Shown: positions 1 through 64,000 of the stretch, one piece after another | How the letters are laid out: the number at the start of each line of letters is the position of its first letter | How positions within the stretch are numbered: position 1 is the first letter of the stretch | DNA from: a plasmid | Direction: 5' to 3' (one strand) | Sequence record: NZ_CP154590.1 | DNA: 64,000 nt | The notes under the pieces: model-generated | What the model was told of the DNA's origin: nothing | The model's database searches: none | Seen by the model: only the letters and a program-made list of their open reading frames with translations | Translations under genes and position numbers: made by a program

Positions 1-870
1 ATGAGTAATAAGAAAAAGACACCTGACCTTCGGTGGCTACATTCACTTCCAGTACCTGATGTTGTCCATACCACAGCCCCCCAGCTTCCTGCCCCTGTGA
101 GCGTTTCAGGGGGACGCTGCTATTGCTGCGGTGCTGATATGAAACATCTGTTTATGTTACCAGAATCCCTGCCCTTAACCCGACTTGCGGAAGAAGCACA
201 TGATGCAAAGGCCAGACTCGTCAGAGCGAAAGATACGCTGGCTCAGCTGGCGTCCCGCCCCACGCCACAGGTACCGGCTGAATACGAAAAACATACTCGT
301 GCACTGAAAGCCGCACAAACCGGGATGCAGCACGCATCACTTGCAGCCCGCCGCCTTGCCCTGCGCCAGATTCCCACCGCGCTTCTGACCGATACCGGTT
401 TACTGTCTGATACTGAATATGCTGAGTTCGAACGGCTCACGCAGCCGTTTAATCTCTGTTTTATCTGCCACGCCTGGCATGCCCTCAACGGGTTTGCTGC
501 TGCTCAGGGGGTAATGGTCTGGTTACCGGATCTGCATCCACGTAATGTCGTCGCCCTGAACCGAAAAGCGCTGCAGGCCGTCTTCAGCAACATTCCTTAC
601 AAAATTCGGGAGGGTCGCCGGGTGCTGTCGGAATTGACCCGGCATCGATTGCCTCTGGAAGAACGTTTCGGAGGGTGGCGGCCTGCTGATTATGCCGACG
701 CGCTTAAACGCTTCCCGCCAGTCATTCGCGATGACATGCGACAGAAAATGAATGGAGTGGCGTTGATCCTTACACCGGATTCAGTAACGGACAGTGACGT
801 GCTGTCAGAAATCCCGCAGAAAAAAATAGTATCGGCGCTGCCCACTGGCACCACTGTCACACAAAACTGA
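1..870 (+). CDS. IncI-type conjugal transfer protein immediately upstream of traU (TraT-like by position)
   Basis: 289-aa ORF at the window edge, directly preceding a TraU-like ATPase in an IncI-like gene order; no recognisable motif. Confidence 0.3.
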   Translation: MSNKKKTPDLRWLHSLPVPDVVHTTAPQLPAPVSVSGGRCYCCGADMKHLFMLPESLPLTRLAEEAHDAKARLVRAKDTLAQLASRPTPQVPAEYEKHTRALKAAQTGMQHASLAARRLALRQIPTALLTDTGLLSDTEYAEFERLTQPFNLCFICHAWHALNGFAAAQGVMVWLPDLHPRNVVALNRKALQAVFSNIPYKIREGRRVLSELTRHRLPLEERFGGWRPADYADALKRFPPVIRDDMRQKMNGVALILTPDSVTDSDVLSEIPQKKIVSALPTGTTVTQN

Positions 871-941
871 AGCGCACCTCGTCACACAGATGCGCCATCG
901 AGCCCATCAATACACGCCATCCTGGTGGAGTCTTCACTGCT

Positions 942-3900
942 ATGAATATCAACCGCCTTGTCTTCGCCATTGAAGACGTTATGAACACCTTTTCCCGTTT
1001 CACCATCTCTGCTGACTTTGTCGACTATTGCGACATTCGCACTGTGATCGGACTGGACAAACACGACCTGGAACTCAGACCCTGGCTGGAAGCACCTTAT
1101 ATTGGCGTAACCCATCATGGTTATTACCTCTCTGCATTTGAAATTTCCGGGGCATTGCGTGAACTATCAGAAACCGCCTCAGCCGACCATCCGGATGCGT
1201 TTGAAGGAATGATCGCGCACCTCACATCCACACTCAGTACGACCTGGAAAAATACCGGCCATAAGTTGGCCTTCATTTTTGAACGAGATCCGGAAAAAGG
1301 GCGTGACGAAGTCAGCACCATGATCGCCCCACAAAAACGCTCAATTCAGCACATCGGCATCCAGTTGGATGACCTGCTCAATGAAAAGGTAAACGTAATT
1401 TCACCTTGGCTTGTCCGTGAGCGATGCTGGCTTGCCGTCTGGAGTTCACCGACACTGGTGAGCCATCAGGAAAGAGCAGATTTCAATACCACCGTTCGGG
1501 CTATCCAGGATAAAGCGCCGGTCGCGCGCTTTGGACAGGAGCCCTGGCGCTGGCAAATGTCTGGTCTGAAGATCAGGCATGACAGCTTTATCTCTACTCT
1601 TGAAAAAGCACTCGTACGCGGCGGAGACGGCTTACTTGTCCGCCTGCTAGACGTGCCTGAGTTCTGTAACGAAATCAGACGTGAAACAGCACGTAACAGC
1701 ACATCGGCAGCATGGCGCCCGGCACTGCCGGGGAAAGCCGCACCCTCGGGTACGCTTCAGGATGATGACGCCACGGCTCTGCTTGCTCCCTTCCTGAATT
1801 TTCAGGTTTTTGGTTGTACACCAAAAACTGAAGGTAATCTTGTGTTTGCAGAGGGACTATGGCATGGCATGGTAGCCATAACTCTGCCTCCTCAGAACCC
1901 CAGCCCCTTCAATGAACTGGTTAAACTGGTTCCACGTGCCGTTCCCTGGCGTATTCGGATCGATATAATGCCGGGTGGGATGAAGGCGCTGGGCTGGAAA
2001 AAGAATATTTCATCATTTGGACAATTTATTCCCTCCATTCGTCCTCTTTACGACGCTTTTACGCAGTTGGCTGAAACGGATGAACGAGATCCAGTTTGTG
2101 TGATGACCATTGTGGCTTCCACCTGGGGGCGTACCCGTGAAATATGCACCCGTAATCAGATGCTGCTTGAATCAGCTATGCAGGGATGGGGAGTCTGTAA
2201 CACGACCACAACCTTCGGTGATCCACGTCGGGGATGGGTAAACAGCATGCTGGCAGCGTCAGCAGGTTCAGGCCCCGTCCCGCTTTATCCGCCACTATCC
2301 CATGCGCTTTCTATGCTGCCCTTCAACCGACCAGGTTCCGTCTGGCGCGGGGAAGGTAATTTGATGCTGCACACTGAAGACGGCTGCGCCTGGGAAGTTG
2401 GGCTGGGTTCTTCACGACAGAACAAGCACACCGAACTTGCACCAGGTGACTCAGGTCTTGGTAAGTCGGTACTGATTAATACCCTGACGGAAATACAGGT
2501 ATCTTCCGCCCAAGTTTCACTTCCCTATGTGGCGCATATCGATAAAGGGTTCAGCGCTATGGGGTTCATCCAGCTGATTCGTGACAGTCTGCCGGAGGAG
2601 CGAAAGGACGAAGCCGTCGGTATTATTCTCAGCAACGACCCGTCTAAGTCGCGCAATGTTTTCGATATCCTGTACGGTGCCCATAAGCCAGTAACGCCGG
2701 AGAAGCAATTTATCGCGTCCATGTTGATGGCCTTCTGTATAGAACCGGATAAAGGGACGCCTCCTAACCCGACCGATACCCGGCAGATAGTGAACCGCCT
2801 GATTGATCTGGCGTTCGACATGCGCAGCGGTATTGAGCCAAACATGTTCCGGTCAAACGTAGAGCCAGAAGTGGATGAGGCACTGGAGTCATCCGGGTTG
2901 AGAGATGAGCACGATCAGGAATGGTGGACTGCGACGCCATGGTATGAAGTACGTGATCTCCTCCATGAGCGCGGGCAGTTATCCGCGGCTCAACGGGCGC
3001 ACTATCAGGCAGTACCCGAACTCGCTGATATGCCAGCGCTACTACGCAGTGAGGCAATTCAGGAGAGTTTTGGCAGAGTACAGCGTGACGGTTCACAGGA
3101 GCCACTGCTGGAATACATTGAGCGTTGCATGATTCAGGCTCGTCAGGACTATCCGATGATGGCCAGTCGGACTCGTTTCGCGCTGAACCCGAACACACGC
3201 ATTATTGCCGTAGACTTAAACAACGTCGCCGGCGATAAGACTCCGGCAGGCAGACTGAAAACCGGCATAATGTTCCTCTTTGCTGGCCACATAACAGCTG
3301 GTGATTTTACGCTTCCTCAGTATCAGGAAGAGATAGTGAAAACGGTGCCGGAAGCCTATCTCCCGGGCATTATGCGGCGTATCAACCAACTCGACAGCGA
3401 AATGAAAACCAAAATCTACGACGAGTTACACAACGTCAAGGGCATTGATTTCATCTTCGAAGCGCTGGACACGCAGGACAGGGAACAGCGTAAGTTTGGC
3501 ATCCGCACGGTGTTAAGTACCCAGTTCCTTACCGACTACCCGAAAAGCCTGCTCGATTCTGCCAACACCCTCTGGCTGCTGCGCTACCGCCAGGAAGACA
3601 TCCCTCTTTTACGGGACAGTTTTAAGATCCCCGAACACAATCTCCATGCTTTCCTGCGTATGCCAGCCGGTCCTGCTGCAGACGGTAGTGGAGTACCGAT
3701 GCTGTGTATGATGCGCACGACCCAGGGCACGCTGGCGCGGATTGTCCGGTTTACGCTCGGACCGCTGGAGCTGTGGTCGCTTAACTCAGACAAAAAAGAT
3801 GGTGCGCTACGCAAAAATCTCTCCGCGACGATCGGCACTGCCCGTGCCCGTCAGTTGCTGGCAGATAAGTTCCCACGTGGGTCTGCAAAAAAACTCATTG

Positions 3901-3995
3901 AGTACAGAGAGCGTAACAGTGGCGTCCGTGGTGATAAGGGTGTCATCGAACTGATGGCGGACGAAATGATTAACGAACTGGGGTATGACCTGTGA
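942..3995 (+). CDS. traU: TraU-like T4SS ATPase (DotO/IcmB homologue, MPF-I)
   Basis: 1017 aa, the same size class as R64 TraU/DotO; P-loop GDSGLGKS; first gene of a TraU-V-W-X-Y-ExcA block. Confidence 0.75.
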   Translation: MNINRLVFAIEDVMNTFSRFTISADFVDYCDIRTVIGLDKHDLELRPWLEAPYIGVTHHGYYLSAFEISGALRELSETASADHPDAFEGMIAHLTSTLSTTWKNTGHKLAFIFERDPEKGRDEVSTMIAPQKRSIQHIGIQLDDLLNEKVNVISPWLVRERCWLAVWSSPTLVSHQERADFNTTVRAIQDKAPVARFGQEPWRWQMSGLKIRHDSFISTLEKALVRGGDGLLVRLLDVPEFCNEIRRETARNSTSAAWRPALPGKAAPSGTLQDDDATALLAPFLNFQVFGCTPKTEGNLVFAEGLWHGMVAITLPPQNPSPFNELVKLVPRAVPWRIRIDIMPGGMKALGWKKNISSFGQFIPSIRPLYDAFTQLAETDERDPVCVMTIVASTWGRTREICTRNQMLLESAMQGWGVCNTTTTFGDPRRGWVNSMLAASAGSGPVPLYPPLSHALSMLPFNRPGSVWRGEGNLMLHTEDGCAWEVGLGSSRQNKHTELAPGDSGLGKSVLINTLTEIQVSSAQVSLPYVAHIDKGFSAMGFIQLIRDSLPEERKDEAVGIILSNDPSKSRNVFDILYGAHKPVTPEKQFIASMLMAFCIEPDKGTPPNPTDTRQIVNRLIDLAFDMRSGIEPNMFRSNVEPEVDEALESSGLRDEHDQEWWTATPWYEVRDLLHERGQLSAAQRAHYQAVPELADMPALLRSEAIQESFGRVQRDGSQEPLLEYIERCMIQARQDYPMMASRTRFALNPNTRIIAVDLNNVAGDKTPAGRLKTGIMFLFAGHITAGDFTLPQYQEEIVKTVPEAYLPGIMRRINQLDSEMKTKIYDELHNVKGIDFIFEALDTQDREQRKFGIRTVLSTQFLTDYPKSLLDSANTLWLLRYRQEDIPLLRDSFKIPEHNLHAFLRMPAGPAADGSGVPMLCMMRTTQGTLARIVRFTLGPLELWSLNSDKKDGALRKNLSATIGTARARQLLADKFPRGSAKKLIEYRERNSGVRGDKGVIELMADEMINELGYDL

Positions 3996-4564
3996 TGTGT
4001 TCCATCCACCTGACGCCACGCTGCCGTCGCCCGGCAAAGGGACAGGTCAGACTTTCACGCCTGATGATCGATGTTGACGGCGTGGAGTTTGTTCTACCAT
4101 CTCGTCACTTTCGTACAGACAGTGCAGTGAACTCTCGTGCTGTATACGCTACTGATCGTCGGGCTCCACAAGAAGCCTGTGGCGTTCTTCTTACGATCAA
4201 AGATCGTCCTCGCCAGTTGGTTACTACGGCCATATGGCAGGTAAAAGAGCCAGGCGAACAGGTGCGAGAATCGCGTCATGTGGTCCAGTGGCTGTTACCT
4301 GAGGATATAAGGACGGTGTTAAGTGATGATACCTGGTTATGGCCGGAGGGGGCAGAGACCCCACAACTCAGCCCAGGAGACTGGCCGGTACTGGATATTA
4401 CCCCTTCAACTCACTCACGGATCGCTCGTCGTGGGTTGACTATCATAGACACCCGCAGCCGGGAAGGACGTATCAGCAGACGCTTTCAGACCTTCCCTCT
4501 GGTAGCCCTCGCCCCCGACCCACAGTCAGCTCGCCTTCCCAACGTATTTACCCCGCTCAACTAA
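3992..4564 (+). CDS. traV: TraV-like transfer protein
   Basis: 190 aa; start overlaps traU stop (translational coupling); matches R64 gene order by position. Confidence 0.4.
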   Translation: MMCSIHLTPRCRRPAKGQVRLSRLMIDVDGVEFVLPSRHFRTDSAVNSRAVYATDRRAPQEACGVLLTIKDRPRQLVTTAIWQVKEPGEQVRESRHVVQWLLPEDIRTVLSDDTWLWPEGAETPQLSPGDWPVLDITPSTHSRIARRGLTIIDTRSREGRISRRFQTFPLVALAPDPQSARLPNVFTPLN

Positions 4565-5779
4565 ATGGAGAATTTCATGATACAACGCCATCTCCCCGCG
4601 CTGGCGCTTGCCATCGCGTCCAGCCTTCCCACAGTTGCCAGTGCTTTCACCGTCAACGTGAACTCCAGTGTTCCGATAACTACTCAGGTTCTGCCTGAGA
4701 TGGCCACCATCCAGGCAACGCTGGTCGAAATACTACAGATGCAGCAGGCCACCGGTACAGCAATCACACAGAATGCTGACAAGCTCGGCGCGCTGATTAA
4801 TCAGGATGGACAGGCCACCCGTCAGCAAATGATTTTCAATAATGAAACCCAACGGCTGGAAGAAGCTCGACAGAGTTTTTCGGTACCGGATTCGATCTGC
4901 AGTGATTCAGCCTCCGGCGTTGCTGCACAAAGTAAAAGTGCGTCAGGTAGTACCGCATCAAAACTCTCTTCCGGCAAAGGCGTTTCCAACTCAGCGGTGC
5001 GTAAGAGGATTTCCACTGCATCAGAAGAGCAGGCCCGCGACGCTTATGACGGTGCGAACGTGCATGCAGCGTACTGCACAGCAGCAGAATATGAGCGTTT
5101 TGGTGGGACGGGGATCTGCCCAGCCGTCAGCAAAATGCCCGGTGGTGACAGCCAAGTACGCTCGATCTATGGTGGAGCAGGACCGGAAGGGACGGCACCA
5201 GCACTGTCCTGGACACAGGAACAGACCGACGCCGCAATGGCCTACATGAAAAACACATCGCGCCCTTCGGCCGGTCGCACGCCCGGTAAAGGTGAAGTCA
5301 ACACCGTAACCGGACGGACGTATGTAGGATTGCTCAACGAGTACAACGGTATCACCGATGCCGCCTCTGAACCTCAGCTCTCGCTGATTGCCGACAGTAA
5401 GCCCAGTGAAACCACCCGTGATGCCCTGAAAGAAGCACTGCAGTCCCCTTCCGCAGCGCAGTATTTTGATGATGTGGCTTCACCGGAGGCGAAAGCGAAA
5501 GGCTACATGAGCCAGCGAGAATTTGAATCCTTTGAGGCCGGACGTCGATATGCCAATACAGCCTATCTCTCTGACCTGCAGCAAATGAACGGAGATAACC
5601 TTATGCGCGAACTCATCCGAACCACGGCGCAGATGAACTGGCAACTTAATGACATTAAAGAGTTGATACGCAAAGGGAACGTTATCGACGGCCAGTTGCT
5701 CGCTGCCTTTGCCCGTCAGTCCTATGCCCCACGACTAAAACAACTCGAATCAGCCATGAACCAGGGAGCGGCCAAATGA
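4565..5779 (+). CDS. traW: TraW-like secreted/periplasmic transfer protein
   Basis: 404 aa with N-terminal signal peptide (LPALALAIASSLPTVASA); position and size fit R64 TraW. Confidence 0.45.
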   Translation: MENFMIQRHLPALALAIASSLPTVASAFTVNVNSSVPITTQVLPEMATIQATLVEILQMQQATGTAITQNADKLGALINQDGQATRQQMIFNNETQRLEEARQSFSVPDSICSDSASGVAAQSKSASGSTASKLSSGKGVSNSAVRKRISTASEEQARDAYDGANVHAAYCTAAEYERFGGTGICPAVSKMPGGDSQVRSIYGGAGPEGTAPALSWTQEQTDAAMAYMKNTSRPSAGRTPGKGEVNTVTGRTYVGLLNEYNGITDAASEPQLSLIADSKPSETTRDALKEALQSPSAAQYFDDVASPEAKAKGYMSQREFESFEAGRRYANTAYLSDLQQMNGDNLMRELIRTTAQMNWQLNDIKELIRKGNVIDGQLLAAFARQSYAPRLKQLESAMNQGAAK

Positions 5780-6318
5780 CATCTGAAAAAATAGTCTCAC
5801 GAAAAAAAAGCCTCACCGGGCGTATCACCATCGGATTGCTTAGCATCTTTCTACCTGTGCAGGAAACAAAGTGGTTTCTACGATCAGCTCGACACATGAC
5901 ATCACGCAATCTGGAGCGAATGCGTGATGCCTTTCCTGAGCTTAACACCGACGACAAACTGCCTGCTTCTCCTGATTGGGAAAAAGCCGTTGAGGAATCC
6001 GGCTGTACTACCGAACAGCTGGATAAGGGGTATGTTAGCCAGCGCCGGCGCTGGCGATTTCTGTTCTGGCTTATGATTATACTCGTTCCGCTTGCACCAC
6101 TGACAACATTCATCATCTGTGGGAGTATCACTGCACACCAGATCAGCACCTGTGTGGTGCTGTTTTCCGGCGCTGGCGTGGCGTGGTCAAAAGCGCTAAT
6201 CGTAACCTATCGACTGTGGCAGTTACGCAACCGGCGTGTGAGTCTTGCTGAAGGAGGCACCTTTCAGCATTTCAGGACGGAAACACATGCCTTACGAGAT
6301 TCCATTCTCGGAAAATAA
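5776..6318 (+). CDS. traX: TraX-like small membrane transfer protein
   Basis: 180 aa; two hydrophobic helices; overlaps traW stop; fits IncI order. Confidence 0.4.
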   Translation: MTSEKIVSRKKSLTGRITIGLLSIFLPVQETKWFLRSARHMTSRNLERMRDAFPELNTDDKLPASPDWEKAVEESGCTTEQLDKGYVSQRRRWRFLFWLMIILVPLAPLTTFIICGSITAHQISTCVVLFSGAGVAWSKALIVTYRLWQLRNRRVSLAEGGTFQHFRTETHALRDSILGK

Positions 6319-6374
6319 CGGCCCTCTTCTGCCCCAACCGCCATCCCGGCATTCATGTTTTATCCGGAGTTACC

Positions 6375-8537
6375 GTGAAAAATCTCATTCGTGCGCTTTG
6401 TGCAGGGCTGCTTATACCTGTTATCCCGGCACGCGCCGGTGTCACTTACGATGATATAGTCTCTGCTGCGACCAATGCCCAGGACCTTTCCCGACAGGCT
6501 CTGGTCACTATCTTCGGCGACGTGGTGCTAGACCCTCTCGCCGCCGGTAATACCACGATGATCGGGAATCTGTTTGCGCTGTTTAACGGAATTATTGCCG
6601 TCCTTGCCGTCGTCTGGTTTGTGATTATTGGCCTGAAGCACATCAACAAAACGGGGCATCAGGGCAAGGTATTCAGTGGCGATCGCGATATCACCAGTAC
6701 ACTGAGTACAGTCTCAGGATTCTTGATGATTATCCCGACAGCCAATGGCTGGAGCATGTCTCAGCTCATCATCCTCTGGGGCGCATCGATTATGGGCGTG
6801 GGCTCTGCCAACCTGATGGTGTCCAAAGCTGCAAGTGATATTGCCAGCGGCTACTCCCTGACGGTGCAGCCCACCCAGGCCTCGACCCGTACATCTGCAC
6901 GCGGTATTTTTGAGATGCAGCTGTGCAAATACGCCATCAATACGGCACTGGACGATTACAGCAGCACTGCCAATTCCACCACAGCAAAAATGACTGAGAG
7001 ATTCGGTTCGTCTGGAGGAAATTATACCTACCGGGTCACGAACGGCAGTGGAGTGTGTGGCACAGCAACAATTCCGGAACAACAGAAATCAGGCTCCTCG
7101 TCTGGCTCTGGGAGCTTCTTTAATCCCTTCAGTAATAGCGACACACGTGAAGTCGTGGACGCACAAAACAAAGCGATGGAAGCCATGATTCAGGATATGG
7201 ATAGCGCTGCCAGCGAGTTTGTTACAGGATTTATGAATAAGCGAACGACCGGAAACGGCACACTCCCGGATATAGAAACGCGCATTCAACGAGCTGCCAA
7301 CAACTATGAACAAACAGTACAGCGTGCGCTGCCGGCACAGAGTGAGCAAAATGGCATTCAGGATGCTGTCAGGAATTACCTCGATACATACGGCTGGGCG
7401 TCTCTCGGCGCCTGGTATCAGACTTTCGCAACGGCCAACCAACGCCTGACTGAAGTTGCCAGTCGCGCACCGGCGACCAGTGGGATGTCCTCTCTAGGGG
7501 AAATTGGCAGCGGAGAACTTTTCAGTGCAGTAATGAGCGCATACAGAACTCAATTGCAGAATTCGAGTTACAGTCCGGCGTTGGGGACCACTATCTCAAA
7601 CGATGAACAAACGGCAGTAGATGGGAATGATCCAAATAGTTATTTCATGAAAACTGTCGGTGGGCCCATGCAGAGGTTAACCAACTACTTAGCAACTTCA
7701 TTAAGTGGAACAGGTTCTGTAAATGGGCAAGTTAACCCGCTTATTAAGATGAAAAATGTAGGCGATTACACGTTTGGAGCTGCCGAAGGCACATTAACTG
7801 CATACACAGCTGTTCGAATCATTGCAGCTGCTGGGGAAGGAAGCTTGGTAGGTAAAGCGCTAGATTTATCTACCGGCACAGTCAGCGCGATTAATAAAGG
7901 TCTGGATGCTATATCTCCAGCAATATACTTCCTGCTGCTGCTCATGTTTACGGCTGGGTTTACCTTATCAATCTACTTACCGTTTATACCATTCATTTTC
8001 TGGATGACAGGGATTGGAAACTGGATTGTCAGTGTTCTTGTTGGCTGTGCTGCAGGCCCTCTGTGGGGAGCTACACATCTAGGTACTTCACAGGATCGAG
8101 GTAGTCGTGCTGCGTACGGCTATATCTACTTGATCGACACGATGATACGCCCAACCCTCATGGTGTTTGGATTCTTTTTCGCATCTGTCGCGATTATAGC
8201 TGTAGGTACAATCTTACACGCATTGTTCGGAGCAGCTCTGGTCAATGTTCAGGCAAATTCTTTGACCGGAGTTTTCAGTCTTGTTGGATTCTTAATGATT
8301 TATGCACGCCTGTGTACAGCACTGGTATCCAGTATGTTTGCATTACAGGCATATCTACCGGACTACGTGATTTCATTCTTGGGCGGAAGGGATGCAGCCA
8401 ATACCCTTGGCAGTATGGCTGGCTCAGTGAAAGATATGTTTATAGCCGGTGGGAGAAATATACGCCATACCCCTGGAGTTAATACAAAGGGTATGAATGG
8501 CCCCGATGGAACAAATAATGATGGAATCAAAAGTTGA
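6375..8537 (+). CDS. traY: TraY-like polytopic inner-membrane T4SS protein (DotA-like)
   Basis: 720 aa with many hydrophobic segments in the C-terminal half, large periplasmic loop; position before excA. Confidence 0.55.
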   Translation: MKNLIRALCAGLLIPVIPARAGVTYDDIVSAATNAQDLSRQALVTIFGDVVLDPLAAGNTTMIGNLFALFNGIIAVLAVVWFVIIGLKHINKTGHQGKVFSGDRDITSTLSTVSGFLMIIPTANGWSMSQLIILWGASIMGVGSANLMVSKAASDIASGYSLTVQPTQASTRTSARGIFEMQLCKYAINTALDDYSSTANSTTAKMTERFGSSGGNYTYRVTNGSGVCGTATIPEQQKSGSSSGSGSFFNPFSNSDTREVVDAQNKAMEAMIQDMDSAASEFVTGFMNKRTTGNGTLPDIETRIQRAANNYEQTVQRALPAQSEQNGIQDAVRNYLDTYGWASLGAWYQTFATANQRLTEVASRAPATSGMSSLGEIGSGELFSAVMSAYRTQLQNSSYSPALGTTISNDEQTAVDGNDPNSYFMKTVGGPMQRLTNYLATSLSGTGSVNGQVNPLIKMKNVGDYTFGAAEGTLTAYTAVRIIAAAGEGSLVGKALDLSTGTVSAINKGLDAISPAIYFLLLLMFTAGFTLSIYLPFIPFIFWMTGIGNWIVSVLVGCAAGPLWGATHLGTSQDRGSRAAYGYIYLIDTMIRPTLMVFGFFFASVAIIAVGTILHALFGAALVNVQANSLTGVFSLVGFLMIYARLCTALVSSMFALQAYLPDYVISFLGGRDAANTLGSMAGSVKDMFIAGGRNIRHTPGVNTKGMNGPDGTNNDGIKS

Positions 8538-8592
8538 GATGTGGACATCTATCCAGTAGTGCTATAATATTGATTGAAATACCTAAGGAGGG

Positions 8593-9231
8593 TTGACTGT
8601 GAAAGATAGATTCCCTAAATGGTGGCTTCCATATTATGTAGTCAGAACTCTATTCTTGCGGTTCGGAGTTATTACATTAGTTTTACTTGCTCCGCTATTT
8701 ACTTTATATGTATCGAGCGGGGATTATGTTATTGGAAGTGACTATATTTTTCTCTTTAGTCTTTGGTTTATGCTGTTCGCCCCATTCATCATAAATTACG
8801 GCATAGCCAATAATCGTAAAAAAAAGATCCTTGCTGTTATTGAGAAAATCAAGGATACAGGGCACTTCAAGCCGGACATCAACTCAGAAGGCTGGCTCTT
8901 CTGGCAAAGTACCTATCTGGGTTTCGACTTCCAGCAAGGAACGTTTTTGTACATCAGAATCTATCCTGGCAACGTTATGGATGTCATTGGTTTCGATGCT
9001 TACAGCCTTACCCGTACAGAGGTTGAAGACTCAAAGCTGCGCCTGTTCACAAAGTTTACATCGTTGCCGATGATTCTTATTGATACCGGCGCTGCATCCA
9101 GTATTGCTAACCATTTGCACGCAATGAACAATAAAGGATACAGCTATAACTTTAACTTCAATGATGTCGTGAATAAAAAACGTGCCGAGATCGAAGTTCT
9201 GACAGGACTACCAGTTCCCGTTCTTGCCTAA
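8593..9231 (+). CDS. excA: ExcA-like entry exclusion protein
   Basis: 212 aa; AT-rich gene directly after traY as in IncI1; N-terminal TM helices; strong RBS AAGGAGGG; true start probably GTG at 8599. Confidence 0.45.
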   Translation: MTVKDRFPKWWLPYYVVRTLFLRFGVITLVLLAPLFTLYVSSGDYVIGSDYIFLFSLWFMLFAPFIINYGIANNRKKKILAVIEKIKDTGHFKPDINSEGWLFWQSTYLGFDFQQGTFLYIRIYPGNVMDVIGFDAYSLTRTEVEDSKLRLFTKFTSLPMILIDTGAASSIANHLHAMNNKGYSYNFNFNDVVNKKRAEIEVLTGLPVPVLA

Positions 9232-9255
9232 AACACATCTACTCCCCTCCAATAA

Positions 9256-9286
9256 ATAGCCGGTTTAATTACCGGCTATTTTTATT
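9256..9286 (+). terminator. rho-independent terminator after excA
   Basis: ATAGCCGG-TTTAATTA-CCGGCTAT stem-loop followed by a T-run. Confidence 0.5.
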
Positions 9287-9533
9287 AAAGTAGATCATTG
9301 CCCTGAAAATTCACTCTAAAACAGATAATGATAATTAAAACCACAATCTGACTCCTTATTGATTATTACTCAAATAAAGGGGATCCATATCAGATCCACA
9401 ATAATTTAATTTTTAACCAATCAATATATTTTCACCTTCCGTTGCCATCAGTAAACACGCCTACAGACTTTAGATAAGTCCATGCGTTGTTGCCCTTTTT
9501 TATTCAGTTAGTCTTCATCTTGGGAGTTTATCC

Positions 9534-10742
9534 ATGACATCCGCTCGCGTGGGATCGAATGACCCGCTTGAATTTCTCGGCGCCCTCGCCATCCTGGGAA
9601 TTATGGTTCTGCTTGTCGCTTGGCTGTACTTGCCCGAGTTTGTGTATTGGTCATGTTTCATTTTGCATATCCTGTGGGGTATGGCTGACTTTGGACCATT
9701 CCATACCTGGGCCGCACCGCGCTATAACCTGTTGGCCGTCACCGCCAACAATGCCCAATACATCACGTACGATCAGTGGATCAACGTGATGGAGCAAACG
9801 ACAGGGATCTTGATGATATTCCTCATTCCCCTGTCCACCGCTTCCCTGTGGAGCTGGTTACACCATCCAGCCCGCAACTGGCAAACTCGGCGGGTACTCG
9901 ACATAAGTACATTGCCGTTCGCCATGGAAGCTATTTCTCCTGCAATTTCCCCCATCCTTAGTGAGGGAGATGCCAGTCGTCTCTTGTTGGATAAACGTCG
10001 TCCGGAAAGACGTCCGGCACAAACCCCGGAAGGTTTCGTAGAAGAACATCAACTCATCAGTAACATGCAGCTCGATGTTGCCCGCTGCCGGGCTGTTTTC
10101 ATGGCGCAGCTGGGACGTCCGCTGAATGGATGGAAAAGCCTTGCGCCGCATGAAAAAACTCTGTTCGCAATATTCGGCCTTCAGTTTTTCCTGGACGATC
10201 GCCCGGCAGCAAAAGCGCTGATGGATGAACTGAACCGTTCCTGCCGTCTCAAAAGTCGCCGTGATAAGGGGAAATTCTCAGTACCAGTCTATGCGCTGGC
10301 CAGAACTGCCTTTAAGCGTGTCATCCAGAGCGAAGGCGCGAAAAAGTGGTTGCATGAGCACCGCTACGTCAGAAGTGGCATGGTCTGGCTGTACGCACAT
10401 GATTTACGGCTGACACCGCCTAACTGGTTATGGCTCAAGGGAGTGGATCGTCCCCTCTTCTATGCCCTGCACCGGGCAAACACCACCAAAGGATTTATTG
10501 AAGGAGCAGGTATCGTCGCCGTCGCCCGCACCGAGAGTGAGGCTATACGACTTGGCCTGCCCTGCCCGCAAGCCTGCGTCGATGAAGCCATTGAGGGACT
10601 GCGCATCGATATGCTGTCCTTGGGGCTAATCTGGGACGAACCTCAGCCAGACCTAGACCGCAAGCGCCGCATCCGGACCAACTGGTCACTGACGGAAGAT
10701 GTTATCACTCGCCCGGGAGGCGACGACGCTCCCATCTTCTGA
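9534..10742 (+). CDS. trbA: TrbA (DotM/IcmP-like T4 coupling subcomplex membrane protein)
   Basis: 402 aa, N-terminal TM helices; first gene of the trbABC order that precedes nikB in IncI plasmids. Confidence 0.55.
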   Translation: MTSARVGSNDPLEFLGALAILGIMVLLVAWLYLPEFVYWSCFILHILWGMADFGPFHTWAAPRYNLLAVTANNAQYITYDQWINVMEQTTGILMIFLIPLSTASLWSWLHHPARNWQTRRVLDISTLPFAMEAISPAISPILSEGDASRLLLDKRRPERRPAQTPEGFVEEHQLISNMQLDVARCRAVFMAQLGRPLNGWKSLAPHEKTLFAIFGLQFFLDDRPAAKALMDELNRSCRLKSRRDKGKFSVPVYALARTAFKRVIQSEGAKKWLHEHRYVRSGMVWLYAHDLRLTPPNWLWLKGVDRPLFYALHRANTTKGFIEGAGIVAVARTESEAIRLGLPCPQACVDEAIEGLRIDMLSLGLIWDEPQPDLDRKRRIRTNWSLTEDVITRPGGDDAPIF

Positions 10743-10794
10743 AAATCCGAACATATCTAACGCGAATTAACATACCTTCTACTGGAGTCTCCTT

Positions 10795-11994
10795 ATGTCA
10801 CAGAAAAGCACCTACACCACCTTTCGTTGTAACGATTTCATTTACGACACAATTGTGGTTTTACATCAAAGCGGAGACGGCGATCCTCAGGCCCTGCTCA
10901 TATTCCGCGAACCACAGCGTATGGCCATTCATGATAAAAAACTCATTGCCTTTTATGAGCTTTCAAAAGAAGCCGTGACACTTCTTGATGACCCGATGCA
11001 CGATGCCGCAGAAGTCTTCAACACCATTGCACTGCAACTCAAAACTCAGAGTAAGGCGGTGATAAAACGGCGAATTAAAGCCCTTGTCCTGTTTGTTGGC
11101 GGTGCGTTGATTGCGTCCTCGTTATGGTTCATGGGTACAAGCAACCATACCTCACTTAATTTCAGTAGCACAGAACTGACAATACCTGAAGGGCCTGCCC
11201 CTGTTCAGCCACAACAGTCTGCCGCTATTCAGGGACAACCTAAAATGACGGTTCTCCCGTCGACTGACAATACTGTCAGCCACGCTGTACAGGCTGAATC
11301 CGCCAACATGCAGAATATTATGAAGGAAAGCCATGAATCCTTACCGGCCTCTCCTGCTGAAGCATTGCAGACGGCAGCAACACCGATAACTCCACCCACG
11401 CCAGTAACAACAGAAGCGACGGAACAGTCAGCCCGACAGAAGATGGTAGCCATACTGAAGCGCAGCGCCGATCGGGGTCTGTTCACCATCCCACTCTCAA
11501 CCGGACATGAACGTACGCTGTATGCATTCCTCGACCCAACCTGTGCGGTTTGCAAAAGCATGGAACCAGCAATCGAACAGCTGGCACAAAATTACAACGT
11601 GGTCATTTTCCCTGTATCTGTAGTCAATGACGGTGGCGATGCCGTAGATAAAATCGTTCCGGTATTGTGCGAGAAAGACCTGACTGCCCGTGCTTTAGCA
11701 TGGAGCGACCTTTTTCGCCCGGACGCAGGCATGCAGGTTCCTGGACAGGCGACCTCTCAACAGGTGAGTTCAGACTGTTCCGTGTCGGCTCAAGCCGTAG
11801 TGGCCGTAAACGATACAGGCTTCCGCGCATTTGGTTTCTCAGGTACACCGACAGTGCTGACTGACACAGGCATTCGTCTGGCAACAGGCATGCTGGCCGC
11901 ACCTGATAAAATTGCTCACTTCATGAAAATTACCGATCCAATGACACAAGAACAGGTCGACCGTTTTGTGAGTTCCCTTAGCATCCAGGAGTAA
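10795..11994 (+). CDS. trbB: TrbB thiol:disulfide interchange protein (DsbC-like)
   Basis: 399 aa with thioredoxin-fold active site CAVC (LDPTCAVCKSMEP); position between trbA and trbC. Confidence 0.6.
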   Translation: MSQKSTYTTFRCNDFIYDTIVVLHQSGDGDPQALLIFREPQRMAIHDKKLIAFYELSKEAVTLLDDPMHDAAEVFNTIALQLKTQSKAVIKRRIKALVLFVGGALIASSLWFMGTSNHTSLNFSSTELTIPEGPAPVQPQQSAAIQGQPKMTVLPSTDNTVSHAVQAESANMQNIMKESHESLPASPAEALQTAATPITPPTPVTTEATEQSARQKMVAILKRSADRGLFTIPLSTGHERTLYAFLDPTCAVCKSMEPAIEQLAQNYNVVIFPVSVVNDGGDAVDKIVPVLCEKDLTARALAWSDLFRPDAGMQVPGQATSQQVSSDCSVSAQAVVAVNDTGFRAFGFSGTPTVLTDTGIRLATGMLAAPDKIAHFMKITDPMTQEQVDRFVSSLSIQE

Positions 11995-13285
11995 CCCTTG
12001 ACTGCTCCCAGCCCTGAAGAACGGGGATTCCCACTTCAACGAGCCGAACCTAAGCCGCGTGATGCGGTTCAGGATTTACAGGCTCTCCATGGGCTAACAC
12101 TGCCAGCCCGGCAGCTTTTATATTACGGGCCGCGTTGATATCACGATCATGGTCTGCCCCGCATTCAGGACAGAGCCACTGACGAATATCAAGAGGCATG
12201 TTTTTCATGGTAAAGCCGCAACAGCTACAACGTCTGGAAGAAGGGAAATACTGGTCGATAGCGACAACGCTACGCCCTGCCCATTCCCCTTTGTACTGTA
12301 GCTGGCGAACAAGTTCGCTCCAGCTTGCGTCAGCTATCGCTTTTGACAGCTTTGGGTTGCGGATCATGTTTTTCACCTTAAGGGATTCGACGCAAACAAC
12401 TTGGTTTTCGTTAATCAGTTTGCGGGACAACTTATGCAGGTTATCCATCCGGCAATCGGACATTTTCGCGTGGAGTTTGGCGAGCTTTAAGCGGGCTTTG
12501 GCACGATTCTTTGAGCCTTTTTTCTTCCTGCTTAACATGCGTTGCTGCAAAGCCAGTCGCTTCGCATATTTAGCCGTGTGGCGTGGATTGCTGGTTTTGA
12601 ATCCGCTGTCGGTGACGAACAAATCTTTTAAACCAACATCAATGCCGACCGTGGAAACGGTAATCGGCAGTGATACAGGTTCAAACTCGCAAAGACAGGA
12701 TACGAAATATCGTCCGGCGGCATCTTTGGTGATAGTGACAGTGGATGGCGCAGACGGCAACTGACGGCTCCAGCGCACATATAACGGCGCCTTGCTCTTT
12801 GCCATGTACAACTTGCCGTCACGATATTTAAACGCGCTCGCAGTGAACTCAACCGCCTGCTTGTGGCGTTTGCTTTTGAAGGCTGGATATGCGGCTCGTC
12901 CGGCGAAGAAGTTAGCAAAGGCCATTTGTTGGTGGCGTAGCGCCTGTTGCATGGGTACGCAGGAAACGTTATTCAGCCAGGCGAATTCTGGCTCTTTTTT
13001 CAGTGCAGTTAATCGCGCGCTGGCTTGTATATAGCCGATCTTTTCCTTTCGCTCGTAGTACGCATCCGTGCGCCAGCGGAGGATGCTGTTATAGACAAAA
13101 CGTACACAGCCAAACGTCTGAGCTAAAAGCTCAGTCTGCTCTGGTGTCGGGTAAAACCGGTATTTATAGGCGCGTTTCATCGTTTCACATACTAAAGAGG
13201 ACAATTTGATTATGCAAAAGGCAGTTAGCCGGAAAACCGCTTCCTTTCCTCCCCGGCCTAAAGGCCGGGGTTTCCCGGAGGCATT
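11995..13285 (-). mobile_element. IS200/IS605-family tnpB-only element (IS1341-type) inserted in the trbB-trbC intergenic region
   Basis: Occupies exactly the gap between trbB stop (11994) and trbC RBS/start (13289). Perfect subterminal hairpin CCCCGGCC-TAAA-GGCCGGGG at 13251-13270, in the position of the left end. No Y1 tnpA present. Confidence 0.55.
12050..13204 (-). CDS. tnpB: TnpB (OrfB) RNA-guided endonuclease-type transposon protein, IS200/IS605 family
   Basis: 384 aa; N-terminal MKRAYKYRFYPT signature; RuvC-I (IDVGLKDL), RuvC-II (VCVESL), zinc finger CSCCG..CPECG and RuvC-III (DHDRDINAARNI) all intact. Confidence 0.85.
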   Translation of the reverse strand: MSSLVCETMKRAYKYRFYPTPEQTELLAQTFGCVRFVYNSILRWRTDAYYERKEKIGYIQASARLTALKKEPEFAWLNNVSCVPMQQALRHQQMAFANFFAGRAAYPAFKSKRHKQAVEFTASAFKYRDGKLYMAKSKAPLYVRWSRQLPSAPSTVTITKDAAGRYFVSCLCEFEPVSLPITVSTVGIDVGLKDLFVTDSGFKTSNPRHTAKYAKRLALQQRMLSRKKKGSKNRAKARLKLAKLHAKMSDCRMDNLHKLSRKLINENQVVCVESLKVKNMIRNPKLSKAIADASWSELVRQLQYKGEWAGRSVVAIDQYFPSSRRCSCCGFTMKNMPLDIRQWLCPECGADHDRDINAARNIKAAGLAVLAHGEPVNPEPHHAA

Positions 13286-13288
13286 CTG

Positions 13289-15589
13289 ATGAATAATACG
13301 CCCGTAAATCAGGCGCTAATGAAGCGCAATGCCTGGAATTCCCCTGTTCTTGAGCTTATGCGCGACCACCTGCTGTATGCCGGAATTATGGCTGGAAGTG
13401 TGGTGGCGGGTTTTATCTGGCCACTCGCCATACCGCTCTTTCTTTTGCTGACCATAGTGGCCAGCATCAGCTTCGGTACCCACCGCTGGCGCATGCCGAT
13501 GCGAATGCCAGTCCACCTCAATAAAGTAGATCCGTCTGAAGACAGGAAGGTACGACGCAGTTTTTTCAGAGCATTTCCCTCACTGTTTCAGTACGAAACA
13601 ACGCAGGAAAGCAAAGGTAAGGGGATATTCTACATTGGCTATAAGCGAATGAATGATATCGGACGCGAGCTGTGGCTCACCCTTGATGATCTGACCCGCC
13701 ATGTAATGTTCTTTGCCTCGACCGGTGGCGGGAAAACCGAAACCATCTATGCGTGGATGCTCAATTCATTTTGCTGGGGACGGGGATTCACCTTTGTTGA
13801 CGGCAAGGCGCAGAACGACACTGCACGTACCTGCTACTATCTGGCTCGCCGCTTTGGGCGTGAGGACGATGTGGAGTACATCAACTTCATGAACAGCGGC
13901 ATGTCCCGCAGTGAGATGATCCAGAACGGAGATAAAAGTCGGCCACAGTCTCACCAGTGGAACCCCTTCTGCTACAGCACTGAGGCCTTTGTGGCTGAGA
14001 CGATGCAATCAATGCTGCCGACCAACGTACAGGGTGGAGAATGGCAGTCCAGAGCTATTGCAATGAACAAGGCGCTGGTCTTTGGCACAAAGTTTTACTG
14101 TGTCCGTGAAAACAAAACCATGTCATTGCAGTTGCTCCGCGAGTTTATGCCGCTGGAGAAACTGGCCGGGCTTTACTGCCGTGCCGTGGATGATCAGTGG
14201 CCAGAAGAAGCTGTCTCTCCGCTCTATAATTATCTGGTAGACGTACCGGGTTTCGATATGGCCACCGTGCGGCAGCCTTCAGCCTGGACAGAAGAGCCGC
14301 GCAAGCAGCACAGCTACCTGACGGGCCAGTTTCTGGAAACCTTCAACACATTCACAGAAACGTTCGGCAATATCTTCGCTGAGGATGCCGGCGACATCGA
14401 TATTCGTGACAGTATTCACAGCGACCGCATACTCCTGGTGTTGATCCCAGCCATGAACACGTCGCAGCACACAACCTCTGCACTGGGGAGAATGTTTGTT
14501 ACCCAGCAGAGCATGATCCTGGCCCGGGACCTTGGACACAAGCTGGAGGGACTGGACTCAGAAGCGCTTGAAATCACCAAATACAAAGGCAAATTCCCCT
14601 ACATGAATTATCTCGATGAGGTGGGAGCCTACTACACTGAGCGAATAGCCGTTCAGGCTACACAGGTACGCTCTCTTGAGTTTGCACTTGTAATGATGAG
14701 TCAGGACCAGGAGCGCATTGAAAATCAGACCTCAGCGGCCAACGTCGCAACCCTTATGCAGAACGCAGGCACCAAAGTCGCCGGAAAAATCGTGAGTGAT
14801 GATAAAACGGCAAGAACAATCAGTAATGCTGCAGGGCAGGAAGCCCGGGCGAATATGGTCAGCCTGCAGCGGCAAGACGGTCTCATTGGCACTTCCTGGA
14901 TCGATGGTGACCACATCAATATCCAGATGGAGAACAAAATCAATGTGCAGGACCTGATTAAGCTACAACCCGGTGAGAACTACACAGTGTTTCAAGGTGA
15001 TCCAGTTCCAGGAGCATCTTTCTACATCGAACCTCAGGATAAAACATGCAATGCCCCCGTCATTATCAATAGATATATCACGATTAACCCACCGAATCTT
15101 AAGCAACTGCGAAAACTTGTCCCACGAACAGCACAGCGCCGTCTGCCGGCAGCGGAGAACGTCAGCAAAATCATTGGTGTACTTACAGAAAAACCCTCGC
15201 GCCGGCGTAAAGCGGCCAGAACTGAACCCTGGAAGATAATCGATACCTTCCAGCAGCGGCTGGCCAATCGGCAGGAAGCACACAATCTGATGACAGAATA
15301 TGACATGGACCACGGAGGACGGGAAGAAAACCTCTGGGCAGAAGCGCTGGAGATCATCAGAACAACCACTATGGCGGAACGAACAATCCGGTACATCACA
15401 CTCAATAAACCTGAGTCAGAATCGACGGAAGTAAACGCTGAAGAAATTCAGCTGGCGCCGGATGCAATATTGAGGAACCTGACACTTCCACAACCTGCCT
15501 ATGTTCCTCCTGCCCGGCACAGAAACGAGCCATTCTTCTCCCCAAAACAGACAAGTTCACCACAGCCAGATATGGAATGGCCAGAGTGA
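13289..15589 (+). CDS. trbC: TrbC type IV coupling protein (DotL/IcmO-like, VirD4 family)
   Basis: 766 aa; N-terminal TM helices; Walker A FFASTGGGKTE; size matches R64 TrbC. Confidence 0.75.
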   Translation: MNNTPVNQALMKRNAWNSPVLELMRDHLLYAGIMAGSVVAGFIWPLAIPLFLLLTIVASISFGTHRWRMPMRMPVHLNKVDPSEDRKVRRSFFRAFPSLFQYETTQESKGKGIFYIGYKRMNDIGRELWLTLDDLTRHVMFFASTGGGKTETIYAWMLNSFCWGRGFTFVDGKAQNDTARTCYYLARRFGREDDVEYINFMNSGMSRSEMIQNGDKSRPQSHQWNPFCYSTEAFVAETMQSMLPTNVQGGEWQSRAIAMNKALVFGTKFYCVRENKTMSLQLLREFMPLEKLAGLYCRAVDDQWPEEAVSPLYNYLVDVPGFDMATVRQPSAWTEEPRKQHSYLTGQFLETFNTFTETFGNIFAEDAGDIDIRDSIHSDRILLVLIPAMNTSQHTTSALGRMFVTQQSMILARDLGHKLEGLDSEALEITKYKGKFPYMNYLDEVGAYYTERIAVQATQVRSLEFALVMMSQDQERIENQTSAANVATLMQNAGTKVAGKIVSDDKTARTISNAAGQEARANMVSLQRQDGLIGTSWIDGDHINIQMENKINVQDLIKLQPGENYTVFQGDPVPGASFYIEPQDKTCNAPVIINRYITINPPNLKQLRKLVPRTAQRRLPAAENVSKIIGVLTEKPSRRRKAARTEPWKIIDTFQQRLANRQEAHNLMTEYDMDHGGREENLWAEALEIIRTTTMAERTIRYITLNKPESESTEVNAEEIQLAPDAILRNLTLPQPAYVPPARHRNEPFFSPKQTSSPQPDMEWPE

Positions 15590-15661
15590 CAGTTCAAAAA
15601 TTTGTCGGGTTTTAGGAACAACTGCCGATAATCAAAATGATATAGCACAAAAGGAAATGAA

Positions 15662-15931
15662 ATGAAGAAACTAATATTTGCCGCACTCTTTGGTTTTTCA
15701 GCCGTTGCCGCTGCAGCGCCCCAACCTGTTGTAGACGCCAATGCCGTGGCGCAGTTGACTGAAATCCGTAACATCCTCCTCACGAACCAGCAGAAGGCGT
15801 ACGCCTGCTCCGATGGCGAGAAGCTTTATACCGTCGGGTTGCAGATTAAACATGATGGTTCTGAATACAAATGTGTTTTAAAGAATGACCACGCGGAATG
15901 GGAAGTAGTTCCACGCATTGCATTTAACTAA
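15662..15931 (+). CDS. small secreted protein of unknown function
   Basis: 89 aa with signal peptide (AALFGFSAVAAAAP) and 2 Cys; followed by a strong terminator. Confidence 0.4.
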   Translation: MKKLIFAALFGFSAVAAAAPQPVVDANAVAQLTEIRNILLTNQQKAYACSDGEKLYTVGLQIKHDGSEYKCVLKNDHAEWEVVPRIAFN

Positions 15932-15958
15932 AAAAGGCCGCGAAAGCGGCCTTTTTTG
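15931..15958. terminator. bidirectional rho-independent terminator
   Basis: AAAAAGGCCGC-GAAA-GCGGCCTTTTTT; lies between convergent genes at 15931 and 15962. Confidence 0.6.
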
Positions 15959-15961
15959 TTT

Positions 15962-16756
15962 TTATAGTTCTGCTTTGGAGGTAGCTGAGTCAAAATTCAG
16001 TGCTTTCGAATACGACCGTTGCTCATCCTTAGCGATCTTGCTCGTTTCTTCCATATCAAAGTCCGGATATTTTGTTTTAACCGCTTTGCACAGGTCTTTC
16101 AGGTGCCCTTCTGCTTCACATACTGCGTTCCGGAAATCATCATGAGCAGCCTTTGCCAACGGATCAGTATGTACATTGTGCTGATGGCCGAACTTCTGCA
16201 GATGAGGGTTATTGGTTTCAACGAAGTACCATGCATAAGAAAATGCCCGCGAGCATGACTGGTAAAATAGCTCTACAGATTTCCTGATTTCTTTGTCATG
16301 AAGATGGAACTGAGTAGCCTGAATATAACCCTCAACACCGTAGTGGTAATGAAGTGCCGGAATATATACCCACGTTATTTTTCCGTGATGGAAAAACCAG
16401 TCATAAGTAGGCAAGTGCATCTGGCTGAATAACTCATAAAGAGTATTTTTATCTTCCTTGTCTTCTGCAGTCATCTTCTTTTTTGATGGCCAGCGATCCA
16501 GTGTTTCGTTCGCTATCAAACAGAGCAGACCCAGCCCCAGACATACCCATCCACTCGTGCTCGTATCTGGTATATTAATGCTTGCGTACCTGGATAAAAA
16601 TGCGTTCACATAGGGGACCCAAAGTGGCCCTGACAACATCGATATACCGGCAGCTATCAGCGCCCTGGTGACCCACTTACGTAGTTCTGGAAAAAAAACG
16701 CGAAATATTTTCCAGAAAAATTGCTCATCAATTTTCAAATCATATTTCCTGGGCAT
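15962..16756 (-). CDS. membrane-anchored protein of unknown function (2 N-terminal TM helices plus His-rich cytoplasmic domain)
   Basis: 264 aa; hydrophobic segments ALIAAGISMLSGPLWV and WVCLGLGLLCLIA; no recognisable catalytic motif. Confidence 0.4.
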   Translation of the reverse strand: MPRKYDLKIDEQFFWKIFRVFFPELRKWVTRALIAAGISMLSGPLWVPYVNAFLSRYASINIPDTSTSGWVCLGLGLLCLIANETLDRWPSKKKMTAEDKEDKNTLYELFSQMHLPTYDWFFHHGKITWVYIPALHYHYGVEGYIQATQFHLHDKEIRKSVELFYQSCSRAFSYAWYFVETNNPHLQKFGHQHNVHTDPLAKAAHDDFRNAVCEAEGHLKDLCKAVKTKYPDFDMEETSKIAKDEQRSYSKALNFDSATSKAEL

Positions 16757-16863
16757 ACCCTATGCCGCGGTGGAGGCCACAGTGTATTCGTGAAGAAAAA
16801 GCTAAGACAAGGCACAGAAACCCTTGCAGGCGACGTTAAAAAGTATTGGAGTAGCTATAACCC

Positions 16864-18015
16864 TCACTCATTTCTCAAGAGGTCGACATAATCCTTATAG
16901 ACATAGCTTTTCCCGCGAGCTCTGCCAGTCGTTTCAACAAGAATGCCTGTAGCTTCGAGTACCTTGATCGCAGTACTGGCAGTAGGAAACGTTACCGCAA
17001 GTTCAGACTGAGCACGTTCGACAGTTAATCTTGGCATAACTGGCAGTAACTCAAAAAGACGCATGGTTTGCAAGGACGTCGAGGTGTTCGCAAGTAGCAT
17101 CTTTCGATGCATGGCGATGAGAGAAGCTATCTGAATAATACTCCGTTGAGCCTCCTCAGCAGCTATCTCCACCCCTTCCAGGAAGAACGATACCCATTGC
17201 TCCCAGTTCCCATAGCTCCGTATCTCTGACAGACACCGGTAATATTCTTCCTGATGGCTTTTCAGGTACCCGGAAACATATAAAAGAGGTTCGGGCAGGA
17301 CACCCCATTCTTCCAGCAGGATTGCAATAAGCAGTCGGCCAATGCGTCCATTACCGTCCAGAAAGGGGTGAATAGTTTCGAATTGCGCATGCACCAGGGC
17401 AATCTTAACGAGTGGAGGTAACGTCTGATTTTGGTCGTGAATAAACAGCTCCAGATCAGACAAGAGGTTCGTGACTTCTTCCGGGGGAGGAGGAACATAG
17501 ACCGCATTACCAGGACGAGTTCCGCCTATCCAGTTCTGGCTGGTTCTGATGTTGCCGGGTTGTTTATTAGCGCCACGAATACCATTGAGAAGAACCTTAT
17601 GCGCTTCCGTAATCAACCGCACCGATACAGGAAGACCTTCAGGTGAGTTAATTTGTTCCCGGACATACCGGAATGCCTGCAGATATTGTGTAACTTCTTC
17701 AACATCATCCGCATTGGCAACGGATAAACCTGCTTCGTCATCAAAAACGTCTGTCAGGGTAGCTTGGGTACCTTCCAGCTGGGAAGTTAGCAATGCCTCG
17801 CGGCGCAAGGCGCTGTAAATGAGCCACTCTCCGGAGGCAACGAGACCAGACATACCTGAAAGCCTGGCCAGGGCAAGTTCAGCTCGTGTATTTTGTTCTT
17901 GCCATACATGGGGATCCAGTTCTGGTTTCGTTGGTGGCAGAGGAAATGGCACAAAGGCATGAACAGCCTCATTGTGGCTTTGGGTGGTTTTGTAGTGGCC
18001 TGTTACTCGATTCAT
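16864..18015 (-). CDS. Fic-family AMP-transferase with N-terminal inhibitory helix and C-terminal wHTH
   Basis: 383 aa; canonical Fic motif HPFLDGNGRIGR; putative inhibitory motif TSQLEG upstream (class-II arrangement). Confidence 0.8.
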   Translation of the reverse strand: MNRVTGHYKTTQSHNEAVHAFVPFPLPPTKPELDPHVWQEQNTRAELALARLSGMSGLVASGEWLIYSALRREALLTSQLEGTQATLTDVFDDEAGLSVANADDVEEVTQYLQAFRYVREQINSPEGLPVSVRLITEAHKVLLNGIRGANKQPGNIRTSQNWIGGTRPGNAVYVPPPPEEVTNLLSDLELFIHDQNQTLPPLVKIALVHAQFETIHPFLDGNGRIGRLLIAILLEEWGVLPEPLLYVSGYLKSHQEEYYRCLSEIRSYGNWEQWVSFFLEGVEIAAEEAQRSIIQIASLIAMHRKMLLANTSTSLQTMRLFELLPVMPRLTVERAQSELAVTFPTASTAIKVLEATGILVETTGRARGKSYVYKDYVDLLRNE

Positions 18016-18110
18016 TAAAGCTCCTTTTAATAAGCTAGATAGTTATTAAAACATCCTTTAATAACAATATCACTAGTTAAAAAAAGCTTTAATACAGAGG
18101 CTGACTCTGT

Positions 18111-20810
18111 TTATCTTGGCGTCGGTGGTTCCCAGGTATTCTGATGTGAAGCTTGAGCATCCGGAGCATAACTGCTTTGATTCAACACATTTGTGAATTG
18201 TTGCTCATGCTCAACACGTAGCTGGTCTACATCCGGCCGTGCGATATGGTATTCAGCTTCATCGCGGTGGTTCACATTGTGCCATGCCACCATTTTGGCA
18301 AATGCTGTATTGAACTGTTCATCATTCCCTTCTGGTGCCATCGCGACGGTCGGAGAACGACTGAAGAGAACCGGTGCGACTTTGACCATATCCCGCTTCA
18401 GCGAATCGTAATCGCCGGTGTTTCTGAAAATAACCCTGTCGCCATAGTCAGTGCAAATGTGACGACCTGTCTCCGGATCCCGGAACTGGACGCGACCATT
18501 TTTCTTCAGTGAAGCCTGTAGGCCAGGTACACCGGAATACATCGGCGTACCACCAGGTTCACAGATAACAACACATCTGCTGTCTGTAGTGGATTTCACT
18601 GCATTACCACGACGATCCTTGTAATCCCATCCCCTTAGCTGTGATATCGCAGCCTTGTCACCTTTCACCGCTTCAGCTTCAACCCACTGCCGGTAAGACG
18701 GCGGATACCATGTTCCCTGTCCGATGAGTTCAGCGCGTTCAGCTTTCATAGCTTCTTTCAGTGTAATCAGAGCCTGCATACGCTGCAGTTCTACAATATG
18801 GTAATACAGCTTTCTCACCAGAGGGTCTCGATGTTCGATACGGATGCGCGCTTTACGCATCCGGCATTCATCATGTATAGCCTGGTAGCGCTCACGACCA
18901 CGCAAATCCGGACGCTGCCAGTTAGCCCGCCAGGCTGCATAACGGGCTTTCAGATCTTCTCTTGCAGCTGCGCGCGCTTCACGGCGCTGGCGACGCAATT
19001 CAGGGTCACGTTTCATACCAGGAATATCGCGATCGCTCACGGCCAGTTCCGGATTGTAACGGCTTACCGGCTTAACACGTTCAAAGATGTCTGCCGGCAC
19101 TGGAACAAATGAACCAGCATGAGGTTCCGCACGCGCAAGTGTAAGATCCGGATGAACATGACTTGCCTTAACAGGAGTCTGTTCGCGATTATAGGCATCC
19201 ATCACAACCAGCCCCTGCTTCTCACGAACTAACAACAACCCTTGTTTCGCAAACTGTTCATGACAGCGTTCCCAGGAAAAGTGTTTACTGCTTATAAGCG
19301 TTTCAATCTCCTGACGGCAGTGCGAAACAGCATAGCCCCAGAGGCTTTCCTTATCGGAGAAAATCTCGCGTTTCAGGGCTCCCTGTGGACCCGATCCTGT
19401 ACGCAATTTTCGCCATTCCCGATCGGAAACTGGAGTTGCTTCCAGACCGCCACCAGTGAACTGTTCTGCAGGAGGAACCTGCTGGAAAATGTCTTTTGGT
19501 ACCGGCTTCCAGCCACCTTTATACGAGTCCAGGACCGCTTTCGTTAGCGCAGGCCATACCCGTTCTGCCCTGACTGGTGTGCGCGTTGGATCATATCCAT
19601 CACAGATAACCAGTCGATCATGTTGTTCTTTAAGATACAAACCCGACTTTGCGAGGAGTGTATGTACCGACTGTATAGTTCGTTGCGACGGGTCCTGATC
19701 AAGTGCAATCAGCGGTGCGCGTAAACGTGCGGTCGCATAGTCAGTTAAGGTATCTTTCTCTGTCATTCGTTCAGGACGCGACGGCACTGTAATTTTCTCA
19801 GGTTCGTAACGGCCAACAGCCTGGACTTGCGAAAAGATATCCTGTGCAGGAGGAGTAAACTCACCCAGTTTACGAATAAGTTTTTCGGTATCGAAAGCGT
19901 GACCAAATGCCGAAAGCGTTACGCCAGGACGCTCACTGTCCCAGCCATCCTTCACTTTCAGCTCGCCGTTATCCGCTGACAGGAACAAACCTTCTTTAGC
20001 AAAACGCTGATGGAGAGAAGACCAGTCAGTCACAGGTGCTTCCCGTAAACCGGCTATAGCAGTGTCAGCGATGTATTCTCTCAGGCTCTGAATACGACCA
20101 CGCTTCCAGGCACTTTGACGATCACGTTCAATCGAAGTACGACGAACAATACGATTGTCAGGTGCAATCACATAGCACCCATTATCGGGCGAAAAGCCAT
20201 GCTTAAGCTCCAGCTCACGGCAGGCCTTACTCAGTTTTTCCTGGCTGTAAGCGAGACGGTTAAGATAACCGGTCTCCGGGTGAACGCGGTTTACAGCGAT
20301 GTGAACATGCAGATTATCCGTGTCAGTGTGAACGGCAGAGACGAACTGATGGCCGGCTAATCCTAGGCGAGAAAGCGTATGGCTGACCGAATCATAAATC
20401 TGTTCTGGACGTGGGCTTTCATGCGACTGCCAGCTCAGAATATAGTGGAATACAGGATCACTTTTGTTATGGGCGAACTTCGCTTTACGGGCCGAGAACT
20501 CCATCTCTTCGGCTGCGCTTTCAATTGACGTACAGTTGTGGAAACAGGTCACGCCGTAAAAATTTACCCATTCACTGCCGTCCGGCATCACGTCAACAAG
20601 CGAGATAAACGACTCATCACGCAGTTTCGTGGCATAATCAACAAGACGAGAAAAGCGACTGCTGTGCGGCATTTCCGGTTTTGTTCCGGATGCTTTAACA
20701 GCTTCCATCAAATCATCATCGCGCGGTTCATCACGAACAGAAACGTAAGACACCAAATCCCCAAAGGAGGACTTTCCGTCTTGTCGTTTCGGTGGAATAA
20801 CTGCGATCAT
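18111..20810 (-). CDS. nikB: NikB relaxase (MOBP family)
   Basis: 899 aa, the size of R64 NikB; histidine triad HTDTDNLHVHIAVNRVH; adjacent to nikA and oriT. Confidence 0.85.
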   Translation of the reverse strand: MIAVIPPKRQDGKSSFGDLVSYVSVRDEPRDDDLMEAVKASGTKPEMPHSSRFSRLVDYATKLRDESFISLVDVMPDGSEWVNFYGVTCFHNCTSIESAAEEMEFSARKAKFAHNKSDPVFHYILSWQSHESPRPEQIYDSVSHTLSRLGLAGHQFVSAVHTDTDNLHVHIAVNRVHPETGYLNRLAYSQEKLSKACRELELKHGFSPDNGCYVIAPDNRIVRRTSIERDRQSAWKRGRIQSLREYIADTAIAGLREAPVTDWSSLHQRFAKEGLFLSADNGELKVKDGWDSERPGVTLSAFGHAFDTEKLIRKLGEFTPPAQDIFSQVQAVGRYEPEKITVPSRPERMTEKDTLTDYATARLRAPLIALDQDPSQRTIQSVHTLLAKSGLYLKEQHDRLVICDGYDPTRTPVRAERVWPALTKAVLDSYKGGWKPVPKDIFQQVPPAEQFTGGGLEATPVSDREWRKLRTGSGPQGALKREIFSDKESLWGYAVSHCRQEIETLISSKHFSWERCHEQFAKQGLLLVREKQGLVVMDAYNREQTPVKASHVHPDLTLARAEPHAGSFVPVPADIFERVKPVSRYNPELAVSDRDIPGMKRDPELRRQRREARAAAREDLKARYAAWRANWQRPDLRGRERYQAIHDECRMRKARIRIEHRDPLVRKLYYHIVELQRMQALITLKEAMKAERAELIGQGTWYPPSYRQWVEAEAVKGDKAAISQLRGWDYKDRRGNAVKSTTDSRCVVICEPGGTPMYSGVPGLQASLKKNGRVQFRDPETGRHICTDYGDRVIFRNTGDYDSLKRDMVKVAPVLFSRSPTVAMAPEGNDEQFNTAFAKMVAWHNVNHRDEAEYHIARPDVDQLRVEHEQQFTNVLNQSSYAPDAQASHQNTWEPPTPR

Positions 20811-20831
20811 GATGTTCTGATTCTCTCCGTA

Positions 20832-21167
20832 CTAGTCGTTGCTCATAAGTTTTTTTCTGAGCGTGGTGGACAATTCTGATATTGCTACAAGGACCGTGGA
20901 GTATTCTTTATCCCCGACTCTTTTCCCTTCAACAAACAGATGCTTTTGCAGTCTTCCCAGCCTCAATAGCTCAGTCATAAAGCTGTCGTCGATGAGTGAA
21001 ATGACCTTTCTGTTCATCGCAGCGTTACGAATGTAAGCCGATACGCTTTGTCCAACCTCTTCCGCTTTCCCTTCAATTTCTTCGATTTCATCAGGGGTAA
21101 ACCTCAGAGTCTTGATAACGGTTTTCTGCCGTTTATCACTTCCTCTTCGGGATACTTTGTCGCTCAT
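20832..21167 (-). CDS. nikA: NikA oriT-binding relaxosome accessory protein (RHH)
   Basis: 111 aa; RHH-like segment KTLRFTPDEIEEIEGKAEEVGQSVSAYIRNA; RBS AAGGAG; directly upstream of nikB. Confidence 0.8.
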   Translation of the reverse strand: MSDKVSRRGSDKRQKTVIKTLRFTPDEIEEIEGKAEEVGQSVSAYIRNAAMNRKVISLIDDSFMTELLRLGRLQKHLFVEGKRVGDKEYSTVLVAISELSTTLRKKLMSND

Positions 21168-21169
21168 GT

Positions 21170-21300
21170 GTGCTCCTTACTCGGGTGTCGGGGCGGAGCC
21201 CTGACCAGGTGGCATTTGTAATATCGTGCGTGCGCGGTATTACAAATGCACATCCTGTCCCGTTTTTTCGGCCATTATACGCTTCGCTGGCTGTTTCGCC
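21170..21300. promoter_or_regulatory. oriT: oriT (IncI-type) with inverted repeats and probable nic region
   Basis: 11-bp inverted repeat CATTTGTAATA (21213-21223) / TATTACAAATG (21238-21248) followed by CACATCCTGTCCCG; GC-rich repeat GGGTGTCGGGGCGGAGCCC upstream; located upstream of nikA. Confidence 0.6.
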
Positions 21301-21410
21301 TAGTGGCGATTTGACGGCATCGGCAGTGCGAGACACTGCCACTTTTTATTTGGCAATGGTATGATTGACATGAAAATCATAGCGGCAATATGTGAAAGGA
21401 AAAATTTGAT

Positions 21411-21734
21411 ATGGCAGATAAAAAATGGTTCACAACGGAAGACGTTGAACTGGCAAAAATGACGTTAGATTCTCTACCTGATTTAACCGAGAAACGTCTT
21501 ACCAAATCCGACGTATTGAATAAACTGCAAGACCAGATAATTTTGCTTTCTGGTCATAAAGGCTATTCTGTAGATGATATCCGTTCGGCTTTAGAGGGTG
21601 TGGGTATCCAGACAAGTGTTAAAGCTATTCGTGAAATATTAAGTAAGCAGAAAAAAACAACAAAAGGGGCAGGTTTTTCTCGTAACAGAACGACTAAAAA
21701 TTCTAATCAAACTCCAGTGAATCAAGAAAGTTAA
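21411..21734 (+). CDS. hypothetical Lys-rich protein next to oriT
   Basis: 107-aa ORF with an in-range RBS; no motif recognised. Confidence 0.3.
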   Translation: MADKKWFTTEDVELAKMTLDSLPDLTEKRLTKSDVLNKLQDQIILLSGHKGYSVDDIRSALEGVGIQTSVKAIREILSKQKKTTKGAGFSRNRTTKNSNQTPVNQES

Positions 21735-21896
21735 GAATTTTTACGGAGAACACTGGAACCTGATGAGAGGCATTATTTTACCACGATAGTGGTTAGATAA
21801 TTCCGAACTGTGTAATTAGCTGAAAACTGATTCAATACCTGAGTTTGTCACGCCCAGCACCATAATTAGCGGGAGTTTCCTCCCGCATTGCATCAT

Positions 21897-22796
21897 TCAT
21901 GACTTCAACTTTTGCATCATTTCTGCCATTCCCCACAATGCACGGTTCAGTTTTACATCCCCATCAATTCCGGTCACTGCACGTGTACGCTGTCTCTTTC
22001 CTTGCGCTGTTTTTCCCAGTAAACCACCCTTTGTCATATTCTCCTGAACACGCTGATACGTCGTCCAAAGATCATTAGATTTATCTTCATTTCGGCGAAC
22101 ATTGAGCAAATCGGATGGTGCCAGAGGGATGTGCTTTCCTTCTGAGTTTTCATCATAACGCCAGCCCAGAGCGGTCTGTGCAAAAATTTCCTGCTCCTCG
22201 CGTGTCAGCGCGGTGTCTTTCATTATTTCTCGTGACTCTGTTATTTCGTCAAAAATTCCCAGAACCTCGTATGCACCTTCTATAACTTGCTCGACTACAT
22301 CGCCTTTGTGCGGGACACGGATCTCCCCGAACGTCTGCCCGCAAATCATCCCGTTGGTGCAGACGAAGCGGAACATTCCCGGAATCATCTGATAACTGCT
22401 GCTACCATCGTGGCTATTCAAAAGAATTATTTCCGGAACCTCTTTACCTGCAATTTGCCCGGCGCGACGCAAACGCATCATATGTTTGGTGTGACCACGT
22501 TTTCCTTCATCACGGGTGCGTGTCTGGCAAGCAAAGAACGGCAGGAAACCTTCTTCGCGCAATTTTTCCAGAACGGTAATCGTTGGAATGTACGTGTAGC
22601 GTTCGCTACGGGAATCATGTTTGTCCTCGGAAAAAATACTCGGAACAACATGCATCAGTTCATCGTTCGTCAGTGGACGTTCGCGACGGATGACATTCAT
22701 TGATGCAAAACGAGATGCTAAACGGGCCATAGTGATTCTCCTCATGATGATTATAAAATTGCTTCTGCCGTCGCCTTTTTGATGATGATTCACCAT
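21897..22796 (-). CDS. leading-region protein, likely DUF932-type
   Basis: 299 aa; resembles the roughly 300-aa conserved plasmid/ICE leading-region family from memory; no catalytic motif seen. Confidence 0.35.
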   Translation of the reverse strand: MVNHHQKGDGRSNFIIIMRRITMARLASRFASMNVIRRERPLTNDELMHVVPSIFSEDKHDSRSERYTYIPTITVLEKLREEGFLPFFACQTRTRDEGKRGHTKHMMRLRRAGQIAGKEVPEIILLNSHDGSSSYQMIPGMFRFVCTNGMICGQTFGEIRVPHKGDVVEQVIEGAYEVLGIFDEITESREIMKDTALTREEQEIFAQTALGWRYDENSEGKHIPLAPSDLLNVRRNEDKSNDLWTTYQRVQENMTKGGLLGKTAQGKRQRTRAVTGIDGDVKLNRALWGMAEMMQKLKS

Positions 22797-23137
22797 CGCG
22801 GGTGGCCGTTCCCGTGATAAAGCGAACGGCCTGACCTACAAGGAGGAGATGCAAGGGTGCAGCAGGAAGCCGCAGCGCAAGCGACCAGAGGGAGTGCGAA
22901 CGGGTGAGTGATGTGCCCTTGCATAGACTCCGGGTCGGGCCAGAGTCTTTCACGGGTAAGGCAGCACGCGGTGAGCAAAGTACTCAAAAGGTGAAAGCTG
23001 GAATTATCCGGCGGGCGAAGCCCGTTTCCTTTCTGGGGCCGCCAGGTGGCCCCAGTCAGGGCGGCGCTGTCGGGACGGCAGCTGCAAGCCCGTGCGCCGG
23101 AGGTGGAGAATTATGCCCGGGCGTGCCGGGCTGATAC

Positions 23138-23707
23138 TTACCAGTCAAATACTGGCGCACCTTCCACATTATCCCCCACAGATGAGAAATGGATCATGCT
23201 AATATTGGCCTGCTTAATAGACCGATAAATTAACGCCCGTGTGGTTCGTGAAATGCCCAGACGTTTCAGCCGGAGAAGCGGACGTGTGGGAGCATCGAGG
23301 CGCAGAAGATACCCGACATCGGTATCCAGAATCCACGGCCATTCGTTCTCTGATTGGGTCAATTCCTGCAATAAATAATTATCTTCTAACGTGATATGAG
23401 ATATTCGACATTCCATAACCGGGCGCAGCATCATACGCGGAGCGATGATACTTTTCCCCCATCCCAATGAATCCGTAATATCGTTCCACGCCCATTCATC
23501 ATCACCAGGAATAGGGCACTCCAGCAACTGGAAAGGAACCCCGATTTTCTCCGCAATTTTCTTACCTATCGAGATCACATCCTCATTACGTTCCTGAAGA
23601 TCGCGGCCTGCAATATATTCACCATCCAGATAAATGGCCTCCTCGCCGTTCTCAAGACGGATACCTGTTACGCCGCGTGGCGCATTTTGTAGATAATATT
23701 TTGGCAT
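23138..23707 (-). CDS. hypothetical leading-region protein
   Basis: 189-aa ORF, good coding appearance, RBS GGAGAA upstream. Confidence 0.4.
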   Translation of the reverse strand: MPKYYLQNAPRGVTGIRLENGEEAIYLDGEYIAGRDLQERNEDVISIGKKIAEKIGVPFQLLECPIPGDDEWAWNDITDSLGWGKSIIAPRMMLRPVMECRISHITLEDNYLLQELTQSENEWPWILDTDVGYLLRLDAPTRPLLRLKRLGISRTTRALIYRSIKQANISMIHFSSVGDNVEGAPVFDW

Positions 23708-23761
23708 TGGTTATTCTCCGCAATGGCGATCAAAAGCCGCCCCGTTGCGGGGCGGCGGCTG

Positions 23762-23905
23762 TCAGATGTAGCCCAACTCGGCGTTCACGGTAGTCATGAA
23801 CTGCTGCCAGTATTCAAATCGCAGCGCAGGTACATGCGCGCGGCGGCCACTCTTCAGGGCGTTTACAAACGCCTTCGCCTGTGCGACTATTTGCGGGTCG
23901 AAAAT
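23762..23905 (-). CDS. small hypothetical protein (47 aa)
   Basis: Strong RBS AAGGAG 7 nt before ATG (reverse of 23897-23916); the longer 113-aa ORF-track reading is less plausible. Confidence 0.3.
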   Translation of the reverse strand: MFDPQIVAQAKAFVNALKSGRRAHVPALRFEYWQQFMTTVNAELGYI

Positions 23906-24575
23906 CATAGTTAACTCCTTTGGTTTTGATGAGGACCAGTTGCATCTGGTCTGGAAGAAGCAGAGTTCGCGCTCTGCTTTTTTATTGCCTGTGATCCGGC
24001 AATCCTTTCTGCGTCGATGACGCAAGCCTTCAGTTGTTCCCCCCCGGCTCCTTCTGCCGTCTCTTTTTTCTTCGGCTTCCGGGCCAGAACGAAACGCCCT
24101 CATTGCGCAGACGATCCGGCAGCGCCCGAAAGAGGCTGCAAGGGTTAAGGACTTATTTTTTCTGCGTCACACCGGAAAAAATCAGGCCTTAAGCAGCTCT
24201 GCTGCGACCCTTTCAGACGCTTACGGGAGATGTCAGTCTGCATCAGCAATGAGAGGCTTTCGTGCGTGCGGAGGGGAAAAAGGACGGCAGAAGAAGCCGG
24301 TGAAGCCGGCTTTCCTTAGCGGACGCCAGCGGCGGCCAGTGAAAGCGGCGCGGCCGGAACGGTCGCAGCAAGCGCGGGGGTTGCCGTTCGACATCGGACA
24401 CTAGCGAATAGCCCGAAACCGCTTGCGGGTTCGGCGGAGCCTGGCCGGTGCGTCAGCAGCTGCCCGGCGGAGTGTGGCCTGACGACCCGGCGCGCTGGCG
24501 CGACGGGGAGCCGAAGGGGGCGCACCTTTCGCATTTTCCTTTCTCTTTTCGCTGTCAATTTCAACATCAAAAAAA

Positions 24576-24646
24576 GTGCAATTTCTGCACCTTTTAACCT
24601 TCAAAAAAACCATAATTTCATTATAAAATAAGTGCAATTTCTGCAC
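24576..24646 (+). promoter_or_regulatory. twin palindromic operators GTGCA-N5-TGCAC
   Basis: Identical 15-bp palindromes at 24576-24590 and 24632-24646, immediately upstream of the HTH gene start (24664). Confidence 0.5.
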
Positions 24647-24663
24647 TTTTTTAAGGATAAATA

Positions 24664-24921
24664 ATGACAGGTTACGAGCTTCGACTCTGGAGAAAAGGCC
24701 TCGGCTGGAGCCGTGACAAGGCGGCTGAACAACTGGATATCAGCCTGCGAACCTATAAAGACTACGAAAACGCGCCCCGCCTGAAACGTAGCATTGCGCT
24801 GGCAACAGTGACGCTATCACTACAGGACCAGCTGCCCCGATTCAGACAGAACCGGACCAGCGGCGACAAAATGCGTGAAATGCTCAATACGATGATCGAT
24901 GATGCGATCCATCCGGATTAA
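24664..24921 (+). CDS. XRE-type HTH DNA-binding protein
   Basis: 85 aa; helix-turn-helix region SRDKAAEQLDISLRTYKDYE; RBS AAGGA; the only plus-strand gene in the leading region. Confidence 0.5.
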   Translation: MTGYELRLWRKGLGWSRDKAAEQLDISLRTYKDYENAPRLKRSIALATVTLSLQDQLPRFRQNRTSGDKMREMLNTMIDDAIHPD

Positions 24922-25247
24922 CGGCCCTTCCCTGCGGGCCTCCCCTGCAACGTGTCCTGCACATATTTTTGCGCCATATTCCAGACTCGCGCTTCATCTT
25001 TGCTCAGTTCCTCTGAATCAATGGCTTCACAGGTATAGTAAGCATCCCATGGCGGCGGATGACTGACCGCTTTGGGCATATTCAGCAGTTCAACCGCCGC
25101 GCGAACTGCCGGAAGCACATCACCCGAATCGATCCCTTCATCAAAAATTATCTCTGTGCCCATCGCCACGTTATCCTCCAGCCACGCCAGCAGGATTTCC
25201 AGTTTGTGGGGTTTGCTCATACGTCCTCTTTCGGTGTGGCCCGGCAA
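24918..25247 (-). CDS. hypothetical acidic protein
   Basis: 109-aa ORF; the real start may be the internal MSKPHKL; overlaps the HTH gene stop. Confidence 0.35.
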   Translation of the reverse strand: MPGHTERGRMSKPHKLEILLAWLEDNVAMGTEIIFDEGIDSGDVLPAVRAAVELLNMPKAVSHPPPWDAYYTCEAIDSEELSKDEARVWNMAQKYVQDTLQGRPAGKGR

Positions 25248-25264
25248 TCGCCGGGCCTGATTTT

Positions 25265-25756
25265 TCAGTCAATGGCCCGGTAAATCAGATCGCGTTCCGG
25301 GTGTTTGATGATGCTGATATAGTCCTTCAGCGCGTCCTGACGATCGACAAGCCCCTGGCAGACTTTCGCCATGCGCTCCCCCATTTCATAGACCTGCCAG
25401 TTCAGACGATTGAGGGACATCAGTGTCGCAATGATCCCGGCGGCCTCCGCTGAAACCTCAGCATCGAAGTAATTTCCCGGCATGGTCACGTGATACACCC
25501 CTTCCGGCGGTACCAGATACCCGGTCGGTCGGGTAATACAGTCCTCAGTCCATCCGTCAATTCGACCGCTGATACCACGCGGAACGGCAAAGTAACGCCA
25601 GAAACCTCCGTCATACTGGCTATGTACCTGTAACCAGGAGGCGACCAGCTGGTCGCCCTGCGGCGTGAAGAATAATTCAGGAATAAAGGCCAGACGCTGG
25701 CGCGGGTCAGTGATTTCAATGCTGGCAGTCGGGGCAATCATTGTGGAAGTCATCAT
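25265..25756 (-). CDS. antirestriction protein, ArdB/KlcA family
   Basis: About 163 aa from the MMTSTM start (RBS AAGGAAAG); family-like segments RLAFIPELF and YDGGFWRYF. Confidence 0.6.
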   Translation of the reverse strand: MMTSTMIAPTASIEITDPRQRLAFIPELFFTPQGDQLVASWLQVHSQYDGGFWRYFAVPRGISGRIDGWTEDCITRPTGYLVPPEGVYHVTMPGNYFDAEVSAEAAGIIATLMSLNRLNWQVYEMGERMAKVCQGLVDRQDALKDYISIIKHPERDLIYRAID

Positions 25757-25835
25757 TATTCGGCTTTCCTTAGTGGCCGCCAGTGGCGGCCAGTTTAAGT
25801 GGCGCTGCCGGAACGGCAGCTGCAAACGCTATATG

Positions 25836-26654
25836 TCAGGCGGCAATATCGAGGCCGTACATAAAGTCCTTCATTGCTTTCATGCGTCTCTGGAACTCCA
25901 GCTTGTTTTTAAAGTCGTTCCAGTAATAAACCGGGGTATACCGCGCACGATGCAGGTTCATTGTCAGCGTGTTGCCTGTGATAACTTCCGCCGGGATACC
26001 CAGTAACGAAAGCTGAACAAACGCCATATCGGCGGCGATCGGGTCAATATCGATACAGCTTCCGAACATGTGATTCGAATGGTCATATCCGGCATCTAAC
26101 AGGCATTCGGCATAGGCGATAATCATCCCCGCCGCGCCGCTCGCAGGGTCACTGACGGTGACAAAACCCTCGCGGCGGATCGACTCTTTCACGCCGGGCA
26201 TCATCATTCGTGCCATCATCGACTGAACGGAATACGGCGTGAAGTATTGCCCCATGCCATTAGATCCCAGCTCCAGCTCCATGAAAATCGCGCCGAGAAA
26301 ATCATGAAATTTGGCATCGAGCGCGCACACCATCAGGATGAAAAGATCATGCATTTTCTGAATATCTGCGGCCTCGTAGCGCTCGCAGACTTTGCGGCTA
26401 CGCTCGATATTCTCCGGTGTAAGAATCCGCGCCAGATCCAGCTCACTGGCAGAAAGCGTGATGAAATCGCAGAACACATCCCAGCGGCGCATATAACGCG
26501 CGGTATCGTTAAACAGGCGGATAAACTGCTTACGTGCTGCATCCACGTGCATCAATCCGATAATCGGCTTCTTTTTGGAAACCGGAACAATTGGAATAAC
26601 GTTGTCAGACTCACGCGCCTGGTTGAAAAATTCTGCAAAACTCAGTTGTGACAT
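25836..26654 (-). CDS. truncated HsdM-like N6-adenine methyltransferase-family protein lacking catalytic motif IV
   Basis: 272 aa; motif X (GQYFTP), SAM-binding motif I (SDPASGAAGM) and an HsdM-like FGSCIDIDP..MAFVQLSLLGI block, but the protein ends before any NPPF/DPPY motif. Confidence 0.5.
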   Translation of the reverse strand: MSQLSFAEFFNQARESDNVIPIVPVSKKKPIIGLMHVDAARKQFIRLFNDTARYMRRWDVFCDFITLSASELDLARILTPENIERSRKVCERYEAADIQKMHDLFILMVCALDAKFHDFLGAIFMELELGSNGMGQYFTPYSVQSMMARMMMPGVKESIRREGFVTVSDPASGAAGMIIAYAECLLDAGYDHSNHMFGSCIDIDPIAADMAFVQLSLLGIPAEVITGNTLTMNLHRARYTPVYYWNDFKNKLEFQRRMKAMKDFMYGLDIAA

Positions 26655-26696
26655 AGTTCCCCCTGCTTGCCGCCCCTTCAGGGGCGGCTCCGTGTA

Positions 26697-27056
26697 TCAG
26701 TGTGTTTTCTGGCTTTCAGGAATGAAGGTCGCTTTGACCTTCGCCACAATGACGGCGTGATTCAGGTGGCTGTAATCACGCAGACGGAAATAACGCTTGC
26801 CGCAGCGCACGAAAATATCAGTCACGTTCCCGCAATACATTTCCTGCATCATGAACGTTTCAGTGTCCTGCGCGGTGTCGCTACGCCAGTTCATTGGCGG
26901 CATCATCCCTGCCGCGTCATGGAACTTGTACACGTCGATTTCGACGGGTGCAGTGACAGCCGCTTTTTCGCGGGTCAGCCAGTAGGCGCGCTCGGCCTCG
27001 GCGGTCGCGTTCATGTCCAGCGTGTGGGTCGGTTCGGTCTGATATACGTGCATAAG
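26697..27056 (-). CDS. hypothetical leading-region protein (119 aa)
   Basis: Start MHVYQTEP with RBS AAAGGAG; the 323-aa ORF-track extension runs through a GC-rich repeat and is rejected. Confidence 0.4.
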   Translation of the reverse strand, partial: LMHVYQTEPTHTLDMNATAEAERAYWLTREKAAVTAPVEIDVYKFHDAAGMMPPMNWRSDTAQDTETFMMQEMYCGNVTDIFVRCGKRYFRLRDYSHLNHAVIVAKVKATFIPESQKTH

Positions 27057-27960
27057 GATCTCCTTTCTTTTAATCACATCACCCGTTGAGTTACGGGAGC
27101 CGCGGTTTTGACGTTTTGCGGGAACCTGCTGAAGTTTCCCGGGTTGTTTCACTTCACCCGTTTGAGAACCTTCGCCGCAGGTGCAGCACGCCACCGGCCG
27201 ACGCCGGAATCCGGGGCGGAAGCGCAAAGTTTTTACCTGGAAAAAGTTTTCGCTGGAGAGCGGCAGCGGCCCTGGATGACAAGGAGGACTGTGGCGTGAT
27301 TCAGCACCCAGGAGGAGGATCTCAAAGGGCGAAACGCACAACGGAGAAGACGAGCCGGGACCCGCCGCAACGGCGATACGCGGCAGCGTAGCGATGTTGC
27401 CCTGCAGAATCCCGTCGCCGGCGACGGGATGGTGAGAGCGGCGTGGCCGGAACGGCCGCAGCAAGCGTGGGGTTGACCTTCTCCATCGGACACTAGCGAA
27501 TAGCCCGAAACCCGCAGGGGTTCGGCGGAGCCTGGCGGGTGCGTTAAGCAGTTGCCCTGGCGGAGTGTGGCCTGACGACCTGGCGCGCTGGCGCGACGGG
27601 GAGCCGAAGGTGGTCGGGTTCTTCGCCTTTCTGGTTTGAAACAGCAAAAATCCGGGAGAAAATGGCACAGCTATCAGGGAAAGTGGTACAGAAGTGAGTA
27701 AAGAGAAACAGACGGCAGGAAGAAAGCGGAAGACGACTAAATGACCATAATGAGGACATAAACGGAGGGGAGGATGGGAGGCGCGCAGCGCCTCTCCCCC
27801 GCCCTTCCAGCTGGGCGCCCTGCAGCAGGTTGTTCATGCCAGGCCAGACAGGGAAAAGGGCCTCCCTGCGAACAGGGAAGCCCTTCTAAAAGCGCTTGCG
27901 GCAATGGTCCGACAACATCCGATACCCTGAATGGCGGGGGTTTCCCCCCGCCGGGGTTAG

Positions 27961-28119
27961 CTACTTAGCGGATTCGTAAGCCAGTATTGCAGCGACCTCC
28001 CGTTCTCCGTCCTTCAGCCTGATTTCGCAAAGCGATTTTCGGGTCAGGTATGTGAATGCCAGCAGTGTTAAACACACTATAAGCACACACCAGATAACGG
28101 GACTTCGCGGCAGTTTCAT
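27961..28119 (-). CDS. hok: Hok/Gef-family type I toxin
   Basis: Reverse-strand translation [52 protein letters not shown] (52 aa), almost identical in pattern to Hok/FlmA; RBS AAGGAG; absent from the ORF track because it is under 60 aa. Confidence 0.8.
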
Positions 28120-28179
28120 GGCCTTCTTCTCCTTGCCTTACGGCATCTAAGAGGCTATCCTGATGGTGTCGATTCATGC

Positions 28180-28270
28180 AGGGGCCTCGGTTAATGAAAA
28201 TTAACTGGGGCTTTTGTCTTTCTGCCTCACGACACAGGTACAAACCACCGGAACATCCTGAGGCAAAAAG
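28180..28270 (+). ncRNA. sok: probable Sok-type antisense RNA / mok overlap region of the hok locus
   Basis: Inferred from hok locus architecture only (antisense to the hok mRNA leader); boundaries not determinable by eye. Confidence 0.3.
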
Positions 28271-28350
28271 CCTCAAGCGCCACCGCCATTATACCGTTCA
28301 TCCCTCTTTCTGCCCAGGAATAGGCAGCTAACTGTCTTAATTTATCCTGC

Positions 28351-28587
28351 TTATCCGTCTTCCCGGGGATCGCCCTCCCCTCTGGCCCACTCAGTAATCT
28401 GCTCATCCAGCACGGCAAGTTGCGGGTATACCGCCTCAGCCAACAGATAAAAATCTGTCTCCAGTCCGCCATGCCAGTCGGCCCATTCGGCAGACATATC
28501 ATTCAGTTTGTCGACGATGGTCTGCAGCTTCTTACGCTGACTGCGTGCGAGTTTCAGTTCCTCGCGGAACGGGTTTCGTTTTCTCAC
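28351..28587 (-). CDS. hypothetical protein (78 aa), coupled to psiA
   Basis: Start overlaps psiA stop (ATGA). Confidence 0.35.
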   Translation of the reverse strand: MRKRNPFREELKLARSQRKKLQTIVDKLNDMSAEWADWHGGLETDFYLLAEAVYPQLAVLDEQITEWARGEGDPREDG

Positions 28588-29318
28588 GGCCAGACCTCCC
28601 GAAGAGTGATCTTGTTCGGTACCATCCAGCGTTCAAGCTCGCGTTCTTCAGGCGAACTGGCTCCCGCAACGTCGTGAACATCCAGCACAACCTCCAGCGC
28701 CGACAGGTTATACCCGCGAACCAGAGATGCCAGTGACGGACAACGTTCTGTCCACGCCCACAGCATTTTTTCCAGATCGTAGTCCCGGATATCCTGTTGT
28801 GACCAGTGGGCATACCAGGTGCGGATAGTCTCCGGTGTGTGAAATGCCAGGTCAATTTCGGCCTGCCCGGTCAGATTGTCATACTTCTCTTCCCGCTCTC
28901 TTTCTCGGCGTGCCTCCTGACGGCTGTATAGATCATCTTCACGCTGGTAACGGCTTGCCTGACGCTCTCCCACACTGAACGCCTGCTCCGGAAACAGCGA
29001 TGTCACCATCGAGGTATCAAGCGGTGAATAACAATGCCGACCCCGCGAGCGAATCAGAGTATCAAATGCTTCCTCATACTGAGCGAGCGGGACTTTGTCG
29101 TCCTTGTACCAGTACACGCCGCGTACCTGGTTAATGGCGCGACCGCTAATTTTGCTGCTCCCACACAGGAACCGGAAAAAGGCCCGGGCATAAGGGTGCG
29201 GCGGATTACCGAACCGCCTGTCCTTCTGGGTTGTTTCCTCAACGTGCATAATGGCACGGAGTGCAGCTTCACGTTCTGGCAGTTGCGTCACAAGAGAGAG
29301 ATGGCGTGGAATGCTCAT
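28584..29318 (-). CDS. psiA: PsiA plasmid SOS-inhibition protein A
   Basis: MSIPRHL start overlapping psiB stop (ATGA); segments PYARAFFRFL and LAFHTPETIRTWYAHWSQQ resemble F PsiA. Confidence 0.75.
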   Translation of the reverse strand: MSIPRHLSLVTQLPEREAALRAIMHVEETTQKDRRFGNPPHPYARAFFRFLCGSSKISGRAINQVRGVYWYKDDKVPLAQYEEAFDTLIRSRGRHCYSPLDTSMVTSLFPEQAFSVGERQASRYQREDDLYSRQEARREREREEKYDNLTGQAEIDLAFHTPETIRTWYAHWSQQDIRDYDLEKMLWAWTERCPSLASLVRGYNLSALEVVLDVHDVAGASSPEERELERWMVPNKITLREVWP

Positions 29319-29740
29319 GCTGGTATCTCCTCTTTCAGAATAGACATGATGTCGCATAGTCCGTATCCATCCCAGTGAAGGCCACTGATCTGGCACAAAA
29401 TGCGGCTGATTTCACTGGCATCGAAGAACGAGGACTGGTGAACACAGGCCAGACGCTCTCCCTGAGACATGGAAATCAGCACAAGCCAGTAATCACTGAT
29501 TTCACCAGGGCTGCATACCACCACTTCAAAGCGCTCATGTTCGGGGGTAAAGCGAATCTGAACCGGAAACAAGCCGCCGAACTCACTGCGAAATTCTCCG
29601 TTCATGTCCCATTTGTCAGGAAGCGCGAAGGAATTCATGACGGCATTAGTGAGTTCACTGCGATACTGAAAACCCGCTGCTCGATGGGCTTCAAACTCTT
29701 CGGCGGTCATCGCGGCAAGACGGGAATGATGAATACTCAT
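29315..29740 (-). CDS. psiB: PsiB RecA/SOS inhibitor
   Basis: 141 aa from MSIHHSRL (RBS AAGGAG); MNGEFRSEFGGLFPVQIRFTPEHERF matches the PsiB core. Confidence 0.8.
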   Translation of the reverse strand: MSIHHSRLAAMTAEEFEAHRAAGFQYRSELTNAVMNSFALPDKWDMNGEFRSEFGGLFPVQIRFTPEHERFEVVVCSPGEISDYWLVLISMSQGERLACVHQSSFFDASEISRILCQISGLHWDGYGLCDIMSILKEEIPA

Positions 29741-29783
29741 AGGGTATCTCCTTATTGCCGCCCCATCGGGGCGGCTCTCCATA

Positions 29784-31772
29784 TCAGGCGGCTAATGCCG
29801 AGTGGTCAGTTTCAGTCTGGTTTTCTTCAATCGCTTTCGGCTGCGGAGCGCATAACCACGCAGGAACCCAGCAACTGTCTTTCAGACGATCTTCGGCAAG
29901 CTCGGCAGCATCGCCCTTCTTCATCTTCGCCGCATCGGACGCTGCCCCTTCCATTCCAGCCTCTTTCAGGGATTCGACAATCTGGTCATGCTTAACGCCT
30001 TTGAAATATCCGTCTTTGGTTGGATGCCACCAGTCGCGAAAGTTGAAATCGATCGCAGTCTCCAGCGCGTCAAGTTTACTTCGGGAGGTATGACCGTTAT
30101 CGCGAGTCTGAACACCGTCAACGGAACAGGCCGTACAAAACGCCATAAGAGACATGAGCACGCCACCATCCAGCGAGAAGAACGAGGTTAAATCCTGTCG
30201 CCAGCCCTCTGGCAACAGCGCCTCAAGACGCTCACCTTCGGTCCGGATTGCGGTATATGCTTTACCCTCCTTGCCCGACGGTGCATTCATGGTCTGTGAG
30301 TAATGACCTACAGTCACGCGAACACCAAATGGATTATCCTGCTCTCCACGCCCCGTAAAGACCTCAGCACACATACGCCATGCCAGCAGCGCCACGGCTT
30401 TGGTTGGCTGGTTCATCAACGCTGCCTGAACAGCAAGCGTCCTTTCAGACGACATTTTCAGCAGTTGCGGCGCGGTAACCCCTTCGGTGATATCTTTTTT
30501 TATCGAAGTCACCGCAGGTACAGGATCCTCCCCACTTTCCGTTTCTCCGTTCTCTTTTGTCGGAAGGTCTGCAATACGGCAGACACCGCGCTGAATGACC
30601 AGTTCGCCATACTGGTAGCTGACCACAACACCCGCAGAGGCTTTCATCCCATCCGTCCAGGCACGTTGTCCTGCTTCTTCCTGCATACGACAGATTTCGG
30701 CATCAAGCTCGTCAGCTTCATCACAGGCACTGTCAAACGTACTAAATTTCTCTTTCAGTTCATCCAGACGCGCCTGTTCTTCATCGGTATAGACGGTTTC
30801 TGGTTTTTCCAGCAGCAGGTAGTCTTGCCCGTCCTGACCATAACGACTTACCGTTTCTGGACGACCCATACTCCACGACCAGCCCTCGCTCAGTTCGTGT
30901 TGCAGTGCAATCGTGTCCAGTTTTTCCTGTACAAGGCGCTGAACCAGTACGCTGTCAGCCGTTCCAGCCCCCTCTTCCTTGGAAAACAAATCTTCACGAA
31001 CCACACCGCCAGCGGTTTCATATGCTTCACGACCCACAAAGAGAAAGGCTGAACTGGTAACAGAAATTTCGGTTTCTGTGATCGCACGTTTTAGTAAATG
31101 AGCCTGAACAGATCCCCACTGCGCGTAGACGCTGTCAAACACCTGAACCTGACGTTCCTGACTGGATTCAAGGCACAGAGCCTGACACTGCTCAACAGTG
31201 ATTTCATCCTGTGCCAGCTTATCCAGCAGTGCTGGGGCAAGGTTTGCCAGTTTCAACATGCGCTGAACATGGCGGGAACCATAGCCCAGACCATCACCAA
31301 TCTGCGCGGCGGTTTTGCCCTGCGCCGCCAGCTTACCAAAGGCCATAATTTGCTCGGCAGGGTGCATCGCCTCCAGTTCATTGTTCTCAGCGTAAGACGC
31401 TTCAACAGCCAACTCGTCACTGACGCACTTAACCGGAACCTGATAATCAGCACCAATACGTCCCGTCTCGCACAACAGATTCAGTGCGGTGAGACGTCTA
31501 CCACCTGCAGCAACTCCGGATTTGCCCTCCGGCAGCACGTGAACCACGAGGTTATGCAGAAGCCCGAGGTTTTCAATCGAGTTAGCCAGACGTTTAACAC
31601 TGTCAGCGGTGTAAGGGATAGTACGCACGTTCAGCGGAGATTTAATAAGATCGGACAGCGGAACGTATGTGATAACAGCGGAATCAAGCGCGCTTTTCAG
31701 TTCTGCGCTGATAACTTTATTCTTCGGGTTGGCCTTTTTGGCTGATTTTGCTTTAACATTTGCTACTGACAT
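29784..31772 (-). CDS. ParB-like nuclease-domain protein (leading-region YubM-like)
   Basis: 662 aa from MSVANVKAK (RBS GGAGG); N-terminal ParB/Srx-like box; size and position typical of F/IncI leading regions. Confidence 0.7.
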   Translation of the reverse strand: MSVANVKAKSAKKANPKNKVISAELKSALDSAVITYVPLSDLIKSPLNVRTIPYTADSVKRLANSIENLGLLHNLVVHVLPEGKSGVAAGGRRLTALNLLCETGRIGADYQVPVKCVSDELAVEASYAENNELEAMHPAEQIMAFGKLAAQGKTAAQIGDGLGYGSRHVQRMLKLANLAPALLDKLAQDEITVEQCQALCLESSQERQVQVFDSVYAQWGSVQAHLLKRAITETEISVTSSAFLFVGREAYETAGGVVREDLFSKEEGAGTADSVLVQRLVQEKLDTIALQHELSEGWSWSMGRPETVSRYGQDGQDYLLLEKPETVYTDEEQARLDELKEKFSTFDSACDEADELDAEICRMQEEAGQRAWTDGMKASAGVVVSYQYGELVIQRGVCRIADLPTKENGETESGEDPVPAVTSIKKDITEGVTAPQLLKMSSERTLAVQAALMNQPTKAVALLAWRMCAEVFTGRGEQDNPFGVRVTVGHYSQTMNAPSGKEGKAYTAIRTEGERLEALLPEGWRQDLTSFFSLDGGVLMSLMAFCTACSVDGVQTRDNGHTSRSKLDALETAIDFNFRDWWHPTKDGYFKGVKHDQIVESLKEAGMEGAASDAAKMKKGDAAELAEDRLKDSCWVPAWLCAPQPKAIEENQTETDHSALAA

Positions 31773-31839
31773 CGTTATTTCCTCCATTTTAATGATTGTC
31801 GCGTTCTGCGGAGGTGCATCTCCGCAGAACACCTTTCGT

Positions 31840-32175
31840 TTACTGCTGTACTGCCCTGCCGTGACTTTTCAGGTAGCCGTTCAGTACCTGTCCGGCATCC
31901 GGCTGGAAATTCCAGACCCGTTCAATCAACTGCTCATGTTCGTCACGCATAACTAACTGAAAATGCGATGACTGATCGTTTTCTAACGTCACATTGGAGT
32001 AATACGCAGACACGTTTTTCGCGTCTTCGCGTGTAAAAGCGCCCAACGGAAGCAGTGGCGCAGGAGCATTGACGACTTCGCCATTCAGCAGCGCCGCCAG
32101 CGCATGATCCTCAGCCGTAGGCTGCCGTAATGACTCAGGCTGATTCAGAAAATCCTTCAACGATTTGCACATCAC
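31840..32175 (-). CDS. hypothetical protein (111 aa)
   Basis: ORF with plausible RBS; no motif. Confidence 0.35.
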   Translation of the reverse strand: MMCKSLKDFLNQPESLRQPTAEDHALAALLNGEVVNAPAPLLPLGAFTREDAKNVSAYYSNVTLENDQSSHFQLVMRDEHEQLIERVWNFQPDAGQVLNGYLKSHGRAVQQ

Positions 32176-32757
32176 AAAACCCCTCTGGTCTGGTTTTCAG
32201 AGGCAAAGCCTCTCCTGCCGTCCTCTTTCTGGTGTTTTCACACACTGCGGAGGACCTTTCCGCGAGAGCGTAACGGGCACGGCCCGGTGAAGCTGTCCAG
32301 GATTAGCGGGAAATTTATTCCGGCTCGTCCGGAAAAAATTTGCTGATAAAGCCCCGGCGGTCCTGGCCAGCAAGACGGGTTGTGGCGGTATCAGCGACCG
32401 GAAAGGCACTCAGCAGGGAATGAACGCAGAGGAAGTGGCGGGAGAGAGCCGGCAACGTCAACAACGTTGCCCCTTACACCCCGGAACGGGGTGCATCGAG
32501 CGCAGGAACGGCGCGACAGGGCGGCGCGACCGGAACGGTCGCTGCAAGCCAGCCTTTGACGTTGCGACAGCCTGGGATGGAAACCCGCTGCCCGAAGGTT
32601 TACCGGAGGGCCGGGCAGAGACAGCGCAGCTGGCTCGGTGCGAAGCATGACAGCCCCGGTTCCCGAAGGGAAGTCGCCCGGGTAAACCAGCCCGTGGAAA
32701 AAAAGTATCTGAAAGCCCCGGTTTTTATCGTTCTGGTTATGGTTCTGGCCACGCGGT

Positions 32758-32810
32758 CCACGCCCACGCCCACGCCCACGCCCACGCCCACGCCCACGCC
32801 CACGCCCACG
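32758..32810. repeat. hexanucleotide tandem repeat (CACGCC)x9
   Basis: Eight perfect CACGCC units plus a partial unit; lies in an 800-bp non-coding, GC-rich stretch. Confidence 0.9.
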
Positions 32811-32982
32811 CAGGTCAGCATGTTTCAGAAACGACAGCAGGAAAAGCAGATTTCAGAACTGATTCATTACCGGCTTCACCGGCGGAGGGAATGCGCCGCA
32901 GGCGCTTTCCCCTGCCGTCATCCCGCAGGGATGACAGGGTTTTCCCGCGCGCGAACAGGCGGCTCATTGGCCGCCTCCGGGA

Positions 32983-33171
32983 CTAATATTTAACTTTTTG
33001 CTGGATAAACTGGCCGCCGATAAAAAGTTGCTCGCGACGAGTCAACAAATCACAAATATCGTCAAGGAGCATTGGCGTCGTTATAGGTCTGAGGCCTAAT
33101 TCCCTGCGGCGTTCGTTTACCAGAGTTTTGTAGTGTTTCAGAATTTTGCGTGTTTCAGGTGTCATTTTCAT
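32983..33171 (-). CDS. small hypothetical protein (62 aa) downstream of ardA
   Basis: ORF 44 bp after the ardA stop, probably co-transcribed. Confidence 0.3.
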   Translation of the reverse strand: MKMTPETRKILKHYKTLVNERRRELGLRPITTPMLLDDICDLLTRREQLFIGGQFIQQKVKY

Positions 33172-33213
33172 AGGGAACCTTTTTCCGGCAGGGTTTCCCC
33201 TGCCTTATCTGAA

Positions 33214-33738
33214 TTAGCGACGAAAAACATAGCCATCAATGAAGTTGAAAGTGTCGATAAACAAATCACGGGCAAACGCGTCATAGTCAAAGTAGCCGCG
33301 CAGGCTCTCAGGGATAGCCGCCAGCAGGCTGTGTTCGTTCACGTAGTCCACAGCAAAATCTTCTTCGCTCACGGCCTCGCCATAGTAGGCGTCTTCGAAC
33401 GCGTCAAAGTCGCATTCGCCGCTGTATTCGGCCCACGCGATAAATGCCGCGTCCTTACCTACATCCTTCGCCTGTTTGTAGGCATCGATGAAATCCCAGT
33501 CCACAGAGCTTTCAGAGGCAAACTGAGAAGGAATGCCTTCCCAGTCCTGAAACATCAGTTCCGGGTCATGCTCATTCGCGTGGAGCGCGTGGCAGGCTTC
33601 CAGAAAGTCTTCTTTCTCGTCGAAATCGGTCAAATCAAACCATTTTCCGGCCAGGCTGCCACAGTTGTATTTGTGATAAGTGCCAACGTATACCGCCGGG
33701 GTGGTGGTGCTGATAGTGTTCATGGGTGTTCCCTCCAT
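33214..33738 (-). CDS. ardA: ArdA antirestriction protein (DNA mimic, anti type I R-M)
   Basis: Highly acidic 166-174 aa; PAVYVGTYHKYNCGSLAGKWFDLTDFD and HDPELMFQDWEGIPS match ColIb-P9 ArdA closely. Confidence 0.85.
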   Translation of the reverse strand: MEGTPMNTISTTTPAVYVGTYHKYNCGSLAGKWFDLTDFDEKEDFLEACHALHANEHDPELMFQDWEGIPSQFASESSVDWDFIDAYKQAKDVGKDAAFIAWAEYSGECDFDAFEDAYYGEAVSEEDFAVDYVNEHSLLAAIPESLRGYFDYDAFARDLFIDTFNFIDGYVFRR

Positions 33739-33765
33739 AGTCCAGGTTATCTGAGTACCGGCTTA

Positions 33766-34000
33766 CGCCGTGCCGACACGACAGCCCGACGAAAAGCGGA
33801 GGATGCAAGGTCGGAAGCGGAGGCCGCAGCGCAGATAAAGCAGAGGCGGTCTGGACGGTTTTTCTGCGAATTTTTGAGCAGAAAAACAACGGGAAGAACG
33901 CCGATAATCATCAAAAATAACTGCGACCGGGTGACGGTGGAGGTGGCGCCAGCCACGTGCCTTGCATACGCAGCGGTCGGGCTAAAGTGAAGGCACGGCG
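33766..34000 (-). repeat. GC-rich palindromic leading-region repeat A1 (putative ssDNA promoter, Frpo/ssi-like)
   Basis: Ends CGCCGTGCCGACACGACAGCCCGAC ... GTCGGGCTAAAGTGAAGGCACGGCG are mutually complementary (large hairpin); about 235 bp; directly upstream of ardA. Confidence 0.5.
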
Positions 34001-34130
34001 TTAGCCGCAGACCGCACGAAATCTCATCCCGCGCGCGCCCGTAACAGCGTGGAGGTCGCGCTGGTATAGCGGAGCAGCGCGACATCCGATTCCTGTTCAG
34101 AACTGCGGGGCAATCTGCCCCGCCCGTCGG

Positions 34131-34910
34131 TCACGCAGCAATCCGGATTCCGGAGAATGACCGCATCATCGCGTCAATTTCGACGCGGGCCTCGCTGACC
34201 GCATCACGTAACCAGCGGCGCTCAAACCATACGCGTGATGGGCTGTCCGGGTGACGCAGCGCGAACGGTACGTCCGTGACACCAACAACGCGACCGCGAC
34301 ATTCGAGACGGATCTGGAGGCGACGAAACGTTTCCTGCCCGTCGAGGACGGCTTTCAGGCGCGCGTCGAGAGTGTCGTTATCCCACTCGGTATCATCGCT
34401 TCCGGCTTCCACTTCAATCACGGAGAGCGTGAAGTTGCGCGTCCGGCGGGTAAACACCAGAGGATCAGCAGCAGGACGCAGGGCTTCTGTCAGGCGGTAT
34501 CCGGCAGCGGCGACACAGCTACAGACATGGTTGATTTCGTCTCGCAGGGCTTTCAGGAGGCACAGGATTTGTTTTACCGACATCCCGGCAGGACAGTTAT
34601 CGTATTCCAGCGAAATCGTGCCAGCGTGGGCTTTGCGGTGGCCCAGCGAGTTGCGGTAAAGACGAACAATCAGATCGCTCCCGCCAACTAATGGCAGCAG
34701 TTCATTCAGTGCGCTATCCGGCATCAGGCCACGCAGCGCAATTTCAGGCAACAGGCGCAGCAGATCGGACGCCCCCAGTTGGCCATAGAAAGCGACGCCT
34801 TCCCCACGCGAATAATTCAGGCTGGTATCGATATCCATCGTGGCTGGCCAGCCACGGGCAACCAGCGTGTTACGGGTGTGACGGTGCATAAAGCGATAAG
34901 CGGTGGTCAT
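34131..34910 (-). CDS. hypothetical leading-region protein (259 aa)
   Basis: ORF directly downstream of repeat A2; no motif recognised. Confidence 0.4.
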   Translation of the reverse strand: MTTAYRFMHRHTRNTLVARGWPATMDIDTSLNYSRGEGVAFYGQLGASDLLRLLPEIALRGLMPDSALNELLPLVGGSDLIVRLYRNSLGHRKAHAGTISLEYDNCPAGMSVKQILCLLKALRDEINHVCSCVAAAGYRLTEALRPAADPLVFTRRTRNFTLSVIEVEAGSDDTEWDNDTLDARLKAVLDGQETFRRLQIRLECRGRVVGVTDVPFALRHPDSPSRVWFERRWLRDAVSEARVEIDAMMRSFSGIRIAA

Positions 34911-34943
34911 AGTTTTCTCCTTGTCTCGACGCGGCGACTGCTT

Positions 34944-35178
34944 CGCCGTGCCGATACGACAGCCCGACGATCCGCGGGAAATGCAAGGGCGGAACCGGAG
35001 GCCGCAGCGCAGATAAAAGCAGAAACGGTCTGGACGGTTATCGAGCGAAACCTGAGCGAGAGAACGACGGGAAGAACGTTGAAAAACATAAAAAATTTAC
35101 TGCGACCGGGCGATGGTGGAGATGGCCCGGCCATGTCCCTTGCATTAACCGCAGTCGGGCTATAGTGGAGGCACGGCG
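34944..35178 (-). repeat. GC-rich palindromic leading-region repeat A2 (putative ssDNA promoter)
   Basis: Same terminal sequences and internal GATGCAAGG..GCCGCAGCGCAGATAAA core as A1. Confidence 0.5.
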
Positions 35179-35273
35179 TTGACACCCGCCGCGACACCGG
35201 CGCGGCATAAAAAGCGGAGTCCACGACATCCTTATGGCTGATTTGGCGGGCTGACAATGCAGCCCGGCCACGG

Positions 35274-35612
35274 TTAGCGGGTGAATTCGTCCCAGTGTTC
35301 GTTGAACTGATTCTGAACCCGCGGGCTTGTCAGATCACCGGTAACAACCCAGGCATCCAGGAATTTAAGCTCCTGCAGGATAGAACTTTCAACATCATCA
35401 AGCAGTGTGATGCTGTTAAACCAGACCGACTTTCCGGAACGATAAGCCCATCGGCAGCCATCACTCTCTTCCAGGCATTCCTGCCACCAGGTTCTCCCCA
35501 TATAAACAACCCCGGCTTCCGCCAGCGCCAGACTCTCCGCCTGGATCAGGAAATATGCCGGAAACTCAAGATCAGAAACTTCGATATCGACGCCAATCAA
35601 CCAGGTATTCAT
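35274..35612 (-). CDS. hypothetical protein (112 aa), downstream gene of a coupled pair
   Basis: Start overlaps the stop of the 153-aa gene (ATGA). Confidence 0.4.
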   Translation of the reverse strand: MNTWLIGVDIEVSDLEFPAYFLIQAESLALAEAGVVYMGRTWWQECLEESDGCRWAYRSGKSVWFNSITLLDDVESSILQELKFLDAWVVTGDLTSPRVQNQFNEHWDEFTR

Positions 35613-36073
35613 TATTTCTTTGCCTCTTCAATCGCCCACTGCAGGTGATCCCAGTTGAAACCGATATTGGCATCATGGCATTCATCAGCGAGTGCCATCG
35701 CAGCCTCAATCGTCTCGTTGTCCAGCGTGTTATCGAGCGAAAGGAAATCGTCGGCCAGCCAGAACGTCCCTGTACAAAGTGCATCCAGAGGATGTTGCTG
35801 CAATCTGGCAATCATCCCCGATACAGTCATTTCACGACGCCACAGACCAGGTGTCGGGAAAACTGCGTTGGCCACATCAAACCACTCCCAGTCTCCTGGC
35901 GGTACCGGCCATTTCACCATTTCGGTCTGAACGCCTGGTAGCCGGGACAGACGCTCAAGGATCTCCCCCAGGGAAAACTTATGGCCACTTACATCGTCAC
36001 TGGCCAGACAGTGGCCATTGAGAAACACCGCATGCTGGCCATCATCCAGCGTAATACACGTCAGCTTAAACAT
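35612..36073 (-). CDS. hypothetical protein (153 aa), first gene after repeat A3
   Basis: RBS GGAGGGAAAT before ATG; no motif. Confidence 0.4.
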   Translation of the reverse strand: MFKLTCITLDDGQHAVFLNGHCLASDDVSGHKFSLGEILERLSRLPGVQTEMVKWPVPPGDWEWFDVANAVFPTPGLWRREMTVSGMIARLQQHPLDALCTGTFWLADDFLSLDNTLDNETIEAAMALADECHDANIGFNWDHLQWAIEEAKK

Positions 36074-36100
36074 ATTTCCCTCCTTAACCCGGCACCCATC

Positions 36101-36329
36101 TGCGCCGTGCCGACACGACAGCCCGACGATCAGTGGTTAATGCAAGGGCGCCAGCAAGGCCGGTAGCCGGTAATAGCAGAGGCGTTCCGAACGGGTTTTC
36201 CGTGAAAATTGAGCGGAAAACCGACGGAAGGAACGACGATAAGACGTTAAATCACAGGCGGCCGGGTGCAGCTGGCGGCGCAGCTTCCCTTGCATTCACC
36301 ACAGTCGGGCTATAGTGAAGGCACGGCGC
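36101..36329 (-). repeat. GC-rich palindromic leading-region repeat A3 (putative ssDNA promoter)
   Basis: Third copy of the CGCCGTGCCGACACGACAGCCCGAC ... GTCGGGCTATAGTGAAGGCACGGCG element. Confidence 0.5.
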
Positions 36330-36427
36330 ACCCATGCCTGAAGATGGGATAACCAGACGCTGCCGGTTCAATACCGGCAGTGGATGGCTGGGGAGAGATG
36401 ATGAGCCCCGGTTTCCCGGGGACGTCT

Positions 36428-37171
36428 TCAGGAAAAGCTGGAGGTTAATTCCCGATCGTGGATGATACGCTGGCGTACCTCGTCAGCCAGAGCATGAAGC
36501 GCTTTCAGCGGTAGCCAATGGCGTACTGGCGCTCCCGGACGAATAATGCAAATGCCGGCGCTGCGGTCACCTTCGCGGACCATATCAAAATCACGGTAAA
36601 TCGCGAGGCCAACGGCAACAACTGCGGCCCCGTGGTGAAAAATTTCTGTCAGCCATAGTTGCTGTTGTTCAGCATCCGGGCGCATCAGCGGCGGCATATC
36701 ATTCCACGCTTCACCAAAAACCCAGAAGTGGCGTGTCTGGCGCTCAAAAATATTAATCCCTTCATACTGGGCTCCGGTCATGTCGTTAATAATGCCGGCA
36801 TCAATGAAGATCTGACGGCACAGGACCATCAAATCGGCTTCAATCGCTTCAGTCAGGCCAATACAGATCGGGTTCGCCTCCTCAAAATCAACCCGAACAC
36901 AAGGATCACCTTTCAGGATTTCGCCGCTGACGCTTGCACACAGGTTGAGATCACTGCACATCTGCTGCAGGCCATGGACCGCACGGGTATCAAGATGGCC
37001 ACGTGAAGCAATCGCCGGCAGCATCGCCATAATAGATTCGGTAGTGACATGGCCCGAAATAGTGAAGCAATAACAGTTTGCATCAGGCTGGACAACGACT
37101 GACGACGGCCAGTTGTTTTCTGACAGGATCTGACGGCTGCGGGTTGGTGCAAGAGTCATATAAAGATTCAT
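36428..37171 (-). CDS. hypothetical leading-region protein (247 aa)
   Basis: Start MNLYMTLAP with RBS AAGGAG; another GC-rich element (shared core GCCGCAGCGCAAGCGACCAGAGGGAGTGCGAACGGGTG, also found at 22870) lies upstream. Confidence 0.4.
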   Translation of the reverse strand: MNLYMTLAPTRSRQILSENNWPSSVVVQPDANCYCFTISGHVTTESIMAMLPAIASRGHLDTRAVHGLQQMCSDLNLCASVSGEILKGDPCVRVDFEEANPICIGLTEAIEADLMVLCRQIFIDAGIINDMTGAQYEGINIFERQTRHFWVFGEAWNDMPPLMRPDAEQQQLWLTEIFHHGAAVVAVGLAIYRDFDMVREGDRSAGICIIRPGAPVRHWLPLKALHALADEVRQRIIHDRELTSSFS

Positions 37172-37590
37172 AGGGTACTCCTTCGTTTGATTTACCGGGC
37201 TTCTTCTGCCGTAGCTTTTACGTACGGGAGGATATCTCCCGCCATAAGCGACAGGCGGCAACGTGCCATCAGGCAAAAATCAAGTTCCGGAGGCAAAGCC
37301 GCAGCGCAAGCGACCAGAGGGAGTGCGAACGGGTGCAGCAGCAGGCGACTTTATTTTTGCCGGCACGGTGCAACTGTTTAAGCGATGGCTGGAGATAATC
37401 TGACTGCAATAGAGCAGCAAAGTGACTTCATTGGATATACCCACATCGTTATCCCCCGATTCTGTGGATAAGTAACCCAGCTCTCAACGAGTGCAAGGTA
37501 CCACATCACCGGTGGAGTTTTTCCAGGAACTACAGAGGGTTAAAGGCAGCAAAAAATCAATACTTGAAAGTGTCTTCAATAAGGCAATAA

Positions 37591-37610
37591 TACTGTATAT
37601 GCAAACAGTG
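37591..37610 (+). promoter_or_regulatory. LexA (SOS) box
   Basis: TACTGTATATGCAAACAGTG fits CTGT-N8-ACAG, 16 bp upstream of the umuD-like start. Confidence 0.7.
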
Positions 37611-37625
37611 TTATTTGAGGTGGTT

Positions 37626-38054
37626 ATGTTTGAGTTTATACGTGCTGACAGCAATCCAGAGTTGACGCCCATCCCTCTCTATAGCGATCGCTGCCAGGCT
37701 GGGTTTCCCTCACCGGCCCAGGACTACGTGGAGGCCGAATTAGACCTGAACCAGTACTGTATATCGCGGCCCAGCTCAACCTACTTTGTACGAGCTATCG
37801 GCAACTCGATGACCGACATCGGCCTGCATTCGGGCGACTTGATGATCGTCGATAAAGCCGAACAGGCTCAGCACGGAGACATCGTCATAGCTGAGATAGA
37901 GGGAGAGTTCACGGTTAAGAGATTGCTGCTGAGGCCACGGCCTGGACTGCAGGCGATGAACCCAGCCTACCCAACTCTATGGCCAGACCCGGAGAACCTG
38001 CAGATCTTCGGTGTCGTGACGGCATTTGTGCACAAAACCCGGGGACATGATTGA
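37626..38054 (+). CDS. UmuD/MucA/ImpA-family SOS mutagenesis protein (S24 peptidase)
   Basis: 142 aa; [10 protein letters not shown] cleavage region, GNSM active-site Ser, [15 protein letters not shown]; the ORF-track N-terminal extension is rejected. Confidence 0.8.
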
Positions 38055-39325
38055 TGTTCGCCCTGGCTGATGTGAACAGCTTTTATGCGAGTTGTGAGAA
38101 GGTCTTTCGTCCTGACTTACGTGATAGACCAGTGGTTGTTCTTAGCAATAACGATGGTTGTGTTATAGCCAGATCTAAGGAAGCGAAGCGGCTTGGAATC
38201 AAAATGGGGATCCCCTGGTTTCAGCTAAAAGCAATGCAGTTCCCGGAGAAAGTCCTAACGTTTTCCAGTAATTATGAGCTGTACGCAAGTCTGAGCAACC
38301 GGGTCATGGCACATCTGGAAGAATTGGCGCCCCGCGTTGAGCAGTATAGTATCGACGAAATGTTCCTGGATATTCGCGGCATCGATGGCTGTACTGACTT
38401 TGAAGATTTCGGACGGCAGCTGCGCGAGCACGTCCTAAGAGGAACCGGACTGACAATTGGTGTCGGGATGGGACCGACAAAAACTTTAGCAAAATCAGCA
38501 CAATGGGCTTCTAAGGAGTGGCCGCAATTTGGGGGCGTGCTGGCCCTGACTACTGGCAATCTCCGTAGGACAGAGAAACTGCTCTCACTGCAGCCAGTGG
38601 AGGAAATCTGGGGGGTTGGTCGCCGCATAGGCAAAAAGCTGAATACATACGGCGTGACAACTGCGCTGCAGCTGGCGCGCATGAACCCTGCCTTTGTACG
38701 CAAGAACTTTACCGTGGTGCTGGAGCGGACAGTACGCGAGCTGAACGGTGAGGCCTGTATATCTCTTGAAGAGGCACCGCCCGCAAAGCAGCAGATTGTC
38801 TGCAGCCGATCATTCGGAGAGCGCATCACGACTTACGAAGCGTTGCGACAGGCTATCTGCCAGTACGCCGAACGCGCGGCTGAAAAATTGCGGGGAGAAC
38901 ATCAGTTCTGCCGGCACATATCGGTCTTTATCAAAACCTCCCCTTTCGCAGTCAACGAAGCTTATTACGGCAACGTGGCCAGTGAAAAGCTTCTAGTGCC
39001 TACACGCGACACCCGAGACATCATTAATGCCTCAGTAAAAGCCCTGGACTGTATCTGGCTCGACGGGCATCGATATGCAAAGGCTGGAGTAATGCTGAAT
39101 GACTTCACCCCTACGGGAGTAGCACAGTTAAATCTTTTCGATGACGTTAAGCCGCGGGAATGTAGCGAGGAGCTAATGAAAGCCCTGGATGGCATAAACC
39201 ATTCAGGGCTCGGGAGGGTATGGTTTGCTGGGCGCGGAATAGCGCCGGACTGGCAGATGAAAAGAGAAATGCTGTCGCCGGCATACACAACTAAATGGAC
39301 TGATATACCGTGCGCCTCAATTTGA
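38054..39325 (+). CDS. UmuC/MucB/ImpB-family Y-family DNA polymerase V catalytic subunit
   Basis: [16 protein letters not shown]-terminus; 423 aa; start overlaps the umuD stop (TGATG). Confidence 0.85.
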
Positions 39326-39328
39326 GTA

Positions 39329-39718
39329 TCAGAGAAAGCTCTTCATTTTTTCTCGGGCTTCTTCCAGTCGCTGCTGCTCATCATCCTCTACGACTTCGGG
39401 CTTGATTGCAGGGGTAAACTGCCCAGCTCCCAGTTCCTGAAGCACTGAGCGAATATCAGCCTGCGTAGGTTTCCATCCGGTGGTCTGGCTGAGCAGCCCG
39501 GTCAACTGGTCAGCTGTAAACTCCTTGTTCAGCATCGCGGCCAGAAGCGCGGGTAATCTAGGATCCAGTTGCTGCAGAGCCATTCCGGAAATAAACGCAT
39601 TCCGGAACAACTCGCCCCGGGTCGAACGGGGAACGGCTTCAATGACTTCCAGAGCCTGTCTGTCTGCATCCTTCTCAGGATGCAGATATAACGTGAATTT
39701 TTTCCGTTCCTCACTCAC
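39329..39718 (-). CDS. parR: ParR/StbB-like centromere-binding protein (type II partition)
   Basis: 129 aa immediately downstream of parM. Confidence 0.55.
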   Translation of the reverse strand: MSEERKKFTLYLHPEKDADRQALEVIEAVPRSTRGELFRNAFISGMALQQLDPRLPALLAAMLNKEFTADQLTGLLSQTTGWKPTQADIRSVLQELGAGQFTPAIKPEVVEDDEQQRLEEAREKMKSFL

Positions 39719-39722
39719 TTCA

Positions 39723-40700
39723 TTACTCCCCTTTAAATACGGCGATCGCTTCTACCAGTGCGGTCTGTGGAGAGGCCATCATAACCACTTTCGGGCCCAG
39801 ATGTTGCCATGCCGCCTGGACTGCCGTTTCGATAAGCGGTGCACCACCACCGACAATATAAACCCGGTTTACATGACGGAAATCGGCAAGGTCATCCACC
39901 ACCCGAGCCCCCAGACTGGCGATTGCGCTTTCAATGGTATCCATCACCAGTGGGATTTTGCTCTCGTCATTAATCACCTGACGGACAAAATCCATATCGT
40001 GGCGGTGTTTTATCAATTCATCAGCCACCATGGCACTGGTATCACTTGAAGCCATACGAAGCGCACTGAGGGCACTCTGAGTGACCATTGACACACCAAT
40101 ATCCGAATTACCATGAATGGCACTGACCGCATCAAACTGCCCGACAATGACGCCAACATCTAGAGTCGTCCCGCCAAGGTCGATTACCAGCGATTTCTCG
40201 TAAGGCCCGACACTGTCTTTTACCAGACGGGTAAACACGGCAGGCAGGGATTCCGGCATAACTTCAACGTGTTCAATACTGAACGTCTCACCTTTATTCA
40301 GTTTTACCGGCCGCATAAGGTTGTCGATCTTGCGCTGAATGTTGAGCTCATTCTTCTGGCATTCTTTTGTATAGAACTCACTGATAGGCAGTGTCACCGT
40401 CAGTGAAACAGCCTGTGGCTTCAGCCCGCTGTTAAGTAATGCATGATGTACAGCCAGAACATTCACATCCGTGTACTGATACTCAATATGAGTCGTCAGG
40501 ATGGACTGATTGCTGACTTCATCATAGGTGTACTTCTTGCCATCGAGCTCATAGTTAAAAGTCTGTCGATTTCCCAGCCCCTCTACCTTCCAGCCGGTAC
40601 GGAACGAGTTCGCAGATACTGACGTCTGCAGCTTTTTCCCGGCATACCAGGCAAGTTTTACGTTTGTTGATCCGTCGTCACAGAAAATATTCATTGTCAT
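39723..40700 (-). CDS. parM: ParM/StbA actin-like segregation ATPase
   Basis: 325 aa; FCDDGSTNVKLAW phosphate-1 motif, DLGGTTLD, and VYIVGGGA adenosine motif. Confidence 0.85.
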   Translation of the reverse strand: MTMNIFCDDGSTNVKLAWYAGKKLQTSVSANSFRTGWKVEGLGNRQTFNYELDGKKYTYDEVSNQSILTTHIEYQYTDVNVLAVHHALLNSGLKPQAVSLTVTLPISEFYTKECQKNELNIQRKIDNLMRPVKLNKGETFSIEHVEVMPESLPAVFTRLVKDSVGPYEKSLVIDLGGTTLDVGVIVGQFDAVSAIHGNSDIGVSMVTQSALSALRMASSDTSAMVADELIKHRHDMDFVRQVINDESKIPLVMDTIESAIASLGARVVDDLADFRHVNRVYIVGGGAPLIETAVQAAWQHLGPKVVMMASPQTALVEAIAVFKGE

Positions 40701-40971
40701 TCCTTAGCCCAGATATCGATAACACTCAAAGTGAGTATTAACAATTATTCTCACGGCAGTGCAACTACTCACTTTGAGTCCCTTCGAACATGATAATATC
40801 AAAACAAACTCATAATCAAATCATTTGAACATCGAAAACACATTATTTTAATATTACTTTAATATCATACTGAGTTGAGGTAACTTTCACCAAAAAGCAT
40901 CGCTATCGGTTGACATGACAGCCAAAAAAACTATCATCATGATATTGTTTTAATATTAAAAAGGGATTGCA
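40701..40971. promoter_or_regulatory. shared centromere/promoter region between divergent parMR and parA operons
   Basis: AT-rich; repeated TTTTAATATTA motifs (about 40846 and 40949); arrangement resembles the pB171 par1/par2 shared parC1. Confidence 0.5.
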
Positions 40972-41625
40972 ATGATACTTACGATAGCTAACACAAAAGG
41001 TGGCGTAGGTAAGTCTACGCTCGCGGTCAACATTGCCGTAAAAAGAGCCCTTCAGGGGAAAAAAGTTTGGTTAGTCGATGGTGATAAACAGGGTTCGTCG
41101 CAAACAGCTATTTTGGTTCGTTCAGAGGACGGTGTTGAGCCAGGTATTGCTTGCTCGCATTACCCTGAAGGTCCGGTATTAAGGAGCCAGGTTTTACAAC
41201 AGAAAGATAACTTTGACGATATCATCATCGAATGTGGGGGCCGAGACTCCACTGCTATGAGGGCAGCTCTGACAATCACAGACGTCCTTTTAGTCCCTTC
41301 AGCACCGGGAAGTTTCGAAGCTTGGGCTATGGATGCCAACGCCGAACTAATCAAAGAAGCGCGGAGCATAAGAGATGGGTTGGTCTGCTATTCGCTTTTG
41401 AACAAAGCAGATACTCAAGCCAGATCCTCCTACAACAGAGATATGCTGGAAATGATGGAAGAGTACAAAGAGGACATCCCAATCCTCGACAAAGTCATCT
41501 ATCAAAGAAAAGTCTACGCCAATGCTGCAGGCAGTGGAAGGACCGTGAGTGAACTGAAATTACGTTCGCATGAAAAGATTGCAGTGCAAGAGCTAGATAC
41601 TCTCATATCAACACTATTTGAATAG
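40972..41625 (+). CDS. parA: ParA-family (type Ib, ParF-like) partition ATPase
   Basis: 217 aa; deviant Walker A NTKGGVGKST. Confidence 0.8.
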   Translation: MILTIANTKGGVGKSTLAVNIAVKRALQGKKVWLVDGDKQGSSQTAILVRSEDGVEPGIACSHYPEGPVLRSQVLQQKDNFDDIIIECGGRDSTAMRAALTITDVLLVPSAPGSFEAWAMDANAELIKEARSIRDGLVCYSLLNKADTQARSSYNRDMLEMMEEYKEDIPILDKVIYQRKVYANAAGSGRTVSELKLRSHEKIAVQELDTLISTLFE

Positions 41626-41672
41626 TTAAATGCAATCAAAATAATATTAAAGTAATGTATAGGTGATATGAA

Positions 41673-41957
41673 ATGGCGCTCCAAAAAAAACCCAAAAACC
41701 AGCAATCTGTTTCAAATAATGAGGCAGTAGAAAACTTCATAAACTCAGCCCCCGATGCAAAACTCCCCGCGTCGAAGGGAGTTGTTAAAGGTAAAAAACA
41801 GCAGATCACAATCACGATGGACCCTGAACTGATTAAGCGTATAGATGAAGCAGCTGCAGAGAACGGGCAATCGCGCGCTGCTTTCATTAATATGTCATGC
41901 ATAAACATACTGGACTATGGTTTGCAAATTGCTGGCAAGAAGAAAATCAGCGACTAA
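41673..41957 (+). CDS. ParG/ParB(pB171)-like RHH centromere-binding protein
   Basis: 94 aa; flexible basic N-terminus plus C-terminal RHH-like ITITMDPELIKRIDEAAAENGQSRAAFI. Confidence 0.6.
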   Translation: MALQKKPKNQQSVSNNEAVENFINSAPDAKLPASKGVVKGKKQQITITMDPELIKRIDEAAAENGQSRAAFINMSCINILDYGLQIAGKKKISD

Positions 41958-41990
41958 AAACATTAAAACACAATGAAAGCAATTTCAATT

Positions 41991-42020
41991 TGATGTTGTT
42001 TTAATATTAAAACAACATCA
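41991..42020. promoter_or_regulatory. 30-bp perfect palindrome (parC2-like site)
   Basis: TGATGTTGTTTTAATATTAAAACAACATCA, containing the same TTTTAATATTAAAA core as the upstream centromere region. Confidence 0.55.
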
Positions 42021-42050
42021 AATCAATCTTTTCTGAATCTTACTGCTATC

Positions 42051-42827
42051 TTAGATTTTTTTTATCATCGCAACAGCCTCAGCCCCGGACATCTGAAACT
42101 GTACCCGGTGCCGTGCCGCCACATCGAGTGCAAACACCTTCGTGTAGACCTCCGTTGAACTGATACTCTTATGCCCCATCAGACTCTGCAGCACCTTCAG
42201 CGGAATACCGTTGTACAGCATATGCATGGCATAGGAATGCCGAAAAGTATGTGGAGTCACCGCTACCGAGAATGTCACACCGTCGGCCGCAGCGGATTCA
42301 ACCGCTTCACTCAGCCAGGTTCTGACGGTGCGGTCCGTAATTTCCCAGATGCGTGCTTTCTCTGTTCTGCCAGTACGTTTATTTCGGCGCTCGAGGGGAA
42401 TTTTCAGCGTGGCCACCATCATCTCCAGCTGACTGACGTACTGTTTATCTGACAGCGGCACCAGGCGATGAGCCTGGCTGCCAGCAGGCATTCTTCCTGC
42501 TGTTCTGGCCGCCTTTTCTGCCCGCTGTTTCAGGGTGGCCAGCTGCACAAACGGGTAGGGTGGCGCCAGCGAAAAATCACTCCGGGTCAGCGCCAGCGCT
42601 TCGTTAATGCGCGCGCCGGTATTCCACAGCGTGGCCAGCAACATCTTGCGGTGCAGATCGGGGACATAATGGAGTAGGGCGCTTACTTCCGGCGCCAGCA
42701 GATACTTCGGCAGTTCGTCCTGGACGATCGCCATCTGACGCAGGGCCAGAGCCGCCGGGTAATCGATGGCCACAGGTAGCTGTGCTGCAGGAACATTGGT
42801 TTGAGTGACCGGCATGAGATGACTCAT
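42051..42827 (-). CDS. tyrosine site-specific recombinase (ResD/XerD-like multimer resolvase)
   Basis: 258 aa; C-terminal HTFRHSYA...LMGHKSISSTEVYTKV with catalytic Y. Confidence 0.8.
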   Translation of the reverse strand: MSHLMPVTQTNVPAAQLPVAIDYPAALALRQMAIVQDELPKYLLAPEVSALLHYVPDLHRKMLLATLWNTGARINEALALTRSDFSLAPPYPFVQLATLKQRAEKAARTAGRMPAGSQAHRLVPLSDKQYVSQLEMMVATLKIPLERRNKRTGRTEKARIWEITDRTVRTWLSEAVESAAADGVTFSVAVTPHTFRHSYAMHMLYNGIPLKVLQSLMGHKSISSTEVYTKVFALDVAARHRVQFQMSGAEAVAMIKKI

Positions 42828-42831
42828 TGCT

Positions 42832-43365
42832 TTAACACCCCGGAAAATCTGAAGGGCCGATAATAAACATCACCAGGCCGTCGCGGCAACGTTCAAGCTC
42901 CGCCTCACTGGCAGAAGAAGACAGCCTGTGCAGGTTCGCGGGGGTCGCGTCCAGAGGATATAAATCCTGGCTGAACAGCGACAGATTATCTTCACTGCAT
43001 GTGAGACCTGCCGCTCCCAGATACCGGGAATAATCAGACAGTATGGACCGGCGTTCTGCTTCAGGCAGTGACTCAAAATACCCCAGATACTCATCAGTAA
43101 AAGCAGAATCGGCGATCCCCCTGACCACGCCGGCCATTTCCTGACAGATATCCAGCTGCAGCACCGCCGCAGGGAAGATATCCTCCCGGTGTCCGCCACA
43201 GGATGCGGAGGCCAGCCGCCACTGACGGTTGGTGCTGACCGGTACTGTCCGAGTCGACGCAAGCACCAGGACCGGCAGTTTACCCGTCCACGTTTCAAAA
43301 GGTTCGTCAAAATAATCAGCAGGAATATCGGCAAGAGCCATTCCATCCCATGTTGACACTGTCAT
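42832..43365 (-). CDS. hypothetical protein (177 aa)
   Basis: ORF 5 bp upstream of the recombinase gene, same strand. Confidence 0.35.
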   Translation of the reverse strand: MTVSTWDGMALADIPADYFDEPFETWTGKLPVLVLASTRTVPVSTNRQWRLASASCGGHREDIFPAAVLQLDICQEMAGVVRGIADSAFTDEYLGYFESLPEAERRSILSDYSRYLGAAGLTCSEDNLSLFSQDLYPLDATPANLHRLSSSASEAELERCRDGLVMFIIGPSDFPGC

Positions 43366-43376
43366 GTTGCTCCTCG

Positions 43377-43763
43377 TTATAGTTTATATGCGGCGGGTAA
43401 CCAACCGGGAGCCGGCGGCAGCGGAGAACAATTCCAGGGATGTTGCGCTGCCAGTTCCTGAATATCGTCGTCATACAGCCCAGTCCCGCCAAAATCAAAC
43501 GCCGGCCAGCGCTGGCAGGCATAGCAGTAGGCCAGAAAACCCTCATCCCGCTTCCGGGTCAGCCAGTACACCCAACTGATGGCGTAAATGTCCTGCGAGT
43601 AAGCCCCCCAGGCCACAAAAAACGCAAAGCGGGTCCAGTGGGCCAGTTCGGGGTAAAGTGGACGCATGGCAGCCAGTTCATTCAGCGTCTGCTGGTCAAG
43701 ACTGAAATCCTGCTCTTCCGTGTCGGTAACAAATGTCTCCAGATCAAACTTAAACTTTTCCAT
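43377..43763 (-). CDS. hypothetical protein (128 aa)
   Basis: ORF in the same operon-like run. Confidence 0.35.
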   Translation of the reverse strand: MEKFKFDLETFVTDTEEQDFSLDQQTLNELAAMRPLYPELAHWTRFAFFVAWGAYSQDIYAISWVYWLTRKRDEGFLAYCYACQRWPAFDFGGTGLYDDDIQELAAQHPWNCSPLPPAPGWLPAAYKL

Positions 43764-43814
43764 CCAGTGTTCCTTTATTATTGAGAAATCCCGCCTTACC
43801 CTCTGTTAATGCTT

Positions 43815-44141
43815 CTATCTGAAGCTTGCCCAGAAGTCAGGCCGAATGTCATACAGCATTGTGTCACCAACATCAGCCAGCTTTTCATCAAATTCCCCCT
43901 TATCGGGAAGACAACCATCCTTGACATCAGAAACGTCGCTTAACTCTCTTAGATGCCAGAATTCGCAGTCTGGCTCCTGGATAGCAATAACAAAACCGTA
44001 TGAATTCACCAGGTAACGCGGATTAACCGGATATTCTAAATCCCTAATCCATAATGGAGTGCTGTTTGGGATACCAAGAGCCATTCTTATTTCCAGTAAT
44101 GTCCTGTTACCAGTTCGACCAGCAGTACATCGTTTACACAT
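43815..44141 (-). CDS. hypothetical protein (89-108 aa)
   Basis: ORF; probable start at the internal MALGIP. Confidence 0.3.
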   Translation of the reverse strand: MCKRCTAGRTGNRTLLEIRMALGIPNSTPLWIRDLEYPVNPRYLVNSYGFVIAIQEPDCEFWHLRELSDVSDVKDGCLPDKGEFDEKLADVGDTMLYDIRPDFWASFR

Positions 44142-44698
44142 AAAATAGTCACTCAGAGTAATTATTACGGGCGGCAGATCTGTCTGCGCACAACCCTGCG
44201 TCTGTCACCCGGATGATTTTCCCCTGCCGTCATCATTTATAAGAGGATAATGAGCAGGCATATAGCCACGCCGTTAAATTACCGGATGGCCGTTTCGGTG
44301 TGATCCGATTTATTGCGTATTTAACAGTTTCCGGAAGTGTACCACGCACACGAAATAAGCAAAGCGGCAATATCTGCCCCTGCGCGACGGATCACGGGGA
44401 AGGGGATAAACACAACATATATAAGAAAACGCAGCTGATGGCATGGCACATGTTGTGTTTCTGCGCCGCTGCGCGCCGGAGGCCGGAGAGAAGATCCGGA
44501 ACAGACAATTTTCGGATCTGCACGGTGGGAAACCCGTAAAGAATATGATAATTAAACAAAATACATAAAATCATATCAGATTTGATATTTATCATTAATC
44601 ATATAACCATATCTAATATGATTATTGCACACAGAGTAGAAAATCACTCATGATATGATTTTTTTACTCAAGCGACATTTTCAGACGGAGCGTGCAGG

Positions 44699-44959
44699 AT
44701 GGATGAGAAAGAAGTGAATTTTTCACTCAGCTATGAGCAACTGACCCGGATAGCGGAAGAACGTATCCGTGAATGCGAGCTGGACAGCCAGGGCGCCAAA
44801 TACATCAGCGAATCGAGTAAGGCCAGCACCCTTCTGGGATTCTGGTATGAACTGGCCATTACTGGTGCGCCAATGAAAAATTACGAACAAACCAAAGCGC
44901 TCATCGACGCCGATCATCAGCGTCTCAGAAAGCTCATCTGGCCAGAGACGGATAAGTAA
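44699..44959 (+). CDS. hypothetical protein (86 aa), first gene of a 4-gene coupled operon
   Basis: Stop overlaps the next gene start (TAATG). Confidence 0.4.
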   Translation: MDEKEVNFSLSYEQLTRIAEERIRECELDSQGAKYISESSKASTLLGFWYELAITGAPMKNYEQTKALIDADHQRLRKLIWPETDK

Positions 44960-46212
44960 TGACTAAGACACGCCGACCATCGCCGCTGCAGCGGCGGGTG
45001 CTGATTGTGCTGGCCGCCCTCGATGCGAAACGTCCGGGACCGGTGGCCACGCGGGATATTGAGCGGATGCTGGAGCAGGGCGGGGACGCCCCGGTGTACG
45101 GGCCGAACCTGCGCGCCTCCTGCCGGCGTATGGAGGCCGCAGGCTGGCTGCGCACCCTGCGCGCCCCGAACCTGCAGCTGGCCGTCGAGCTGACGGACGC
45201 CGGCCGTGCGCTGGCCGCTCCGCTTCTGGCTGACGAACAGGCGCGTGTCCTGGCGGAGCAACGCACGACGGAGATCCGGGTTCTGCCCCTGGTCCGGATA
45301 AAACCGGTATACGAGTCTGACAGGTTCGGTGACGACCGGCCGGTGGAGCTGGACGGTCGCTGGCACCTGGCGTGCCGGGGCGACTACGTTATCCGTCTCG
45401 ACGGCACCACCTGCCTGCAGCTGTGGAACACGGCCGGGCAAGTGATGCGACAGGAAGGCGACCCCCTGCAGGTGGCTGAGTGGTTACAGGCCTGTCACGA
45501 TGCCGGCATTGATATCCGCCTGCAGATCAACGAAAGCACCGCGCCGGAACAGGGTACACCTTCACTGAAAGGGGCTGAGTTTCCCGGCGGGCAGGCTGCA
45601 GACACGACGGAAACCTGGTACCGGTACCTGCTGAGGGCACTGCGACAATACGATGTGCAGGGGCTGTCCGCCACAAACCCGGAGCACCTTAACGCAGTGA
45701 AGCCCGGCAGGCGTAATAAGGAACAACCGCTACAGGAACGTTTTCTGGCACTGGCGAAAACGGTGGAAGGGACCCCTGGTGCCCTTCGTTCGGATCGGTA
45801 TGAAGAGGATGCCGGCCCGCTGCTGACAGAGTTGCTGGACGGATTCGGGTTCACGCCGGACCAGGCTTCCCGCCTCATCCGCCTTATCCGCTGGCCGCTG
45901 ATGAGTCAGGAAGAATATGACCGGCGCGAGCTGAACAGCCTGCTGGATGAACTGGAACAGCGACAGCTGTACTGCAACCGCGAGCAGCTGACTGAGATTG
46001 TGTTTTCACCGGTCCGCCAACCCGGCGAGCGCTGGACTGACCGTCTGCAGTGGCTCCTGATTACGGACGGATTCGGGTTCTGCAGTCCGCTGTCCCGTGA
46101 CGCAGGCGCCCGGGCGTTGGCGATCCTGGCCGGCTACACGGGGCAGGAGGTGGCGGAACATCTGGCCACGGTGATCGTCTGGAACAACCACAGCGCGGGG
46201 ACGCCGTCATGA
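44959..46212 (+). CDS. GC-rich hypothetical protein with N-terminal winged-helix (417 aa)
   Basis: MTKTRRPSPLQRRVLIVLAALDAK...ATRDIERML resembles a MarR/PadR-type wHTH; GC clearly higher than the surrounding backbone; start and stop both overlap neighbouring genes. Confidence 0.45.
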   Translation: MTKTRRPSPLQRRVLIVLAALDAKRPGPVATRDIERMLEQGGDAPVYGPNLRASCRRMEAAGWLRTLRAPNLQLAVELTDAGRALAAPLLADEQARVLAEQRTTEIRVLPLVRIKPVYESDRFGDDRPVELDGRWHLACRGDYVIRLDGTTCLQLWNTAGQVMRQEGDPLQVAEWLQACHDAGIDIRLQINESTAPEQGTPSLKGAEFPGGQAADTTETWYRYLLRALRQYDVQGLSATNPEHLNAVKPGRRNKEQPLQERFLALAKTVEGTPGALRSDRYEEDAGPLLTELLDGFGFTPDQASRLIRLIRWPLMSQEEYDRRELNSLLDELEQRQLYCNREQLTEIVFSPVRQPGERWTDRLQWLLITDGFGFCSPLSRDAGARALAILAGYTGQEVAEHLATVIVWNNHSAGTPS

Positions 46213-46889
46213 GCACAGGCAACGTCCATTTGATTGTAACCTGCACGCGCCGCAAAACCGTGCCTGCAGGTGATGCGGTCTTTCCGGATGAACGTGACGT
46301 GGAGAGAGCTTACGGGCTCTGGATGGAAAGACTGGCGCAGGCCCGTCGCGGATCGCCCCCCATGACCGCCGGCGAACTGTATACGGGCCAGCACTGGTGC
46401 AGGGCAGTTGCAGCTGCGGCGCGAAACGGTGCCGAAATGTGGGTGATTTCAGCTGGCCTGGGGCTACTACATGCCTCTGATCCCGTGGTCCCGTATGAGG
46501 CGACATTTTCCTCGATGCCGTTCTGCCATCGCACTCACTGGGAACGACTGACAACACGTCCACTTTCGGAACGACGGTGTACCTCCCTGAAAATGCTGAT
46601 GCAGACAAGGCCTGACGATCGGTTTGTAGTGGCGGCCTCCCCAGTATACCTGCGTGCCGTGGAATCAGACCTTCTCGCGGGAAGGTACACGCTACGAGCA
46701 CCTGAACAGTTGACGGTTGTCACCTCAAAAGGCTATCAGGGCAGCCTGAAGGACAGTGTCCGGTATACGAGCGCAGGAATGATGAAGGGGCTGAATACCA
46801 ACATGACAGGATTAAATATTAGTTATGCCGTGCAGTTGATTGGTAATGAGGAAGATCGCAGCAGAACAGCACATGAGGTATATGCATGA
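46209..46889 (+). CDS. hypothetical protein (226 aa)
   Basis: ATGA overlaps at both ends (coupled to the 417-aa gene and to nuc). Confidence 0.4.
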   Translation: MSTGNVHLIVTCTRRKTVPAGDAVFPDERDVERAYGLWMERLAQARRGSPPMTAGELYTGQHWCRAVAAAARNGAEMWVISAGLGLLHASDPVVPYEATFSSMPFCHRTHWERLTTRPLSERRCTSLKMLMQTRPDDRFVVAASPVYLRAVESDLLAGRYTLRAPEQLTVVTSKGYQGSLKDSVRYTSAGMMKGLNTNMTGLNISYAVQLIGNEEDRSRTAHEVYA

Positions 46890-47359
46890 TCCGCCTGTTA
46901 TGTTCAATAGTTATGATCGTTCTGACGTTTTCTGCCAGCGCGGATGTCAGCGGCAGGGTTGTGCGCGTGCTGGATGGAGATACCGTTGAGATTCTTGAAA
47001 CAGGGAACAGAGTGACCCGTGTTCGTCTGGCCGGCATTGATGCACCCGAAAAGAGCCAGCCCTTTGGCCAGCGCTCCCGTCAGGCTCTTTCATCGATGGT
47101 GGCGCAGCGAACCGTAACCGTCACGGGAGGAGATACGGATCGTTATGGACGGCTATTGGGTACGGTGTGGCTTGACGCTAAGGACGTGAATGCCGAACAG
47201 ATCCGTAAGGGACTGGCCTGGGCGTACCGATATCACGGAAAACCCATCAAACCTGACTACGCTGCCCTCGAAGACGAAGCCAGACGTCTGGCAATCGGAC
47301 TCTGGTCAGCCCCCGACCAGACAGAACCCTGGCGTTGGCGGAAGCAACATCAGGGATAA
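46886..47359 (+). CDS. nuc: secreted thermonuclease-family (SNase-like) endonuclease, Nuc
   Basis: 157 aa; signal peptide; SNase core RVLDGDTVEI...VRLAGIDAPE...YGRLLGTVW. Confidence 0.8.
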   Translation: MIRLLCSIVMIVLTFSASADVSGRVVRVLDGDTVEILETGNRVTRVRLAGIDAPEKSQPFGQRSRQALSSMVAQRTVTVTGGDTDRYGRLLGTVWLDAKDVNAEQIRKGLAWAYRYHGKPIKPDYAALEDEARRLAIGLWSAPDQTEPWRWRKQHQG

Positions 47360-47683
47360 GGCTCTCTCAATGACGCCCTGAATCCGAACGTTGCCGACAG
47401 CAGGGGAAACCGATTACCTGTGCCTGTGTGAAAATGCCTGCATCCTGTGCTACGAGTTCTCACGATGCCAGGCGGCCGATTTGACTGCCAGTGCCAGTGC
47501 GCGTCCTTCTCCTTTCTTTTCCTGTTATACATAGCAACACGCAGATATATATTGACGGAAATAAAATGCACTTAAGTTAAAACTAATGGACATATCAGAA
47601 CATAACCTATAAATTTATATATGTGCAGTAGAAACAAGTCTAATTAAATATATATCATTAACAATTTCCTCAGGAGTTCTAAA

Positions 47684-47968
47684 ATGAATAAGAAGAGTGA
47701 CAGAACCTTTCCTAAACCATTTTATTTTGCAGTCCTGTATGTAATAACGTTTTCCTTTTCTTACGCATGTTTATCTGAAATTCAACTAATTGTGTCAAAT
47801 AATAATTCGCAAATTGATGCGGTGTGGCCATTAAACTGGATTACAGATCCGAACCAACGCATCTATGGTGCAGCTTTTTTAGGAGTGCTTATCTGCTGGG
47901 TTATTAATATTGTTTTCAACAAAGTTATTTTTACAAAGTATAAGAATTCGAGAAAACAATCCATCTGA
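47684..47968 (+). CDS. small hydrophobic protein of unknown function
   Basis: 94-aa low-GC ORF with two TM-like segments; RBS AGGAG. Confidence 0.3.
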   Translation: MNKKSDRTFPKPFYFAVLYVITFSFSYACLSEIQLIVSNNNSQIDAVWPLNWITDPNQRIYGAAFLGVLICWVINIVFNKVIFTKYKNSRKQSI

Positions 47969-48448
47969 AGCCCATACCTTTTAGGGATGGCGGACGCTTG
48001 TTCGCCACCTGAGCTATGCCACACGTTGTACTCCCTCAAAACCCTATCCCAAACTTTCCCTCGTTCAGCGCGTAGTTCTTTTCCTCATCATCCAGTACTC
48101 TGAGAGGAACTTTGTTTAGTTTGCACATGATACCCCCCATTTTGGTGGTTTGAACGTAAGATTACGGGTATTGATACCTTATTCAACTATTACTTTTATC
48201 CAGCTATTTGATACATAGTCGATACCGTTAATAATATCCACTGCATCGGTATCACATATTACTGTAGTTGTCCCGTAAAAAACACTAACCCATAAATATC
48301 ACCCCTGAATATTTACGCTACAAACAGCTATTACTTTGTTGTCTTGTTGACGAGGTCTTTTGTACACATGCTGTCGAACGCTAAAATTTATGCTCAACGG
48401 AAATTTCGGCAGTTCCAGCGGCTACCGGTATAAACGGAGAATAATTAT

Positions 48449-48486
48449 GGGGGAACCGCAGAATTCGGAAAAAATCGTACGCTAAG
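48449..48486 (+). repeat. Tn1721/Tn1722-type 38-bp terminal inverted repeat (left end of transposon remnant)
   Basis: GGGGGAACCGCAGAATTCGGAAAAAATCGTACGCTAAG, near-identical to the Tn21-subfamily/Tn1721 IR; about 150 bp beyond the mcp stop. Confidence 0.75.
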
Positions 48487-48637
48487 CTAACGGTGTTCTC
48501 GTGACAGCTCTTTGACTAGGCTTTCTAAGGCCATTCTGATAGCCCTGACTTCCTGAAAAGCCATGGCTAAAATTTGTGCGGCTAAAAGGGATAACCGATG
48601 GTAAAGTAAGTTATCCCTGTCGAGATACTGAAAAGCG

Positions 48638-49683
48638 TTATCCTCGTTTTTCCCAAAACTGTTTTGCCAGTTCGCTCAGAGCGCTAGTTAACTGAGCGAC
48701 AGATTTCGCACTTTGCAAATTATTCTGCCCGGTCTGTACATTGGTATCAGCAGCATCGCGTATATTGATAATACTGCGGTTTATGTCTTCACTTACTGCT
48801 CCCTGCTGCTCGACCGCAGTCGCTATTTGCGCGTTCATGTCGGTAATTTCGTTAACGCGTTGGCCAATTCCATCAAGAGCTGTAGCTGCTTCCTCTGCGT
48901 GAGCTACACTCGTGTGCGCTTGCCGACTACTTTGCTCCATGACTGTAACAGCGGATTGCGCTCGCTCTTGTAGAGCGCTGATCATGCTTTGAATATCCGT
49001 TGTCGATTGCTGTGTGCGAGCAGCAAGACTGCGAACCTCATCGGCGACAACAGCAAAACCACGCCCCTGCTCACCAGCACGCGCGGCCTCAATTGCTGCG
49101 TTGAGTGCCAACAAATTCGTTTGCTCGGCGATCCCTCGTATAACGTCAAGAACTTTTGATATCTCGTTACTTTGACCTTCAAGCTCATGAATAACCTGAG
49201 TGGCTTGCCTAATTTCACCTTCAAGGGCAGTGATTGACTGGCTTGTGTGGGCTACCAGACGCTGGCCAGATGCCGTCTCAGTGTCTGCTCTTCCGGCCGC
49301 ATCTGCAGCATGCTGTGCATTGCTCGCAACCTCTTGAATGCTTGCCACCATTTGGTTTACTGCCGTTGCTATTTGATCTGTCTCTGCCTGCTGCTCAACT
49401 GTAAGTACATTGCTTGACTCAATATCCTTTAGTAGGCCTCGGGTGTGTTCGCTAAGCCGATTTGATGCATCACCTATGCGACCTACTATAGCGCCTGTTT
49501 CAGCTTGCATCATTCGTAAAGCAAACTCTATTTGGCCAAACTCATCGGTGCGCCCAGTGTAGAGGGATTGACTTAATGGGTTATTGGAAATATTCCTGGC
49601 TCTTTCAACCAGTCTTCCAAGAGGAGAGAGAATAGCCAAAACACTAACAGAGCTTAAGCTTCCTGACATTAAAGTGGCTAACA
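48638..49683 (-). pseudogene. mcp: Tn1721 orfI (mcp) C-terminal fragment: HAMP plus methyl-accepting signalling domain
   Basis: MCP signalling-domain repeats; reading frame abuts the ISEcp1 IRL at 49684; in frame with the N-terminal fragment at 54487-55018 once the insert is removed. Confidence 0.8.
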
Positions 49684-51340
49684 CCTAGATTCTACGTCAG
49701 TACTTCAAAAAGCATAATCAAAGCCTTGATAAATATGCATTCCTTCGAAATTCAGCTTTCACCCATTGGGTGAAAGAAAAGTGCTCAAAAATATGTTAAA
49801 TTATCAGCTTTTATGACTCGATATATGGTAAAATAATAGTAAGAAAAGTAGTAAAAAGGGGTTCTAATTATGATTAATAAAATTGATTTCAAAGCTAAGA
49901 ATCTAACATCAAATGCAGGTCTTTTTCTGCTCCTTGAGAATGCAAAAAGCAATGGGATTTTTGATTTTATTGAAAATGACCTCGTATTTGATAATGACTC
50001 AACAAATAAAATCAAGATGAATCATATAAAGACCATGCTCTGCGGTCACTTCATTGGCATTGATAAGTTAGAACGTCTAAAGCTACTTCAAAATGATCCC
50101 CTCGTCAACGAGTTTGATATTTCCGTAAAAGAACCTGAAACAGTGTCACGGTTTCTAGGAAACTTCAACTTCAAGACAACCCAAATGTTTAGAGACATTA
50201 ATTTTAAAGTCTTTAAAAAACTGCTCACTAAAAGTAAATTGACATCCATTACGATTGATATTGATAGTAGTGTAATTAACGTAGAAGGTCATCAAGAAGG
50301 TGCGTCAAAAGGATATAATCCTAAGAAACTGGGAAACCGATGCTACAATATCCAATTTGCATTTTGCGACGAATTAAAAGCATATGTTACCGGATTTGTA
50401 AGAAGTGGCAATACTTACACTGCAAACGGTGCTGCGGAAATGATCAAAGAAATTGTTGCTAACATCAAATCAGACGATTTAGAAATTTTATTTCGAATGG
50501 ATAGTGGCTACTTTGATGAAAAAATTATCGAAACGATAGAATCTCTTGGATGCAAATATTTAATTAAAGCCAAAAGTTATTCTACACTCACCTCACAAGC
50601 AACGAATTCATCAATTGTATTCGTTAAAGGAGAAGAAGGTAGAGAAACTACAGAACTGTATACAAAATTAGTTAAATGGGAAAAAGACAGAAGATTTGTC
50701 GTATCTCGCGTACTGAAACCAGAAAAAGAAAGAGCACAATTATCACTTTTAGAAGGTTCCGAATACGACTACTTTTTCTTTGTAACAAATACTACCTTGC
50801 TTTCTGAAAAAGTAGTTATATACTATGAAAAGCGTGGTAATGCTGAAAACTATATCAAAGAAGCCAAATACGACATGGCGGTGGGTCATCTCTTGCTAAA
50901 GTCATTTTGGGCGAATGAAGCCGTGTTTCAAATGATGATGCTTTCATATAACCTATTTTTGTTGTTCAAGTTTGATTCCTTGGACTCTTCAGAATACAGA
51001 CAGCAAATAAAGACCTTTCGTTTGAAGTATGTATTTCTTGCAGCAAAAATAATCAAAACCGCAAGATATGTAATCATGAAGTTGTCGGAAAACTATCCGT
51101 ACAAGGGAGTGTATGAAAAATGTCTGGTATAATAAGAATATCATCAATAAAATTGAGTGTTGCTCTGTGGATAACTTGCAGAGTTTATTAAGTATCATTG
51201 CAGCAAAGATGAAATCAATGATTTATCAAAAATGATTGAAAGGTGGTTGTAAATAATGTTACAATGTGTGAGAAGCAGTCTAAATTCTTCGTGAAATAGT
51301 GATTTTTGAAGCTAATAAAAAACACACGTGGAATTTAGGG
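49684..51340 (+). mobile_element. ISEcp1 (IS1380 family)
   Basis: IRL CCTAGATTCTACGTCAGTAC at 49684; IRR ..ACACACGTGGAATTTAGGG ending 51340; 1657 bp. Confidence 0.9.
49870..51132 (+). CDS. tnpA: ISEcp1 transposase
   Basis: 420 aa, low GC; MINKIDFKAKNLTSNAGL N-terminus; DDE family. Confidence 0.9.
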   Translation: MINKIDFKAKNLTSNAGLFLLLENAKSNGIFDFIENDLVFDNDSTNKIKMNHIKTMLCGHFIGIDKLERLKLLQNDPLVNEFDISVKEPETVSRFLGNFNFKTTQMFRDINFKVFKKLLTKSKLTSITIDIDSSVINVEGHQEGASKGYNPKKLGNRCYNIQFAFCDELKAYVTGFVRSGNTYTANGAAEMIKEIVANIKSDDLEILFRMDSGYFDEKIIETIESLGCKYLIKAKSYSTLTSQATNSSIVFVKGEEGRETTELYTKLVKWEKDRRFVVSRVLKPEKERAQLSLLEGSEYDYFFFVTNTTLLSEKVVIYYEKRGNAENYIKEAKYDMAVGHLLLKSFWANEAVFQMMMLSYNLFLLFKFDSLDSSEYRQQIKTFRLKYVFLAAKIIKTARYVIMKLSENYPYKGVYEKCLV

Positions 51341-51363
51341 AATACTGATGTAACACGGATTGA

Positions 51364-52257
<894 letters not shown>

Positions 52258-52258
52258 C

Positions 52259-53316
52259 TGGTTTTGTTGAATAAATCGAACTTTTGCTGAGTTGAAGGAT
52301 CAGATCACGTATCTTCCCGACAACGCAGACCGTTCCGTGGCAAAGCAAAAGTTCAAAATCACCAACTGGCCCACCTACAATAAAGCCCTCATCAACCGTG
52401 GCTCCATAACTTTCTGGCTGGATGATGAAGCTATTCAGGACTGGTATGAGTCAGCAACACCTTCTTCACGAGGCAGACCTCAGCGCTATTCTGACCTTGC
52501 CATCACGACTGTGCTGGTCATTAAACGCGTATTCAGGCTGACCCTGCGCGCTGCGCAGGGCTTTATTGATTCCATTTTTTCTCTGATGAACGTTCCGCTA
52601 CGCTGCCCGGATTACAGCTGTGTCAGCAGGCGGGCAAAGTCGGTTAATATCAGTTTCAAAACGCCCACCCGGGGTGAAATCGCACACCTGGTAATTGATT
52701 CCACCGGGCTGAAGGTCTTCGGTGAAGGCGAGTGGAAAGTCAAAAAGCATGGCCAGGAACGCCGTCGTATATGGCGTAAGCTGCATCTGGCAGTTGACAG
52801 TAAAACACATGAAATCATCTGCGCTGACCTGTCGCTGAACAACGTTACGGACTCAGAGGCCTTCCCCGGGTTAATCCGGCAAACCCACCGGAAAATCAGG
52901 TCAGCCGCCGCCGATGGAGCTTACGATACCCGGCTCTGTCACGATGAACTGCGGCGTAAGAAAATCAGCGCGCTTATCCCGCCCCGAAAAGGTGCGGGTT
53001 ACTGGCCCGGTGAATATGCAGACCGTAACCGTGCAGTGGCTAATCAGCGAATGACCGGGAGTAATGCGCGGTGGAAATGGACAACAGATTACAACCGTCG
53101 CTCGATAGCGGAAACGGCGATGTACCGGGTAAAACAGCTGTTCGGGGGTTCACTGACGCTGCGTGACTACGATGGTCAGGTTGCGGAGGCTATGGCCCTG
53201 GTACGAGCGCTGAACAAAATGACGAAAGCAGGTATGCCTGAAAGCGTGCGTATTGCCTGAAAACACAACCCGCTACGGGGGAGACTTACCCGAAATCTGA
53301 TTTATTCAACAAAGCC
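52259..53316 (+). mobile_element. IS903-like element (IS5 family)
   Basis: Terminal IRs GGTTTTGTTGAATAAATC (52259) and GATTTATTCAACAAAGCC (53298-53315); 1058 bp. Confidence 0.85.
52292..53260 (+). CDS. IS903 transposase
   Basis: IS5-family DDE transposase; the ORF-track start is probably a few codons too early. Confidence 0.8.
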   Translation: MKDQITYLPDNADRSVAKQKFKITNWPTYNKALINRGSITFWLDDEAIQDWYESATPSSRGRPQRYSDLAITTVLVIKRVFRLTLRAAQGFIDSIFSLMNVPLRCPDYSCVSRRAKSVNISFKTPTRGEIAHLVIDSTGLKVFGEGEWKVKKHGQERRRIWRKLHLAVDSKTHEIICADLSLNNVTDSEAFPGLIRQTHRKIRSAAADGAYDTRLCHDELRRKKISALIPPRKGAGYWPGEYADRNRAVANQRMTGSNARWKWTTDYNRRSIAETAMYRVKQLFGGSLTLRDYDGQVAEAMALVRALNKMTKAGMPESVRIA

Positions 53317-54414
53317 ACGCGCTGGACACACCACGATGACAGCGGTTTTATCCCTTACGCCATCACCACCGGCCTTGATTACGAGGCGATGACCGAACAG
53401 CGCAAAGGCTATGAGAACTTTGTTTATCAGAACGGCGTTTACGATCTCGGCACCAAAGGTGATATGCGACGTAACGAACGTAACCTGATGTGGAACCTCG
53501 ATCCCTACATTCAAACGCACTGGCAGCTCACCTCAGCCCTGGGGCTGGACGCCGGGGCGCGCTATAGCTCGGTATGGTTTGATTCCAACGATCGTTATGT
53601 TGTAGGTAAAAATGGTGATGATAGCGGCGAAGCGAGCTATCACAAGTGGCTTCCGGCGGCAGCGCTGAAGTATGCCATGACGCCGCAGTGGAACGTTTAC
53701 CTCTCTGCCGGGAGGGGATTTGAAACGCCGACCATTAACGAGCTGTCCTATCGTCCCGATGGTCAGTCCGGGCTTAACTTTGCTCTGCAACCGGCCACTA
53801 ACACCACCGTTGAAGCAGGCAGTAAATGGCAGGTGGGCACCGGGATGGCGAGCCTGAGCGTCTTCAATACGGACACGAAAAATGAAATTGTCGTTGCCGC
53901 CAGCGACAATGGCCGTACGTCCTATCAGAACGCGGGCAAGACGCGCCGCCGCGGGGTCGAACTGGGATGGGATCAGCAATTTGCGCCCGCCTGGCGCGCC
54001 AAACTGGCGTGGACGCTGCTGGATGCGACCTACCGTGAAAACGCCGGCGATGCTATTCAGAGCGGCAATCGGATCCCGGGGATTGCACGTAATAGCGCCT
54101 ATGCCTCCTTTGGCTGGGTGCCGGAAGAGGGATGGTACGCTGGCGCTGAAGTCCGCTATATGAGCGATATTCAGGTCAACGATGCCAATAGCGAGCAGGC
54201 TCCAGCCTATACGGTGACGGCACTGAATACCGGCTATAAATATGTGCTAGATAACTGGACCGTCGACCTCTATACGCGCGTTGATAACCTGTTTGATAAG
54301 CGCTACGTCGGCTCTGTTATCGTCAACGAGAGCAACGGACGCTATTATGAACCGGCGCCGGGCCGTAACTATGGCGTTGGGCTATCGGTCAGCTATCAGT
54401 TTGATTCGCTGTAA
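53317..54414 (+). pseudogene. truncated TonB-dependent siderophore receptor gene (delta-iroN-like), 3' part
   Basis: C-terminal beta-barrel segments ending in the TonB-dependent receptor terminal SYQF; 5' end removed by IS903. Confidence 0.7.
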
Positions 54415-54486
54415 CAATACGGCTGCCGGAGAGTGCTATTGAGGTGAGGCTCCGGCAGCGGGTAAAGGCGTTGATTCCTGGTAACA

Positions 54487-55018
54487 ATAAGCTGCTTATT
54501 GATGTATCAGTAAGCATGCCGGCAGCCATTGCGCTTGATATAATACTACCCCATATGAGCAAGAGTATTTTCACGGAAAAGCTAGCAGCCAATTTCGGCC
54601 TCGCGGCCTTCCCGCTTCTCAATTGAGCATATAATTTTTCCGCAGCCAAAACCTGCTCAGGTTCAGGCTTGGTCCTTACAGACTGGTATTCAACAATCGA
54701 ACCATTCTTAGCTATTGGCGTTACATAAGCACTTACCCAATAGTGGTCGCCATTTTTACAGCGATTTTTTACTAGCCCCATCCATGAGCGGCCAGATTTT
54801 AATGTACTCCACATATGCTCAAATGCAGCAGGCGGCATATCTGGGTGTCTTACGATGTTGTGAGGCTGGCCTAATAGTTCTTCCTCAGTGAAACCACTGA
54901 TTTTAATGAAGTCAGGATTAACGTACGTGATATGGCTTTGAGGGGAGGTAGTCGAAAGAATATTGGCATCTTTTGGGAGTTCTAAGTTTCGACCCGTCAC
55001 TGGTAAATTCTGGCGCAT
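54487..55018 (-). pseudogene. mcp: Tn1721 orfI (mcp) N-terminal fragment: PAS domain plus TM1
   Basis: PAS-like N-terminus (Aer-like) and hydrophobic ILLLIWGSIISSAMAAGML; the ORF-track C-terminal 32 codons are read-through into the insert. Confidence 0.75.
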
Positions 55019-55282
55019 AAGAACCTCAAGGGTTGGCTGTTTTATTTTATTGTTTTCGGCATTAAGCCCAATTTCTTGAGCGTTACGATAAAGCTAGCAT
55101 GGAAACGATAGGTGCAAGCAAGTTAAGGGTTGCATCGCGCATGTCAATCTAGGCTATACCCTAACTTGGCGTCAGACCATCCGGCGCTAAATCGTCAGAA
55201 TAGAGTTGCCTTCCGAATTGATTGACATACGCCGTCAAGGGTCATAGATTTCTTCCTGACACATTTCCCTCAGGAGGATACC
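55019..55282. promoter_or_regulatory. res: res region / divergent promoters between mcp and tnpR (Tn1721-type)
   Basis: Position between divergent mcp and tnpR as in Tn1721; resolvase sites not individually resolved. Confidence 0.45.
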
Positions 55283-55843
55283 TTGCACGGTCAGCGCATC
55301 GGTTACGTCCGCGTCAGCAGCTTCGACCAGAACCCAGAACGGCAGCTCGAACAGATCCAGGTGGATAAAGTGTTCACCGACAAGGCGTCGGGCAAGGACA
55401 CACGGCGGCCCGAACTGGAACGGCTGCTCGCCTTCGTGCGCGAAGGCGACACGGTCGTGGTGCACAGCATGGATCGTCTGGCGCGCAACCTCGACGACCT
55501 GCGCCGCCTGGTGCAGGGCCTCACCCAGCGCGGCGTACGCATCGAGTTCCTTAAGGAGCATTTGACCTTCACCGGCGAGGACTCGCCGATGGCGAACCTG
55601 ATGCTGTCGGTAATGGGCGCGTTCGCCGAGTTCGAACGCGCCTTGATCCGCGAGCGGCAGCGCGAGGGCATCGCGCTCGCCAAGCAGCGCGGGGCCTACC
55701 GTGGCAGGAAGAAATCCCTGTCGTCTGAGCGTATTGCCGAACTGCGCCAACGTGTCGAGGCTGGCGAGCAAAAGACCAAGCTGGCTCGTGAATTCGGAAT
55801 CAGTCGCGAAACCCTGTATCAATACTTGAGAACGGATCAGTAA
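55283..55843 (+). CDS. tnpR: Tn21-subfamily (Tn1721-type) resolvase TnpR
   Basis: 186 aa serine recombinase; [11 protein letters not shown] with catalytic Ser; C-terminal HTH. Confidence 0.9.
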
Positions 55844-55845
55844 AT

Positions 55846-55947
55846 ATGCCACGTCGTTCAATCCTGTCCGCCGCCGAGCGCGAAAGCCTGCTGGCGTTGC
55901 CGGACACCAAGGATGAGTTGATCCGTCACTACACGTTCAGCGAAACC
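55846..55947 (+). pseudogene. tnpA: tnpA (Tn1721-type transposase) 5' fragment truncated by IS26
   Basis: [35 protein letters not shown], then the IS26 IR begins. Confidence 0.75.
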
Positions 55948-56767
55948 GGCACTGTTGCAAAGTTAGCGATGAGGCAGCCTTTTGTCTTATTCAAAGGCCT
56001 TACATTTCAAAAACTCTGCTTACCAGGCGCATTTCGCCCAGGGGATCACCATAATAAAATGCTGAGGCCTGGCCTTTGCGTAGTGCACGCATCACCTCAA
56101 TACCTTTGATGGTGGCGTAAGCCGTCTTCATGGATTTAAATCCCAGCGTGGCGCCGATTATCCGTTTCAGTTTGCCATGATCGCATTCAATCACGTTGTT
56201 CCGGTACTTAATCTGTCGGTGTTCAACGTCAGACGGGCACCGGCCTTCGCGTTTGAGCAGAGCAAGCGCGCGACCATAGGCGGGCGCTTTATCCGTGTTG
56301 ATGAATCGCGGGATCTGCCACTTCTTCACGTTGTTGAGGATTTTACCCAGAAACCGGTATGCAGCTTTGCTGTTACGACGGGAGGAGAGATAAAAATCGA
56401 CAGTGCGGCCCCGGCTGTCGACGGCCCGGTACAGATACGCCCAGCGGCCATTGACCTTCACGTAGGTTTCATCCATGTGCCACGGGCAAAGATCGGAAGG
56501 GTTACGCCAGTACCAGCGCAGCCGTTTTTCCATTTCAGGCGCATAACGCTGAACCCAGCGGTAAATCGTGGAGTGATCGACATTCACTCCGCGTTCAGCC
56601 AGCATCTCCTGCAGCTCACGGTAACTGATGCCGTATTTGCAGTACCAGCGTACGGCCCACAGAATGATGTCACGCTGAAAATGCCGGCCTTTGAATGGGT
56701 TCATGTGCAGCTCCATCAGCAAAAGGGGATGATAAGTTTATCACCACCGACTATTTGCAACAGTGCC
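55948..56767 (-). mobile_element. IS26
   Basis: 14-bp IRs GGCACTGTTGCAAA at 55948 and its complement TTTGCAACAGTGCC at 56753-56766; about 820 bp. Confidence 0.9.
56000..56704 (-). CDS. tnp26: IS26 transposase Tnp26
   Basis: 234 aa from [25 protein letters not shown]. Confidence 0.9.
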
Positions 56768-57449
56768 GCCAGGAATGCCCGGCGCGCGGATACTTCCGCT
56801 CAAGGGCGTCGGGAAGCGCAACGCCGCTGCGGCCCTCGGCCTGGTCCTTCAGCCACCATGCCCGTGCACGCGACAGCTGCTCGCGCAGGCTGGGTGCCAA
56901 GCTCTCGGGTAACATCAAGGCCCGATCCTTGGAGCCCTTGCCCTCCCGCACGATGATCGTGCCGTGATCGAAATCCAGATCCTTGACCCGCAGTTGCAAA
57001 CCCTCACTGATCCGCATGCCCGTTCCATACAGAAGCTGGGCGAACAAACGATGCTCGCCTTCCAGAAAACCGAGGATGCGAACCACTTCATCCGGGGTCA
57101 GCACCACCGGCAAGCGCCGCGACGGCCGAGGTCTTCCGATCTCCTGAAGCCAGGGCAGATCCGTGCACAGCACCTTGCCGTAGAAGAACAGCAAGGCCGC
57201 CAATGCCTGACGATGCGTGGAGACCGAAACCTTGCGCTCGTTCGCCAGCCAGGACAGAAATGCCTCGACTTCGCTGCTGCCCAAGGTTGCCGGGTGACGC
57301 ACACCGTGGAAACGGATGAAGGCACGAACCCAGTGGACATAAGCCTGTTCGGTTCGTAAACTGTAATGCAAGTAGCGTATGCGCTCACGCAACTGGTCCA
57401 GAACCTTGACCGAACGCAGCGGTGGTAACGGCGCAGTGGCGGTTTTCAT
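56768..57449 (-). pseudogene. intI1: intI1 class 1 integron integrase, 3' end truncated by IS26
   Basis: [47 protein letters not shown]...; ends at ...AGHSW against the IS26 IR. Confidence 0.85.
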
Positions 57450-57695
57450 GGCTTGTTATGACTGTTTTTTTGTACAGTCTATGCCTCGGGCATCCAAGCA
57501 GCAAGCGCGTTACGCCGTGGGTCGATGTTTGATGTTATGGAGCAGCAACGATGTTACGCAGCAGGGCAGTCGCCCTAAAACAAAGTTAGATGCACTAAGC
57601 ACATAATTGCTCACAGCCAAACTATCAGGTCAAGTCTGCTTTTATTATTTTTAAGCGTGCATAATAAGCCCTACACAAATTGGGAGTTAGACATC
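57450..57695 (+). promoter_or_regulatory. attI1: attI1 / cassette promoter region
   Basis: Between the intI1 start and the first cassette; core GTTAGGC-type site not resolved by eye. Confidence 0.4.
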
Positions 57696-58295
57696 ATGAG
57701 CAACGCAAAAACAAAGTTAGGCATCACAAAGTACAGCATCGTGACCAACAGCAACGATTCCGTCACACTGCGCCTCATGACTGAGCATGACCTTGCGATG
57801 CTCTATGAGTGGCTAAATCGATCTCATATCGTCGAGTGGTGGGGCGGAGAAGAAGCACGCCCGACACTTGCTGACGTACAGGAACAGTACTTGCCAAGCG
57901 TTTTAGCGCAAGAGTCCGTCACTCCATACATTGCAATGCTGAATGGAGAGCCGATTGGGTATGCCCAGTCGTACGTTGCTCTTGGAAGCGGGGACGGACG
58001 GTGGGAAGAAGAAACCGATCCAGGAGTACGCGGAATAGACCAGTTACTGGCGAATGCATCACAACTGGGCAAAGGCTTGGGAACCAAGCTGGTTCGAGCT
58101 CTGGTTGAGTTGCTGTTCAATGATCCCGAGGTCACCAAGATCCAAACGGACCCGTCGCCGAGCAACTTGCGAGCGATCCGATGCTACGAGAAAGCGGGGT
58201 TTGAGAGGCAAGGTACCGTAACCACCCCATATGGTCCAGCCGTGTACATGGTTCAAACACGCCAGGCATTCGAGCGAACACGCAGTGATGCCTAA
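57696..58295 (+). CDS. aac(6')-Ib-cr: aminoglycoside 6'-N-acetyltransferase AAC(6')-Ib-cr (also acetylates ciprofloxacin/norfloxacin)
   Basis: 199 aa from MSNAKTKLG; carries both cr-defining substitutions (GDGRWEE = W102R; TTPYGPAVY = D179Y). Confidence 0.9.
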
Positions 58296-58425
58296 CCCTT
58301 CCATCGAGGGGGACGTCCAAGGGCTGGCGCCCTTGGCCGCCCCTCATGTCAAACGTTGGGCGAACCCGGAGCCTCATTAATTGTTAGCCGTTAAAATTAA
58401 GCCCTTTACCAAACCAATACTTATT

Positions 58426-59256
58426 ATGAAAAACACAATACATATCAACTTCGCTATTTTTTTAATAATTGCAAATATTATCTACAGCAGCGCCAGTGCA
58501 TCAACAGATATCTCTACTGTTGCATCTCCATTATTTGAAGGAACTGAAGGTTGTTTTTTACTTTACGATGCATCCACAAACGCTGAAATTGCTCAATTCA
58601 ATAAAGCAAAGTGTGCAACGCAAATGGCACCAGATTCAACTTTCAAGATCGCATTATCACTTATGGCATTTGATGCGGAAATAATAGATCAGAAAACCAT
58701 ATTCAAATGGGATAAAACCCCCAAAGGAATGGAGATCTGGAACAGCAATCATACACCAAAGACGTGGATGCAATTTTCTGTTGTTTGGGTTTCGCAAGAA
58801 ATAACCCAAAAAATTGGATTAAATAAAATCAAGAATTATCTCAAAGATTTTGATTATGGAAATCAAGACTTCTCTGGAGATAAAGAAAGAAACAACGGAT
58901 TAACAGAAGCATGGCTCGAAAGTAGCTTAAAAATTTCACCAGAAGAACAAATTCAATTCCTGCGTAAAATTATTAATCACAATCTCCCAGTTAAAAACTC
59001 AGCCATAGAAAACACCATAGAGAACATGTATCTACAAGATCTGGATAATAGTACAAAACTGTATGGGAAAACTGGTGCAGGATTCACAGCAAATAGAACC
59101 TTACAAAACGGATGGTTTGAAGGGTTTATTATAAGCAAATCAGGACATAAATATGTTTTTGTGTCCGCACTTACAGGAAACTTGGGGTCGAATTTAACAT
59201 CAAGCATAAAAGCCAAGAAAAATGCGATCACCATTCTAAACACACTAAATTTATAA
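58426..59256 (+). CDS. blaOXA-1: OXA-1 class D beta-lactamase
   Basis: 276 aa from MKNTIHINFAIFLIIANIIYSSASA; STFK and KTG motifs. Confidence 0.9.
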   Translation: MKNTIHINFAIFLIIANIIYSSASASTDISTVASPLFEGTEGCFLLYDASTNAEIAQFNKAKCATQMAPDSTFKIALSLMAFDAEIIDQKTIFKWDKTPKGMEIWNSNHTPKTWMQFSVVWVSQEITQKIGLNKIKNYLKDFDYGNQDFSGDKERNNGLTEAWLESSLKISPEEQIQFLRKIINHNLPVKNSAIENTIENMYLQDLDNSTKLYGKTGAGFTANRTLQNGWFEGFIISKSGHKYVFVSALTGNLGSNLTSSIKAKKNAITILNTLNL

Positions 59257-59393
59257 AAAATCTAATGGCAAAATCGCCCAACCCTTCAATCAAGTCGGGA
59301 CGGCCAAAAGCAAGCTTTTGGCTCCCCTCGCTGGCGCTCGGCGCCCCTTATTTCAAACGTTAGACGGCAAAGTCACAGACCGCGGGATCTCTT

Positions 59394-60026
59394 ATGACCA
59401 ACTACTTTGATAGCCCCTTCAAAGGCAAGCTGCTTTCTGAGCAAGTGAAGAACCCCAATATCAAAGTTGGGCGGTACAGCTATTACTCTGGCTACTATCA
59501 TGGGCACTCATTCGATGACTGCGCACGGTATCTGTTTCCGGACCGTGATGACGTTGATAAGTTGATCATCGGTAGTTTCTGCTCTATCGGGAGTGGGGCT
59601 TCCTTTATCATGGCTGGCAATCAGGGGCATCGGTACGACTGGGCATCATCTTTCCCGTTCTTTTATATGCAGGAAGAACCTGCATTCTCAAGCGCACTCG
59701 ATGCCTTCCAAAAAGCAGGTAATACTGTCATTGGCAATGACGTTTGGATCGGCTCTGAGGCAATGGTCATGCCCGGAATCAAGATCGGGCACGGTGCGGT
59801 GATAGGCAGCCGCTCGTTGGTGACAAAAGATGTGGAGCCTTACGCTATCGTTGGCGGCAATCCCGCTAAGAAGATTAAGAAACGCTTCACCGATGAGGAA
59901 ATTTCATTGCTTCTGGAGATGGAGTGGTGGAATTGGTCACTGGAGAAGATCAAAGCGGCAATGCCCATGCTGTGCTCGTCTAATATTGTTGGCCTGCACA
60001 AGTATTGGCTCGAGTTTGCCGTCTAA
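59394..60026 (+). CDS. catB3: CatB3 xenobiotic-type chloramphenicol acetyltransferase (apparently full length)
   Basis: 210 aa; hexapeptide-repeat acetyltransferase; [33 protein letters not shown]. Confidence 0.85.
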
Positions 60027-60110
60027 CAATTCAATCAAGCCGATGCCGCTTCGCGGCACGGCTTATTTCAGGCGTTATGCAGCCAAATCCCAACAATTAA
60101 GGGTCTTAAA

Positions 60111-60563
60111 ATGGTAAAAGATTGGATTCCCATCTCTCATGATAATTACAAGCAGGTGCAAGGACCGTTCTATCATGGAACCAAAGCCAATTTGGCGATT
60201 GGTGACTTGCTAACCACAGGGTTCATCTCTCATTTCGAGGACGGTCGTATTCTTAAGCACATCTACTTTTCAGCCTTGATGGAGCCAGCAGTTTGGGGAG
60301 CTGAACTTGCTATGTCACTGTCTGGCCTCGAGGGTCGCGGCTACATATACATAGTTGAGCCAACAGGACCGTTCGAAGACGATCCGAATCTTACGAACAA
60401 AAGATTTCCCGGTAATCCAACACAGTCCTATAGAACCTGCGAACCCTTGAGAATTGTTGGCGTTGTTGAAGACTGGGAGGGGCATCCTGTTGAATTAATA
60501 AGGGGAATGTTGGATTCGTTGGAGGACTTAAAGCGCCGTGGTTTACACGTCATTGAAGACTAG
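60111..60563 (+). CDS. arr-3: ARR-3 rifampin ADP-ribosyltransferase
   Basis: 150 aa; MVKDWIPISHDNYKQVQGPFYHGTKANLAIGDLL. Confidence 0.85.
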   Translation: MVKDWIPISHDNYKQVQGPFYHGTKANLAIGDLLTTGFISHFEDGRILKHIYFSALMEPAVWGAELAMSLSGLEGRGYIYIVEPTGPFEDDPNLTNKRFPGNPTQSYRTCEPLRIVGVVEDWEGHPVELIRGMLDSLEDLKRRGLHVIED

Positions 60564-60785
60564 TCCTTTGCATAACAAAGCCATCAAACCGGACGCCAGA
60601 GATTCCGCGCCTGTTGCGCATGGCTTCGCCATTTTATGCGCAATAGGCGCGCCACCCTGTCGCCGTTTATGGCGGCGTTAGATGCACTAAGCACATAATT
60701 GCTCACAGCCAAACTATCAGGTCAAGTCTGCTTTTATTATTTTTAAGCGTGCATAATAAGCCCTACACAAATTGGGAGATATATC

Positions 60786-61133
60786 ATGAAAGGCTGGCTT
60801 TTTCTTGTTATCGCAATAGTTGGCGAAGTAATCGCAACATCCGCATTAAAATCTAGCGAGGGCTTTACTAAGCTTGCCCCTTCCGCCGTTGTCATAATCG
60901 GTTATGGCATCGCATTTTATTTTCTTTCTCTGGTTCTGAAATCCATCCCTGTCGGTGTTGCTTATGCAGTCTGGTCGGGACTCGGCGTCGTCATAATTAC
61001 AGCCATTGCCTGGTTGCTTCATGGGCAAAAGCTTGATGCGTGGGGCTTTGTAGGTATGGGGCTCATAATTGCTGCCTTTTTGCTCGCCCGATCCCCATCG
61101 TGGAAGTCGCTGCGGAGGCCGACGCCATGGTGA
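60786..61133 (+). CDS. qacEdelta1: QacEdelta1 SMR efflux protein (3'-CS)
   Basis: 115 aa; [22 protein letters not shown]. Confidence 0.9.
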
Positions 61134-61966
61134 CGGTGTTCGGCATTCTGAATCTCACCGAGGACTCCTTCTTCGATGAGAGCCGGCGGCTAGACCCCGC
61201 CGGCGCTGTCACCGCGGCGATCGAAATGCTGCGAGTCGGATCAGACGTCGTGGATGTCGGACCGGCCGCCAGCCATCCGGACGCGAGGCCTGTATCGCCG
61301 GCCGATGAGATCAGACGTATTGCGCCGCTCTTAGACGCCCTGTCCGATCAGATGCACCGTGTTTCAATCGACAGCTTCCAACCGGAAACCCAGCGCTATG
61401 CGCTCAAGCGCGGCGTGGGCTACCTGAACGATATCCAAGGATTTCCTGACCCTGCGCTCTATCCCGATATTGCTGAGGCGGACTGCAGGCTGGTGGTTAT
61501 GCACTCAGCGCAGCGGGATGGCATCGCCACCCGCACCGGTCACCTTCGACCCGAAGACGCGCTCGACGAGATTGTGCGGTTCTTCGAGGCGCGGGTTTCC
61601 GCCTTGCGACGGAGCGGGGTCGCTGCCGACCGGCTCATCCTCGATCCGGGGATGGGATTTTTCTTGAGCCCCGCACCGGAAACATCGCTGCACGTGCTGT
61701 CGAACCTTCAAAAGCTGAAGTCGGCGTTGGGGCTTCCGCTATTGGTCTCGGTGTCGCGGAAATCCTTCTTGGGCGCCACCGTTGGCCTTCCTGTAAAGGA
61801 TCTGGGTCCAGCGAGCCTTGCGGCGGAACTTCACGCGATCGGCAATGGCGCTGACTACGTCCGCACCCACGCGCCTGGAGATCTGCGAAGCGCAATCACC
61901 TTCTCGGAAACCCTCGCGAAATTTCGCAGTCGCGACGCCAGAGACCGAGGGTTAGATCATGCCTAG
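61127..61966 (+). CDS. sul1: Sul1 sulfonamide-resistant dihydropteroate synthase
   Basis: 279 aa from [21 protein letters not shown]; start overlaps the qacEdelta1 end. Confidence 0.9.
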
Positions 61967-62370
61967 CATTCACCTTCCGGCCGCCCGCTAAATATCTCCT
62001 TTTGGGTTGTTAATAAAACATCCAATAAGTTGACTGTGCGTGAAAAAGAAAGTTTTGTGTGATGGCGTTGAAGATCGCACCGTTAAGCTCTTATGTGGGA
62101 TGGTGCAGAGCTCGACGACTACCGATAAAACGCAACCGCCGCAAACAGACAAGAAAAAGCCCCAACTGATAACAGTTGGGGCTTCAGTATTGTGATTGGT
62201 GGAGCAATAGCACCCTGAACCCAAAACCTTCTCGCTCAACCGGTAGTGGCTGATAACAACTCGTGAGGGCTATTGCGGGTTAAGCATTTAGCGATGTCTA
62301 GGGCCAGACTGGACGTCTGAACGCAAGCCGCTGATACTGTACATAACCACAGTATCAGCGGAGGATACCC

Positions 62371-63912
62371 ATGTCGCTGGCAAGGAACGCCACGGCGAGT
62401 CAATCGCCCACTCAAACAAACGGTTACGAACGCCACCAACCCGACCAGACGCTGCTCTACCAGCTGGTTGAGCAGCACTACCCAGCCTTCAAAGCCTCAC
62501 TCGAAGCCCAAGGTCAACACCTGCCTCGCTACATCCAACAAGAATTCAACGACCTCCTCCAATGTGGCCGTCTGGAGTATGGTTTCATGCGGGTTCGCTG
62601 CGAGGATTGTCATCACGAGCGTCTGGTCGCCTTCAGCTGTAAACGACGCGGCTTTTGCCCTAGCTGCGGTGCCCGCCGGATGGCCGAGAGTGCGGCGCTG
62701 CTGATAGACGAAGTCTTCCCCAAGGAGCCCATTCGCCAGTGGGTGCTCAGCTTTCCTTTCCAGCTACGCTTTTTGCTGGCTCGCCATCCCCAGCTGATGG
62801 GCCAGGTCTTGAGTATCGTCTATCGTACACTCTCAACTCATCTGATCAAAAAAGCCGGTTACACCAAAGCCTCTGCACAAACTGGCTCAGTGACTCTTAT
62901 CCAACGCTTTGGCTCCGCGCTAAATCTCAATGTCCACTACCACATGCTGTTTCTCGATGGTGTCTATGCCGAAGATGACTATGGCAAGCAACGCTTCCAT
63001 CGTGTCAAGGCACCCACTTACGATGAGCTGAATACGCTCGCTCACACCCTCAGCCATCGCATCGCTCGCTGCATGGAAAAGCGTGGGATTTTGGAGCGTG
63101 ATGCCGAGAATACGTGGTTGACACTGGAAGAGGGCGAAGACGATACGCTGACTCAATTACATGGTGCTTCGGTTACGTATCGCATTGCCGTCGGCCCCCA
63201 GCAAGGGCGCAAAGTCTTCACCCTGCAAACCTTGCCAGGGCGTGAGGATAAAGCCGACTCAAGCAGTCGAGTAGCCAACCATGCTGGTTTCTCGCTACAC
63301 GCCGGTGTGATGGCCGAAGCGCATCAGCGGGATAAGCTTGAGCGCTTGTGTCGCTACATTAGTCGGCCAGCGGTTTCAGAAAAACGTCTGGCATTAACCG
63401 CCAATGGGCAGGTGCGTTACGAGCTCAAAACTCCGTACCGCAATGGCACCACCCATGTGATCTTCGAGCCGCTGGACTTCATCGCCAAACTCGCTGCGTT
63501 GGTACCTAAGCCGCGAGTCAACCTCACACGCTTCCACGGCGTCTTTGCACCGAACAGCAAACACCGAGTTCAAGTAACACCCGCCAAGCGGGGCAAGAAG
63601 CCCGACAAATCGGAAGGTCTCGATACTAACTGGCGTGACAAGAGTCCTGCAGAGCGCCACCGCGCCATGACCTGGATGCAACGCCTCAAGCGAGTCTTCA
63701 ATATTGATATTGAAGTCTGCGAACACTGCGGCGGTCACGTCAAAGTGATTGCCAGCATCGAAGATCCGAAGGTCATTGAGCAGATTCTCAAGCATCTGAA
63801 ACAGAAAACAGCCAAGGCGAATGCCGCCAAGCAGCGTGAGCTGCCACCAGAACGAGCGCCGCCACTGACTCCCAGCCTGTTCGATCCATCACAGAGTCGT
63901 CTCTTTGACTGA
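62371..63912 (+). CDS. ISCR1 rolling-circle transposase (orf513)
   Basis: 513 aa; MSLARNATASQSPTQTNGYERHQPDQTLLYQLVEQHYPAF; zinc-binding CEDCHHE..CPSCG; HUH-type IS91-like. Confidence 0.9.
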   Translation: MSLARNATASQSPTQTNGYERHQPDQTLLYQLVEQHYPAFKASLEAQGQHLPRYIQQEFNDLLQCGRLEYGFMRVRCEDCHHERLVAFSCKRRGFCPSCGARRMAESAALLIDEVFPKEPIRQWVLSFPFQLRFLLARHPQLMGQVLSIVYRTLSTHLIKKAGYTKASAQTGSVTLIQRFGSALNLNVHYHMLFLDGVYAEDDYGKQRFHRVKAPTYDELNTLAHTLSHRIARCMEKRGILERDAENTWLTLEEGEDDTLTQLHGASVTYRIAVGPQQGRKVFTLQTLPGREDKADSSSRVANHAGFSLHAGVMAEAHQRDKLERLCRYISRPAVSEKRLALTANGQVRYELKTPYRNGTTHVIFEPLDFIAKLAALVPKPRVNLTRFHGVFAPNSKHRVQVTPAKRGKKPDKSEGLDTNWRDKSPAERHRAMTWMQRLKRVFNIDIEVCEHCGGHVKVIASIEDPKVIEQILKHLKQKTAKANAAKQRELPPERAPPLTPSLFDPSQSRLFD

Positions 63913-64000
63913 CGACCCCAAATCCAACACTGCTCAACACTGCCAACTTTTAAACGGGGCGGTGGGGCAGTTTGTATCTCTCGAGCTATCAGGCTAGAGA

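Follow-up and report, generated by a model that had tools for sequence, protein, structure and literature searches.

Extent and identity of the element between trbB and trbC

The trbA, trbB and trbC genes on the plus strand of the window (the whole 64,000-nt stretch of plasmid DNA analyzed here) form an IncI-like type IVB transfer operon, and the gap between trbB and trbC holds an odd gene that is read in the opposite direction. What is this gene, how much DNA came in with it, and what does its presence mean for the operon? The upstream gene trbB (10795-11994, plus strand) encodes a thioredoxin-fold protein and retains its own intact TAA stop 3 nt before the inserted DNA. The downstream gene trbC (13289-15589, plus strand) encodes an intact 766-aa DotL-like coupling-protein homologue, which matches NCBIfam TrbC_conju at 1057 bits as well as Pfam TraG-D_C. 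The initial annotation had named TrbC as the coupling protein, and a coupling-protein homologue fits both the TraG-D_C match and the DotM_C domain carried by TrbA. The only long ORF in the gap is a minus-strand ORF of 384 codons at 12050-13204. Because trbB and trbC both lie on the plus strand, the element is antisense to the operon.

Occupied and empty plasmids were identified by a megablast search of window positions 11500-13800 against PLSDB. The same insertion was found in 11 plasmids at 99.7-100% identity, the hosts being Enterobacter hormaechei, E. cloacae, Citrobacter freundii, C. portucalensis, C. tructae and Citrobacter spp., i.e., at least five named species in two genera. An empty junction was found in the C. 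freundii plasmid pRHB30-C04_3, where flanks 99.5% identical to those in the window are contiguous (...CCAGGAGTAACCC|ATGAATAAT...). The junction is also the same in pH12-1, the other empty relative, and both empty plasmids belong to the same backbone, rep_cluster_1444. The occupied junction in the window reads ...TAACCC|TTGACTGC...GGAGGCATTCTG|ATGAATAAT...; in a longer reading, the empty site is ...CCAGGAGTAACCC|ATGAATAATACG... and the window is ...CCAGGAGTAACCC|TTGACTGCTCCC...CCCGGAGGCATTCTG|ATGAATAATACG.... Between the filled and empty sites there is no target duplication and not a single base is lost. Therefore, the inserted DNA is exactly 11998-13288 on the minus strand, 1,291 bp in length. 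A precise insertion on the opposite strand in the trbB-trbC gap had been proposed from the sequence of the window, at 11995-13288; the empty sites bear this out, with the right end exact and the left end placed 3 nt too far to the left. The comparison with uninterrupted trbB-trbC junctions had been suggested for this purpose; the target motif is TTCAT.

Read in the orientation of tnpB, the element runs from its left end (LE) at 13288 to its right end (RE) at 11998. The element consists of tnpB, a 108-nt non-coding LE (13181-13288, minus strand) and 52 nt beyond the tnpB stop. Independent copies are 1288-1310 bp long and share the ends CAGAATGCC...GCAGTCAA (tnpB orientation). Terminal inverted repeats are absent and the insertion is 3' of a conserved pentanucleotide, as in the IS200/IS605 family, and subterminal imperfect hairpins are present at both LE and RE, as in the IS1341 group. 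A tnpA gene would not fit into the 1,291 bp, and the annotation of p5-20710, a plasmid that matches the window at 100% identity over the 2.3-kb junction region, contains none, in agreement with the earlier description of the element as tnpB-only. The element is thus a tnpA-less IS200/IS605 insertion sequence of the IS1341 (tnpB-only) type, an ordinary and already known kind, and the odd gene within the transfer operon is explained as a routine TnpB-only insertion sequence.

The LE has a predicted fold of -30.1 kcal/mol (z = -4.3), comprising an upper hairpin CCCCGGCC/GGCCGGGG at 13252-13271 and a lower stem in which 13239-13244 pairs with 13277-13282 (GCTTCC/GGAGGC). Both stems are kept in the consensus structure of 24 LE variants, the lower one (GCYTCC...GGAGGC) with partial covariation. 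Rfam matches to mir-145, HgcC and sot0042 around the LE were far below threshold and were attributed to chance. An outward LE promoter was also considered and rejected, since the single plus-strand consensus match, at 13184-13213, is not conserved across LE sub-variants and the sites found by scanning were no more numerous than in shuffled sequences.

The TnpB protein and its predicted guide RNA

The start of tnpB was placed at the ATG at 13180, based on homologues and on the RefSeq annotation of identical plasmids, giving a CDS of 376 aa plus stop at 12050-13180 on the minus strand. The protein matches Pfam OrfB_IS605 (5e-25), Cas12f1-like_TNB (1e-23) and HTH_OrfB_IS605 (6e-22), and it scores 359.8 bits against the NCBIfam model guided_TnpB of the RNA-guided endonuclease TnpB family, for which the cut-off is 100. 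Apart from the AI-designed nuclease 9YYG, the best matches among solved structures are those of ISDra2 TnpB (8H1J, 8BF8 and 8EXA; E~1e-75, residues 10-375). In the alignment to 8H1J (E=8e-75), the catalytic motifs GIDVG, VCVES and HDRD are aligned. The intact RuvC triad and zinc finger claimed earlier are confirmed by this alignment: in the 376-aa numbering, the triad is D181 (GIDVG), E265 (VCVES) and D347 (HDRD), and the zinc-finger cysteines form two CxxC pairs, C318/C321 and C337/C340. Frameshifts or inactive catalytic residues had been named as observations that would speak against a working element, and neither was found in tnpB, nor were internal stops. Comparison with three relatives of 84-87% identity (one on a Salmonella plasmid, one in the E. 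coli CFT073 chromosome and one on a Serratia plasmid) gave a dN/dS of ~0.11 (dS 0.58-0.75, dN 0.06-0.08), which indicates that the TnpB family is maintained as a functional protein. TnpB is apparently an active RNA-guided nuclease; we infer cleavage itself from work on ISDra2 and Geobacillus TnpB (bioRxiv 10.1101/2023.03.14.532601). Upstream of the tnpB ATG there is no recognizable Shine-Dalgarno (SD) sequence. A putative tnpB promoter in the LE, TTGCAT-N17-TAGTAT, was spotted by eye only.

The predicted omega-RNA scaffold comprises the 3' part of tnpB and the RE (11998-12160, minus strand), within which a RAGATH-18-like fold occupies 12028-12093 (minus strand) and the RE hairpin ~12007-12026. 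The full-length match of 12028-12093 to Rfam RAGATH-18 (RF03064) reaches 29.8 bits (E=0.0045), short of the 44.9 bits set as gathering score, and is therefore a resemblance and not membership. Aligning the 3'-terminal 200 nt from 39 non-redundant relatives gave a consensus of 36 pairs in 8 helices, with compensatory double changes in 19 of the 36 pairs. Paired cells amounted to 95.8%, compared with 34-42% when the 3' partners were slid by 1-3 columns, and none of 500 column shuffles reached the observed value on any of five measures. The RE hairpin corresponds to helix 8 of the consensus and contains 3 covarying pairs. Because the covariation exceeds both the shuffled and the slid controls, the 3' part of tnpB and the RE encode a conserved structured RNA, as expected of an omega-RNA scaffold.

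Directly 3' of the RE, the minus strand continues into the template of the predicted guide, GGGTTACTCCTGGATG (~16 nt), at 11982-11997, i.e., beyond 11998. This segment covers the last codons of trbB, its stop and the spacer, and is unique within the window. The RNA structure and the position of the guide support the earlier proposal that an omega-RNA would derive from the tnpB 3' end with its guide reading into the trbB 3' end. The target or TAM pentanucleotide TTCAT (13289-13293, minus strand) flanks the LE on its 5' side and corresponds, on the opposite strand, to ATGAA, with which trbC starts. At the occupied site the guide match is preceded by GTCAA, which is not the TAM, and in both empty plasmids (L001 and L155) a perfect guide match is preceded by TTCAT. 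TnpB homing, or interference against empty sister plasmids, is therefore plausible, as both of these carry TTCAT and a perfect guide match. In such a scheme the guide would be copied from the trbB 3' flank, the occupied site, with GTCAA at the position of the TAM, would be safe from the TnpB-omegaRNA complex, and an unoccupied trbB/trbC junction with TTCAT and a perfect match, as in the sister plasmids with the same replicon, would be cut. Such cutting would favor retention or copying of the element, or the loss of a rival plasmid.

Insertion sites of the family and the predicted effect on trbC

Relatives were drawn from genome, metagenome, viral and plasmid collections, and their LEs were located by alignment. 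In the subfamily with the LE CAGAATGCCTCCGGGAAACC..., NTCAT lies directly 5' of the LE at all ~27 independent sites; TTCAT forms the majority, with a few instances each of CTCAT, GTCAT and ATCAT. All REs in this same-LE subfamily end in ...GTCAA. The LE consists of the cleavage site, an 18-nt linker and a GC-rich hairpin, and the RE of a hairpin, 9 nt and TCAA, an arrangement that resembles the ends of IS608. A related subfamily with a different LE has flanks of the TTGAT or TCAAT type, with ambiguous boundaries.

Of 26 independent sites, 21 have an opposite-strand ATG that begins an ORF of 87 aa or more, compared with a background of 21.6% for the remaining ATGA sites of these loci (binomial p=2e-10). 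Recognizable true N-termini at these sites are those of TrbC (twice), TraW, TraX and YbhB, the last annotated in E. coli B2 strains; others belong to a phage head-processing protein, a GrxB-like protein and signal-peptide proteins. Four independent insertions lie in conjugation operons. When the unoccupied sites were rebuilt, 11 of 27 contained ATGA stop/start overlaps, and ~20 of 27 followed a co-directional ORF at a distance of no more than 60 nt. Members of this family therefore sit antisense inside operons. Where genes overlap as ATGA or TAATG, the RE terminus, TTGA in operon sense, provides the upstream gene with its TGA stop, as seen for trbI in L146 and for a DUF2726 gene in L148. Relatives are also located before traW and traX on F-type plasmids with a conjugative typing, and before many chromosomal genes. 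An element of 85% identity (87% for TnpB) is present on L002, a plasmid of Salmonella Saintpaul; it has the same orientation, its LE directly adjoins the trbC ATG, and its RE lies within the end of trbB. The TrbC and TrbB proteins of L002 are only 33% and 36% identical to those of the window, and closer relatives of L002 (H60 and H61) are uninterrupted at this position. Because the backbones are very distant and the L002 lineage has empty sites, the window and L002 represent two separate insertions. A search of the accessible literature found no published report of start-codon insertion by IS605/TnpB elements, which is not proof of novelty.

The native trbC SD, GGAG at 11987-11990, is now 1.3 kb from the ATG. 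The initial annotation had described the subterminal hairpin as abutting the trbC ribosome-binding site; this does not hold, since the native GGAG has been moved 1.3 kb upstream and the GGAGG near the ATG belongs to the element. The latter (13277-13281, plus strand) is an SD-like sequence that came with the LE terminus; it lies 7 nt before the ATG of trbC and takes the place of the native GGAG. In operon sense the LE terminus reads GGAGGCATTCTG|ATG, and the purine run and the 7-8 nt spacing are kept in 26 of 26 LE variants. Donation of an SD as an adaptation is weakened by the finding that GGAGGC is the 3' arm of the conserved LE lower stem; it probably serves LE structure, and it may be occluded in the mRNA. 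Consensus scanning revealed terminator-like plus-strand hairpins inside the element, e.g., at 12975-12993 followed by CTTTTTTC. The insertion has displaced the native trbC ribosome-binding site, the LE terminus offers GGAGG 7 nt before the ATG within a predicted stable hairpin, and expression of trbC would now need read-through of 1.3 kb of antisense tnpB. A reduction in trbC expression is plausible because the native SD is distant, the antisense tnpB contains terminator-like hairpins and the new SD is predicted to be paired.

How far the reduction goes separates two explanations. In a strongly polar insertion, trbC would be blocked by plus-strand terminators, by loss of its ribosome-binding site and by a locked SD, and the plasmids would be incapable of self-transfer, persisting only vertically or by mobilization. 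The terminator-like sites, the pairing of the SD-like GGAGGC in a structure of -30.1 kcal/mol and the MOB-suite label "mobilizable" given to the occupied plasmids are all consistent with such a block. However, MOB-suite labels the empty-site relatives in the same way, so the label does not reflect the insertion. Against a block, trbC is also intact and of the same length as in the empty-site plasmids, relatives occupy equivalent junctions before traW and traX on conjugative-typed F-type plasmids and before chromosomal genes, and the identical insertion occurs in at least five named species of two genera. From this distribution among 11 plasmids we argue that the occupied plasmid still spreads. 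The plasmid pH12-1 has been shown to conjugate into E. coli C600 (PMC7893115), but its trbB/trbC junction is empty and its conjugation is therefore uninformative on polarity. We consider a strongly polar insertion unlikely; trbC expression is probably reduced rather than abolished.

The element could also be an inert relic, immobile and carried as a neutral passenger, with TnpB and its omega-RNA silent or inactive. Most hosts carry one copy per genome: among 5,426 E. coli genomes, the 393 that contain a relative have a median of one, and this low copy number is compatible with rare transposition or with immobility. The plasmid has no annotated tnpA, and the tnpB ATG lacks a recognizable SD. 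A Yersinia plasmid with several copies has no annotated TnpA partner in the PLSDB gene tables, which are incomplete. No cognate TnpA was found, and the element can therefore be called only putatively mobile at present. Nevertheless, decay is difficult to reconcile with a dN/dS of 0.11 and intact catalytic residues, or with ends and an RNA structure that are conserved, the latter through compensatory changes, and the many independent sites together with empty sites in close relatives demonstrate recent mobility of the family. A relic is thus quite improbable in our judgment. We regard as highly improbable a domesticated regulator, that is, a TnpB-derived repressor guided by RNA in the manner of TldRs, or an antisense RNA module, put to use in controlling the trb operon. 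Its antisense placement within a transfer operon and the recurrence of relatives in tra operons would suit this role, but the guide is plain flank, as for any mobile copy, the relatives adjoin unrelated genes, and near-identical plasmids lack the element. Membership of the TldRs, which have lost RuvC residues and transposon ends, is ruled out by the intact triad and both intact ends.

The explanation that we favor, and hold to be very probable, is a non-autonomous IS1341-type insertion sequence that depends on TnpA in trans, carries TnpB and its omega-RNA as cargo, and probably reduces trbC expression without abolishing it. A Y1 TnpA acting in trans, not encoded by the plasmid, would have inserted the element by single-strand "peel-and-paste" 3' of TTCAT.

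The preference for start codons may be read in two ways. We put forward, as functional hypotheses from sequence comparison, both the start-codon habit and the TAM- and guide-directed targeting of sister plasmids. Tentatively, and with more doubt than confidence, an insertion-sequence lineage (LE CAGAATGCCTCC..., target TTCAT/NTCAT) may have adapted to operon-internal start codons in antisense orientation, with the guide acting as a drive or as a weapon in plasmid competition. The TTGA would then restore the upstream TGA and the LE would set GGAGG 7-8 nt before the retained ATG, so that the element could live with little harm in essential operons, including those for conjugative transfer, and its guide would automatically target the conserved gene junction of sister plasmids without the element. 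Alternatively, the pattern may reflect only survivorship: with the reverse complement of ATGA[A] as a target of just 4-5 nt, the surviving insertions would be those that do not break a gene, and GGAGG would be merely an arm of the LE stem. The start-codon/ATGA habit and its recurrence in conjugation operons suggest how single-strand transposons may persist inside operons.

Comparison with known systems

A close characterized counterpart is ISDra2 TnpB of Deinococcus radiodurans (8H1J, 8EXA), which shares with TnpB of the window element the order of domains (HTH/WED, then RuvC with an inserted zinc finger) and the aligned D-E-D residues. ISDra2 likewise forms its guide RNA from the tnpB 3' end and the RE, with the guide taken from the 3' flank. 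In contrast to the window element, ISDra2 has tnpA, and its TnpB is 408 aa long rather than 376 aa. The TAM and target of ISDra2 is TTGAT, and that of the window element is TTCAT.

IS608 of Helicobacter pylori is the paradigm for transposition by Y1 TnpA; it has the target TTAC and its own TnpA. As in the window element, its RE ends in TCAA and its LE hairpin lies ~18-19 nt from the cleavage site; both elements lack inverted repeats and target duplication and insert 3' of a short specific sequence. Unlike IS608, which encodes its own TnpA, the window element has no known TnpA partner. IS200 of Salmonella is a member of the same family, and its left-end hairpin can influence how the region around the element end is transcribed and translated. 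IS200 differs in carrying tnpA only, whereas the LE structure in the window faces the start codon of a host gene.

Also close in kind are the IS1341-group elements of E. coli and Salmonella, which have a single tnpB, subterminal hairpins and a TCAA right cleavage site, as the window element does; the "InsQ/TnpB" copy of E. coli CFT073 is 85% identical to it. Such tnpB-only elements, 1.25-1.39 kb in length and with TCAA as the right cleavage site, have already been catalogued in both species; the main text of that study is silent on start codons, plasmids and target sites (PMC9956272). The window element differs from that set in being located on an I-type conjugative plasmid and in having a guide that matches sister plasmids. 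With base-exact ends and with a predicted TAM and guide, it may offer a concrete case of a TnpB guide directed against competing plasmids.

Elements within transfer operons

Three terminator-like hairpins followed by T-runs lie inside the window element on the plus (operon-sense) strand, at 12975-12993, 12100-12114 and 13021-13037. Counting both strands, the element holds six terminator-like sites, compared with 2.3 ± 1.6 in shuffled sequences. As predicted from sequence, the plus-strand hairpins could contribute to polarity on trbC. In the Salmonella plasmid carrying a related element at the same junction (L002), the trbB frame continues for 20 nt inside the element before reaching a stop (L002:2501-2520), and the rebuilt empty site has a 14-nt overlap between trbB and trbC. 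Therefore, the C-terminus of TrbB is changed by the insertion in L002.

The rep_cluster_1444 plasmids p5-20710 (occupied junction), pRHB30-C04_3 and pH12-1 (both with an empty junction) were all typed as "mobilizable" by MOB-suite. All three have a complete complement of I-type tra, trb and pil genes together with a shufflon, and pH12-1 was transferred by broth mating (PMC7893115). MOB-suite typing seems to under-call the I-type T4SS of these plasmids.

Related elements were also found antisense in F-type transfer operons, at 1501-2799 of L146 (Klebsiella pneumoniae pKp_SB61170_1) in the trbI-traW gap, and in the gap between a DUF2726 gene and traX on Serratia and Yersinia plasmids (L148 and L152). 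At both kinds of site, the TTGA terminus of the element supplies the TGA stop codon of the upstream gene. The Salmonella trbB-tnpB-trbC region, used as a search query, had matches in a total of 286 Klebsiella plasmid records.

Phage late operons

In the E. coli plasmid p655Rt_p0111 (L149), whose genes include those for a phage portal, head proteins and lysozyme, a related tnpB (1801-2957) lies in antisense orientation, with the portal gene on one side and the head-processing gene on the other. The downstream gene starts about 113 nt past the tnpB ATG. Because this tnpB is located among phage genes and the family also occurs in many IMG/VR viral contigs, the insertion habit of the family includes phage late operons.

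Miniature and divergent forms

A miniature element of 47 bp was found at L056:3759-3805, 575 bp downstream of a full-length copy. It reads TTCAT followed by CAGAATGCCTCCGGGAAACCCCGGCCTTTAGGCCGGGGAGCAGTCAA, consists of an LE terminus and an RE terminus with one hairpin common to both, and likewise occupies a start codon, that of a 192-aa ORF on the opposite strand. The 25-nt flank of this element recurs at 16 of the loci from metagenomes and viruses.

A sister subfamily (L010, L011, L014-L016, L019, L023, L025, L027 and L029) has TnpB proteins of about 80-85% identity and an unchanged RE (GTCAA). The LE, about 110-130 nt upstream of tnpB, differs (..GCGCGTAAAGCCTCGCCC..), as do the 5' flanks, which are of the TTGAT or TCAAT type; the element boundaries are ambiguous. 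The different LE and 5' flanks imply that this subfamily uses a TAM other than that of window-type elements and is not linked to start codons.

Chromosomal copies in E. coli

Among 5,426 complete E. coli genomes, 393 carry matching elements, Nissle 1917 and E2348/69 being two of them; the elements occupy 396 places, 348 of which are chromosomal. The bioA-ybhB site was inspected in CFT073 only, where an 85%-identical copy (L147, 829.4-830.7 kb) adjoins the ybhB start codon. Because ybhB is on the minus strand, the top strand of the L147 element would lie on the lagging-strand template, an arrangement also reported for IS608.

Follow-up and report, generated by a model that had tools for sequence, protein, structure and literature searches.

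Predicted hairpin single-strand promoters in the leading region of an IncI-like plasmid

Gene content and layout of the leading region

The window analysed here, a stretch of 64,000 nucleotides of plasmid record NZ_CP154590.1, includes the leading region of an IncI-like (NikB/MOBP) Citrobacter/Enterobacter plasmid (Table 1). The nick consensus of MOBP relaxases is YATCCTG/Y (slash, nick site), and an R64-type motif, ACATCCTG/T, is read at 21250-21258 on the + strand, with a predicted nick between 21257 and 21258. Positions 21172-21279 are 87% identical to the nikA-proximal oriT region of pESBL, and 21100-21449 folds strongly as ssDNA (z -6.9). Because the nick motif lies on the + strand, this strand should be the transferred one, and it is predicted to enter the recipient 5' to 3', toward higher coordinates. 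Some related plasmids are typed as mobilizable, not conjugative, and a helper may therefore be required for transfer.

Annotation of the near-identical (at least 99.9%) plasmid p26019-4, together with family scans, yielded 19 leading-region genes, namely DUF932, DUF5983, hyp48, DUF957-like, KlcA/ArdB, N6-methylase, hyp118, hok, hyp78, psiA, psiB, ParB-like, DUF905, hyp62, ArdA, orf259, orf112, orf153, and orf247. The first-pass annotation had all genes oriented toward oriT, which is true of these 19 but not of orf107 (21411-21734) and an HTH gene (24664-24921), both on the + strand. The anti-defence and establishment genes that it named were recovered: Pfam matches were obtained for ArdA, Antirestrict (KlcA/ArdB), PsiA, PsiB, ParB, N6_Mtase, DUF932, DUF905, and DUF5983, and Rfam places sok RNA at 28117-28282, adjoining the annotated hok. 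Ten leading-region ORFs had no match in the Pfam scan, in line with the ten or so unknown ORFs counted earlier, and an anti-defence role for them is a guess. The ArdA gene occupies 33214-33723, and a 6-nt CCACGC repeat difference displaces its annotation in the reference. The YffB-like orf259 shares 30% identity with a 259-aa protein of pESBL. At the far end of the island, umuDC points away from oriT, and its place as the boundary agrees with PMC11541004.

The long non-coding stretches noted before number eight when delimited by annotation and ORFs, with lengths of about 354-907 bp, and each of them (8/8) contains one large hairpin whose best fold is on the + strand. Some terminator-like sites are also predicted in the intergenic regions. 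The repeat families were found where they had been placed (A at 33766, 34944, and 36103; B at 24307-24520 and 27422-27613; related cores at 22867 and 37296), although the earlier list had missed two Frpo/ssi homologues (27067-27410 and 32205-32520) and a strong hairpin at 24044-24300.

Table 1. Coordinates of the features of the leading region
Feature	Position	Strand	Context
oriT core	21212-21258	+	inverted repeat GCATTTGTAATA...TATTACAAATGC, then nick motif ACATCCTG/T
Leading-region genes (n=19)	21897-37171	-	transferred strand is template
Divergent class-2/3-like hairpin, candidate ssDNA promoter	22765-23000	+	upstream of DUF932 gene
P0-only B fragment	23023-23095	+	small GGA-triloop hairpin, then TGCAAGC; repeat families D1, D3
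Imperfect long hairpin, candidate ssDNA promoter	24044-24300	+	upstream of 48-aa ORF and DUF5983 gene
B1, full copy of B element	24307-24520	+	multi-helix transferred-strand structure
P0-only B fragment	25761-25833	+	in 79-nt spacer between methylase and klcA/ardB genes
Class 1 homologue	27067-27410	+	upstream of hyp118 - N6-methylase - KlcA/ArdB - DUF957 operon
B2, full copy of B element	27411-27613 (repeat 27422-27613)	+	directly distal to class 1 hairpin
Class 1 homologue	32205-32520	+	upstream of DUF905 - ParB-like - psiB - psiA operon
P0 part of B element	32515-32600	+	distal to class 1 hairpin
A1, predicted class 2 (ssp2-type) hairpin	33759-34007	+	upstream of ardA and 62-aa ORF
A2, predicted class 2 hairpin	34944-35179	+	upstream of orf259 (YffB-like)
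A3, predicted class 2 hairpin	36101-36330	+	upstream of orf153 and orf112
Weak divergent class-3-like hairpin, low-certainty candidate	37225-37410	+	upstream of orf247
Island boundary	37591-39325	+	LexA box 37591-37609, umuD 37626-38054, umuC 38054-39325

The A-family hairpins

Every A copy lies directly upstream of a gene start, as had been proposed, at 28-41 nt from the ATG of ardA (33723), orf259 (34910), or orf153 (36073). Their termini are complementary (33759-33790 with 33976-34007 in A1; 36101-36127 with 36304-36330 in A3), and the + strand folds as ssDNA far more stably than shuffled sequences in A1 (dG -69.1 kcal/mol, z -7.2) and A3 (dG -72.2 kcal/mol, z -8.3), while the fold of A2 is weaker and modest relative to shuffles (dG -51.1 kcal/mol, z -2.9). 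The -35/-10 boxes sought in the stem are found on the 3' arm as TTGCAT-N15-TA(A/T)AGT (in general form TTGCAT-N15-TAnnnT), with TTGCAT at 33963-33968 and TAAAGT at 33984-33989 in A1 and TTGCAT-N15-TATAGT in A2 and A3. The -35 hexamer matches the consensus at 3/6 positions, and the 15-nt spacer is short for sigma70.

Across 20 aligned homologues, positions -11 to -9 are mismatched in every sequence (opposite bases C/A, A, G/A), the first T of the -35 hexamer is in a G.T pair in 15, and 96% of stem cells are paired, compared with 31-40% when partner columns are slid. Compensatory changes occur in 17 of 53 stem pairs, and the covariation score (0.263 vs about 0.05 in slid controls) was reached by none of 500 shuffles. 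Because these homologues were gathered by a pattern fixing TTGCAT and TA...T, the invariance of their hexamers is uninformative, and hexamer conservation was judged from eight profile- or BLAST-found copies only. In copies found without the pattern, TTG....TAnnnT is kept and changes in the 5' arm compensate.

The A-family had previously been likened to Frpo of F and ssi of ColIb. Frpo of F (Masai and Arai, in 1997) and ssi1-3 of ColIb-P9 (Bates et al., in 1999) correspond to class 1 (ssp1). BLAST searches with F Frpo and ColIb ssi queries gave no match to the A-family, so that a class 1 relationship was ruled out. Instead, the alignment of A1-A3 with the stretches preceding ardA and klcA in pESBL covers the full length of each copy, and the A-family profile matches pESBL (E 1e-50) and F upstream of yfgB (E 1e-49). 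The A-family further matches Frpo'4, Frpo*1, and Frpo*3, candidates of PMC11541004. Class 2 of the IncI1 plasmid pESBL (upstream of ardA and klcA) corresponds to ssp2 of F (upstream of yfgB/ardB) (PMC12672017; bioRxiv 10.64898/2026.01.09.698686), and these promoters have been mapped by RNA-seq and 5'-RACE, with start sites determined by 5'-RACE in transconjugants (PMC12672017). The A-family shares with them a hairpin of ~230 nt with the base GCCGTGCC...GGCACGGC, the 3'-arm hexamers and spacing, the 3-nt mismatch at -11 to -9, and its placement on the transferred strand, ahead of anti-restriction genes. It differs in that three copies stand in tandem, ~1.16-1.18 kb apart, vs one in F and two in pESBL, in the 5'-arm variant GACACGACA (vs TCCATAAAA in pESBL/F class 2), in the -10 hexamer TAAAGT/TATAGT (vs TAAGAT), and in that two of the three copies precede uncharacterised genes (orf259 and orf153/orf112). 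As part of the whole island reading, it is highly probable that A1-A3 are ssDNA promoters of the class 2 (ssp2) type.

Terminal inverted repeats, several copies per plasmid, and a mosaic make-up, seen for instance in the exact 40-nt repeat that 22867 and 37296 share, which points to recombination between copies, would also suit fragments or miniatures of transposable elements (MITEs, IS ends, or REP-like palindromes) with no role in expression. We give this explanation almost no credence, considering that the window copies all face the same way with respect to the strand transferred and to the gene that follows, as do those in F, pESBL, and the examined Klebsiella, Enterobacter, Citrobacter, and other enterobacterial loci; that, in the 17 loci copies for which sequence to the left is available, this flank leads into a Shine-Dalgarno sequence in reverse complement; and that the three window copies all end close to a start codon. 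Moreover, the stems covary with hexamers and -10 mismatches kept, neither an associated transposase nor target-site duplications were seen, and phage records contain no match to either the A or the B family.

The + strand is the more stable one in all 11 non-coding elements (by 1.6-13.4 kcal/mol), while coding windows (n=55) show a mean of +2.7 kcal/mol in the opposite direction, and G.T cells outnumber A.C cells by 32:4 in the A-family and 31:5 in the B-family. These results bear on the idea that the hairpins act in RNA or duplex DNA, for instance as 5' leaders or attenuators, or as terminators, belonging to ordinary double-strand promoters. A long GC-rich palindrome lying between tandem operons could indeed end read-through, and the terminator-like sites mentioned above would fit; yet an RNA leader would correspond to the - strand, whereas it is the + strand that is favoured by both wobble pairs and folding energies. 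In addition, - strand sigma70-like sites are absent directly upstream of the operon starts in seven of the eight long intergenic stretches; orf247, which is preceded by the pair 37487/37614, is the exception, and a separate site, at 28316, belongs to hok, whose spacer is shorter. The hairpin-base 5' ends of the pESBL homologues appear in fresh transconjugants only (PMC12672017). We consider such a role very unlikely.

Class 1 homologues, divergent hairpins, and the B element

The hairpin at 27067-27410 is 77-87% identical to F ssiD, F Frpo1/Frpo2, and the Frpo' sequences of Samuel et al. (fold z -4.05), and that at 32205-32520 matches ColIb Frpo2 and S. marcescens Frpo'1 (z -5.9). The latter precedes the same operon as in F and IncI1; unlike in known Frpo/ssi systems, no ssb gene is present in this operon or after a class 1 promoter in this plasmid. 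The class 1 hexamers of the window hairpins could not be placed by eye.

The related cores at 22867 and 37296 are, judging from alignment, the apices of divergent class-3-like hairpins. Class 3 of pESBL (M.EcoGIX operon) corresponds to ssp3 of F, and both class 2 and class 3 ssDNA promoters have been mapped (PMC12672017, 2025; bioRxiv 10.64898/2026.01.09.698686, 2026). Class 3 is shorter (about 165 nt) than the A-family but has the same base and TTGCAT-N15-TAACGT, and its 3' arm in pESBL is matched by the A-family profile (E 7e-8). Its apical block AAGCCGCAGCGC...CGGGTG recurs in the window at 22790-22975 and 37225-37410 (aligned as AAGCCGCAGCGC...GA.CGGGTG between 22765-23000, pESBL class 3, and F ssp3), and 22867-22906 is an exact 40-nt repeat of 37296-37335. 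In both relatives the basal stems differ and the -10 hexamers are weaker than in class 3: 22765-23000 carries TTGCAT-N16-CAGAGT within an internal loop, and 37225-37410 has possible hexamers TTGCCG-N16-TAAGCG. The fold of 22731-23137 has z -5.2, with the + strand of the hairpin 13.4 kcal/mol more stable than the - strand, and the fold of 37172-37631 has z -2.45 (-5.5 for the sliding window 37200-37449). The hairpin at 24044-24300 folds very strongly (dG -77.5 kcal/mol, z -8.7) and has class 1-like termini (CTTCTGCCGTC...GACGGCAGAAG). It is lineage-specific, being present in 23 plasmid records only, mostly of Citrobacter; neither recognisable hexamers nor a characterised relative was found, and F and pESBL have no homologue.

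B2 is 88.6% identical to B1 and 77% identical to both pESBL copies. The complementary termini claimed for this family as well amount to an invariant closing helix of only 4 bp, and the element consists of five short helices with a folding energy ordinary for its composition (z about 0). It is conserved in thousands of plasmids just distal to class 1 promoters, F retains only its first helix (P0), and it is never next to a gene start, one 70-nt fragment excepted. The first-pass annotation regarded both families as ssDNA promoters, which stands for the A-family through homology to mapped class 2; B is a multi-helix companion. Being GC-rich, structured, strand-specific, and located in the same intergenic regions, it might be a further class of ssDNA promoter, but this is very improbable: it forms no long hairpin, the alignment shows no conserved TTG...TAnnnT on a 3' arm, a complete class 1 hairpin intervenes before the gene in all ten full copies with a class 1 neighbour, and F has P0 alone, yet its Frpo1 and Frpo2 are active (PMC9849209). 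No description or known function of the B element was found in the literature, and it is the only possibly new item of the region. Our best guess, with low confidence, is an SSB-resistant hairpin cluster, which could act ahead of the promoter hairpin as a barrier or insulator, or else provide a site for priming.

Proposed mechanism and relation to known islands

Homology to mapped elements, stem covariation, hexamers on the correct arm, and the bias toward the transferred strand support the view, which we hold to be very likely, that the leading region holds an anti-defence island in which a hairpin ahead of each operon serves as its promoter while the DNA arrives as a single strand. The mechanism would be that of Frpo/ssi, in which the transferred-strand hairpin is a sigma70 promoter, despite the lack of detectable sequence similarity between them and the A-family. 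Following nicking at 21257/21258, the + strand would enter the recipient with its 5' end first, and its long intergenic stretches would fold into large imperfect hairpins, with the -35 and -10 hexamers of the non-template strand provided by the 3' arm. The sigma70 RNA polymerase of the host could bind this pseudo-duplex, start near the stem base, and transcribe leftward along the 5' arm into the adjoining operon before complementary-strand synthesis. A1-A3 would drive ardA, orf259, and orf153-orf112, respectively, 27067-27410 the methylase-KlcA operon, and 32205-32520 the DUF905-ParB-psiB-psiA operon. In double-stranded DNA the hairpin would be lost, and the gene-strand copy of the promoter (CTGCAT/TTGCAT...TGTCGT) would lack the essential A at -11, so that expression should stop.

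If F ssp2 is a guide, the class 2 hairpins may, in addition, hold up synthesis of the complementary strand and so lengthen the period in which the DNA stays single-stranded and its genes are expressed. Such a block might even be what they are chiefly selected for, with promoter activity secondary: the roadblock mapped in F stalls conversion to dsDNA until UvrD resolves ssp2, an equal-strength ssp3 in its place does not fully restore transfer in some hosts (bioRxiv 10.64898/2026.01.09.698686), and three class 2 hairpins follow one another where the island ends distally. However, a simple barrier needs neither conserved -35/-10 hexamers nor the -11 to -9 mismatch, nor a fixed short distance from the Shine-Dalgarno sequence and start codon, and we regard this alternative as possible but unlikely.

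Anti-defence islands bounded by umuDC and carrying Frpo-like promoters were described by Samuel et al. in 2024 (PMC11541004). The present region likewise adjoins oriT, has Frpo-like elements upstream of ORFs and an oppositely oriented umuDC at its end, and has the transferred strand as template for its anti-restriction, SOS-inhibition, methylase, and toxin-antitoxin genes; with no essential difference, it is one more instance. The island idea of the first-pass annotation is thus not novel, being already present in PMC11541004 (2024), PMC12672017 (2025), and bioRxiv 10.64898/2026.01.09.698686 (2026). Most of the GC-rich palindromes appear to be copies of the hairpin single-strand promoters of conjugative plasmids, which switch on anti-defence genes while plasmid DNA enters a new cell; since elements of this kind were experimentally shown in 2023-2026, the finding is correct and already known.

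Leading region and the incoming strand

Several Enterobacter and Citrobacter plasmids match the region at 21400-37500 with 99.9-100% identity (e.g., CP035635.1 and p26019-4, the latter supplying the gene annotation). To the left of it this annotation has an 899-aa MOBP relaxase and a 111-aa accessory protein, which match NikB and NikA of IncI1 plasmids in size and order, and between nikA and the first gene there is an inverted repeat followed by the nick motif ACATCCTG|T on the + strand, within a segment sharing 87% identity with the oriT region found in pESBL, an IncI1 plasmid. Considering that MOBP nicking has an established polarity, this motif marks the + strand, at the level of sequence, as the transferred strand, entering 5' end first toward higher coordinates, and genes on the - strand would thus have the incoming strand as template. 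Twenty-one genes are annotated after the relaxase side, with umuDC closing the right end, and 19 of them lie on the - strand in this way; because orf107 and a helix-turn-helix (HTH) gene point the other way, the claim of the first-pass annotation that all genes are oriented toward oriT was slightly too strong. Its long non-coding stretches were recovered as eight intergenic regions of 354-907 bp upstream of - strand operons (coordinates of all features are collected in the table).

Known anti-defence genes are also present as proposed, since Pfam detects ArdA, KlcA/ArdB (PF03230), PsiA, and PsiB, along with a ParB-like protein, an N6 methylase, DUF932, DUF905, and DUF5983. In Rfam searches over the region (gathering score and E<=1), sok was the sole significant match, AS-pc01 and ctRNA scoring far below threshold. 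The region adjoins oriT on the first-entering side, has the transferred strand as template and umuDC at its far boundary, and thereby shares every layout feature of the anti-defence island of Samuel et al. 2024; leading-region anti-defence islands with Frpo-like promoters and umuDC at the end have been described (PMC11541004, 2024).

Ten ORFs have no Pfam match, in agreement with the earlier estimate of about ten, and no functional match was found for the unknown ORFs in Pfam, NCBIfam, PHROGs, or PADLOC, or in sequence searches of the PDB. The product of orf259 has 30% identity (E 4e-20) to a pESBL protein of 259 aa encoded ahead of the klcA promoter, at the position that YffB has in F; orf259 and orf247 have a common match to phrog_8919, a family listed as of unknown function. 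The N-terminal ~70 residues of orf153 are related to the DUF5983 protein (26% identity, E 3e-9). The orf153 family comprises 20 clusters, and a mediocre AlphaFold2 model built from 19 homologues (pLDDT 72.5, pTM 0.53) gave no PDB match at E<=0.001 in Foldseek. Both orf112 (pI 4.2) and orf153 (pI 4.5) are strongly acidic, as is ArdA (pI 4.1), at most a hint of DNA mimicry.

Several smaller features were observed in the same sequence. Two copies of an AT-rich palindrome, AAAAGTGCAATTTCTGCAC, lie just upstream of the HTH gene and are likely its operator; a similar sequence adjoins HTH regulator genes in pESBL (L003, 18447-18485). A short GC hairpin (CGGGAGGAAACTCCCG, - strand) occurs three times, and the two copies that closely follow the DUF932 and hok genes look like terminators. 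Over the matched region p26019-4 is longer by 6 nt and otherwise near-identical (at least 99.9%); from the annotation shift we infer that this difference lies at a perfect intergenic tandem repeat (CCACGC x 9), since genes to its left keep their coordinates and those to its right are offset by 6, and annotation transferred from p26019-4 was displaced by the same shift. Elsewhere in the window, an Rfam match of 71 bits to AAC_AAD_leader / attI suggests a class 1 integron.

Coordinates of hairpins, B elements, genes and short motifs
Feature	Coordinates	Strand	Remarks
oriT-like segment	21172-21279		similar to pESBL oriT
nick motif	21250-21258	+	in oriT-like segment
orf107	21411-21734	+	
DUF5983 gene	23138-23707	-	
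HTH gene	24664-24921	+	
orf259	34131-34910	-	
orf153	35612-36073	-	
orf247	36428-37171	-	
A1	33759-34007	+	upstream of ardA; -69.1 kcal/mol, z -7.2
A2	34944-35179	+	upstream of orf259; -51.1 kcal/mol, z -2.9
A3	36101-36330	+	upstream of orf153/orf112; -72.2 kcal/mol, z -8.3
class 1 homologue	27067-27410		fold z -4.05
class 1 homologue	32205-32520		fold z -5.9
divergent class-3-like hairpin	22765-23000	+	apical match 22790-22975; -10 CAGAGT, weaker
divergent class-3-like hairpin	37225-37410	+	-10 TAAGCG, weaker
strong hairpin	24044-24300		-77.5 kcal/mol, z -8.7
B element, full copies (B1, B2)	24307-24520, 27411-27613	+	about 200 nt, five helices
B element, P0-only copies	23023-23095, 25761-25833, 32515-32600	+	first helix
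AT-rich palindromes	24569-24652		two copies
short GC hairpin	21860-21885, 27925-27950, 32297-32322	-	three copies
CCACGC repeat	32758-32811		intergenic
LexA box	37591-37609		17 nt upstream of umuD
AAC_AAD_leader / attI match	57539-57613		Rfam

The A-family hairpins and their class

The positions of the repeats proposed in the first-pass annotation were reproduced by a repeat finder, which returned three A-family copies with complementary ends, two long and three short copies of the B-family, and the exact 40-nt repeat linking 22867 and 37296. Folded as single-stranded + strand DNA, all three A-copies form hairpins, the bases of which lie 28-41 nt from the ATG of ardA, orf259, and orf153, so that their placement directly upstream of gene starts holds. 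A sliding 250-nt fold scan, used as background only, missed A1 and A2 because its fixed frames cut the hairpins.

Six ssDNA promoters have been mapped in pESBL by RNA-seq and 5'-RACE on transconjugants (PMC12672017, December 2025). The Frpo/ssi type is termed class 1 there, the promoters in front of ardA and klcA form class 2, and that of the M.EcoGIX operon is class 3; the classes were later renamed ssp1-3 (bioRxiv 10.64898/2026.01.09.698686, January 2026). The A-family had been likened to the first of these. Queries of F Frpo/ssiD and ColIb Frpo1-3, taken from the supplement of PMC11541004, gave no match in 33700-36400 (blastn, word size 7, E 1e-3), and the candidates Frpo'4, Frpo*1, and Frpo*3 of the same study do match the A-family. 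The pESBL sequences preceding ardA and klcA can be aligned with A1-A3 from one end to the other, and the A-family profile (nhmmer) detects pESBL at E 1e-50, the F region upstream of yfgB at E 1e-49, and the window copies at E 1e-51 to 5e-59. By sequence homology, the A-family is thus assigned to class 2 (ssp2) and not to Frpo/ssi; the proposal of ssDNA promoter hairpins was right in kind but named the wrong class.

To examine the stem, a pattern scan keeping one genome per species yielded 18 loci, and an alignment of 20 sequences including the three window copies was folded. The consensus has 53 pairs, 17 of which show compensatory double changes; 96% of the stem cells are paired, compared with 31-40% when partners are slid by 1-3 columns, and the covariation score of 0.263 (about 0.05 when slid) was reached by none of 500 shuffles. 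The -35/-10-like boxes expected in the stem were found on the 3' arm, which reads TTGCAT-N15-TAAAGT/TATAGT/TAAGAT and then GAAGGCACGGC at the base; the -35 is only 3/6 to consensus and the spacer is 15 nt. Positions -11 to -9 face C/A, A, and G/A of the 5' arm and are unpaired in all 20 sequences, and the first T of the -35 forms a G.T pair in 15 of them. Because the search pattern fixed TTGCAT and TA...T, the invariance of these hexamers in the 20-sequence sample carries no weight, and it is the eight copies later found by profile or BLAST that are informative on their conservation. These have TTGCAT, TTGTAT, or TTGCAA at -35, with the 5' arm changed to match, and TAAAGT, TAGAGT, TAAGAT, or TACGAT at -10; two shorter profile hits, being partial matches, extend the -35 variants by TTGCCT and TTGCGA and the -10 variants by TAACGT and TAGCGT. 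The -35 and -10 are therefore reformed in the stem on the putative non-template arm with the -10 mismatched, as is characteristic of class 2.

The geometry of the A-family fits the published ssDNA-promoter mechanism. The 3' arm would serve as non-template strand, so that polymerase would leave the base of the stem leftward and run into the gene through a leader of ~45-50 nt with a Shine-Dalgarno sequence. Once double-stranded, the element would present CTGCAT or TTGCAT and then TGTCGT on the gene strand, without A at -11, which would agree with reports that such promoters are silent as dsDNA. F ssp2 has been found to stall complementary-strand synthesis until UvrD removes the hairpin (bioRxiv 10.64898/2026.01.09.698686), and by analogy the class 2 stems of the window might impose a UvrD-resolved stall of the same type.

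Hairpins in front of genes could alternatively act as RNA leaders, a role in which the - strand sequence, being that of the mRNA, would have to fold. For all 11 defined non-coding elements the + strand fold is more stable than that of the - strand, by 1.6 to 13.4 kcal/mol, compared with a mean of 2.7 kcal/mol in the opposite direction for 55 coding windows of the same region, only 22% of which favour the + strand. The consensus helices likewise contain far more G.T than A.C cells (32 vs 4 in the A-family, 31 vs 5 in the B-family), and both biases argue against the RNA-leader role. In a consensus promoter scan, the total sigma70-like count of which was at chance level, seven of the eight operon starts behind long intergenic regions had no sigma70-like - strand promoter directly in front of them; the eighth has a sigma70-like pair near 37487 and 37614, and hok, whose spacer is shorter, has a separate site at 28316. 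A LexA box (TACTGTATATGCAAACAGT) in front of umuD overlaps predicted sigma70 hexamers at 37564-37591.

A-family hits in plasmids number 4103, of which 3426 are in conjugative or mobilizable plasmids, and more than 4000 plasmid records contain the element. Among the 40 A-family matches listed, none annotates it as a feature, 39 being marked 'none' and one overlapping a hypothetical CDS. We also considered a MITE, or fragments of an IS or REP family as envisaged in the first-pass annotation; the repeats do not fit such an origin, having a single orientation in every copy examined, and neither the A-family nor B has a homologue among phage records. Class 2 copies nearly identical to the IncI1/Escherichia type were observed in two assemblies from unrelated phyla, a Streptomyces morookaense contig (L006) and a Ferruginibacter MAG contig (L010), most likely representing enterobacterial plasmid contamination.

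In pESBL class 3 and in F ssp3, too, the 3' arm is matched by the A-family profile (E about 1e-7). These hairpins (L003 3280-3440 and L022 4664-4824, respectively) have the class 2 base, TTGCAT-N15-TAACGT, and the apical block with a shorter apex. Based on this common base, arm, and apical block, class 3 appears to be a shorter relative of class 2, and the two may represent one family with a long and a short version; in PMC12672017 the class 3 hairpin is described as unlike any other. The related cores noticed earlier at 22867 and 37296 are a genuine repeat and correspond to the class 2/3 apex, AAGCCGCAGCGC...CGGGTG, within divergent hairpins. The strongest hairpin of the region, at 24044-24300, is confined to 23 plasmid records of the lineage and has no characterised relative.

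Class 1 hairpins and the B element

Two further hairpins are class 1 homologues, in which stretches of 110-170 nt match F ssiD, Frpo1, Frpo2, and Frpo' sequences at 77-87% identity; their -35/-10 hexamers could not be placed by eye and the class assignment is by homology. Early expression in vivo needs Frpo1 and Frpo2 of F (PMC9849209). In F and IncI1 plasmids class 1 precedes DUF905-ParB-psiB-psiA, and the right-hand copy does likewise, minus ssb: ssb is the first gene of that operon in the F, pESBL, and Klebsiella plasmids examined, whereas in the window (32173-32982) DUF905 follows the class 1 promoter directly. The third copy of the short GC hairpin falls within this class 1 element.

B had been regarded as a second promoter palindrome, and this part of the earlier interpretation does not hold. 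An ssDNA promoter has one long hairpin with -35/-10 on its 3' arm and adjoins a gene start; B has five short helices, lacks conserved hexamers, and lies distal to the class 1 hairpin. In the consensus fold of a 14-sequence alignment, a hairpin with a G-A-A triloop (P0) is followed by a long-range helix (P1) around P2 and P3, and by a hairpin (P4). Of its cells, 98% are paired, compared with 21-44% when slid; ten pairs in P0, P1, and P4 show compensatory changes, three P1 pairs splitting 7:7, 7:7, and 9:5, and the folding energy is unremarkable for the GC content. Neither a consistent reading frame nor an Rfam match was found for B. A coding sequence was rejected, as the frames differ between B1 and B2 and variation in the helices is compensatory, and identity with class 3 was rejected, the pESBL class 3 region having no BLAST match to B.

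B was detected in at least 5000 plasmid records (IncF, IncI, and related) at 14,850 places, ~3 per record, and is commoner than any single promoter class; every copy examined has the same orientation. Full-length B lies immediately distal to the class 1 hairpin in pESBL, Klebsiella, E. coli, and Entomohabitans plasmids, and P0 alone is kept in F and some Enterobacter plasmids. P0 or full B is directly distal to 13 of the 14 class 1 copies examined (full B at 10). Among the 30 B matches listed, the element is either unannotated or overlapped by a 'hypothetical protein', and we found no description of B in the literature, a full-text search for B sequence strings returning nothing relevant.

Its number of records, single orientation, place distal to class 1, and compensatory changes support B as a selected element, and it appears to be a transferred-strand structure coupled to class 1 promoters. 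A tentative reading, which we consider rather doubtful at present, is that B represents a cis-acting structure of the transferred ssDNA not described before, working together with class 1 promoters, possibly as a priming site or barrier. It might act as an SSB-resistant priming site, or might protect the promoter hairpin against read-through polymerase or the complementary strand as it advances; priming site and barrier/insulator are the options we favour, each with low confidence.

An array of candidate single-strand promoters

The first-pass observations were largely correct, and their interpretation was right in kind, though not in the class of the A-family nor for the B-family. The phenomenon itself is already published, and the region is an uncharacterised further example, from which no new principle emerges but which is a clean natural case. 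It stacks eight candidate single-strand promoters in 16 kb, comprising at least two known classes, divergent class-3-like hairpins, and unclassified hairpins. The stem covariation, the invariant mismatch at -11 to -9, and the putative status of class 3 as a short class 2 relative may help in annotating such elements. B is the one item of the region that might be new, and merits attention from groups working on early conjugation. Moreover, three ssp2-type hairpins occur in a row, and if they also stall duplex conversion, as in F, this arrangement would offer a useful test of how serial roadblocks tune the length of the early-expression window.

What the first reader, a model, noticed from the sequence alone, without database searches (positions are those of the whole stretch)
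25836..26654. Truncated HsdM-like protein (SAM-binding half only) adjacent to an ArdB/KlcA antirestriction gene: candidate type I R-M decoy
The 272-aa product has the N6-MTase family motif X (QYFTP), motif I (DPASGAAGM) and the downstream HsdM-like block, but it terminates before catalytic motif IV (NPPF) and has no target-recognition interface. It sits in the leading region next to an antirestriction gene. It may bind HsdS/HsdR or the SAM pool and poison host type I enzymes rather than methylate DNA.
Basis: partly seen in the sequence, partly recalled or inferred. Interest (0 to 1): 0.7.

Follow-up and report, generated by a model that had tools for sequence, protein, structure and literature searches.

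The report
Clamp-tethered half-methylase in plasmid leading region
This plasmid gene, labelled a DNA methylase in databases, encodes only the cofactor-binding half of a type I restriction-system methylase, probably attached by a flexible linker to a motif that binds the DNA sliding clamp, so it most likely protects or helps establish incoming plasmid DNA rather than methylating it.

Summary
ORF 25836-26654 (-) encodes 272 aa with motif X (QYFTP), motif I (DPASGAAGM) and motifs II-III. It has no (D/N)PP(F/Y). Pfam N6_Mtase matches only profile positions 23-121 of 311. A confident AlphaFold model shows a helical N-domain and only four strands.

It is not a one-off truncation. Full-length copies occur on more than 1,400 plasmids, and 548 clusters at 50% identity match at E<1e-30. 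Nearly all are 230-340 aa. The SAM-contact residues are near-invariant and motif IV is absent throughout. Type I M subunits are the closest full-length relatives.

The gene sits in a leading-region island, directly upstream of ArdB. That adjacency is not conserved. Relatives are fused to ArdC, to a KlcB piece or to a complete methylase.

New finding: 51% of representatives end in a canonical sliding-clamp-binding motif (QLSLF, QLALF...) on a disordered tail. The window's clade lacks it and instead has a conserved N-terminal MSQLSFAEFF plus linker.

Best reading: a non-catalytic, SAM-binding HsdM-derived module, tethered to the clamp and acting on nascent plasmid DNA, probably against restriction. 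A plain HsdS-binding decoy or a SAM sponge is less likely. The mechanism is untested.

The parts
25836..26654 (-). Whole ORF, 272 aa plus stop: HsdM-derived SAM-binding half-methylase-like protein, annotated 'N-6 DNA methylase' (WP_053389747.1) in an identical plasmid
26625..26648 (-). Residues 3-10, QLSFAEFF: conserved N-terminal short linear motif resembling a clamp-binding motif (QLxLF / QLxLxL) and a PIP-box (QxxhxxFF)
   Evidence: In 120 close clusters: Q3 in 115, F6 in 120, A7 in 115, F/Y9 in 115, F10 in 114. Mutually exclusive with the C-terminal clamp motif of relatives. That it binds the clamp is inference.
26547..26624 (-). Residues 11-36: variable linker, predicted disordered
   Evidence: pLDDT 55-58. 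Column identity 0.61-0.78, against 0.9 or more in the core.
26253..26546 (-). Residues 37-134: helical N-domain related to the C-terminal part of the HsdM N-terminal domain. Family-conserved F61, D63, F64, Y93, and D118-x-L120-G121
   Evidence: Helices 37-126. PADLOC Type I MTase alignments reach into this region in relatives, e.g. P0221 22-200 matching model 85-266. hhalign to EcoKI HsdM starts at the DxxG helix. Conservation.
25938..26252 (-). Residues 135-239: SAM-binding half of the Rossmann fold. Motif X G135-Q-Y-F-T-P140, motif I D169-P-A-S-G-A-A-G, motif II D202/D204, motif III G227-N-T-L230, then an extra strand 233-239
25839..25937 (-). Residues 240-272: invariant T240-P241 helix cap, W/F248, K/R251-L252, and a long C-terminal helix. 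This replaces the missing beta4-beta7 half. No clamp motif at this end in this clade
26659..26664 (-). Shine-Dalgarno-like GGGGG(A) 4-5 nt upstream of the ATG
   Evidence: read directly from the sequence
25265..25756 (-). ArdB/KlcA antirestriction gene directly downstream, probably the same transcription unit
   Evidence: PF03230 E=4.8e-14. Annotated start from the identical plasmid.
26697..27053 (-). orf118, directly upstream. No family match. A syntenic neighbour of the half-methylase in Enterobacterales only
27161..27329 (+). About 170-nt imperfect hairpin on the inferred transferred strand, roughly 100 nt upstream of orf118. Candidate single-strand promoter or priming signal for the orf118 / half-methylase / ardB / DUF957 block
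   Evidence: Fold -47 kcal/mol, z=-3.2. Nested inverted repeats. Function not shown.

Best explanation
The gene encodes a non-catalytic, SAM-binding pseudo-methylase derived from the M subunit of type I restriction-modification systems. It keeps about two-thirds of the HsdM N-terminal helical domain and the cofactor-binding half of the Rossmann fold. It has lost motif IV, strands beta5-beta7 and the C-terminal HsdS-binding region.

The module belongs to a large family of short proteins carried by conjugative plasmids, and by a few phages. In that family the module is joined through a disordered linker to a beta-sliding-clamp-binding motif. The motif is C-terminal in most lineages. In this enterobacterial clade it appears to have moved to the N-terminus as MSQLSFAEFF.

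Proposed action, all of it inferred:
1. The protein is made early in the recipient from the leading region.
2. It docks on DnaN clamps loaded during complementary-strand synthesis.
3. This concentrates a SAM-loaded M-subunit mimic on nascent, unmodified plasmid DNA.
4. There it interferes in cis with type I, and possibly other gamma-methylase-based, restriction complexes. The likeliest route is through the M-M or M-R contacts of the HsdM N-terminal region, which governs the choice between methylation and restriction.
5. It does not methylate DNA, bind HsdS or drain SAM.

What is shown: the sequence and fold anatomy, family conservation, motif statistics, genomic context and fusions. What is inferred: SAM binding, clamp binding of the window protein, early expression, and the anti-restriction effect.
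For: Anatomy:
- Pfam coverage is 23-121 of 311, and the same cut-off at about 116-121 holds in 20 other members.
- Two AF2 models show a four-stranded core.

Family:
- 1,442 plasmid records carry near-full-length matches, mostly on conjugative plasmids.
- 548 clusters at 50% identity match at E<1e-30, and nearly all are 230-340 aa.

SAM pocket under selection: in 124 sequences with 19% mean column identity, Q136 is present in 124/124, F138 in 123, T139 in 119, P140 in 120, E/D169 in 124, P170 in 120, G173 in 124, G175 in 114, D202 in 123 and N/D228 in 123.

No motif IV anywhere in the family.

Clamp motif:
- 64 of 126 representatives have QLxLF or QLxFxF in the last 14 residues, and 38 end exactly at the C-terminus.
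- The same pattern occurs in 2.9% of internal windows, and in 1.2 of 126 shuffled tails on average.
- Annotated plasmid proteins confirm it: Cupriavidus DDQLALF, Burkholderia DQMTLF, Phaeobacter DQLTLF, Pseudomonas AQLALL.
- The tail is disordered, with pLDDT about 35.
- The consensus and its usual C-terminal position are described in PMC4549789. An N-terminal precedent is Hda 6-QLSLPL-11 (PMC5397184).
- The N-terminal MSQLSF motif and the C-terminal motif are mutually exclusive: 0 of 6 against 64 of 120, p=0.012.

Anti-restriction and establishment company: a leading-region island running from umuDC through ArdA, ParB, PsiB/PsiA and hok/sok to oriT. ArdB is adjacent. Fusions exist to ArdC-N + metallopeptidase + CbtA-like, to a KlcB-like piece and to a complete methylase. 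Lar lies nearby.

The HsdM N-terminal ~150 aa hold the maintenance versus de novo decision and the sensitivity to Ral (PMC12707154).
Against: - Nothing here measures SAM binding, clamp binding, or any effect on restriction.
- The window protein's own motif (QLSFAEFF) is not a canonical QLxLF or QLxLxL, and about 45% of representatives show no clear motif.
- Type I families are too diverse for one protein-contact mimic to be broadly effective.
- The strict conservation of the SAM pocket is not explained by a pure contact mimic.
- The plasmid already carries ArdA and ArdB against type I systems.
- No sigma-70 promoter was found, and the upstream hairpin is only suggestive.
Confidence: 0.4

Rival explanations
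1. Clamp-directed establishment factor unrelated to restriction. The protein uses its clamp motif to occupy or modulate DnaN on the incoming plasmid or in the host. It might favour complementary-strand synthesis, or compete with Hda, translesion polymerases, MutS/MutL or RecBCD. The SAM-binding module would serve as a ligand-stabilised or metabolic-sensing body.
For: Clamp motif statistics. Neighbours act on DNA metabolism rather than on restriction: PsiB, PsiA, an SSB-type island, umuDC at the island edge, and a DNA pol III theta gene in the Serratia locus. Many mobile elements use the clamp (PMC4549789; titles listed). ArdB adjacency is not conserved.
Against: It does not explain why the module is specifically HsdM-derived. 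It does not explain the fusions to ArdC and a KlcB piece, or the proximity of Lar. No known clamp regulator has this fold.
Confidence: 0.2
2. The fragment binds HsdR or HsdS of host type I enzymes stoichiometrically, anywhere in the cell, and so poisons assembly of R2M2S.
For: HsdM ancestry and retention of part of the N-terminal domain. Anti-restriction neighbourhood.
Against: The HsdM C-terminal region needed for HsdS assembly is missing (PMC6158711). The decoy idea gives no role to the conserved SAM pocket or to the terminal clamp motif. Subunit contacts are family-specific in type I systems (PMC12707154), yet the protein family spans alpha-, beta- and gammaproteobacterial plasmids and Firmicutes phages.
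Confidence: 0.15
3. SAM-directed activity. The half-domain removes the cofactor that type I, type III and BREX systems need. It would do so by catalysing SAM breakdown (lyase- or hydrolase-like) on an exposed sulfonium, or by sequestering SAM or a SAM-derived signal such as SAM-AMP.
For: Near-invariant SAM-contact motifs despite loss of the substrate half. There are additional family-specific invariant polar residues: D63, Y93 and T240. The precedent of phage T3 SAM lyase as an anti-restriction and anti-BREX factor is from my own knowledge.
Against: No similarity to known SAM lyases. Sequestration is stoichiometrically implausible. Clamp tethering makes little sense for an enzyme acting on a soluble pool.
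Confidence: 0.08
4. It is still an active methyltransferase, for DNA or another substrate. It would complete its active site by dimerising, for example two copies on the two clefts of one clamp, or with a partner protein.
For: The SAM pocket is intact. Invariant T240-P241-x-[H/Y] follows the fourth strand where motif IV would follow beta4 if that strand were canonical. One relative is fused to a complete methylase.
Against: No (D/N)PP(F/Y/W) in the family. Only a 4-residue turn separates strands 3 and 4 in two models, so the fourth strand is most likely an antiparallel hairpin rather than beta4. T-P reads as a helix N-cap. No partner gene is conserved across lineages. The fusion in P0264 supplies its own complete catalytic domain.
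Confidence: 0.05
5. A decaying remnant of a type I hsdM gene with no function.
For: It is annotated as a methylase and is half the usual length.
Against: Intact ORFs of the same length occur in more than 1,400 plasmids and hundreds of divergent clusters, with motif-level conservation. The predicted fold is compact and confident. There is no hsdS or hsdR remnant nearby.
Confidence: 0.02

Closest known systems
HsdM, the methylase subunit of type I R-M systems (Pfam N6_Mtase PF02384; EcoKI, EcoR124I, PacII M)
   Same: A helical region with the DxxG helix, motif X GQ(Y/F)FTP, motif I (D/E)PAxGxG, a motif II acidic residue and motif III G(N/D)TL, in the same order. These are the best sequence and fold relatives.
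   Different: No motif IV-VIII, no beta5-beta7, no C-terminal HsdS-binding helices, and no hsdS or hsdR partners. About 270 aa instead of about 500. Carries a terminal clamp-type motif.
Hda (DnaA-inactivating AAA+ protein with an N-terminal clamp-binding motif)
   Same: The architecture of an extreme N-terminal QLS-type motif joined by a flexible segment to a nucleotide/cofactor-binding Rossmann-like domain, which confines an activity to clamp-loaded DNA (PMC5397184).
   Different: The fold and ligand are unrelated (AAA+ with ADP, against half-methylase with SAM). Hda is a host protein. Clamp binding of the present protein is unproven.
Orphan DNA methyltransferases of plasmid leading regions (e.g. 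M.EcoGIX-type, 'MTases' in Samuel et al. 2024, PMC11541004)
   Same: Same genomic niche, orientation and database label. Presumably the same selective pressure from host restriction.
   Different: Those enzymes have complete catalytic domains and protect by methylating. This protein cannot, so counting it as an orphan MTase is probably a misannotation.
Lambda Ral / Rac Lar restriction-alleviation proteins
   Same: Proposed to act through the HsdM N-terminal decision module of type I enzymes (PMC12707154). Lar genes lie near family members in two plasmids.
   Different: No sequence or fold relationship. Ral and Lar are about 60-70 aa and do not bind SAM or the clamp.
Catalytically dead methylase paralogues used as regulators (DNMT3L, METTL14); a comparison from general knowledge
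   Same: A methylase-derived fold kept for interaction rather than catalysis.
   Different: Those proteins keep the whole fold and mostly lose cofactor binding. Here the fold is halved and the cofactor site is the best-conserved part.
ArdC-type polyvalent proteins of conjugative elements (PMC5512222)
   Same: The half-methylase occurs as the C-terminal module of ArdC-N + zincin peptidase + CbtA-like proteins. This fits the logic of early-phase effectors.
   Different: In the window it is a solo protein. This module is not among those found by term search in that survey.

Membership tests
Gamma-class N6-adenine DNA methyltransferase / type I HsdM (PF02384) | Motif X (GxFFTP) and motif I ((D/E)PAxGxG) forming the SAM methionine/ribose pocket | tested here: met
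   G135-QYFTP-140 and D169-PASGAAG. Pfam E=2.7e-8. Near-invariant in 124 relatives.
Gamma-class N6-adenine DNA methyltransferase / type I HsdM (PF02384) | Motif II acidic residue and motif III G(D/N)xL contacting SAM ribose and adenine | tested here: met
   D202/D204 and G227-N228-T-L230. D202 in 123/124, N/D228 in 123/124.
Gamma-class N6-adenine DNA methyltransferase / type I HsdM (PF02384) | Catalytic motif IV (D/N)PP(F/Y/W) after beta4 | tested here: not met
   Regex finds none in the ORF, in 120 close homologues, or at the equivalent position in 150 representatives. The Pfam match ends at profile 121/311.
Gamma-class N6-adenine DNA methyltransferase / type I HsdM (PF02384) | Complete seven-stranded Rossmann fold (beta4-beta7, motifs V-VIII) | tested here: not met
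   Two AF2 models (pLDDT 90.9 and 83.9) have four strands and then helices. TM to full-length methylases is only 0.3-0.47.
Gamma-class N6-adenine DNA methyltransferase / type I HsdM (PF02384) | C-terminal region that assembles with HsdS; hsdS/hsdR genes alongside | tested here: not met
   The protein ends 32 residues after the last strand. Neighbours are orf118 and ArdB, with no hsdS or hsdR in the island. The requirement is stated in PMC6158711.
Gamma-class N6-adenine DNA methyltransferase / type I HsdM (PF02384) | SAM binding and methyl transfer | not testable with these tools
   Needs biochemistry or a methylome.
Beta-sliding-clamp (DnaN) clients with a clamp-binding motif | QLxLF / QLxLxL-type motif at a terminus | tested here: inconclusive
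   For the family: 64/126 have it at the C-terminus, against 2.9% of internal windows and about 1% of shuffled tails. For the window protein: the N-terminal QLSFAEFF is conserved but non-canonical.
Beta-sliding-clamp (DnaN) clients with a clamp-binding motif | Motif presented on a flexible, poorly conserved linker | tested here: met
   Residues 11-36 have pLDDT 55-58 and are variable. The relative P0153 has a tail of pLDDT about 35 before TQLSLF. Tails are 24-119 residues and rich in E/A/P/S/D.
Beta-sliding-clamp (DnaN) clients with a clamp-binding motif | Physical binding to the DnaN hydrophobic cleft | not testable with these tools
   No complex prediction or assay was available.
Known antirestriction families (ArdA/Ocr DNA mimics, ArdB/KlcA, ArdC) | Family domain (PF07275 ArdA, PF03230 Antirestrict, PF08401 ArdcN) or a strongly acidic DNA-mimic surface | tested here: not met
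   N6_Mtase is the only Pfam hit. pI is 5.9 with net charge -4, and the family median pI is 5.4. ArdB is the neighbouring gene, and ArdC-N is a separate domain in fusion relatives.
Leading-region early (zygotically induced) genes of conjugative plasmids | Located between oriT and the maintenance region, and oriented so that the transferred strand is the template | tested here: met
   The island runs umuDC, ArdA, ParB, PsiB/PsiA, hok/sok, this gene, ArdB, DUF932, then mobA/relaxase, all co-oriented toward oriT. The layout is the same in the Klebsiella IncFII(K) and Serratia plasmids. The orientation logic is from PMC9849209.
Leading-region early (zygotically induced) genes of conjugative plasmids | Single-strand promoter (Frpo-type hairpin) upstream, and expression before ss-to-ds conversion | tested here: inconclusive
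   A 170-nt hairpin lies at 27161-27329, z=-3.2. No promoter hexamers were identified. Expression is not testable here.

The most novel reading that the evidence does not exclude
A previously unrecognised class of plasmid and phage counter-defence protein: a SAM-loaded half of the type I methylase subunit that rides the replication clamp. It would protect nascent unmodified DNA in cis by subverting the methylate-or-cut decision of type I (and perhaps BREX or type IIG) complexes. This would be the first anti-restriction mechanism coupled to the sliding clamp. It would also mean that part of what surveys count as 'orphan methyltransferases' in leading regions are not methyltransferases at all.
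Probability: 0.25. Interest if true: 0.85.

Novelty: new variant of a known kind. Interest (0 to 1): 0.66.

Why it matters
- Leading-region genes decide whether resistance plasmids establish in new hosts. This gene is present, full length, on more than a thousand Klebsiella, Enterobacter, Citrobacter, Acinetobacter and Pseudomonas plasmids.
- It is routinely annotated and counted as a DNA methylase. Showing that it cannot be one changes how plasmid anti-restriction repertoires are tallied.
- The clamp-binding motif gives a concrete, cheap experimental handle: peptide-DnaN binding and motif mutants in conjugation assays.
- If it does act on restriction, it would link counter-defence to the moment of complementary-strand synthesis. 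It might also offer a route into the long-unexplained indirect mechanism of neighbouring ArdB/KlcA-type genes.

Tried and rejected
1. Direct sequence search of PDB chains with the single protein found nothing. The profile search gave only motif X/I matches.
2. I looked for a conserved partner gene that could supply the missing half. Upstream ORFs of the Cupriavidus, Acinetobacter and window loci are unrelated. orf118 is syntenic only in Enterobacterales. ArdB is absent downstream in the Klebsiella IncFII(K) plasmid. Partner idea rejected.
3. I tested whether KlcB contains this domain. It does not (hhalign probability 0.7%). Only a short KlcB-like piece is appended to one relative.
4. DNA-mimic idea rejected on charge.
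5. I considered T240-P241-x-[H/Y] as a degenerate motif IV. I judged it unlikely because of the 4-residue turn before the strand in two models and the helix-cap reading.
6. The ~190-nt GC-rich repeat (24336-24530 and 27430-27625) does not fold better than shuffles. It is not the hairpin element.
7. The sigma-70 promoter scan found nothing on the coding strand.
8. Literature searches found no paper characterising this family or a clamp-binding leading-region protein.
9. The AFDB fold library was unavailable. The BFVD search only showed further short uncharacterised phage relatives.
10. Frameshift or read-through into a downstream catalytic half is excluded, because the downstream sequence is a repeat element followed by ArdB.
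Full report
**1. Observation**

The window holds an ATG-initiated ORF at 25836..26654 on the minus strand, encoding 272 aa. An AGGGGG run lies 4-5 nt upstream of the start. CIDID (200-204) and GNTL (227-230) follow.

Pfam assigns N6_Mtase (PF02384, E=2.7e-8). Only residues 132-236 match, to profile positions 23-121 of 311. NCBIfam gives nothing significant.

The identical protein (WP_053389747.1) is annotated 'N-6 DNA methylase' on Enterobacter hormaechei plasmid p5-20710 and on Citrobacter plasmids.

**2. Context**

All neighbours are on the minus strand. In order of transcription they are:
- ParB-like (29784-31832)
- PsiB
- PsiA
- hok, with sok RNA (RF01794, 28117-28282)
- orf118 (26697-27053)
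- this gene
- ArdB/KlcA (25265-25756; PF03230, E=4.8e-14)
- DUF957
- DUF5983
- DUF932
- mobA and a MOBP relaxase

In the identical plasmid the island begins at umuDC and also contains ArdA. This is the leading-region anti-defence island layout described in PMC11541004. The genes point toward oriT, so the transferred strand is their template (logic in PMC9849209). No hsdS, no hsdR and no full-length orphan methylase is annotated in the island.

**3. A conserved short family, not a truncation accident**

- tblastn finds matches in 2,214 plasmid records. In 1,442 of them the match covers at least 80% of the query. Most are conjugative plasmids of Klebsiella, Enterobacter, Acinetobacter, Pseudomonas, Citrobacter and Serratia. 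Weaker partial hits probably include true methylases.
- 120 clusters at 90% identity, sharing 64-100% identity with the query, are all 270-276 aa.
- A profile search of 1.8 billion representatives gives 548 clusters at E<1e-30. The best 150 are almost all 230-340 aa and match profile positions ~40-260.
- PHROGs has the family as phrog_5696, function unknown (E=4e-70).
- Only 12 phage records carry it. BFVD contains a few short relatives.
- In every member tested, the Pfam match stops at profile position ~116-121.

**4. What is conserved**

I aligned 124 diverse members (mean column identity 19%). The invariant or near-invariant positions are the SAM-contact motifs of gamma-class amino-methyltransferases:
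- G135, Q136 (124/124), F138, T139, P140
- E/D169, P170, G173 (124/124), G175
- D202, D204
- G227, N/D228, L230

Also conserved are the DxLG helix (D118, L120, G121) shared with HsdM, and family-specific F61, D63, F64, Y93, T240 (124/124), P241, W/F248 and K/R251-L252. The assignment of these motifs to SAM contacts rests on established knowledge of M.TaqI and HsdM structures.

No [DNS]PP[FYWH] occurs in the 120 close homologues. Among the 150 representatives, the only genuine NPPF lies in a separate C-terminal methylase domain of the fusion protein P0264.

**5. Fold**

AlphaFold2 with the 124-sequence alignment gives pLDDT 90.9 and pTM 0.87:
- residues 1-36: low confidence
- residues 37-126: helices
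- strands at 165-169, 196-202, 222-228 and 233-239
- helices at 241-245 and 248-271

A second member, P0153 (36% identical), gives the same core.

Only four residues separate the third and fourth strands. The fourth strand is amphipathic. I therefore read it as an antiparallel hairpin on beta3 rather than the canonical buried beta4, and T240-P241 as a helix N-cap rather than a degenerate motif IV. On either reading the substrate-binding half (beta5-beta7, motifs V-VIII) is absent.

Fold searches return gamma-class methylases, but only partially:
- Foldseek: 2f8l, PacII M, BsaXI and HsdMs, with TM 0.30-0.47.
- PADLOC: type I MTase models are the top hit for all seven members tested. Alignments reach back into the N-terminal helical region, for example P0221 22-200 matching model 85-266.
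- hhalign to EcoKI HsdM aligns the DxxG helix, motif X and motif I.

The module is an HsdM derivative. It keeps roughly two-thirds of the N-terminal domain and the cofactor half of the catalytic domain.

**6. Fusions and neighbours**

- Three representatives (651-656 aa) are ArdC-N + zincin peptidase + CbtA-like + this module. PHROG 23459 is the same type.
- P0264 is this module followed by a complete, separate methylase.
- P0153 carries a KlcB-like piece (precomputed PF27190; BLASTP to R751 KlcB E=3e-4). KlcB itself lacks the module.
- The Klebsiella IncFII(K) and Serratia plasmids have the gene in the leading region, pointing at traM/oriT.
- Cupriavidus and Burkholderia have it beside PRTRC/ParB, with Lar nearby in Burkholderia.
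- Pseudomonas has it with Lar upstream and a C5-methylase downstream.
- Phaeobacter has it upstream of an ArdC-like gene.
- ArdB adjacency is specific to the window's plasmid group.
- No partner gene is conserved across lineages.

**7. The clamp-binding motif (new)**

Of 126 full-length representatives, 64 (51%) have a QLxLF or QLxFxF-type motif within the last 14 residues. In 38 of them it ends exactly at the C-terminus. The commonest forms are QLSLF (8), QLALF (5), QLDLF (5) and QISLF (4).

The same pattern occurs in 2.9% of internal windows. In shuffled tails it occurs in 1.2 of 126 on average, with a maximum of 5 across 200 shuffles. Several further tails are near misses (QMPLFA, GQLPLF, QTDLF).

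Annotated plasmid proteins show it too: Cupriavidus ...DDQLALF, Burkholderia ...DQMTLF, Phaeobacter ...GDQLTLF, Pseudomonas ...AAQLALL.

Tails after the core are 24-119 residues and rich in E/A/P/S/D. The tail is predicted disordered (pLDDT ~35), with a short terminal helix over TQLSLF.

QLxLF at a C-terminus is the consensus beta-clamp-binding motif (PMC4549789). Hda carries it N-terminally as 6-QLSLPL-11 (PMC5397184).

The window's clade lacks the C-terminal tail and ends ...GLDIAA. Instead it has an extreme N-terminal MSQ[LMI][ST]FAx[FY]F. This segment is conserved as strongly as the core: Q3 in 115/120, F6 in 120/120, F10 in 114/120. A variable, low-confidence linker follows. Related N-termini (MSQLSFDLL, MTQLTLDI) fit the hexapeptide form.

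The two placements are mutually exclusive: 0 of 6 against 64 of 120, Fisher p=0.012. I infer that the motif was relocated. For the window protein itself, clamp binding remains a hypothesis, because QLSFAEFF is not canonical. It does also fit a PIP-box-like QxxhxxFF pattern.

**8. Mechanism**

Shown:
- a compact, conserved HsdM-derived module with an intact cofactor pocket and no catalytic or target half
- a terminal clamp-type motif on a flexible tether in most of the family
- a leading-region niche
- fusion to anti-restriction and establishment effectors

Inferred:
- It binds SAM.
- It docks on DnaN loaded during complementary-strand synthesis.
- It acts in cis on nascent unmodified plasmid DNA.

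My preferred target is the type I decision machinery. The HsdM N-terminal ~150 residues carry the maintenance versus de novo choice and the Ral sensitivity, through M-M contacts (PMC12707154). The fragment keeps most of that region.

Canonical HsdS binding is unlikely, because the HsdM C-terminus is required for it (PMC6158711). The protein is not acidic enough to be a DNA mimic.

Confidences:
- non-catalytic SAM-binding HsdM derivative: about 0.85
- clamp client: 0.8 for the family and about 0.5 for this protein
- anti-restriction or establishment role: about 0.6
- the specific cis-acting M-mimic mechanism: about 0.25

The rivals are a clamp-directed replication or repair modulator, a free decoy, SAM breakdown or capture, a residual methylase, and a dead remnant. 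They are weighed in the rival section.

**9. Comparison and novelty**

The protein fails membership of the functional methylase/HsdM family on motif IV, the second half of the fold, and the HsdS interface. It meets none of the ArdA, ArdB or ArdC definitions.

It resembles Hda in architecture logic and Ral/Lar in proposed target. It is probably being miscounted among leading-region 'orphan methyltransferases'.

I found no publication on the family or on a clamp-binding leading-region protein.

I rate it a new variant of a known kind (plasmid early counter-defence or establishment proteins derived from R-M components). There is a real chance of a categorically new mechanism.

**10. Verdict**

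The specific HsdS or SAM-pool poisoning ideas are weak, and the clamp-tether feature redirects the hypothesis. Interest 0.66.

Noticed in passing
window 24044-24300 (+ strand fold): A very long imperfect hairpin of about 260 nt. The fold of 24000-24450 gives -120 kcal/mol, z=-6.7 against shuffles. It lies upstream (in transcription direction) of the DUF5983/DUF932 block. It looks like a single-strand promoter or priming element of the Frpo/ssi type, but no promoter hexamers were identified.
   Followed up: partly
window 27161-27329 (+ strand fold): A shorter imperfect hairpin of about 170 nt (-47 kcal/mol, z=-3.2), about 100 nt upstream of orf118. It may drive early expression of orf118, the half-methylase, ardB and DUF957.
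   Followed up: partly
window 24336-24530 and 27430-27625; short copies at 23023-23095, 25761-25833, 32515-32555: A GC-rich intergenic repeat family, 90-95% identical between the two long copies. One short copy fills the gap between the half-methylase stop and the ArdB start. It does not fold better than shuffled sequence. Function unknown.
   Followed up: partly
window 26697-27053 (-): orf118 has no Pfam or NCBIfam match. It is conserved just upstream of the half-methylase in the Klebsiella IncFII(K) plasmid (56% identity) and the Serratia plasmid (36-39%), but not in distant lineages. It may be a clade-specific partner or simply a syntenic leading-region gene.
   Followed up: partly
P0133, P0139, P0159 (651-656 aa); locus L011 566-2521: Polyvalent proteins with the order ArdC-N, zincin-like metallopeptidase, CbtA-toxin-like, half-methylase. 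PHROG 23459 is the phage/prophage equivalent. The CbtA-like middle domain in an ArdC protein is itself unexplained.
   Followed up: partly
P0264; locus L012 8001-9938: A 645-aa protein with the half-methylase at the N-terminus and a complete, separate methylase (NPPF at 565) at the C-terminus. It lies in a phage-like contig of small co-oriented ORFs. This suggests the half-module does something a real methylase cannot.
   Followed up: no
P0153; locus L013 7702-8709: A relative carrying a KlcB-like segment between the core and the C-terminal TQLSLF. It sits next to a YcaO/TfuA pair, a Schlafen-AlbA/AAA protein and an integrase, which looks like an integrated element with defence genes.
   Followed up: no
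window 27961-28282 (-): A hok-family toxin ORF (52 aa) with sok antisense RNA (RF01794, 98.6 bits) lies inside the leading region, between psiA and orf118.
   Followed up: yes
window 24664-24921 (+): The only opposite-strand gene in the block is an 85-aa helix-turn-helix protein, convergent with and abutting DUF957. Paired inverted repeats (24570-24595/24627-24652 and 24617-24636/24642-24661) lie just upstream of its start and look like operators. It may be a local regulator expressed only after the complementary strand is made.
   Followed up: no
identical plasmid NZ_CP030079.1, records 19086-41559 (L001, L010): The island carries ArdA, ArdB and the half-methylase, but no full-length orphan methyltransferase is annotated. 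The only 'methylase' label in the leading region belongs to a protein that cannot methylate.
   Followed up: partly

Follow-up and report, generated by a model that had tools for sequence, protein, structure and literature searches.

Background

The anti-defence islands described by Samuel et al. (2024, PMC11541004) have oriT and umuDC as their limits and carry their genes on the transferred strand (T strand). In pESBL, class 2 single-stranded DNA (ssDNA) promoters are located 5' of klcA and ardA; transcription starts were mapped by 5' RACE and an induction of up to ~500-fold was observed (Wen et al. 2025, PMC12672017). The class 2 element of F, ssp2, is a promoter plus a replication roadblock that is resolved by UvrD (Fraikin et al. 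2026, bioRxiv 10.64898/2026.01.09.698686). Zygotic induction and transcription starts are experimental findings for the class 2 elements of both F and IncI plasmids (PMC12672017; 10.64898/2026.01.09.698686). The class 2/ssp2 element is also the candidate Frpo' 4 in Samuel et al. 2024, and the published identity of 86 % between F ssp2 and Frpo' 4 (PMC13478746) agrees with the 86.7 % found here for the F ssp2 sequence used in this study. Class 1 elements, Frpo/ssi (F Frpo1/2, ColIb-P9 ssi1-3; Masai and Arai 1997; Bates et al. 1999), share the principle of a T-strand hairpin imitating a duplex sigma-70 promoter; like class 2, they are associated with zygotic induction of leading-region genes.

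Among the proteins encoded in leading regions, the uncharacterised YchA/YfdA/NgrC family ranks as family 10 of the top 100 by prevalence (Samuel et al. 2024, Supplementary Table 1). The label 'ArdA' attached to the family in that table derives from 10 of 3556 members. The literature searched contained no functional assignment for YfdA/YchA, and a search on 'NgrC' yielded unrelated uses of the string only. The family is widespread, with thousands of IncF, IncI and related resistance plasmids of clinical importance carrying it.

We describe a locus in which class 2 hairpins precede ardA and two further transcription units, one of them encoding a member of this family. The finding extends the known picture of the leading region and leaves it unchanged, the kind of system having been described already.

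Results and discussion

Location and gene order

The window, that is the whole stretch of DNA analysed, comprises 64,000 nucleotides of a plasmid (NZ_CP154590.1). The region under study is 100 % identical in plasmids of Enterobacter and Citrobacter. An R64-like oriT core is present at 21190..21262 on the + strand, consisting of an inverted repeat and, behind it, ACATCCTG|TC; the predicted nick is near 21257/21258. It was recognised by the nick consensus YATCCTG|Y and the R64 oriT sequence. Since this oriT lies on the + strand, + is the transferred strand and the leading region extends toward higher coordinates. The gene order is oriT, DUF932, antirestriction/methylase, hok, psiA-psiB-ParB-DUF905, ardA, the units studied here and umuDC. 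The antirestriction gene ardA (33214..33723, - strand; 169 aa as annotated in an identical plasmid) matches the Pfam ArdA domain with E 6.7e-31. The divergent umuDC operon (37626..39325, + strand) has a LexA box at 37591-37610 and closes the leading-region island on the distal side, a role documented for umuDC elsewhere (PMC11541004). Layout, strand bias, ssDNA promoters and the umuDC boundary are shared with the islands of Samuel et al. 2024, as are ArdA, an ArdB-like antirestriction protein, a methylase, PsiA/PsiB and hok (PMC11541004). Unlike the anti-defence genes of those islands, the four proteins studied here are without demonstrated or predicted anti-defence activity.

These proteins are encoded by orf259 (34131..34910), orf112 (35274..35612), orf153 (35612..36073) and orf247 (36428..37171). 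All four are real open reading frames on the - strand, at the positions given by the first-pass annotation; PGAP calls the same four in the 100 %-identical plasmids, and a strong Shine-Dalgarno sequence stands before each. The proposed coupling of orf153 and orf112 also held, the stop codon of the former overlapping the start codon of the latter in TAATG with the common base 35612. In our best explanation, which we regard as probable, the region lies ~12.5-16 kb from the nick, where the leading region of a conjugative plasmid of IncI-like (MOBP) type has its oriT-distal end, and class 2 elements drive early expression there.

Three hairpins of the class 2 type

Exactly three full-length imperfect palindromes of ~235 nt were found in the window, upstream of ardA, orf259 and orf153/orf112. 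Homology of the elements was judged with an nhmmer profile, into which the F ssp2 and pCH365 copies were built, together with covariation counts. The reference copy upstream of ardA is a class 2 (ssp2-type) hairpin on the + strand, the transferred one, at 33763..34004 (nhmmer E 1.9e-55; fold -69.8 kcal/mol, z -7.2), with the boxes TTGCAT (33962-33967) and TAAAGT (33983-33988) in its gene-distal arm. Upstream of orf259, the class 2 hairpin at 34940..35183 (+ strand; E 6.9e-56; fold -51.1 kcal/mol, z -2.9; supported by covariation) has TTGCAT at 35140-35145 and, after a spacer of 15 nt, TATAGT at 35161-35166; its stem base is 33 nt from the ATG. The copy upstream of orf153/orf112 occupies 36099..36333 (+ strand; E 1.8e-52; fold -73.6 kcal/mol, z -8.3), with TTGCAT at 36290-36295 and TATAGT at 36311-36316. 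Folding of the three copies as ssDNA thus spans -51 to -74 kcal/mol and z = -2.9 to -8.3. A 25-mer of the arm occurs three times, with zero occurrences expected by chance. A Shine-Dalgarno sequence and start codon follow each copy at a distance of 27-40 nt, and a search for a conventional sigma-70 site on the - strand between the genes found none. A point against the promoter reading is that the fold of the orf259 copy (z -2.9) is less convincing than those of the other copies.

The elements had been annotated as identical in ends and core to that of ardA. Ends and promoter core are indeed near-invariant; with pairwise identities of 69-80 %, however, the three copies are not identical overall. 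Over their entire length they can be aligned with F ssp2, the class 2 elements of pCH365 (upstream of klcA and ardA) and Frpo' 4 of Samuel; the identity to F ssp2 is 57-63 %. In the class 2 alignment, the 65 hairpin pairs are 94.7 % paired and 26 of them carry compensatory changes; none of 500 shuffles was as good, and slid registers gave 32-43 % pairing. TTGCAT-N15-TATAGT/TAAAGT is invariant or near-invariant in this alignment, and three columns of the -10 box are unpaired in the consensus structure. The assignment of the -35 and -10 hexamers is our own and gives a 15-nt spacer that is short for sigma-70. Judged from their sequences, the three copies form a diverged group within the published class 2 (ssp2) ssDNA promoters. 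The palindrome family perceived in the first-pass annotation is therefore a published promoter class, which makes the idea correct, though not new.

The likeness to class 2/ssp2 extends to the ~235-nt hairpin with the ends GCCGTGCC...GGCACGGC, the TTGCAT box, the position of the -10 within the internal loop, the site upstream of ardA, the strand relative to oriT and the collinear alignment with its compensatory pairs. All three copies have the leading-region position, and in each the strand that folds is the one transferred and also serves as template for the downstream gene. In contrast to F ssp2, which has TAAGAT as -10, the copies here have TATAGT or TAAAGT; unlike the described class 2 loci, there are three copies in tandem, two of which precede genes other than ardA/klcA. 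The activity as roadblock is documented for F ssp2 only.

Because the folding strand is the transferred strand, as defined by the R64-like oriT, and the elements are homologous to class 2, the early, transient burst of expression that had been proposed by analogy with ardA has good support in two of the three units, orf259 and orf153/orf112; the arguments are homology, structure and orientation, in an architecture shared with the ardA copy. For orf247, with its poor promoter boxes, the proposal is uncertain. The + strand would enter the recipient as ssDNA, on which the three imperfect palindromes would fold into long hairpins. The gene-distal arm would then present a sigma-70 promoter (TTGCAT, 15-nt spacer, TATAGT or TAAAGT) with the central -10 bases in an internal loop, while the gene-proximal arm, continuous with the downstream gene, would act as template. 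Host RNA polymerase could thereby transcribe ardA, orf259 and orf153-orf112 immediately from ssDNA. Complementary-strand synthesis would abolish the hairpin and switch the promoter off; as such a promoter exists on ssDNA only, a short zygotic burst would result. By analogy with F ssp2, the hairpins may also stall complementary-strand synthesis and so lengthen the burst. Class 2 ssDNA promoters would then not be confined to ardA/klcA, being reused before other genes as portable 'early-expression cassettes', and orf259, orf153-orf112 and perhaps orf247 become candidates for genes needed within minutes of entry.

The element upstream of orf247

A palindrome had been assigned to each of the three units. 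This applies to orf259 and orf153/orf112; orf247 is preceded by a short diverged hairpin at about 37232..37400 (+ strand), which had no nhmmer match to the class 2 profile at E<=10. Homology with class 2 is seen in the arms, which are in register; the apical ~90 nt are missing, the -35 reads TTGCCG for TTGCAT, and the -10 reads TTAAGC/TAAGCG for TATAGT with the -10-like bases inside an internal loop. A register anchored on CACCGTGCC was rejected, CACCGTGCC being a chance occurrence and the class 2 arms aligning in another register. Four other contigs keep the hairpin in front of their orf247 homologues, with one compensatory pair only, and it is ~85-90 % conserved where the proteins are only 66-86 % identical, including a contig with a different upstream neighbour. 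A sigma-70-like site on the - strand at 37459..37487 (TTGAGA-17-CAGAAT, 9/12) is a candidate promoter of orf247 from double-stranded DNA; four such sites in the region against 2.9 expected make it weak. The leader of orf247 contains a lone 15-mer that is otherwise present only in both arms of a class 1-like hairpin at 24044-24300. No more than 122 nt separate the homologues of orf247 and orf154 in one related contig; a private promoter for each unit is thus not universal. The element is a truncated, diverged relative of class 2 with poor promoter boxes, whose promoter activity is uncertain.

Whether the hairpins are promoters at all can be weighed against two other roles. They might serve mainly replication, with expression being secondary: single-strand initiation (priming) could take place at them, or they could be roadblocks that delay the complementary strand. 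Transcripts from Frpo act as primers for that strand, F ssp2 causes stalling at the end of its stem, and three stable tandem hairpins at the distal edge would be the first met by a polymerase coming from further along the transferred strand. Such a role is compatible with promoter function, however, since the same class gives strong induction from mapped starts in F and pESBL; moreover one arm retains the promoter-like TTGCAT/TATAGT with an unpaired -10, and the distance of every copy to its Shine-Dalgarno sequence and start codon is 27-40 nt. We consider a mainly replicative role doubtful. The palindromes are also repeated and GC-rich, and a terminator-like motif was flagged within one arm, as might be the case for selfish or structural repeats (MITE- or REP-like, terminators, insulators) that have no promoter role. 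Neither target-site duplications nor an association with a transposase were seen, the orientation to the transferred strand and the downstream genes is strict, the conserved promoter boxes are asymmetric and restricted to one arm, and homologues have mapped transcription starts; the explanation is hardly credible. More room is left for the view that orf247 stands outside the single-strand programme, being poorly expressed or transcribed from a conventional promoter on double-stranded DNA, with the hairpin as a decayed remnant. The absent profile match, the deleted apex, the TTGCCG box and a -10 without the consensus A and T are consistent with decay, the lone 15-mer suggests a past rearrangement, and the sigma-70-like site (37487-37459) would offer the alternative promoter. 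Yet this site is no better than chance, the hairpin is better conserved than the homologous proteins, -10-like bases still lie in the internal loop, and natural variants with a short apex and good boxes exist (Frpo* 1 and 3 of Samuel, and the element upstream of NgrC on a Klebsiella plasmid). For orf247 we hold this outcome to be possible, without leaning to it.

The encoded proteins

The four proteins had been annotated as lacking recognisable domains. Scans of orf259, orf153, orf112 and orf247 against Pfam, NCBIfam and PADLOC indeed gave no matches, and PHROGs only families without known function. Searches of PDB sequences with profiles and single sequences yielded nothing meaningful, BFVD nothing at E<0.001, and catalytic signatures were found in none of the four. 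The statement has to be revised for orf259 and orf247, which are paralogues homologous to the YchA/YfdA/NgrC proteins of F, IncI, pMT1 and Klebsiella. Orf259 (pI 8.3), a member of this leading-region family, matched the 258-aa ORF of F with E 1e-22; its full-length identity is 31 % to the F protein, 27 % to that of pMT1 and 33 % to Klebsiella NgrC, and tblastn matches included genes named 'yfdA' and 'NgrC'. Orf247 (pI 5.2) is a distant full-length paralogue of the same superfamily: hhalign gave a probability of 96.9 % (E 1.4e-10, 216 columns) against the orf259 family and of 89.5 % against the C-terminal part of the F protein, and both proteins match phrog_8919 (E 1.2e-6 for orf247). The kinship of orf247 is visible to profile methods only. 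As is typical for the family, the proteins have ~250-260 aa, and their T-strand genes belong to the leading region and are close to ardA/klcA. In contrast to other loci, two divergent paralogues are present on this plasmid, and here they are stand-alone units, each behind its own hairpin, whereas elsewhere the family gene is the last of a methylase-DUF1380 operon. A match of a distant-member profile to PDB 2ijr (Api92, DUF1281; E 4e-8) was discarded as an artefact, the aligned positions belonging to an N-terminal DUF1281 extension present in one fusion protein, P0094, and not to the family.

Orf153 (pI 4.5) and orf112 (pI 4.2) are both acidic. Orf153 is composed of an N-terminal beta domain and a C-terminal helical domain; residues 112-150 match phrog_10258 (E 1.6e-5), and Klebsiella plasmids also encode the helical domain on its own, in an ORF of ~80 aa. 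The pair recurs beside umuDC in Salmonella IncF plasmids of the pSLT type, there also behind another long T-strand hairpin. A membership of the four proteins among ArdA-type DNA mimics was rejected: none of them matched the Pfam ArdA domain at E<=1, while the neighbouring ardA was readily detected, and orf259 has a basic pI.

From this context the proteins may act in the new host while the plasmid establishes itself; the most likely mode would be stoichiometric binding that dampens defence or stress responses of the recipient. They could instead be other establishment factors, involved in host reprogramming, in the handling of incoming ssDNA or as partners of the methylase and DUF1380 proteins. 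The YchA/YfdA homologue belongs to a methylase-small ORF-DUF1380 operon in F, IncI, pMT1 and pSLT, one representative is a DUF1380-YchA fusion, and another leading-region protein, YfjB, is reported to reprogram the host (PMC13370423). Against such roles, no DUF1380 gene was present in the annotated region here in spite of two YchA paralogues, and a DNA-binding or enzymatic signature was not found; overall, such functions seem rather unlikely in place of defence inhibition. For orf153/orf112, the small size, overlap and joint conservation would also suit a toxin-antitoxin or addiction pair, genes of this kind being enriched in leading regions. We judge this improbable, as both proteins are acidic, no toxin or antitoxin family was matched in Pfam, NCBIfam or PADLOC, and a DNA-binding fold is absent from the orf153 model. 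A far-reaching form of the defence-inhibitor reading, which we regard as speculative and unlikely in its entirety, is that the orf259/orf247 paralogues and orf153/orf112 are previously unrecognised inhibitors of recipient immunity with their own ssDNA promoters, and that the three tandem hairpins are at the same time staged roadblocks. In that case the roadblocks would prolong the single-stranded state of the whole ~13-kb leading region, and with it the activity of its promoters, beyond what the single ssp2 of F achieves. With two diverged copies of YchA/YfdA/NgrC, the plasmid is a handy system for studying the function of this family.

Similarity to class 1 elements was searched by blastn with ColIb Frpo1 and F ssiD, which had no match in 33000-37500. 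The only match of these queries was that of F ssiD at 27088-27200, and class 1-like hairpins are located elsewhere in the window at 24041-24300 and 27088-27400.

Leading-region layout

The 33-38 kb part of the window was 100 % identical to a set of plasmids of ~85-130 kb from Enterobacter, Citrobacter and related bacteria, e.g., E. hormaechei p5-20710. Their annotation comprises a MOBP relaxase with MobA and a gene run on a single strand (DUF932, DUF5983, DUF957, antirestriction, N6-methylase, hok, psiA, psiB, ParB-like, DUF905, ardA and four hypothetical ORFs), followed by a divergent umuDC operon and parMR. An R64-like oriT core is located on the + strand at 21190-21262, where an inverted repeat of 17-18 nt (21212-21249) precedes ACATCCTG/TCCCGTTTTT, the slash marking the nick, predicted near 21257/21258, after which TCCCG follows. 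This stretch is essentially the R64 oriT core, and it fits the MOBP nick consensus YATCCTG/Y. Because the core with ACATCCTG/TCCCG is on the + strand, this strand is the transferred (T) strand, with higher coordinates entering the recipient first; the incoming strand is thus the template for all - strand genes up to umuDC. The genes orf259 (34131-34910), orf153 (35612-36073), orf112 (35274-35612) and orf247 (36428-37171) occupy the far edge of the leading region, at a distance of ~12.5-16 kb from the nick. All four were found as the first-pass annotation had described them, each behind a strong Shine-Dalgarno sequence, and the translational coupling of orf153 and orf112 was confirmed by the overlap of stop and start codon (TAATG).

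The layout is exactly that of the leading-region island from oriT to umuDC of Samuel et al. 2024 (PMC11541004), and the island architecture is therefore already published. Its end is marked by the umuDC operon, with a LexA-box-like CACTGTTTGCATATACAGTA (37591-37610) upstream of the divergent umuD. Yersinia pestis pMT1, though typed non-mobilizable, keeps at 2596-4280 the order YchA-like ORF, class 2 hairpin, ardA, DUF905 and ParB, syntenic with window 31.8-35.2 kb. Between DUF905 and ardA, a perfect hexanucleotide tandem repeat (CCACGC, ~10 times; 32758-32817) is situated inside a doubtful annotated ORF and would read (VG)n.

Palindromes of the class 2 promoter family

A profile search of the 64 kb revealed three full-length palindromes and no others: upstream of ardA (33763-34004), of orf259 (34940-35183) and of the orf153/orf112 pair (36099-36333). 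At these sites, the + strand as single-stranded DNA forms long hairpins with imperfect pairing (-69.8, -51.1 and -73.6 kcal/mol; z -7.2, -2.9 and -8.3, respectively). A 25-nt arm sequence occurred three times against 0 expected by chance, and the copies shared 69-80 % identity, so that their description as identical in ends and core holds loosely, not literally. In T-strand reading, all three can be aligned over their whole length with the element that lies between a 258-aa ORF and ardB in the F plasmid, with two IncI-gamma plasmid elements upstream of klcA and ardA, and with "Frpo' 4", a candidate listed by Samuel et al. Between our F element and Frpo' 4 the identity was 86.7 %, in agreement with the 86 % published for ssp2 (PMC13478746); thus the right element had been used for comparison. 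With 57-63 % identity to F ssp2, the window copies form a diverged subgroup.

The term class 2 ssDNA promoter goes back to Wen et al. 2025 (PMC12672017), who applied it to the hairpins that precede klcA and ardA in pESBL; they mapped the transcription starts by 5' RACE, showed a strong and transient induction in transconjugants, and noted conservation in F as well. The F copy, named ssp2 by Fraikin et al. 2026, stalls complementary-strand synthesis until resolved by UvrD. Judged by sequence, the palindromes are members of this published promoter class and not an unnamed family; the window elements are a diverged class 2 subgroup with previously unreported cargo. Covariation across seven aligned sequences strongly supports the hairpin: 94.7 % of the cells in 65 pairs were paired and 26 pairs had compensatory changes, a result reached by 0 of 500 shuffles, while sliding the 3' partner by 1-3 columns left 32-43 % paired. 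On the T strand, the gene-distal arm carries TTGCAT, 15 nt and TATAGT (TAAAGT in the ardA copy, TAAGAT in F), which in our own assignment are the -35 and -10 hexamers. In the consensus structure, the -10 is open at its three central bases and paired at the flanking ones; a partly pre-melted -10 was reportedly described for Frpo by Masai and Arai in 1997. From the gene-proximal arm to the Shine-Dalgarno sequence and start codon are 27-40 nt, and conventional sigma-70-like sites were not found on the - strand between these genes.

Homology, structure, strand and position of the three elements are shown here, whereas transcription starts and ssDNA specificity are carried over from pESBL and F. 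The incoming T strand would most likely fold, and host RNA polymerase would recognise the pseudo-duplex promoter, start near the stem base and proceed into ardA, orf259 and orf153-orf112, until complementary-strand synthesis removes the hairpin and expression ceases. By analogy with ssp2, three tandem hairpins could also delay the conversion of all DNA between them and oriT. The principle of such an early programme is established in the literature; its extension from ardA to all three gene units through a shared promoter is well supported for orf259 and orf153/orf112 and unproven for orf247.

Three further long hairpins on the T strand are probably ssDNA promoters of other classes: 24041-24300 (-77 kcal/mol) upstream of the DUF5983 group, 27088-27400 (about -62 kcal/mol; 80 % identity over 117 nt to F ssiD/Frpo1) upstream of the methylase/antirestriction group, and 32241-32500 (-66 kcal/mol) upstream of the DUF905-ParB-psiBA group. 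The DUF932 gene is preceded by a short + strand hairpin with ATGCAAGG/CCTTGCAT (22835-22938), which the class 2 profile matched weakly and in part with nhmmer (E 0.045 and 0.75).

The element upstream of orf247

An A-family element had been assigned to each of the three units; it is present before orf259 and orf153/orf112, but the profile search for a class 2 element upstream of orf247 gave no match. The + strand holds a short hairpin there (~37232-37400), collinear with both class 2 arms when aligned in register, that lacks the apical ~90 nt of the family and has TTGCCG in place of TTGCAT and TTAAGC/TAAGCG in place of TATAGT, still within an internal loop. A weakened ssDNA promoter is one candidate for driving orf247. 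The hairpin is ~85-90 % conserved before orf247 homologues in four other contigs (proteins 66-86 % identical), one with a different upstream neighbour, and due to so little variation just one compensatory pair was present. The other candidate is a conventional promoter with the sigma-70-like site TTGAGA-17-CAGAAT at 37487-37459, although the frequency of sites of this kind here does not exceed chance. The orf247 leader (37198-37212, - strand) holds the 15-mer ACGGCAGAAGAAGCC, with three matches against 0.12 expected; the other occurrences in the window are confined to both arms of the class 1-like hairpin 24044-24300. Because of this distribution, the upstream region looks like a fusion of two parts, the remains of a hairpin of one class and a class 2 hairpin in truncated form. 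In the Klebsiella IncHI1B/FIB plasmid pKP137-4, an NgrC (YchA-family) gene directly follows a hairpin of 178 nt (6783-6960) that has a short apex and class 2-like ends, thus short variants precede YchA-family members elsewhere too.

Affiliation of orf259 and orf247

Searches of curated family libraries with the four proteins yielded no matches, in line with the reported lack of recognisable domains, yet relatives of all four were found and they are not orphans. The products of orf259 and orf247 are paralogous along their full length (hhalign over 216 columns: probability 96.9 %, E 1.4e-10), both matching phrog_8919. With orf259, tblastn matched more than 5000 plasmid records. Among the matches are genes labelled yfdA in IncI and NgrC in Klebsiella IncHI1B/FIB plasmids, the 258-aa ORF that closely precedes ssp2 in F (31 % identity, E 1e-22) and, in pMT1, a 259-aa ORF followed by the class 2 element and ardA. 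Both proteins belong to family 10 of Samuel et al. (Supplementary Table 1), a known leading-region family of 3556 T-strand encoded members, named YchA, YfdA, NgrC or YcfA and listed as "uncharacterized". In F, IncI, pMT1 and pSLT-type plasmids, the YchA/YfdA homologue is the last gene of a methylase-small ORF-DUF1380 operon, whereas the window has two diverged copies, each a single gene with a hairpin ahead of it. No more than 162 cluster representatives came up in an exhaustive profile search. Among these, P0080 (375 aa) fuses DUF1380 to a full YchA-like domain and P0094 (414 aa) DUF1281 to the C-terminal half of this domain. The fusions point to a possible functional connection with DUF1380, which is the neighbour usually encoded upstream of YchA/YfdA, though both could be gene-calling merges. 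Most columns that are invariant in both paralogue groups contain W, P, R, G or L, and no obvious catalytic constellation was found among them.

The orf153/orf112 pair and putative functions

The products of orf153 and orf112 are acidic (pI 4.5 and 4.2), and the genes are co-conserved as an overlapping pair. One of its sites, in Salmonella IncF plasmids of the pSLT type, is directly adjacent to umuDC, and a further long T-strand hairpin (z -5.4) is located ahead of the pair there. That this overlapping pair encodes a toxin and its antitoxin is unlikely. The C-terminal helical half of orf153 occurs also as a separate ORF of ~80 aa in Klebsiella plasmids; structure comparison of the orf153 model (pLDDT 72.5) gave no informative match.

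Tentatively, the products may work in the recipient while the plasmid establishes itself, most plausibly by binding and inhibiting defence or stress pathways, a reading to which we assign roughly a third of the probability. The arguments for it are contextual: the presence of ArdA, an ArdB-like protein, a methylase and PsiA/PsiB in the same island, the T-strand orientation, the private early promoters, the small size and acidity of the pair and the divergence of the paralogues. A different role in establishment is about equally likely. The main value of these genes, and of the very widespread YchA/YfdA/NgrC family, is as well-motivated candidates for functional screens.

In a metagenomic relative (L010, 805-928), the homologues of orf247 and orf154 are 122 nt apart, leaving no room for a full hairpin, while the gap in another relative (L008, 901-1260) is 358 nt; thus the presence of a private promoter before the orf153 unit varies between lineages.
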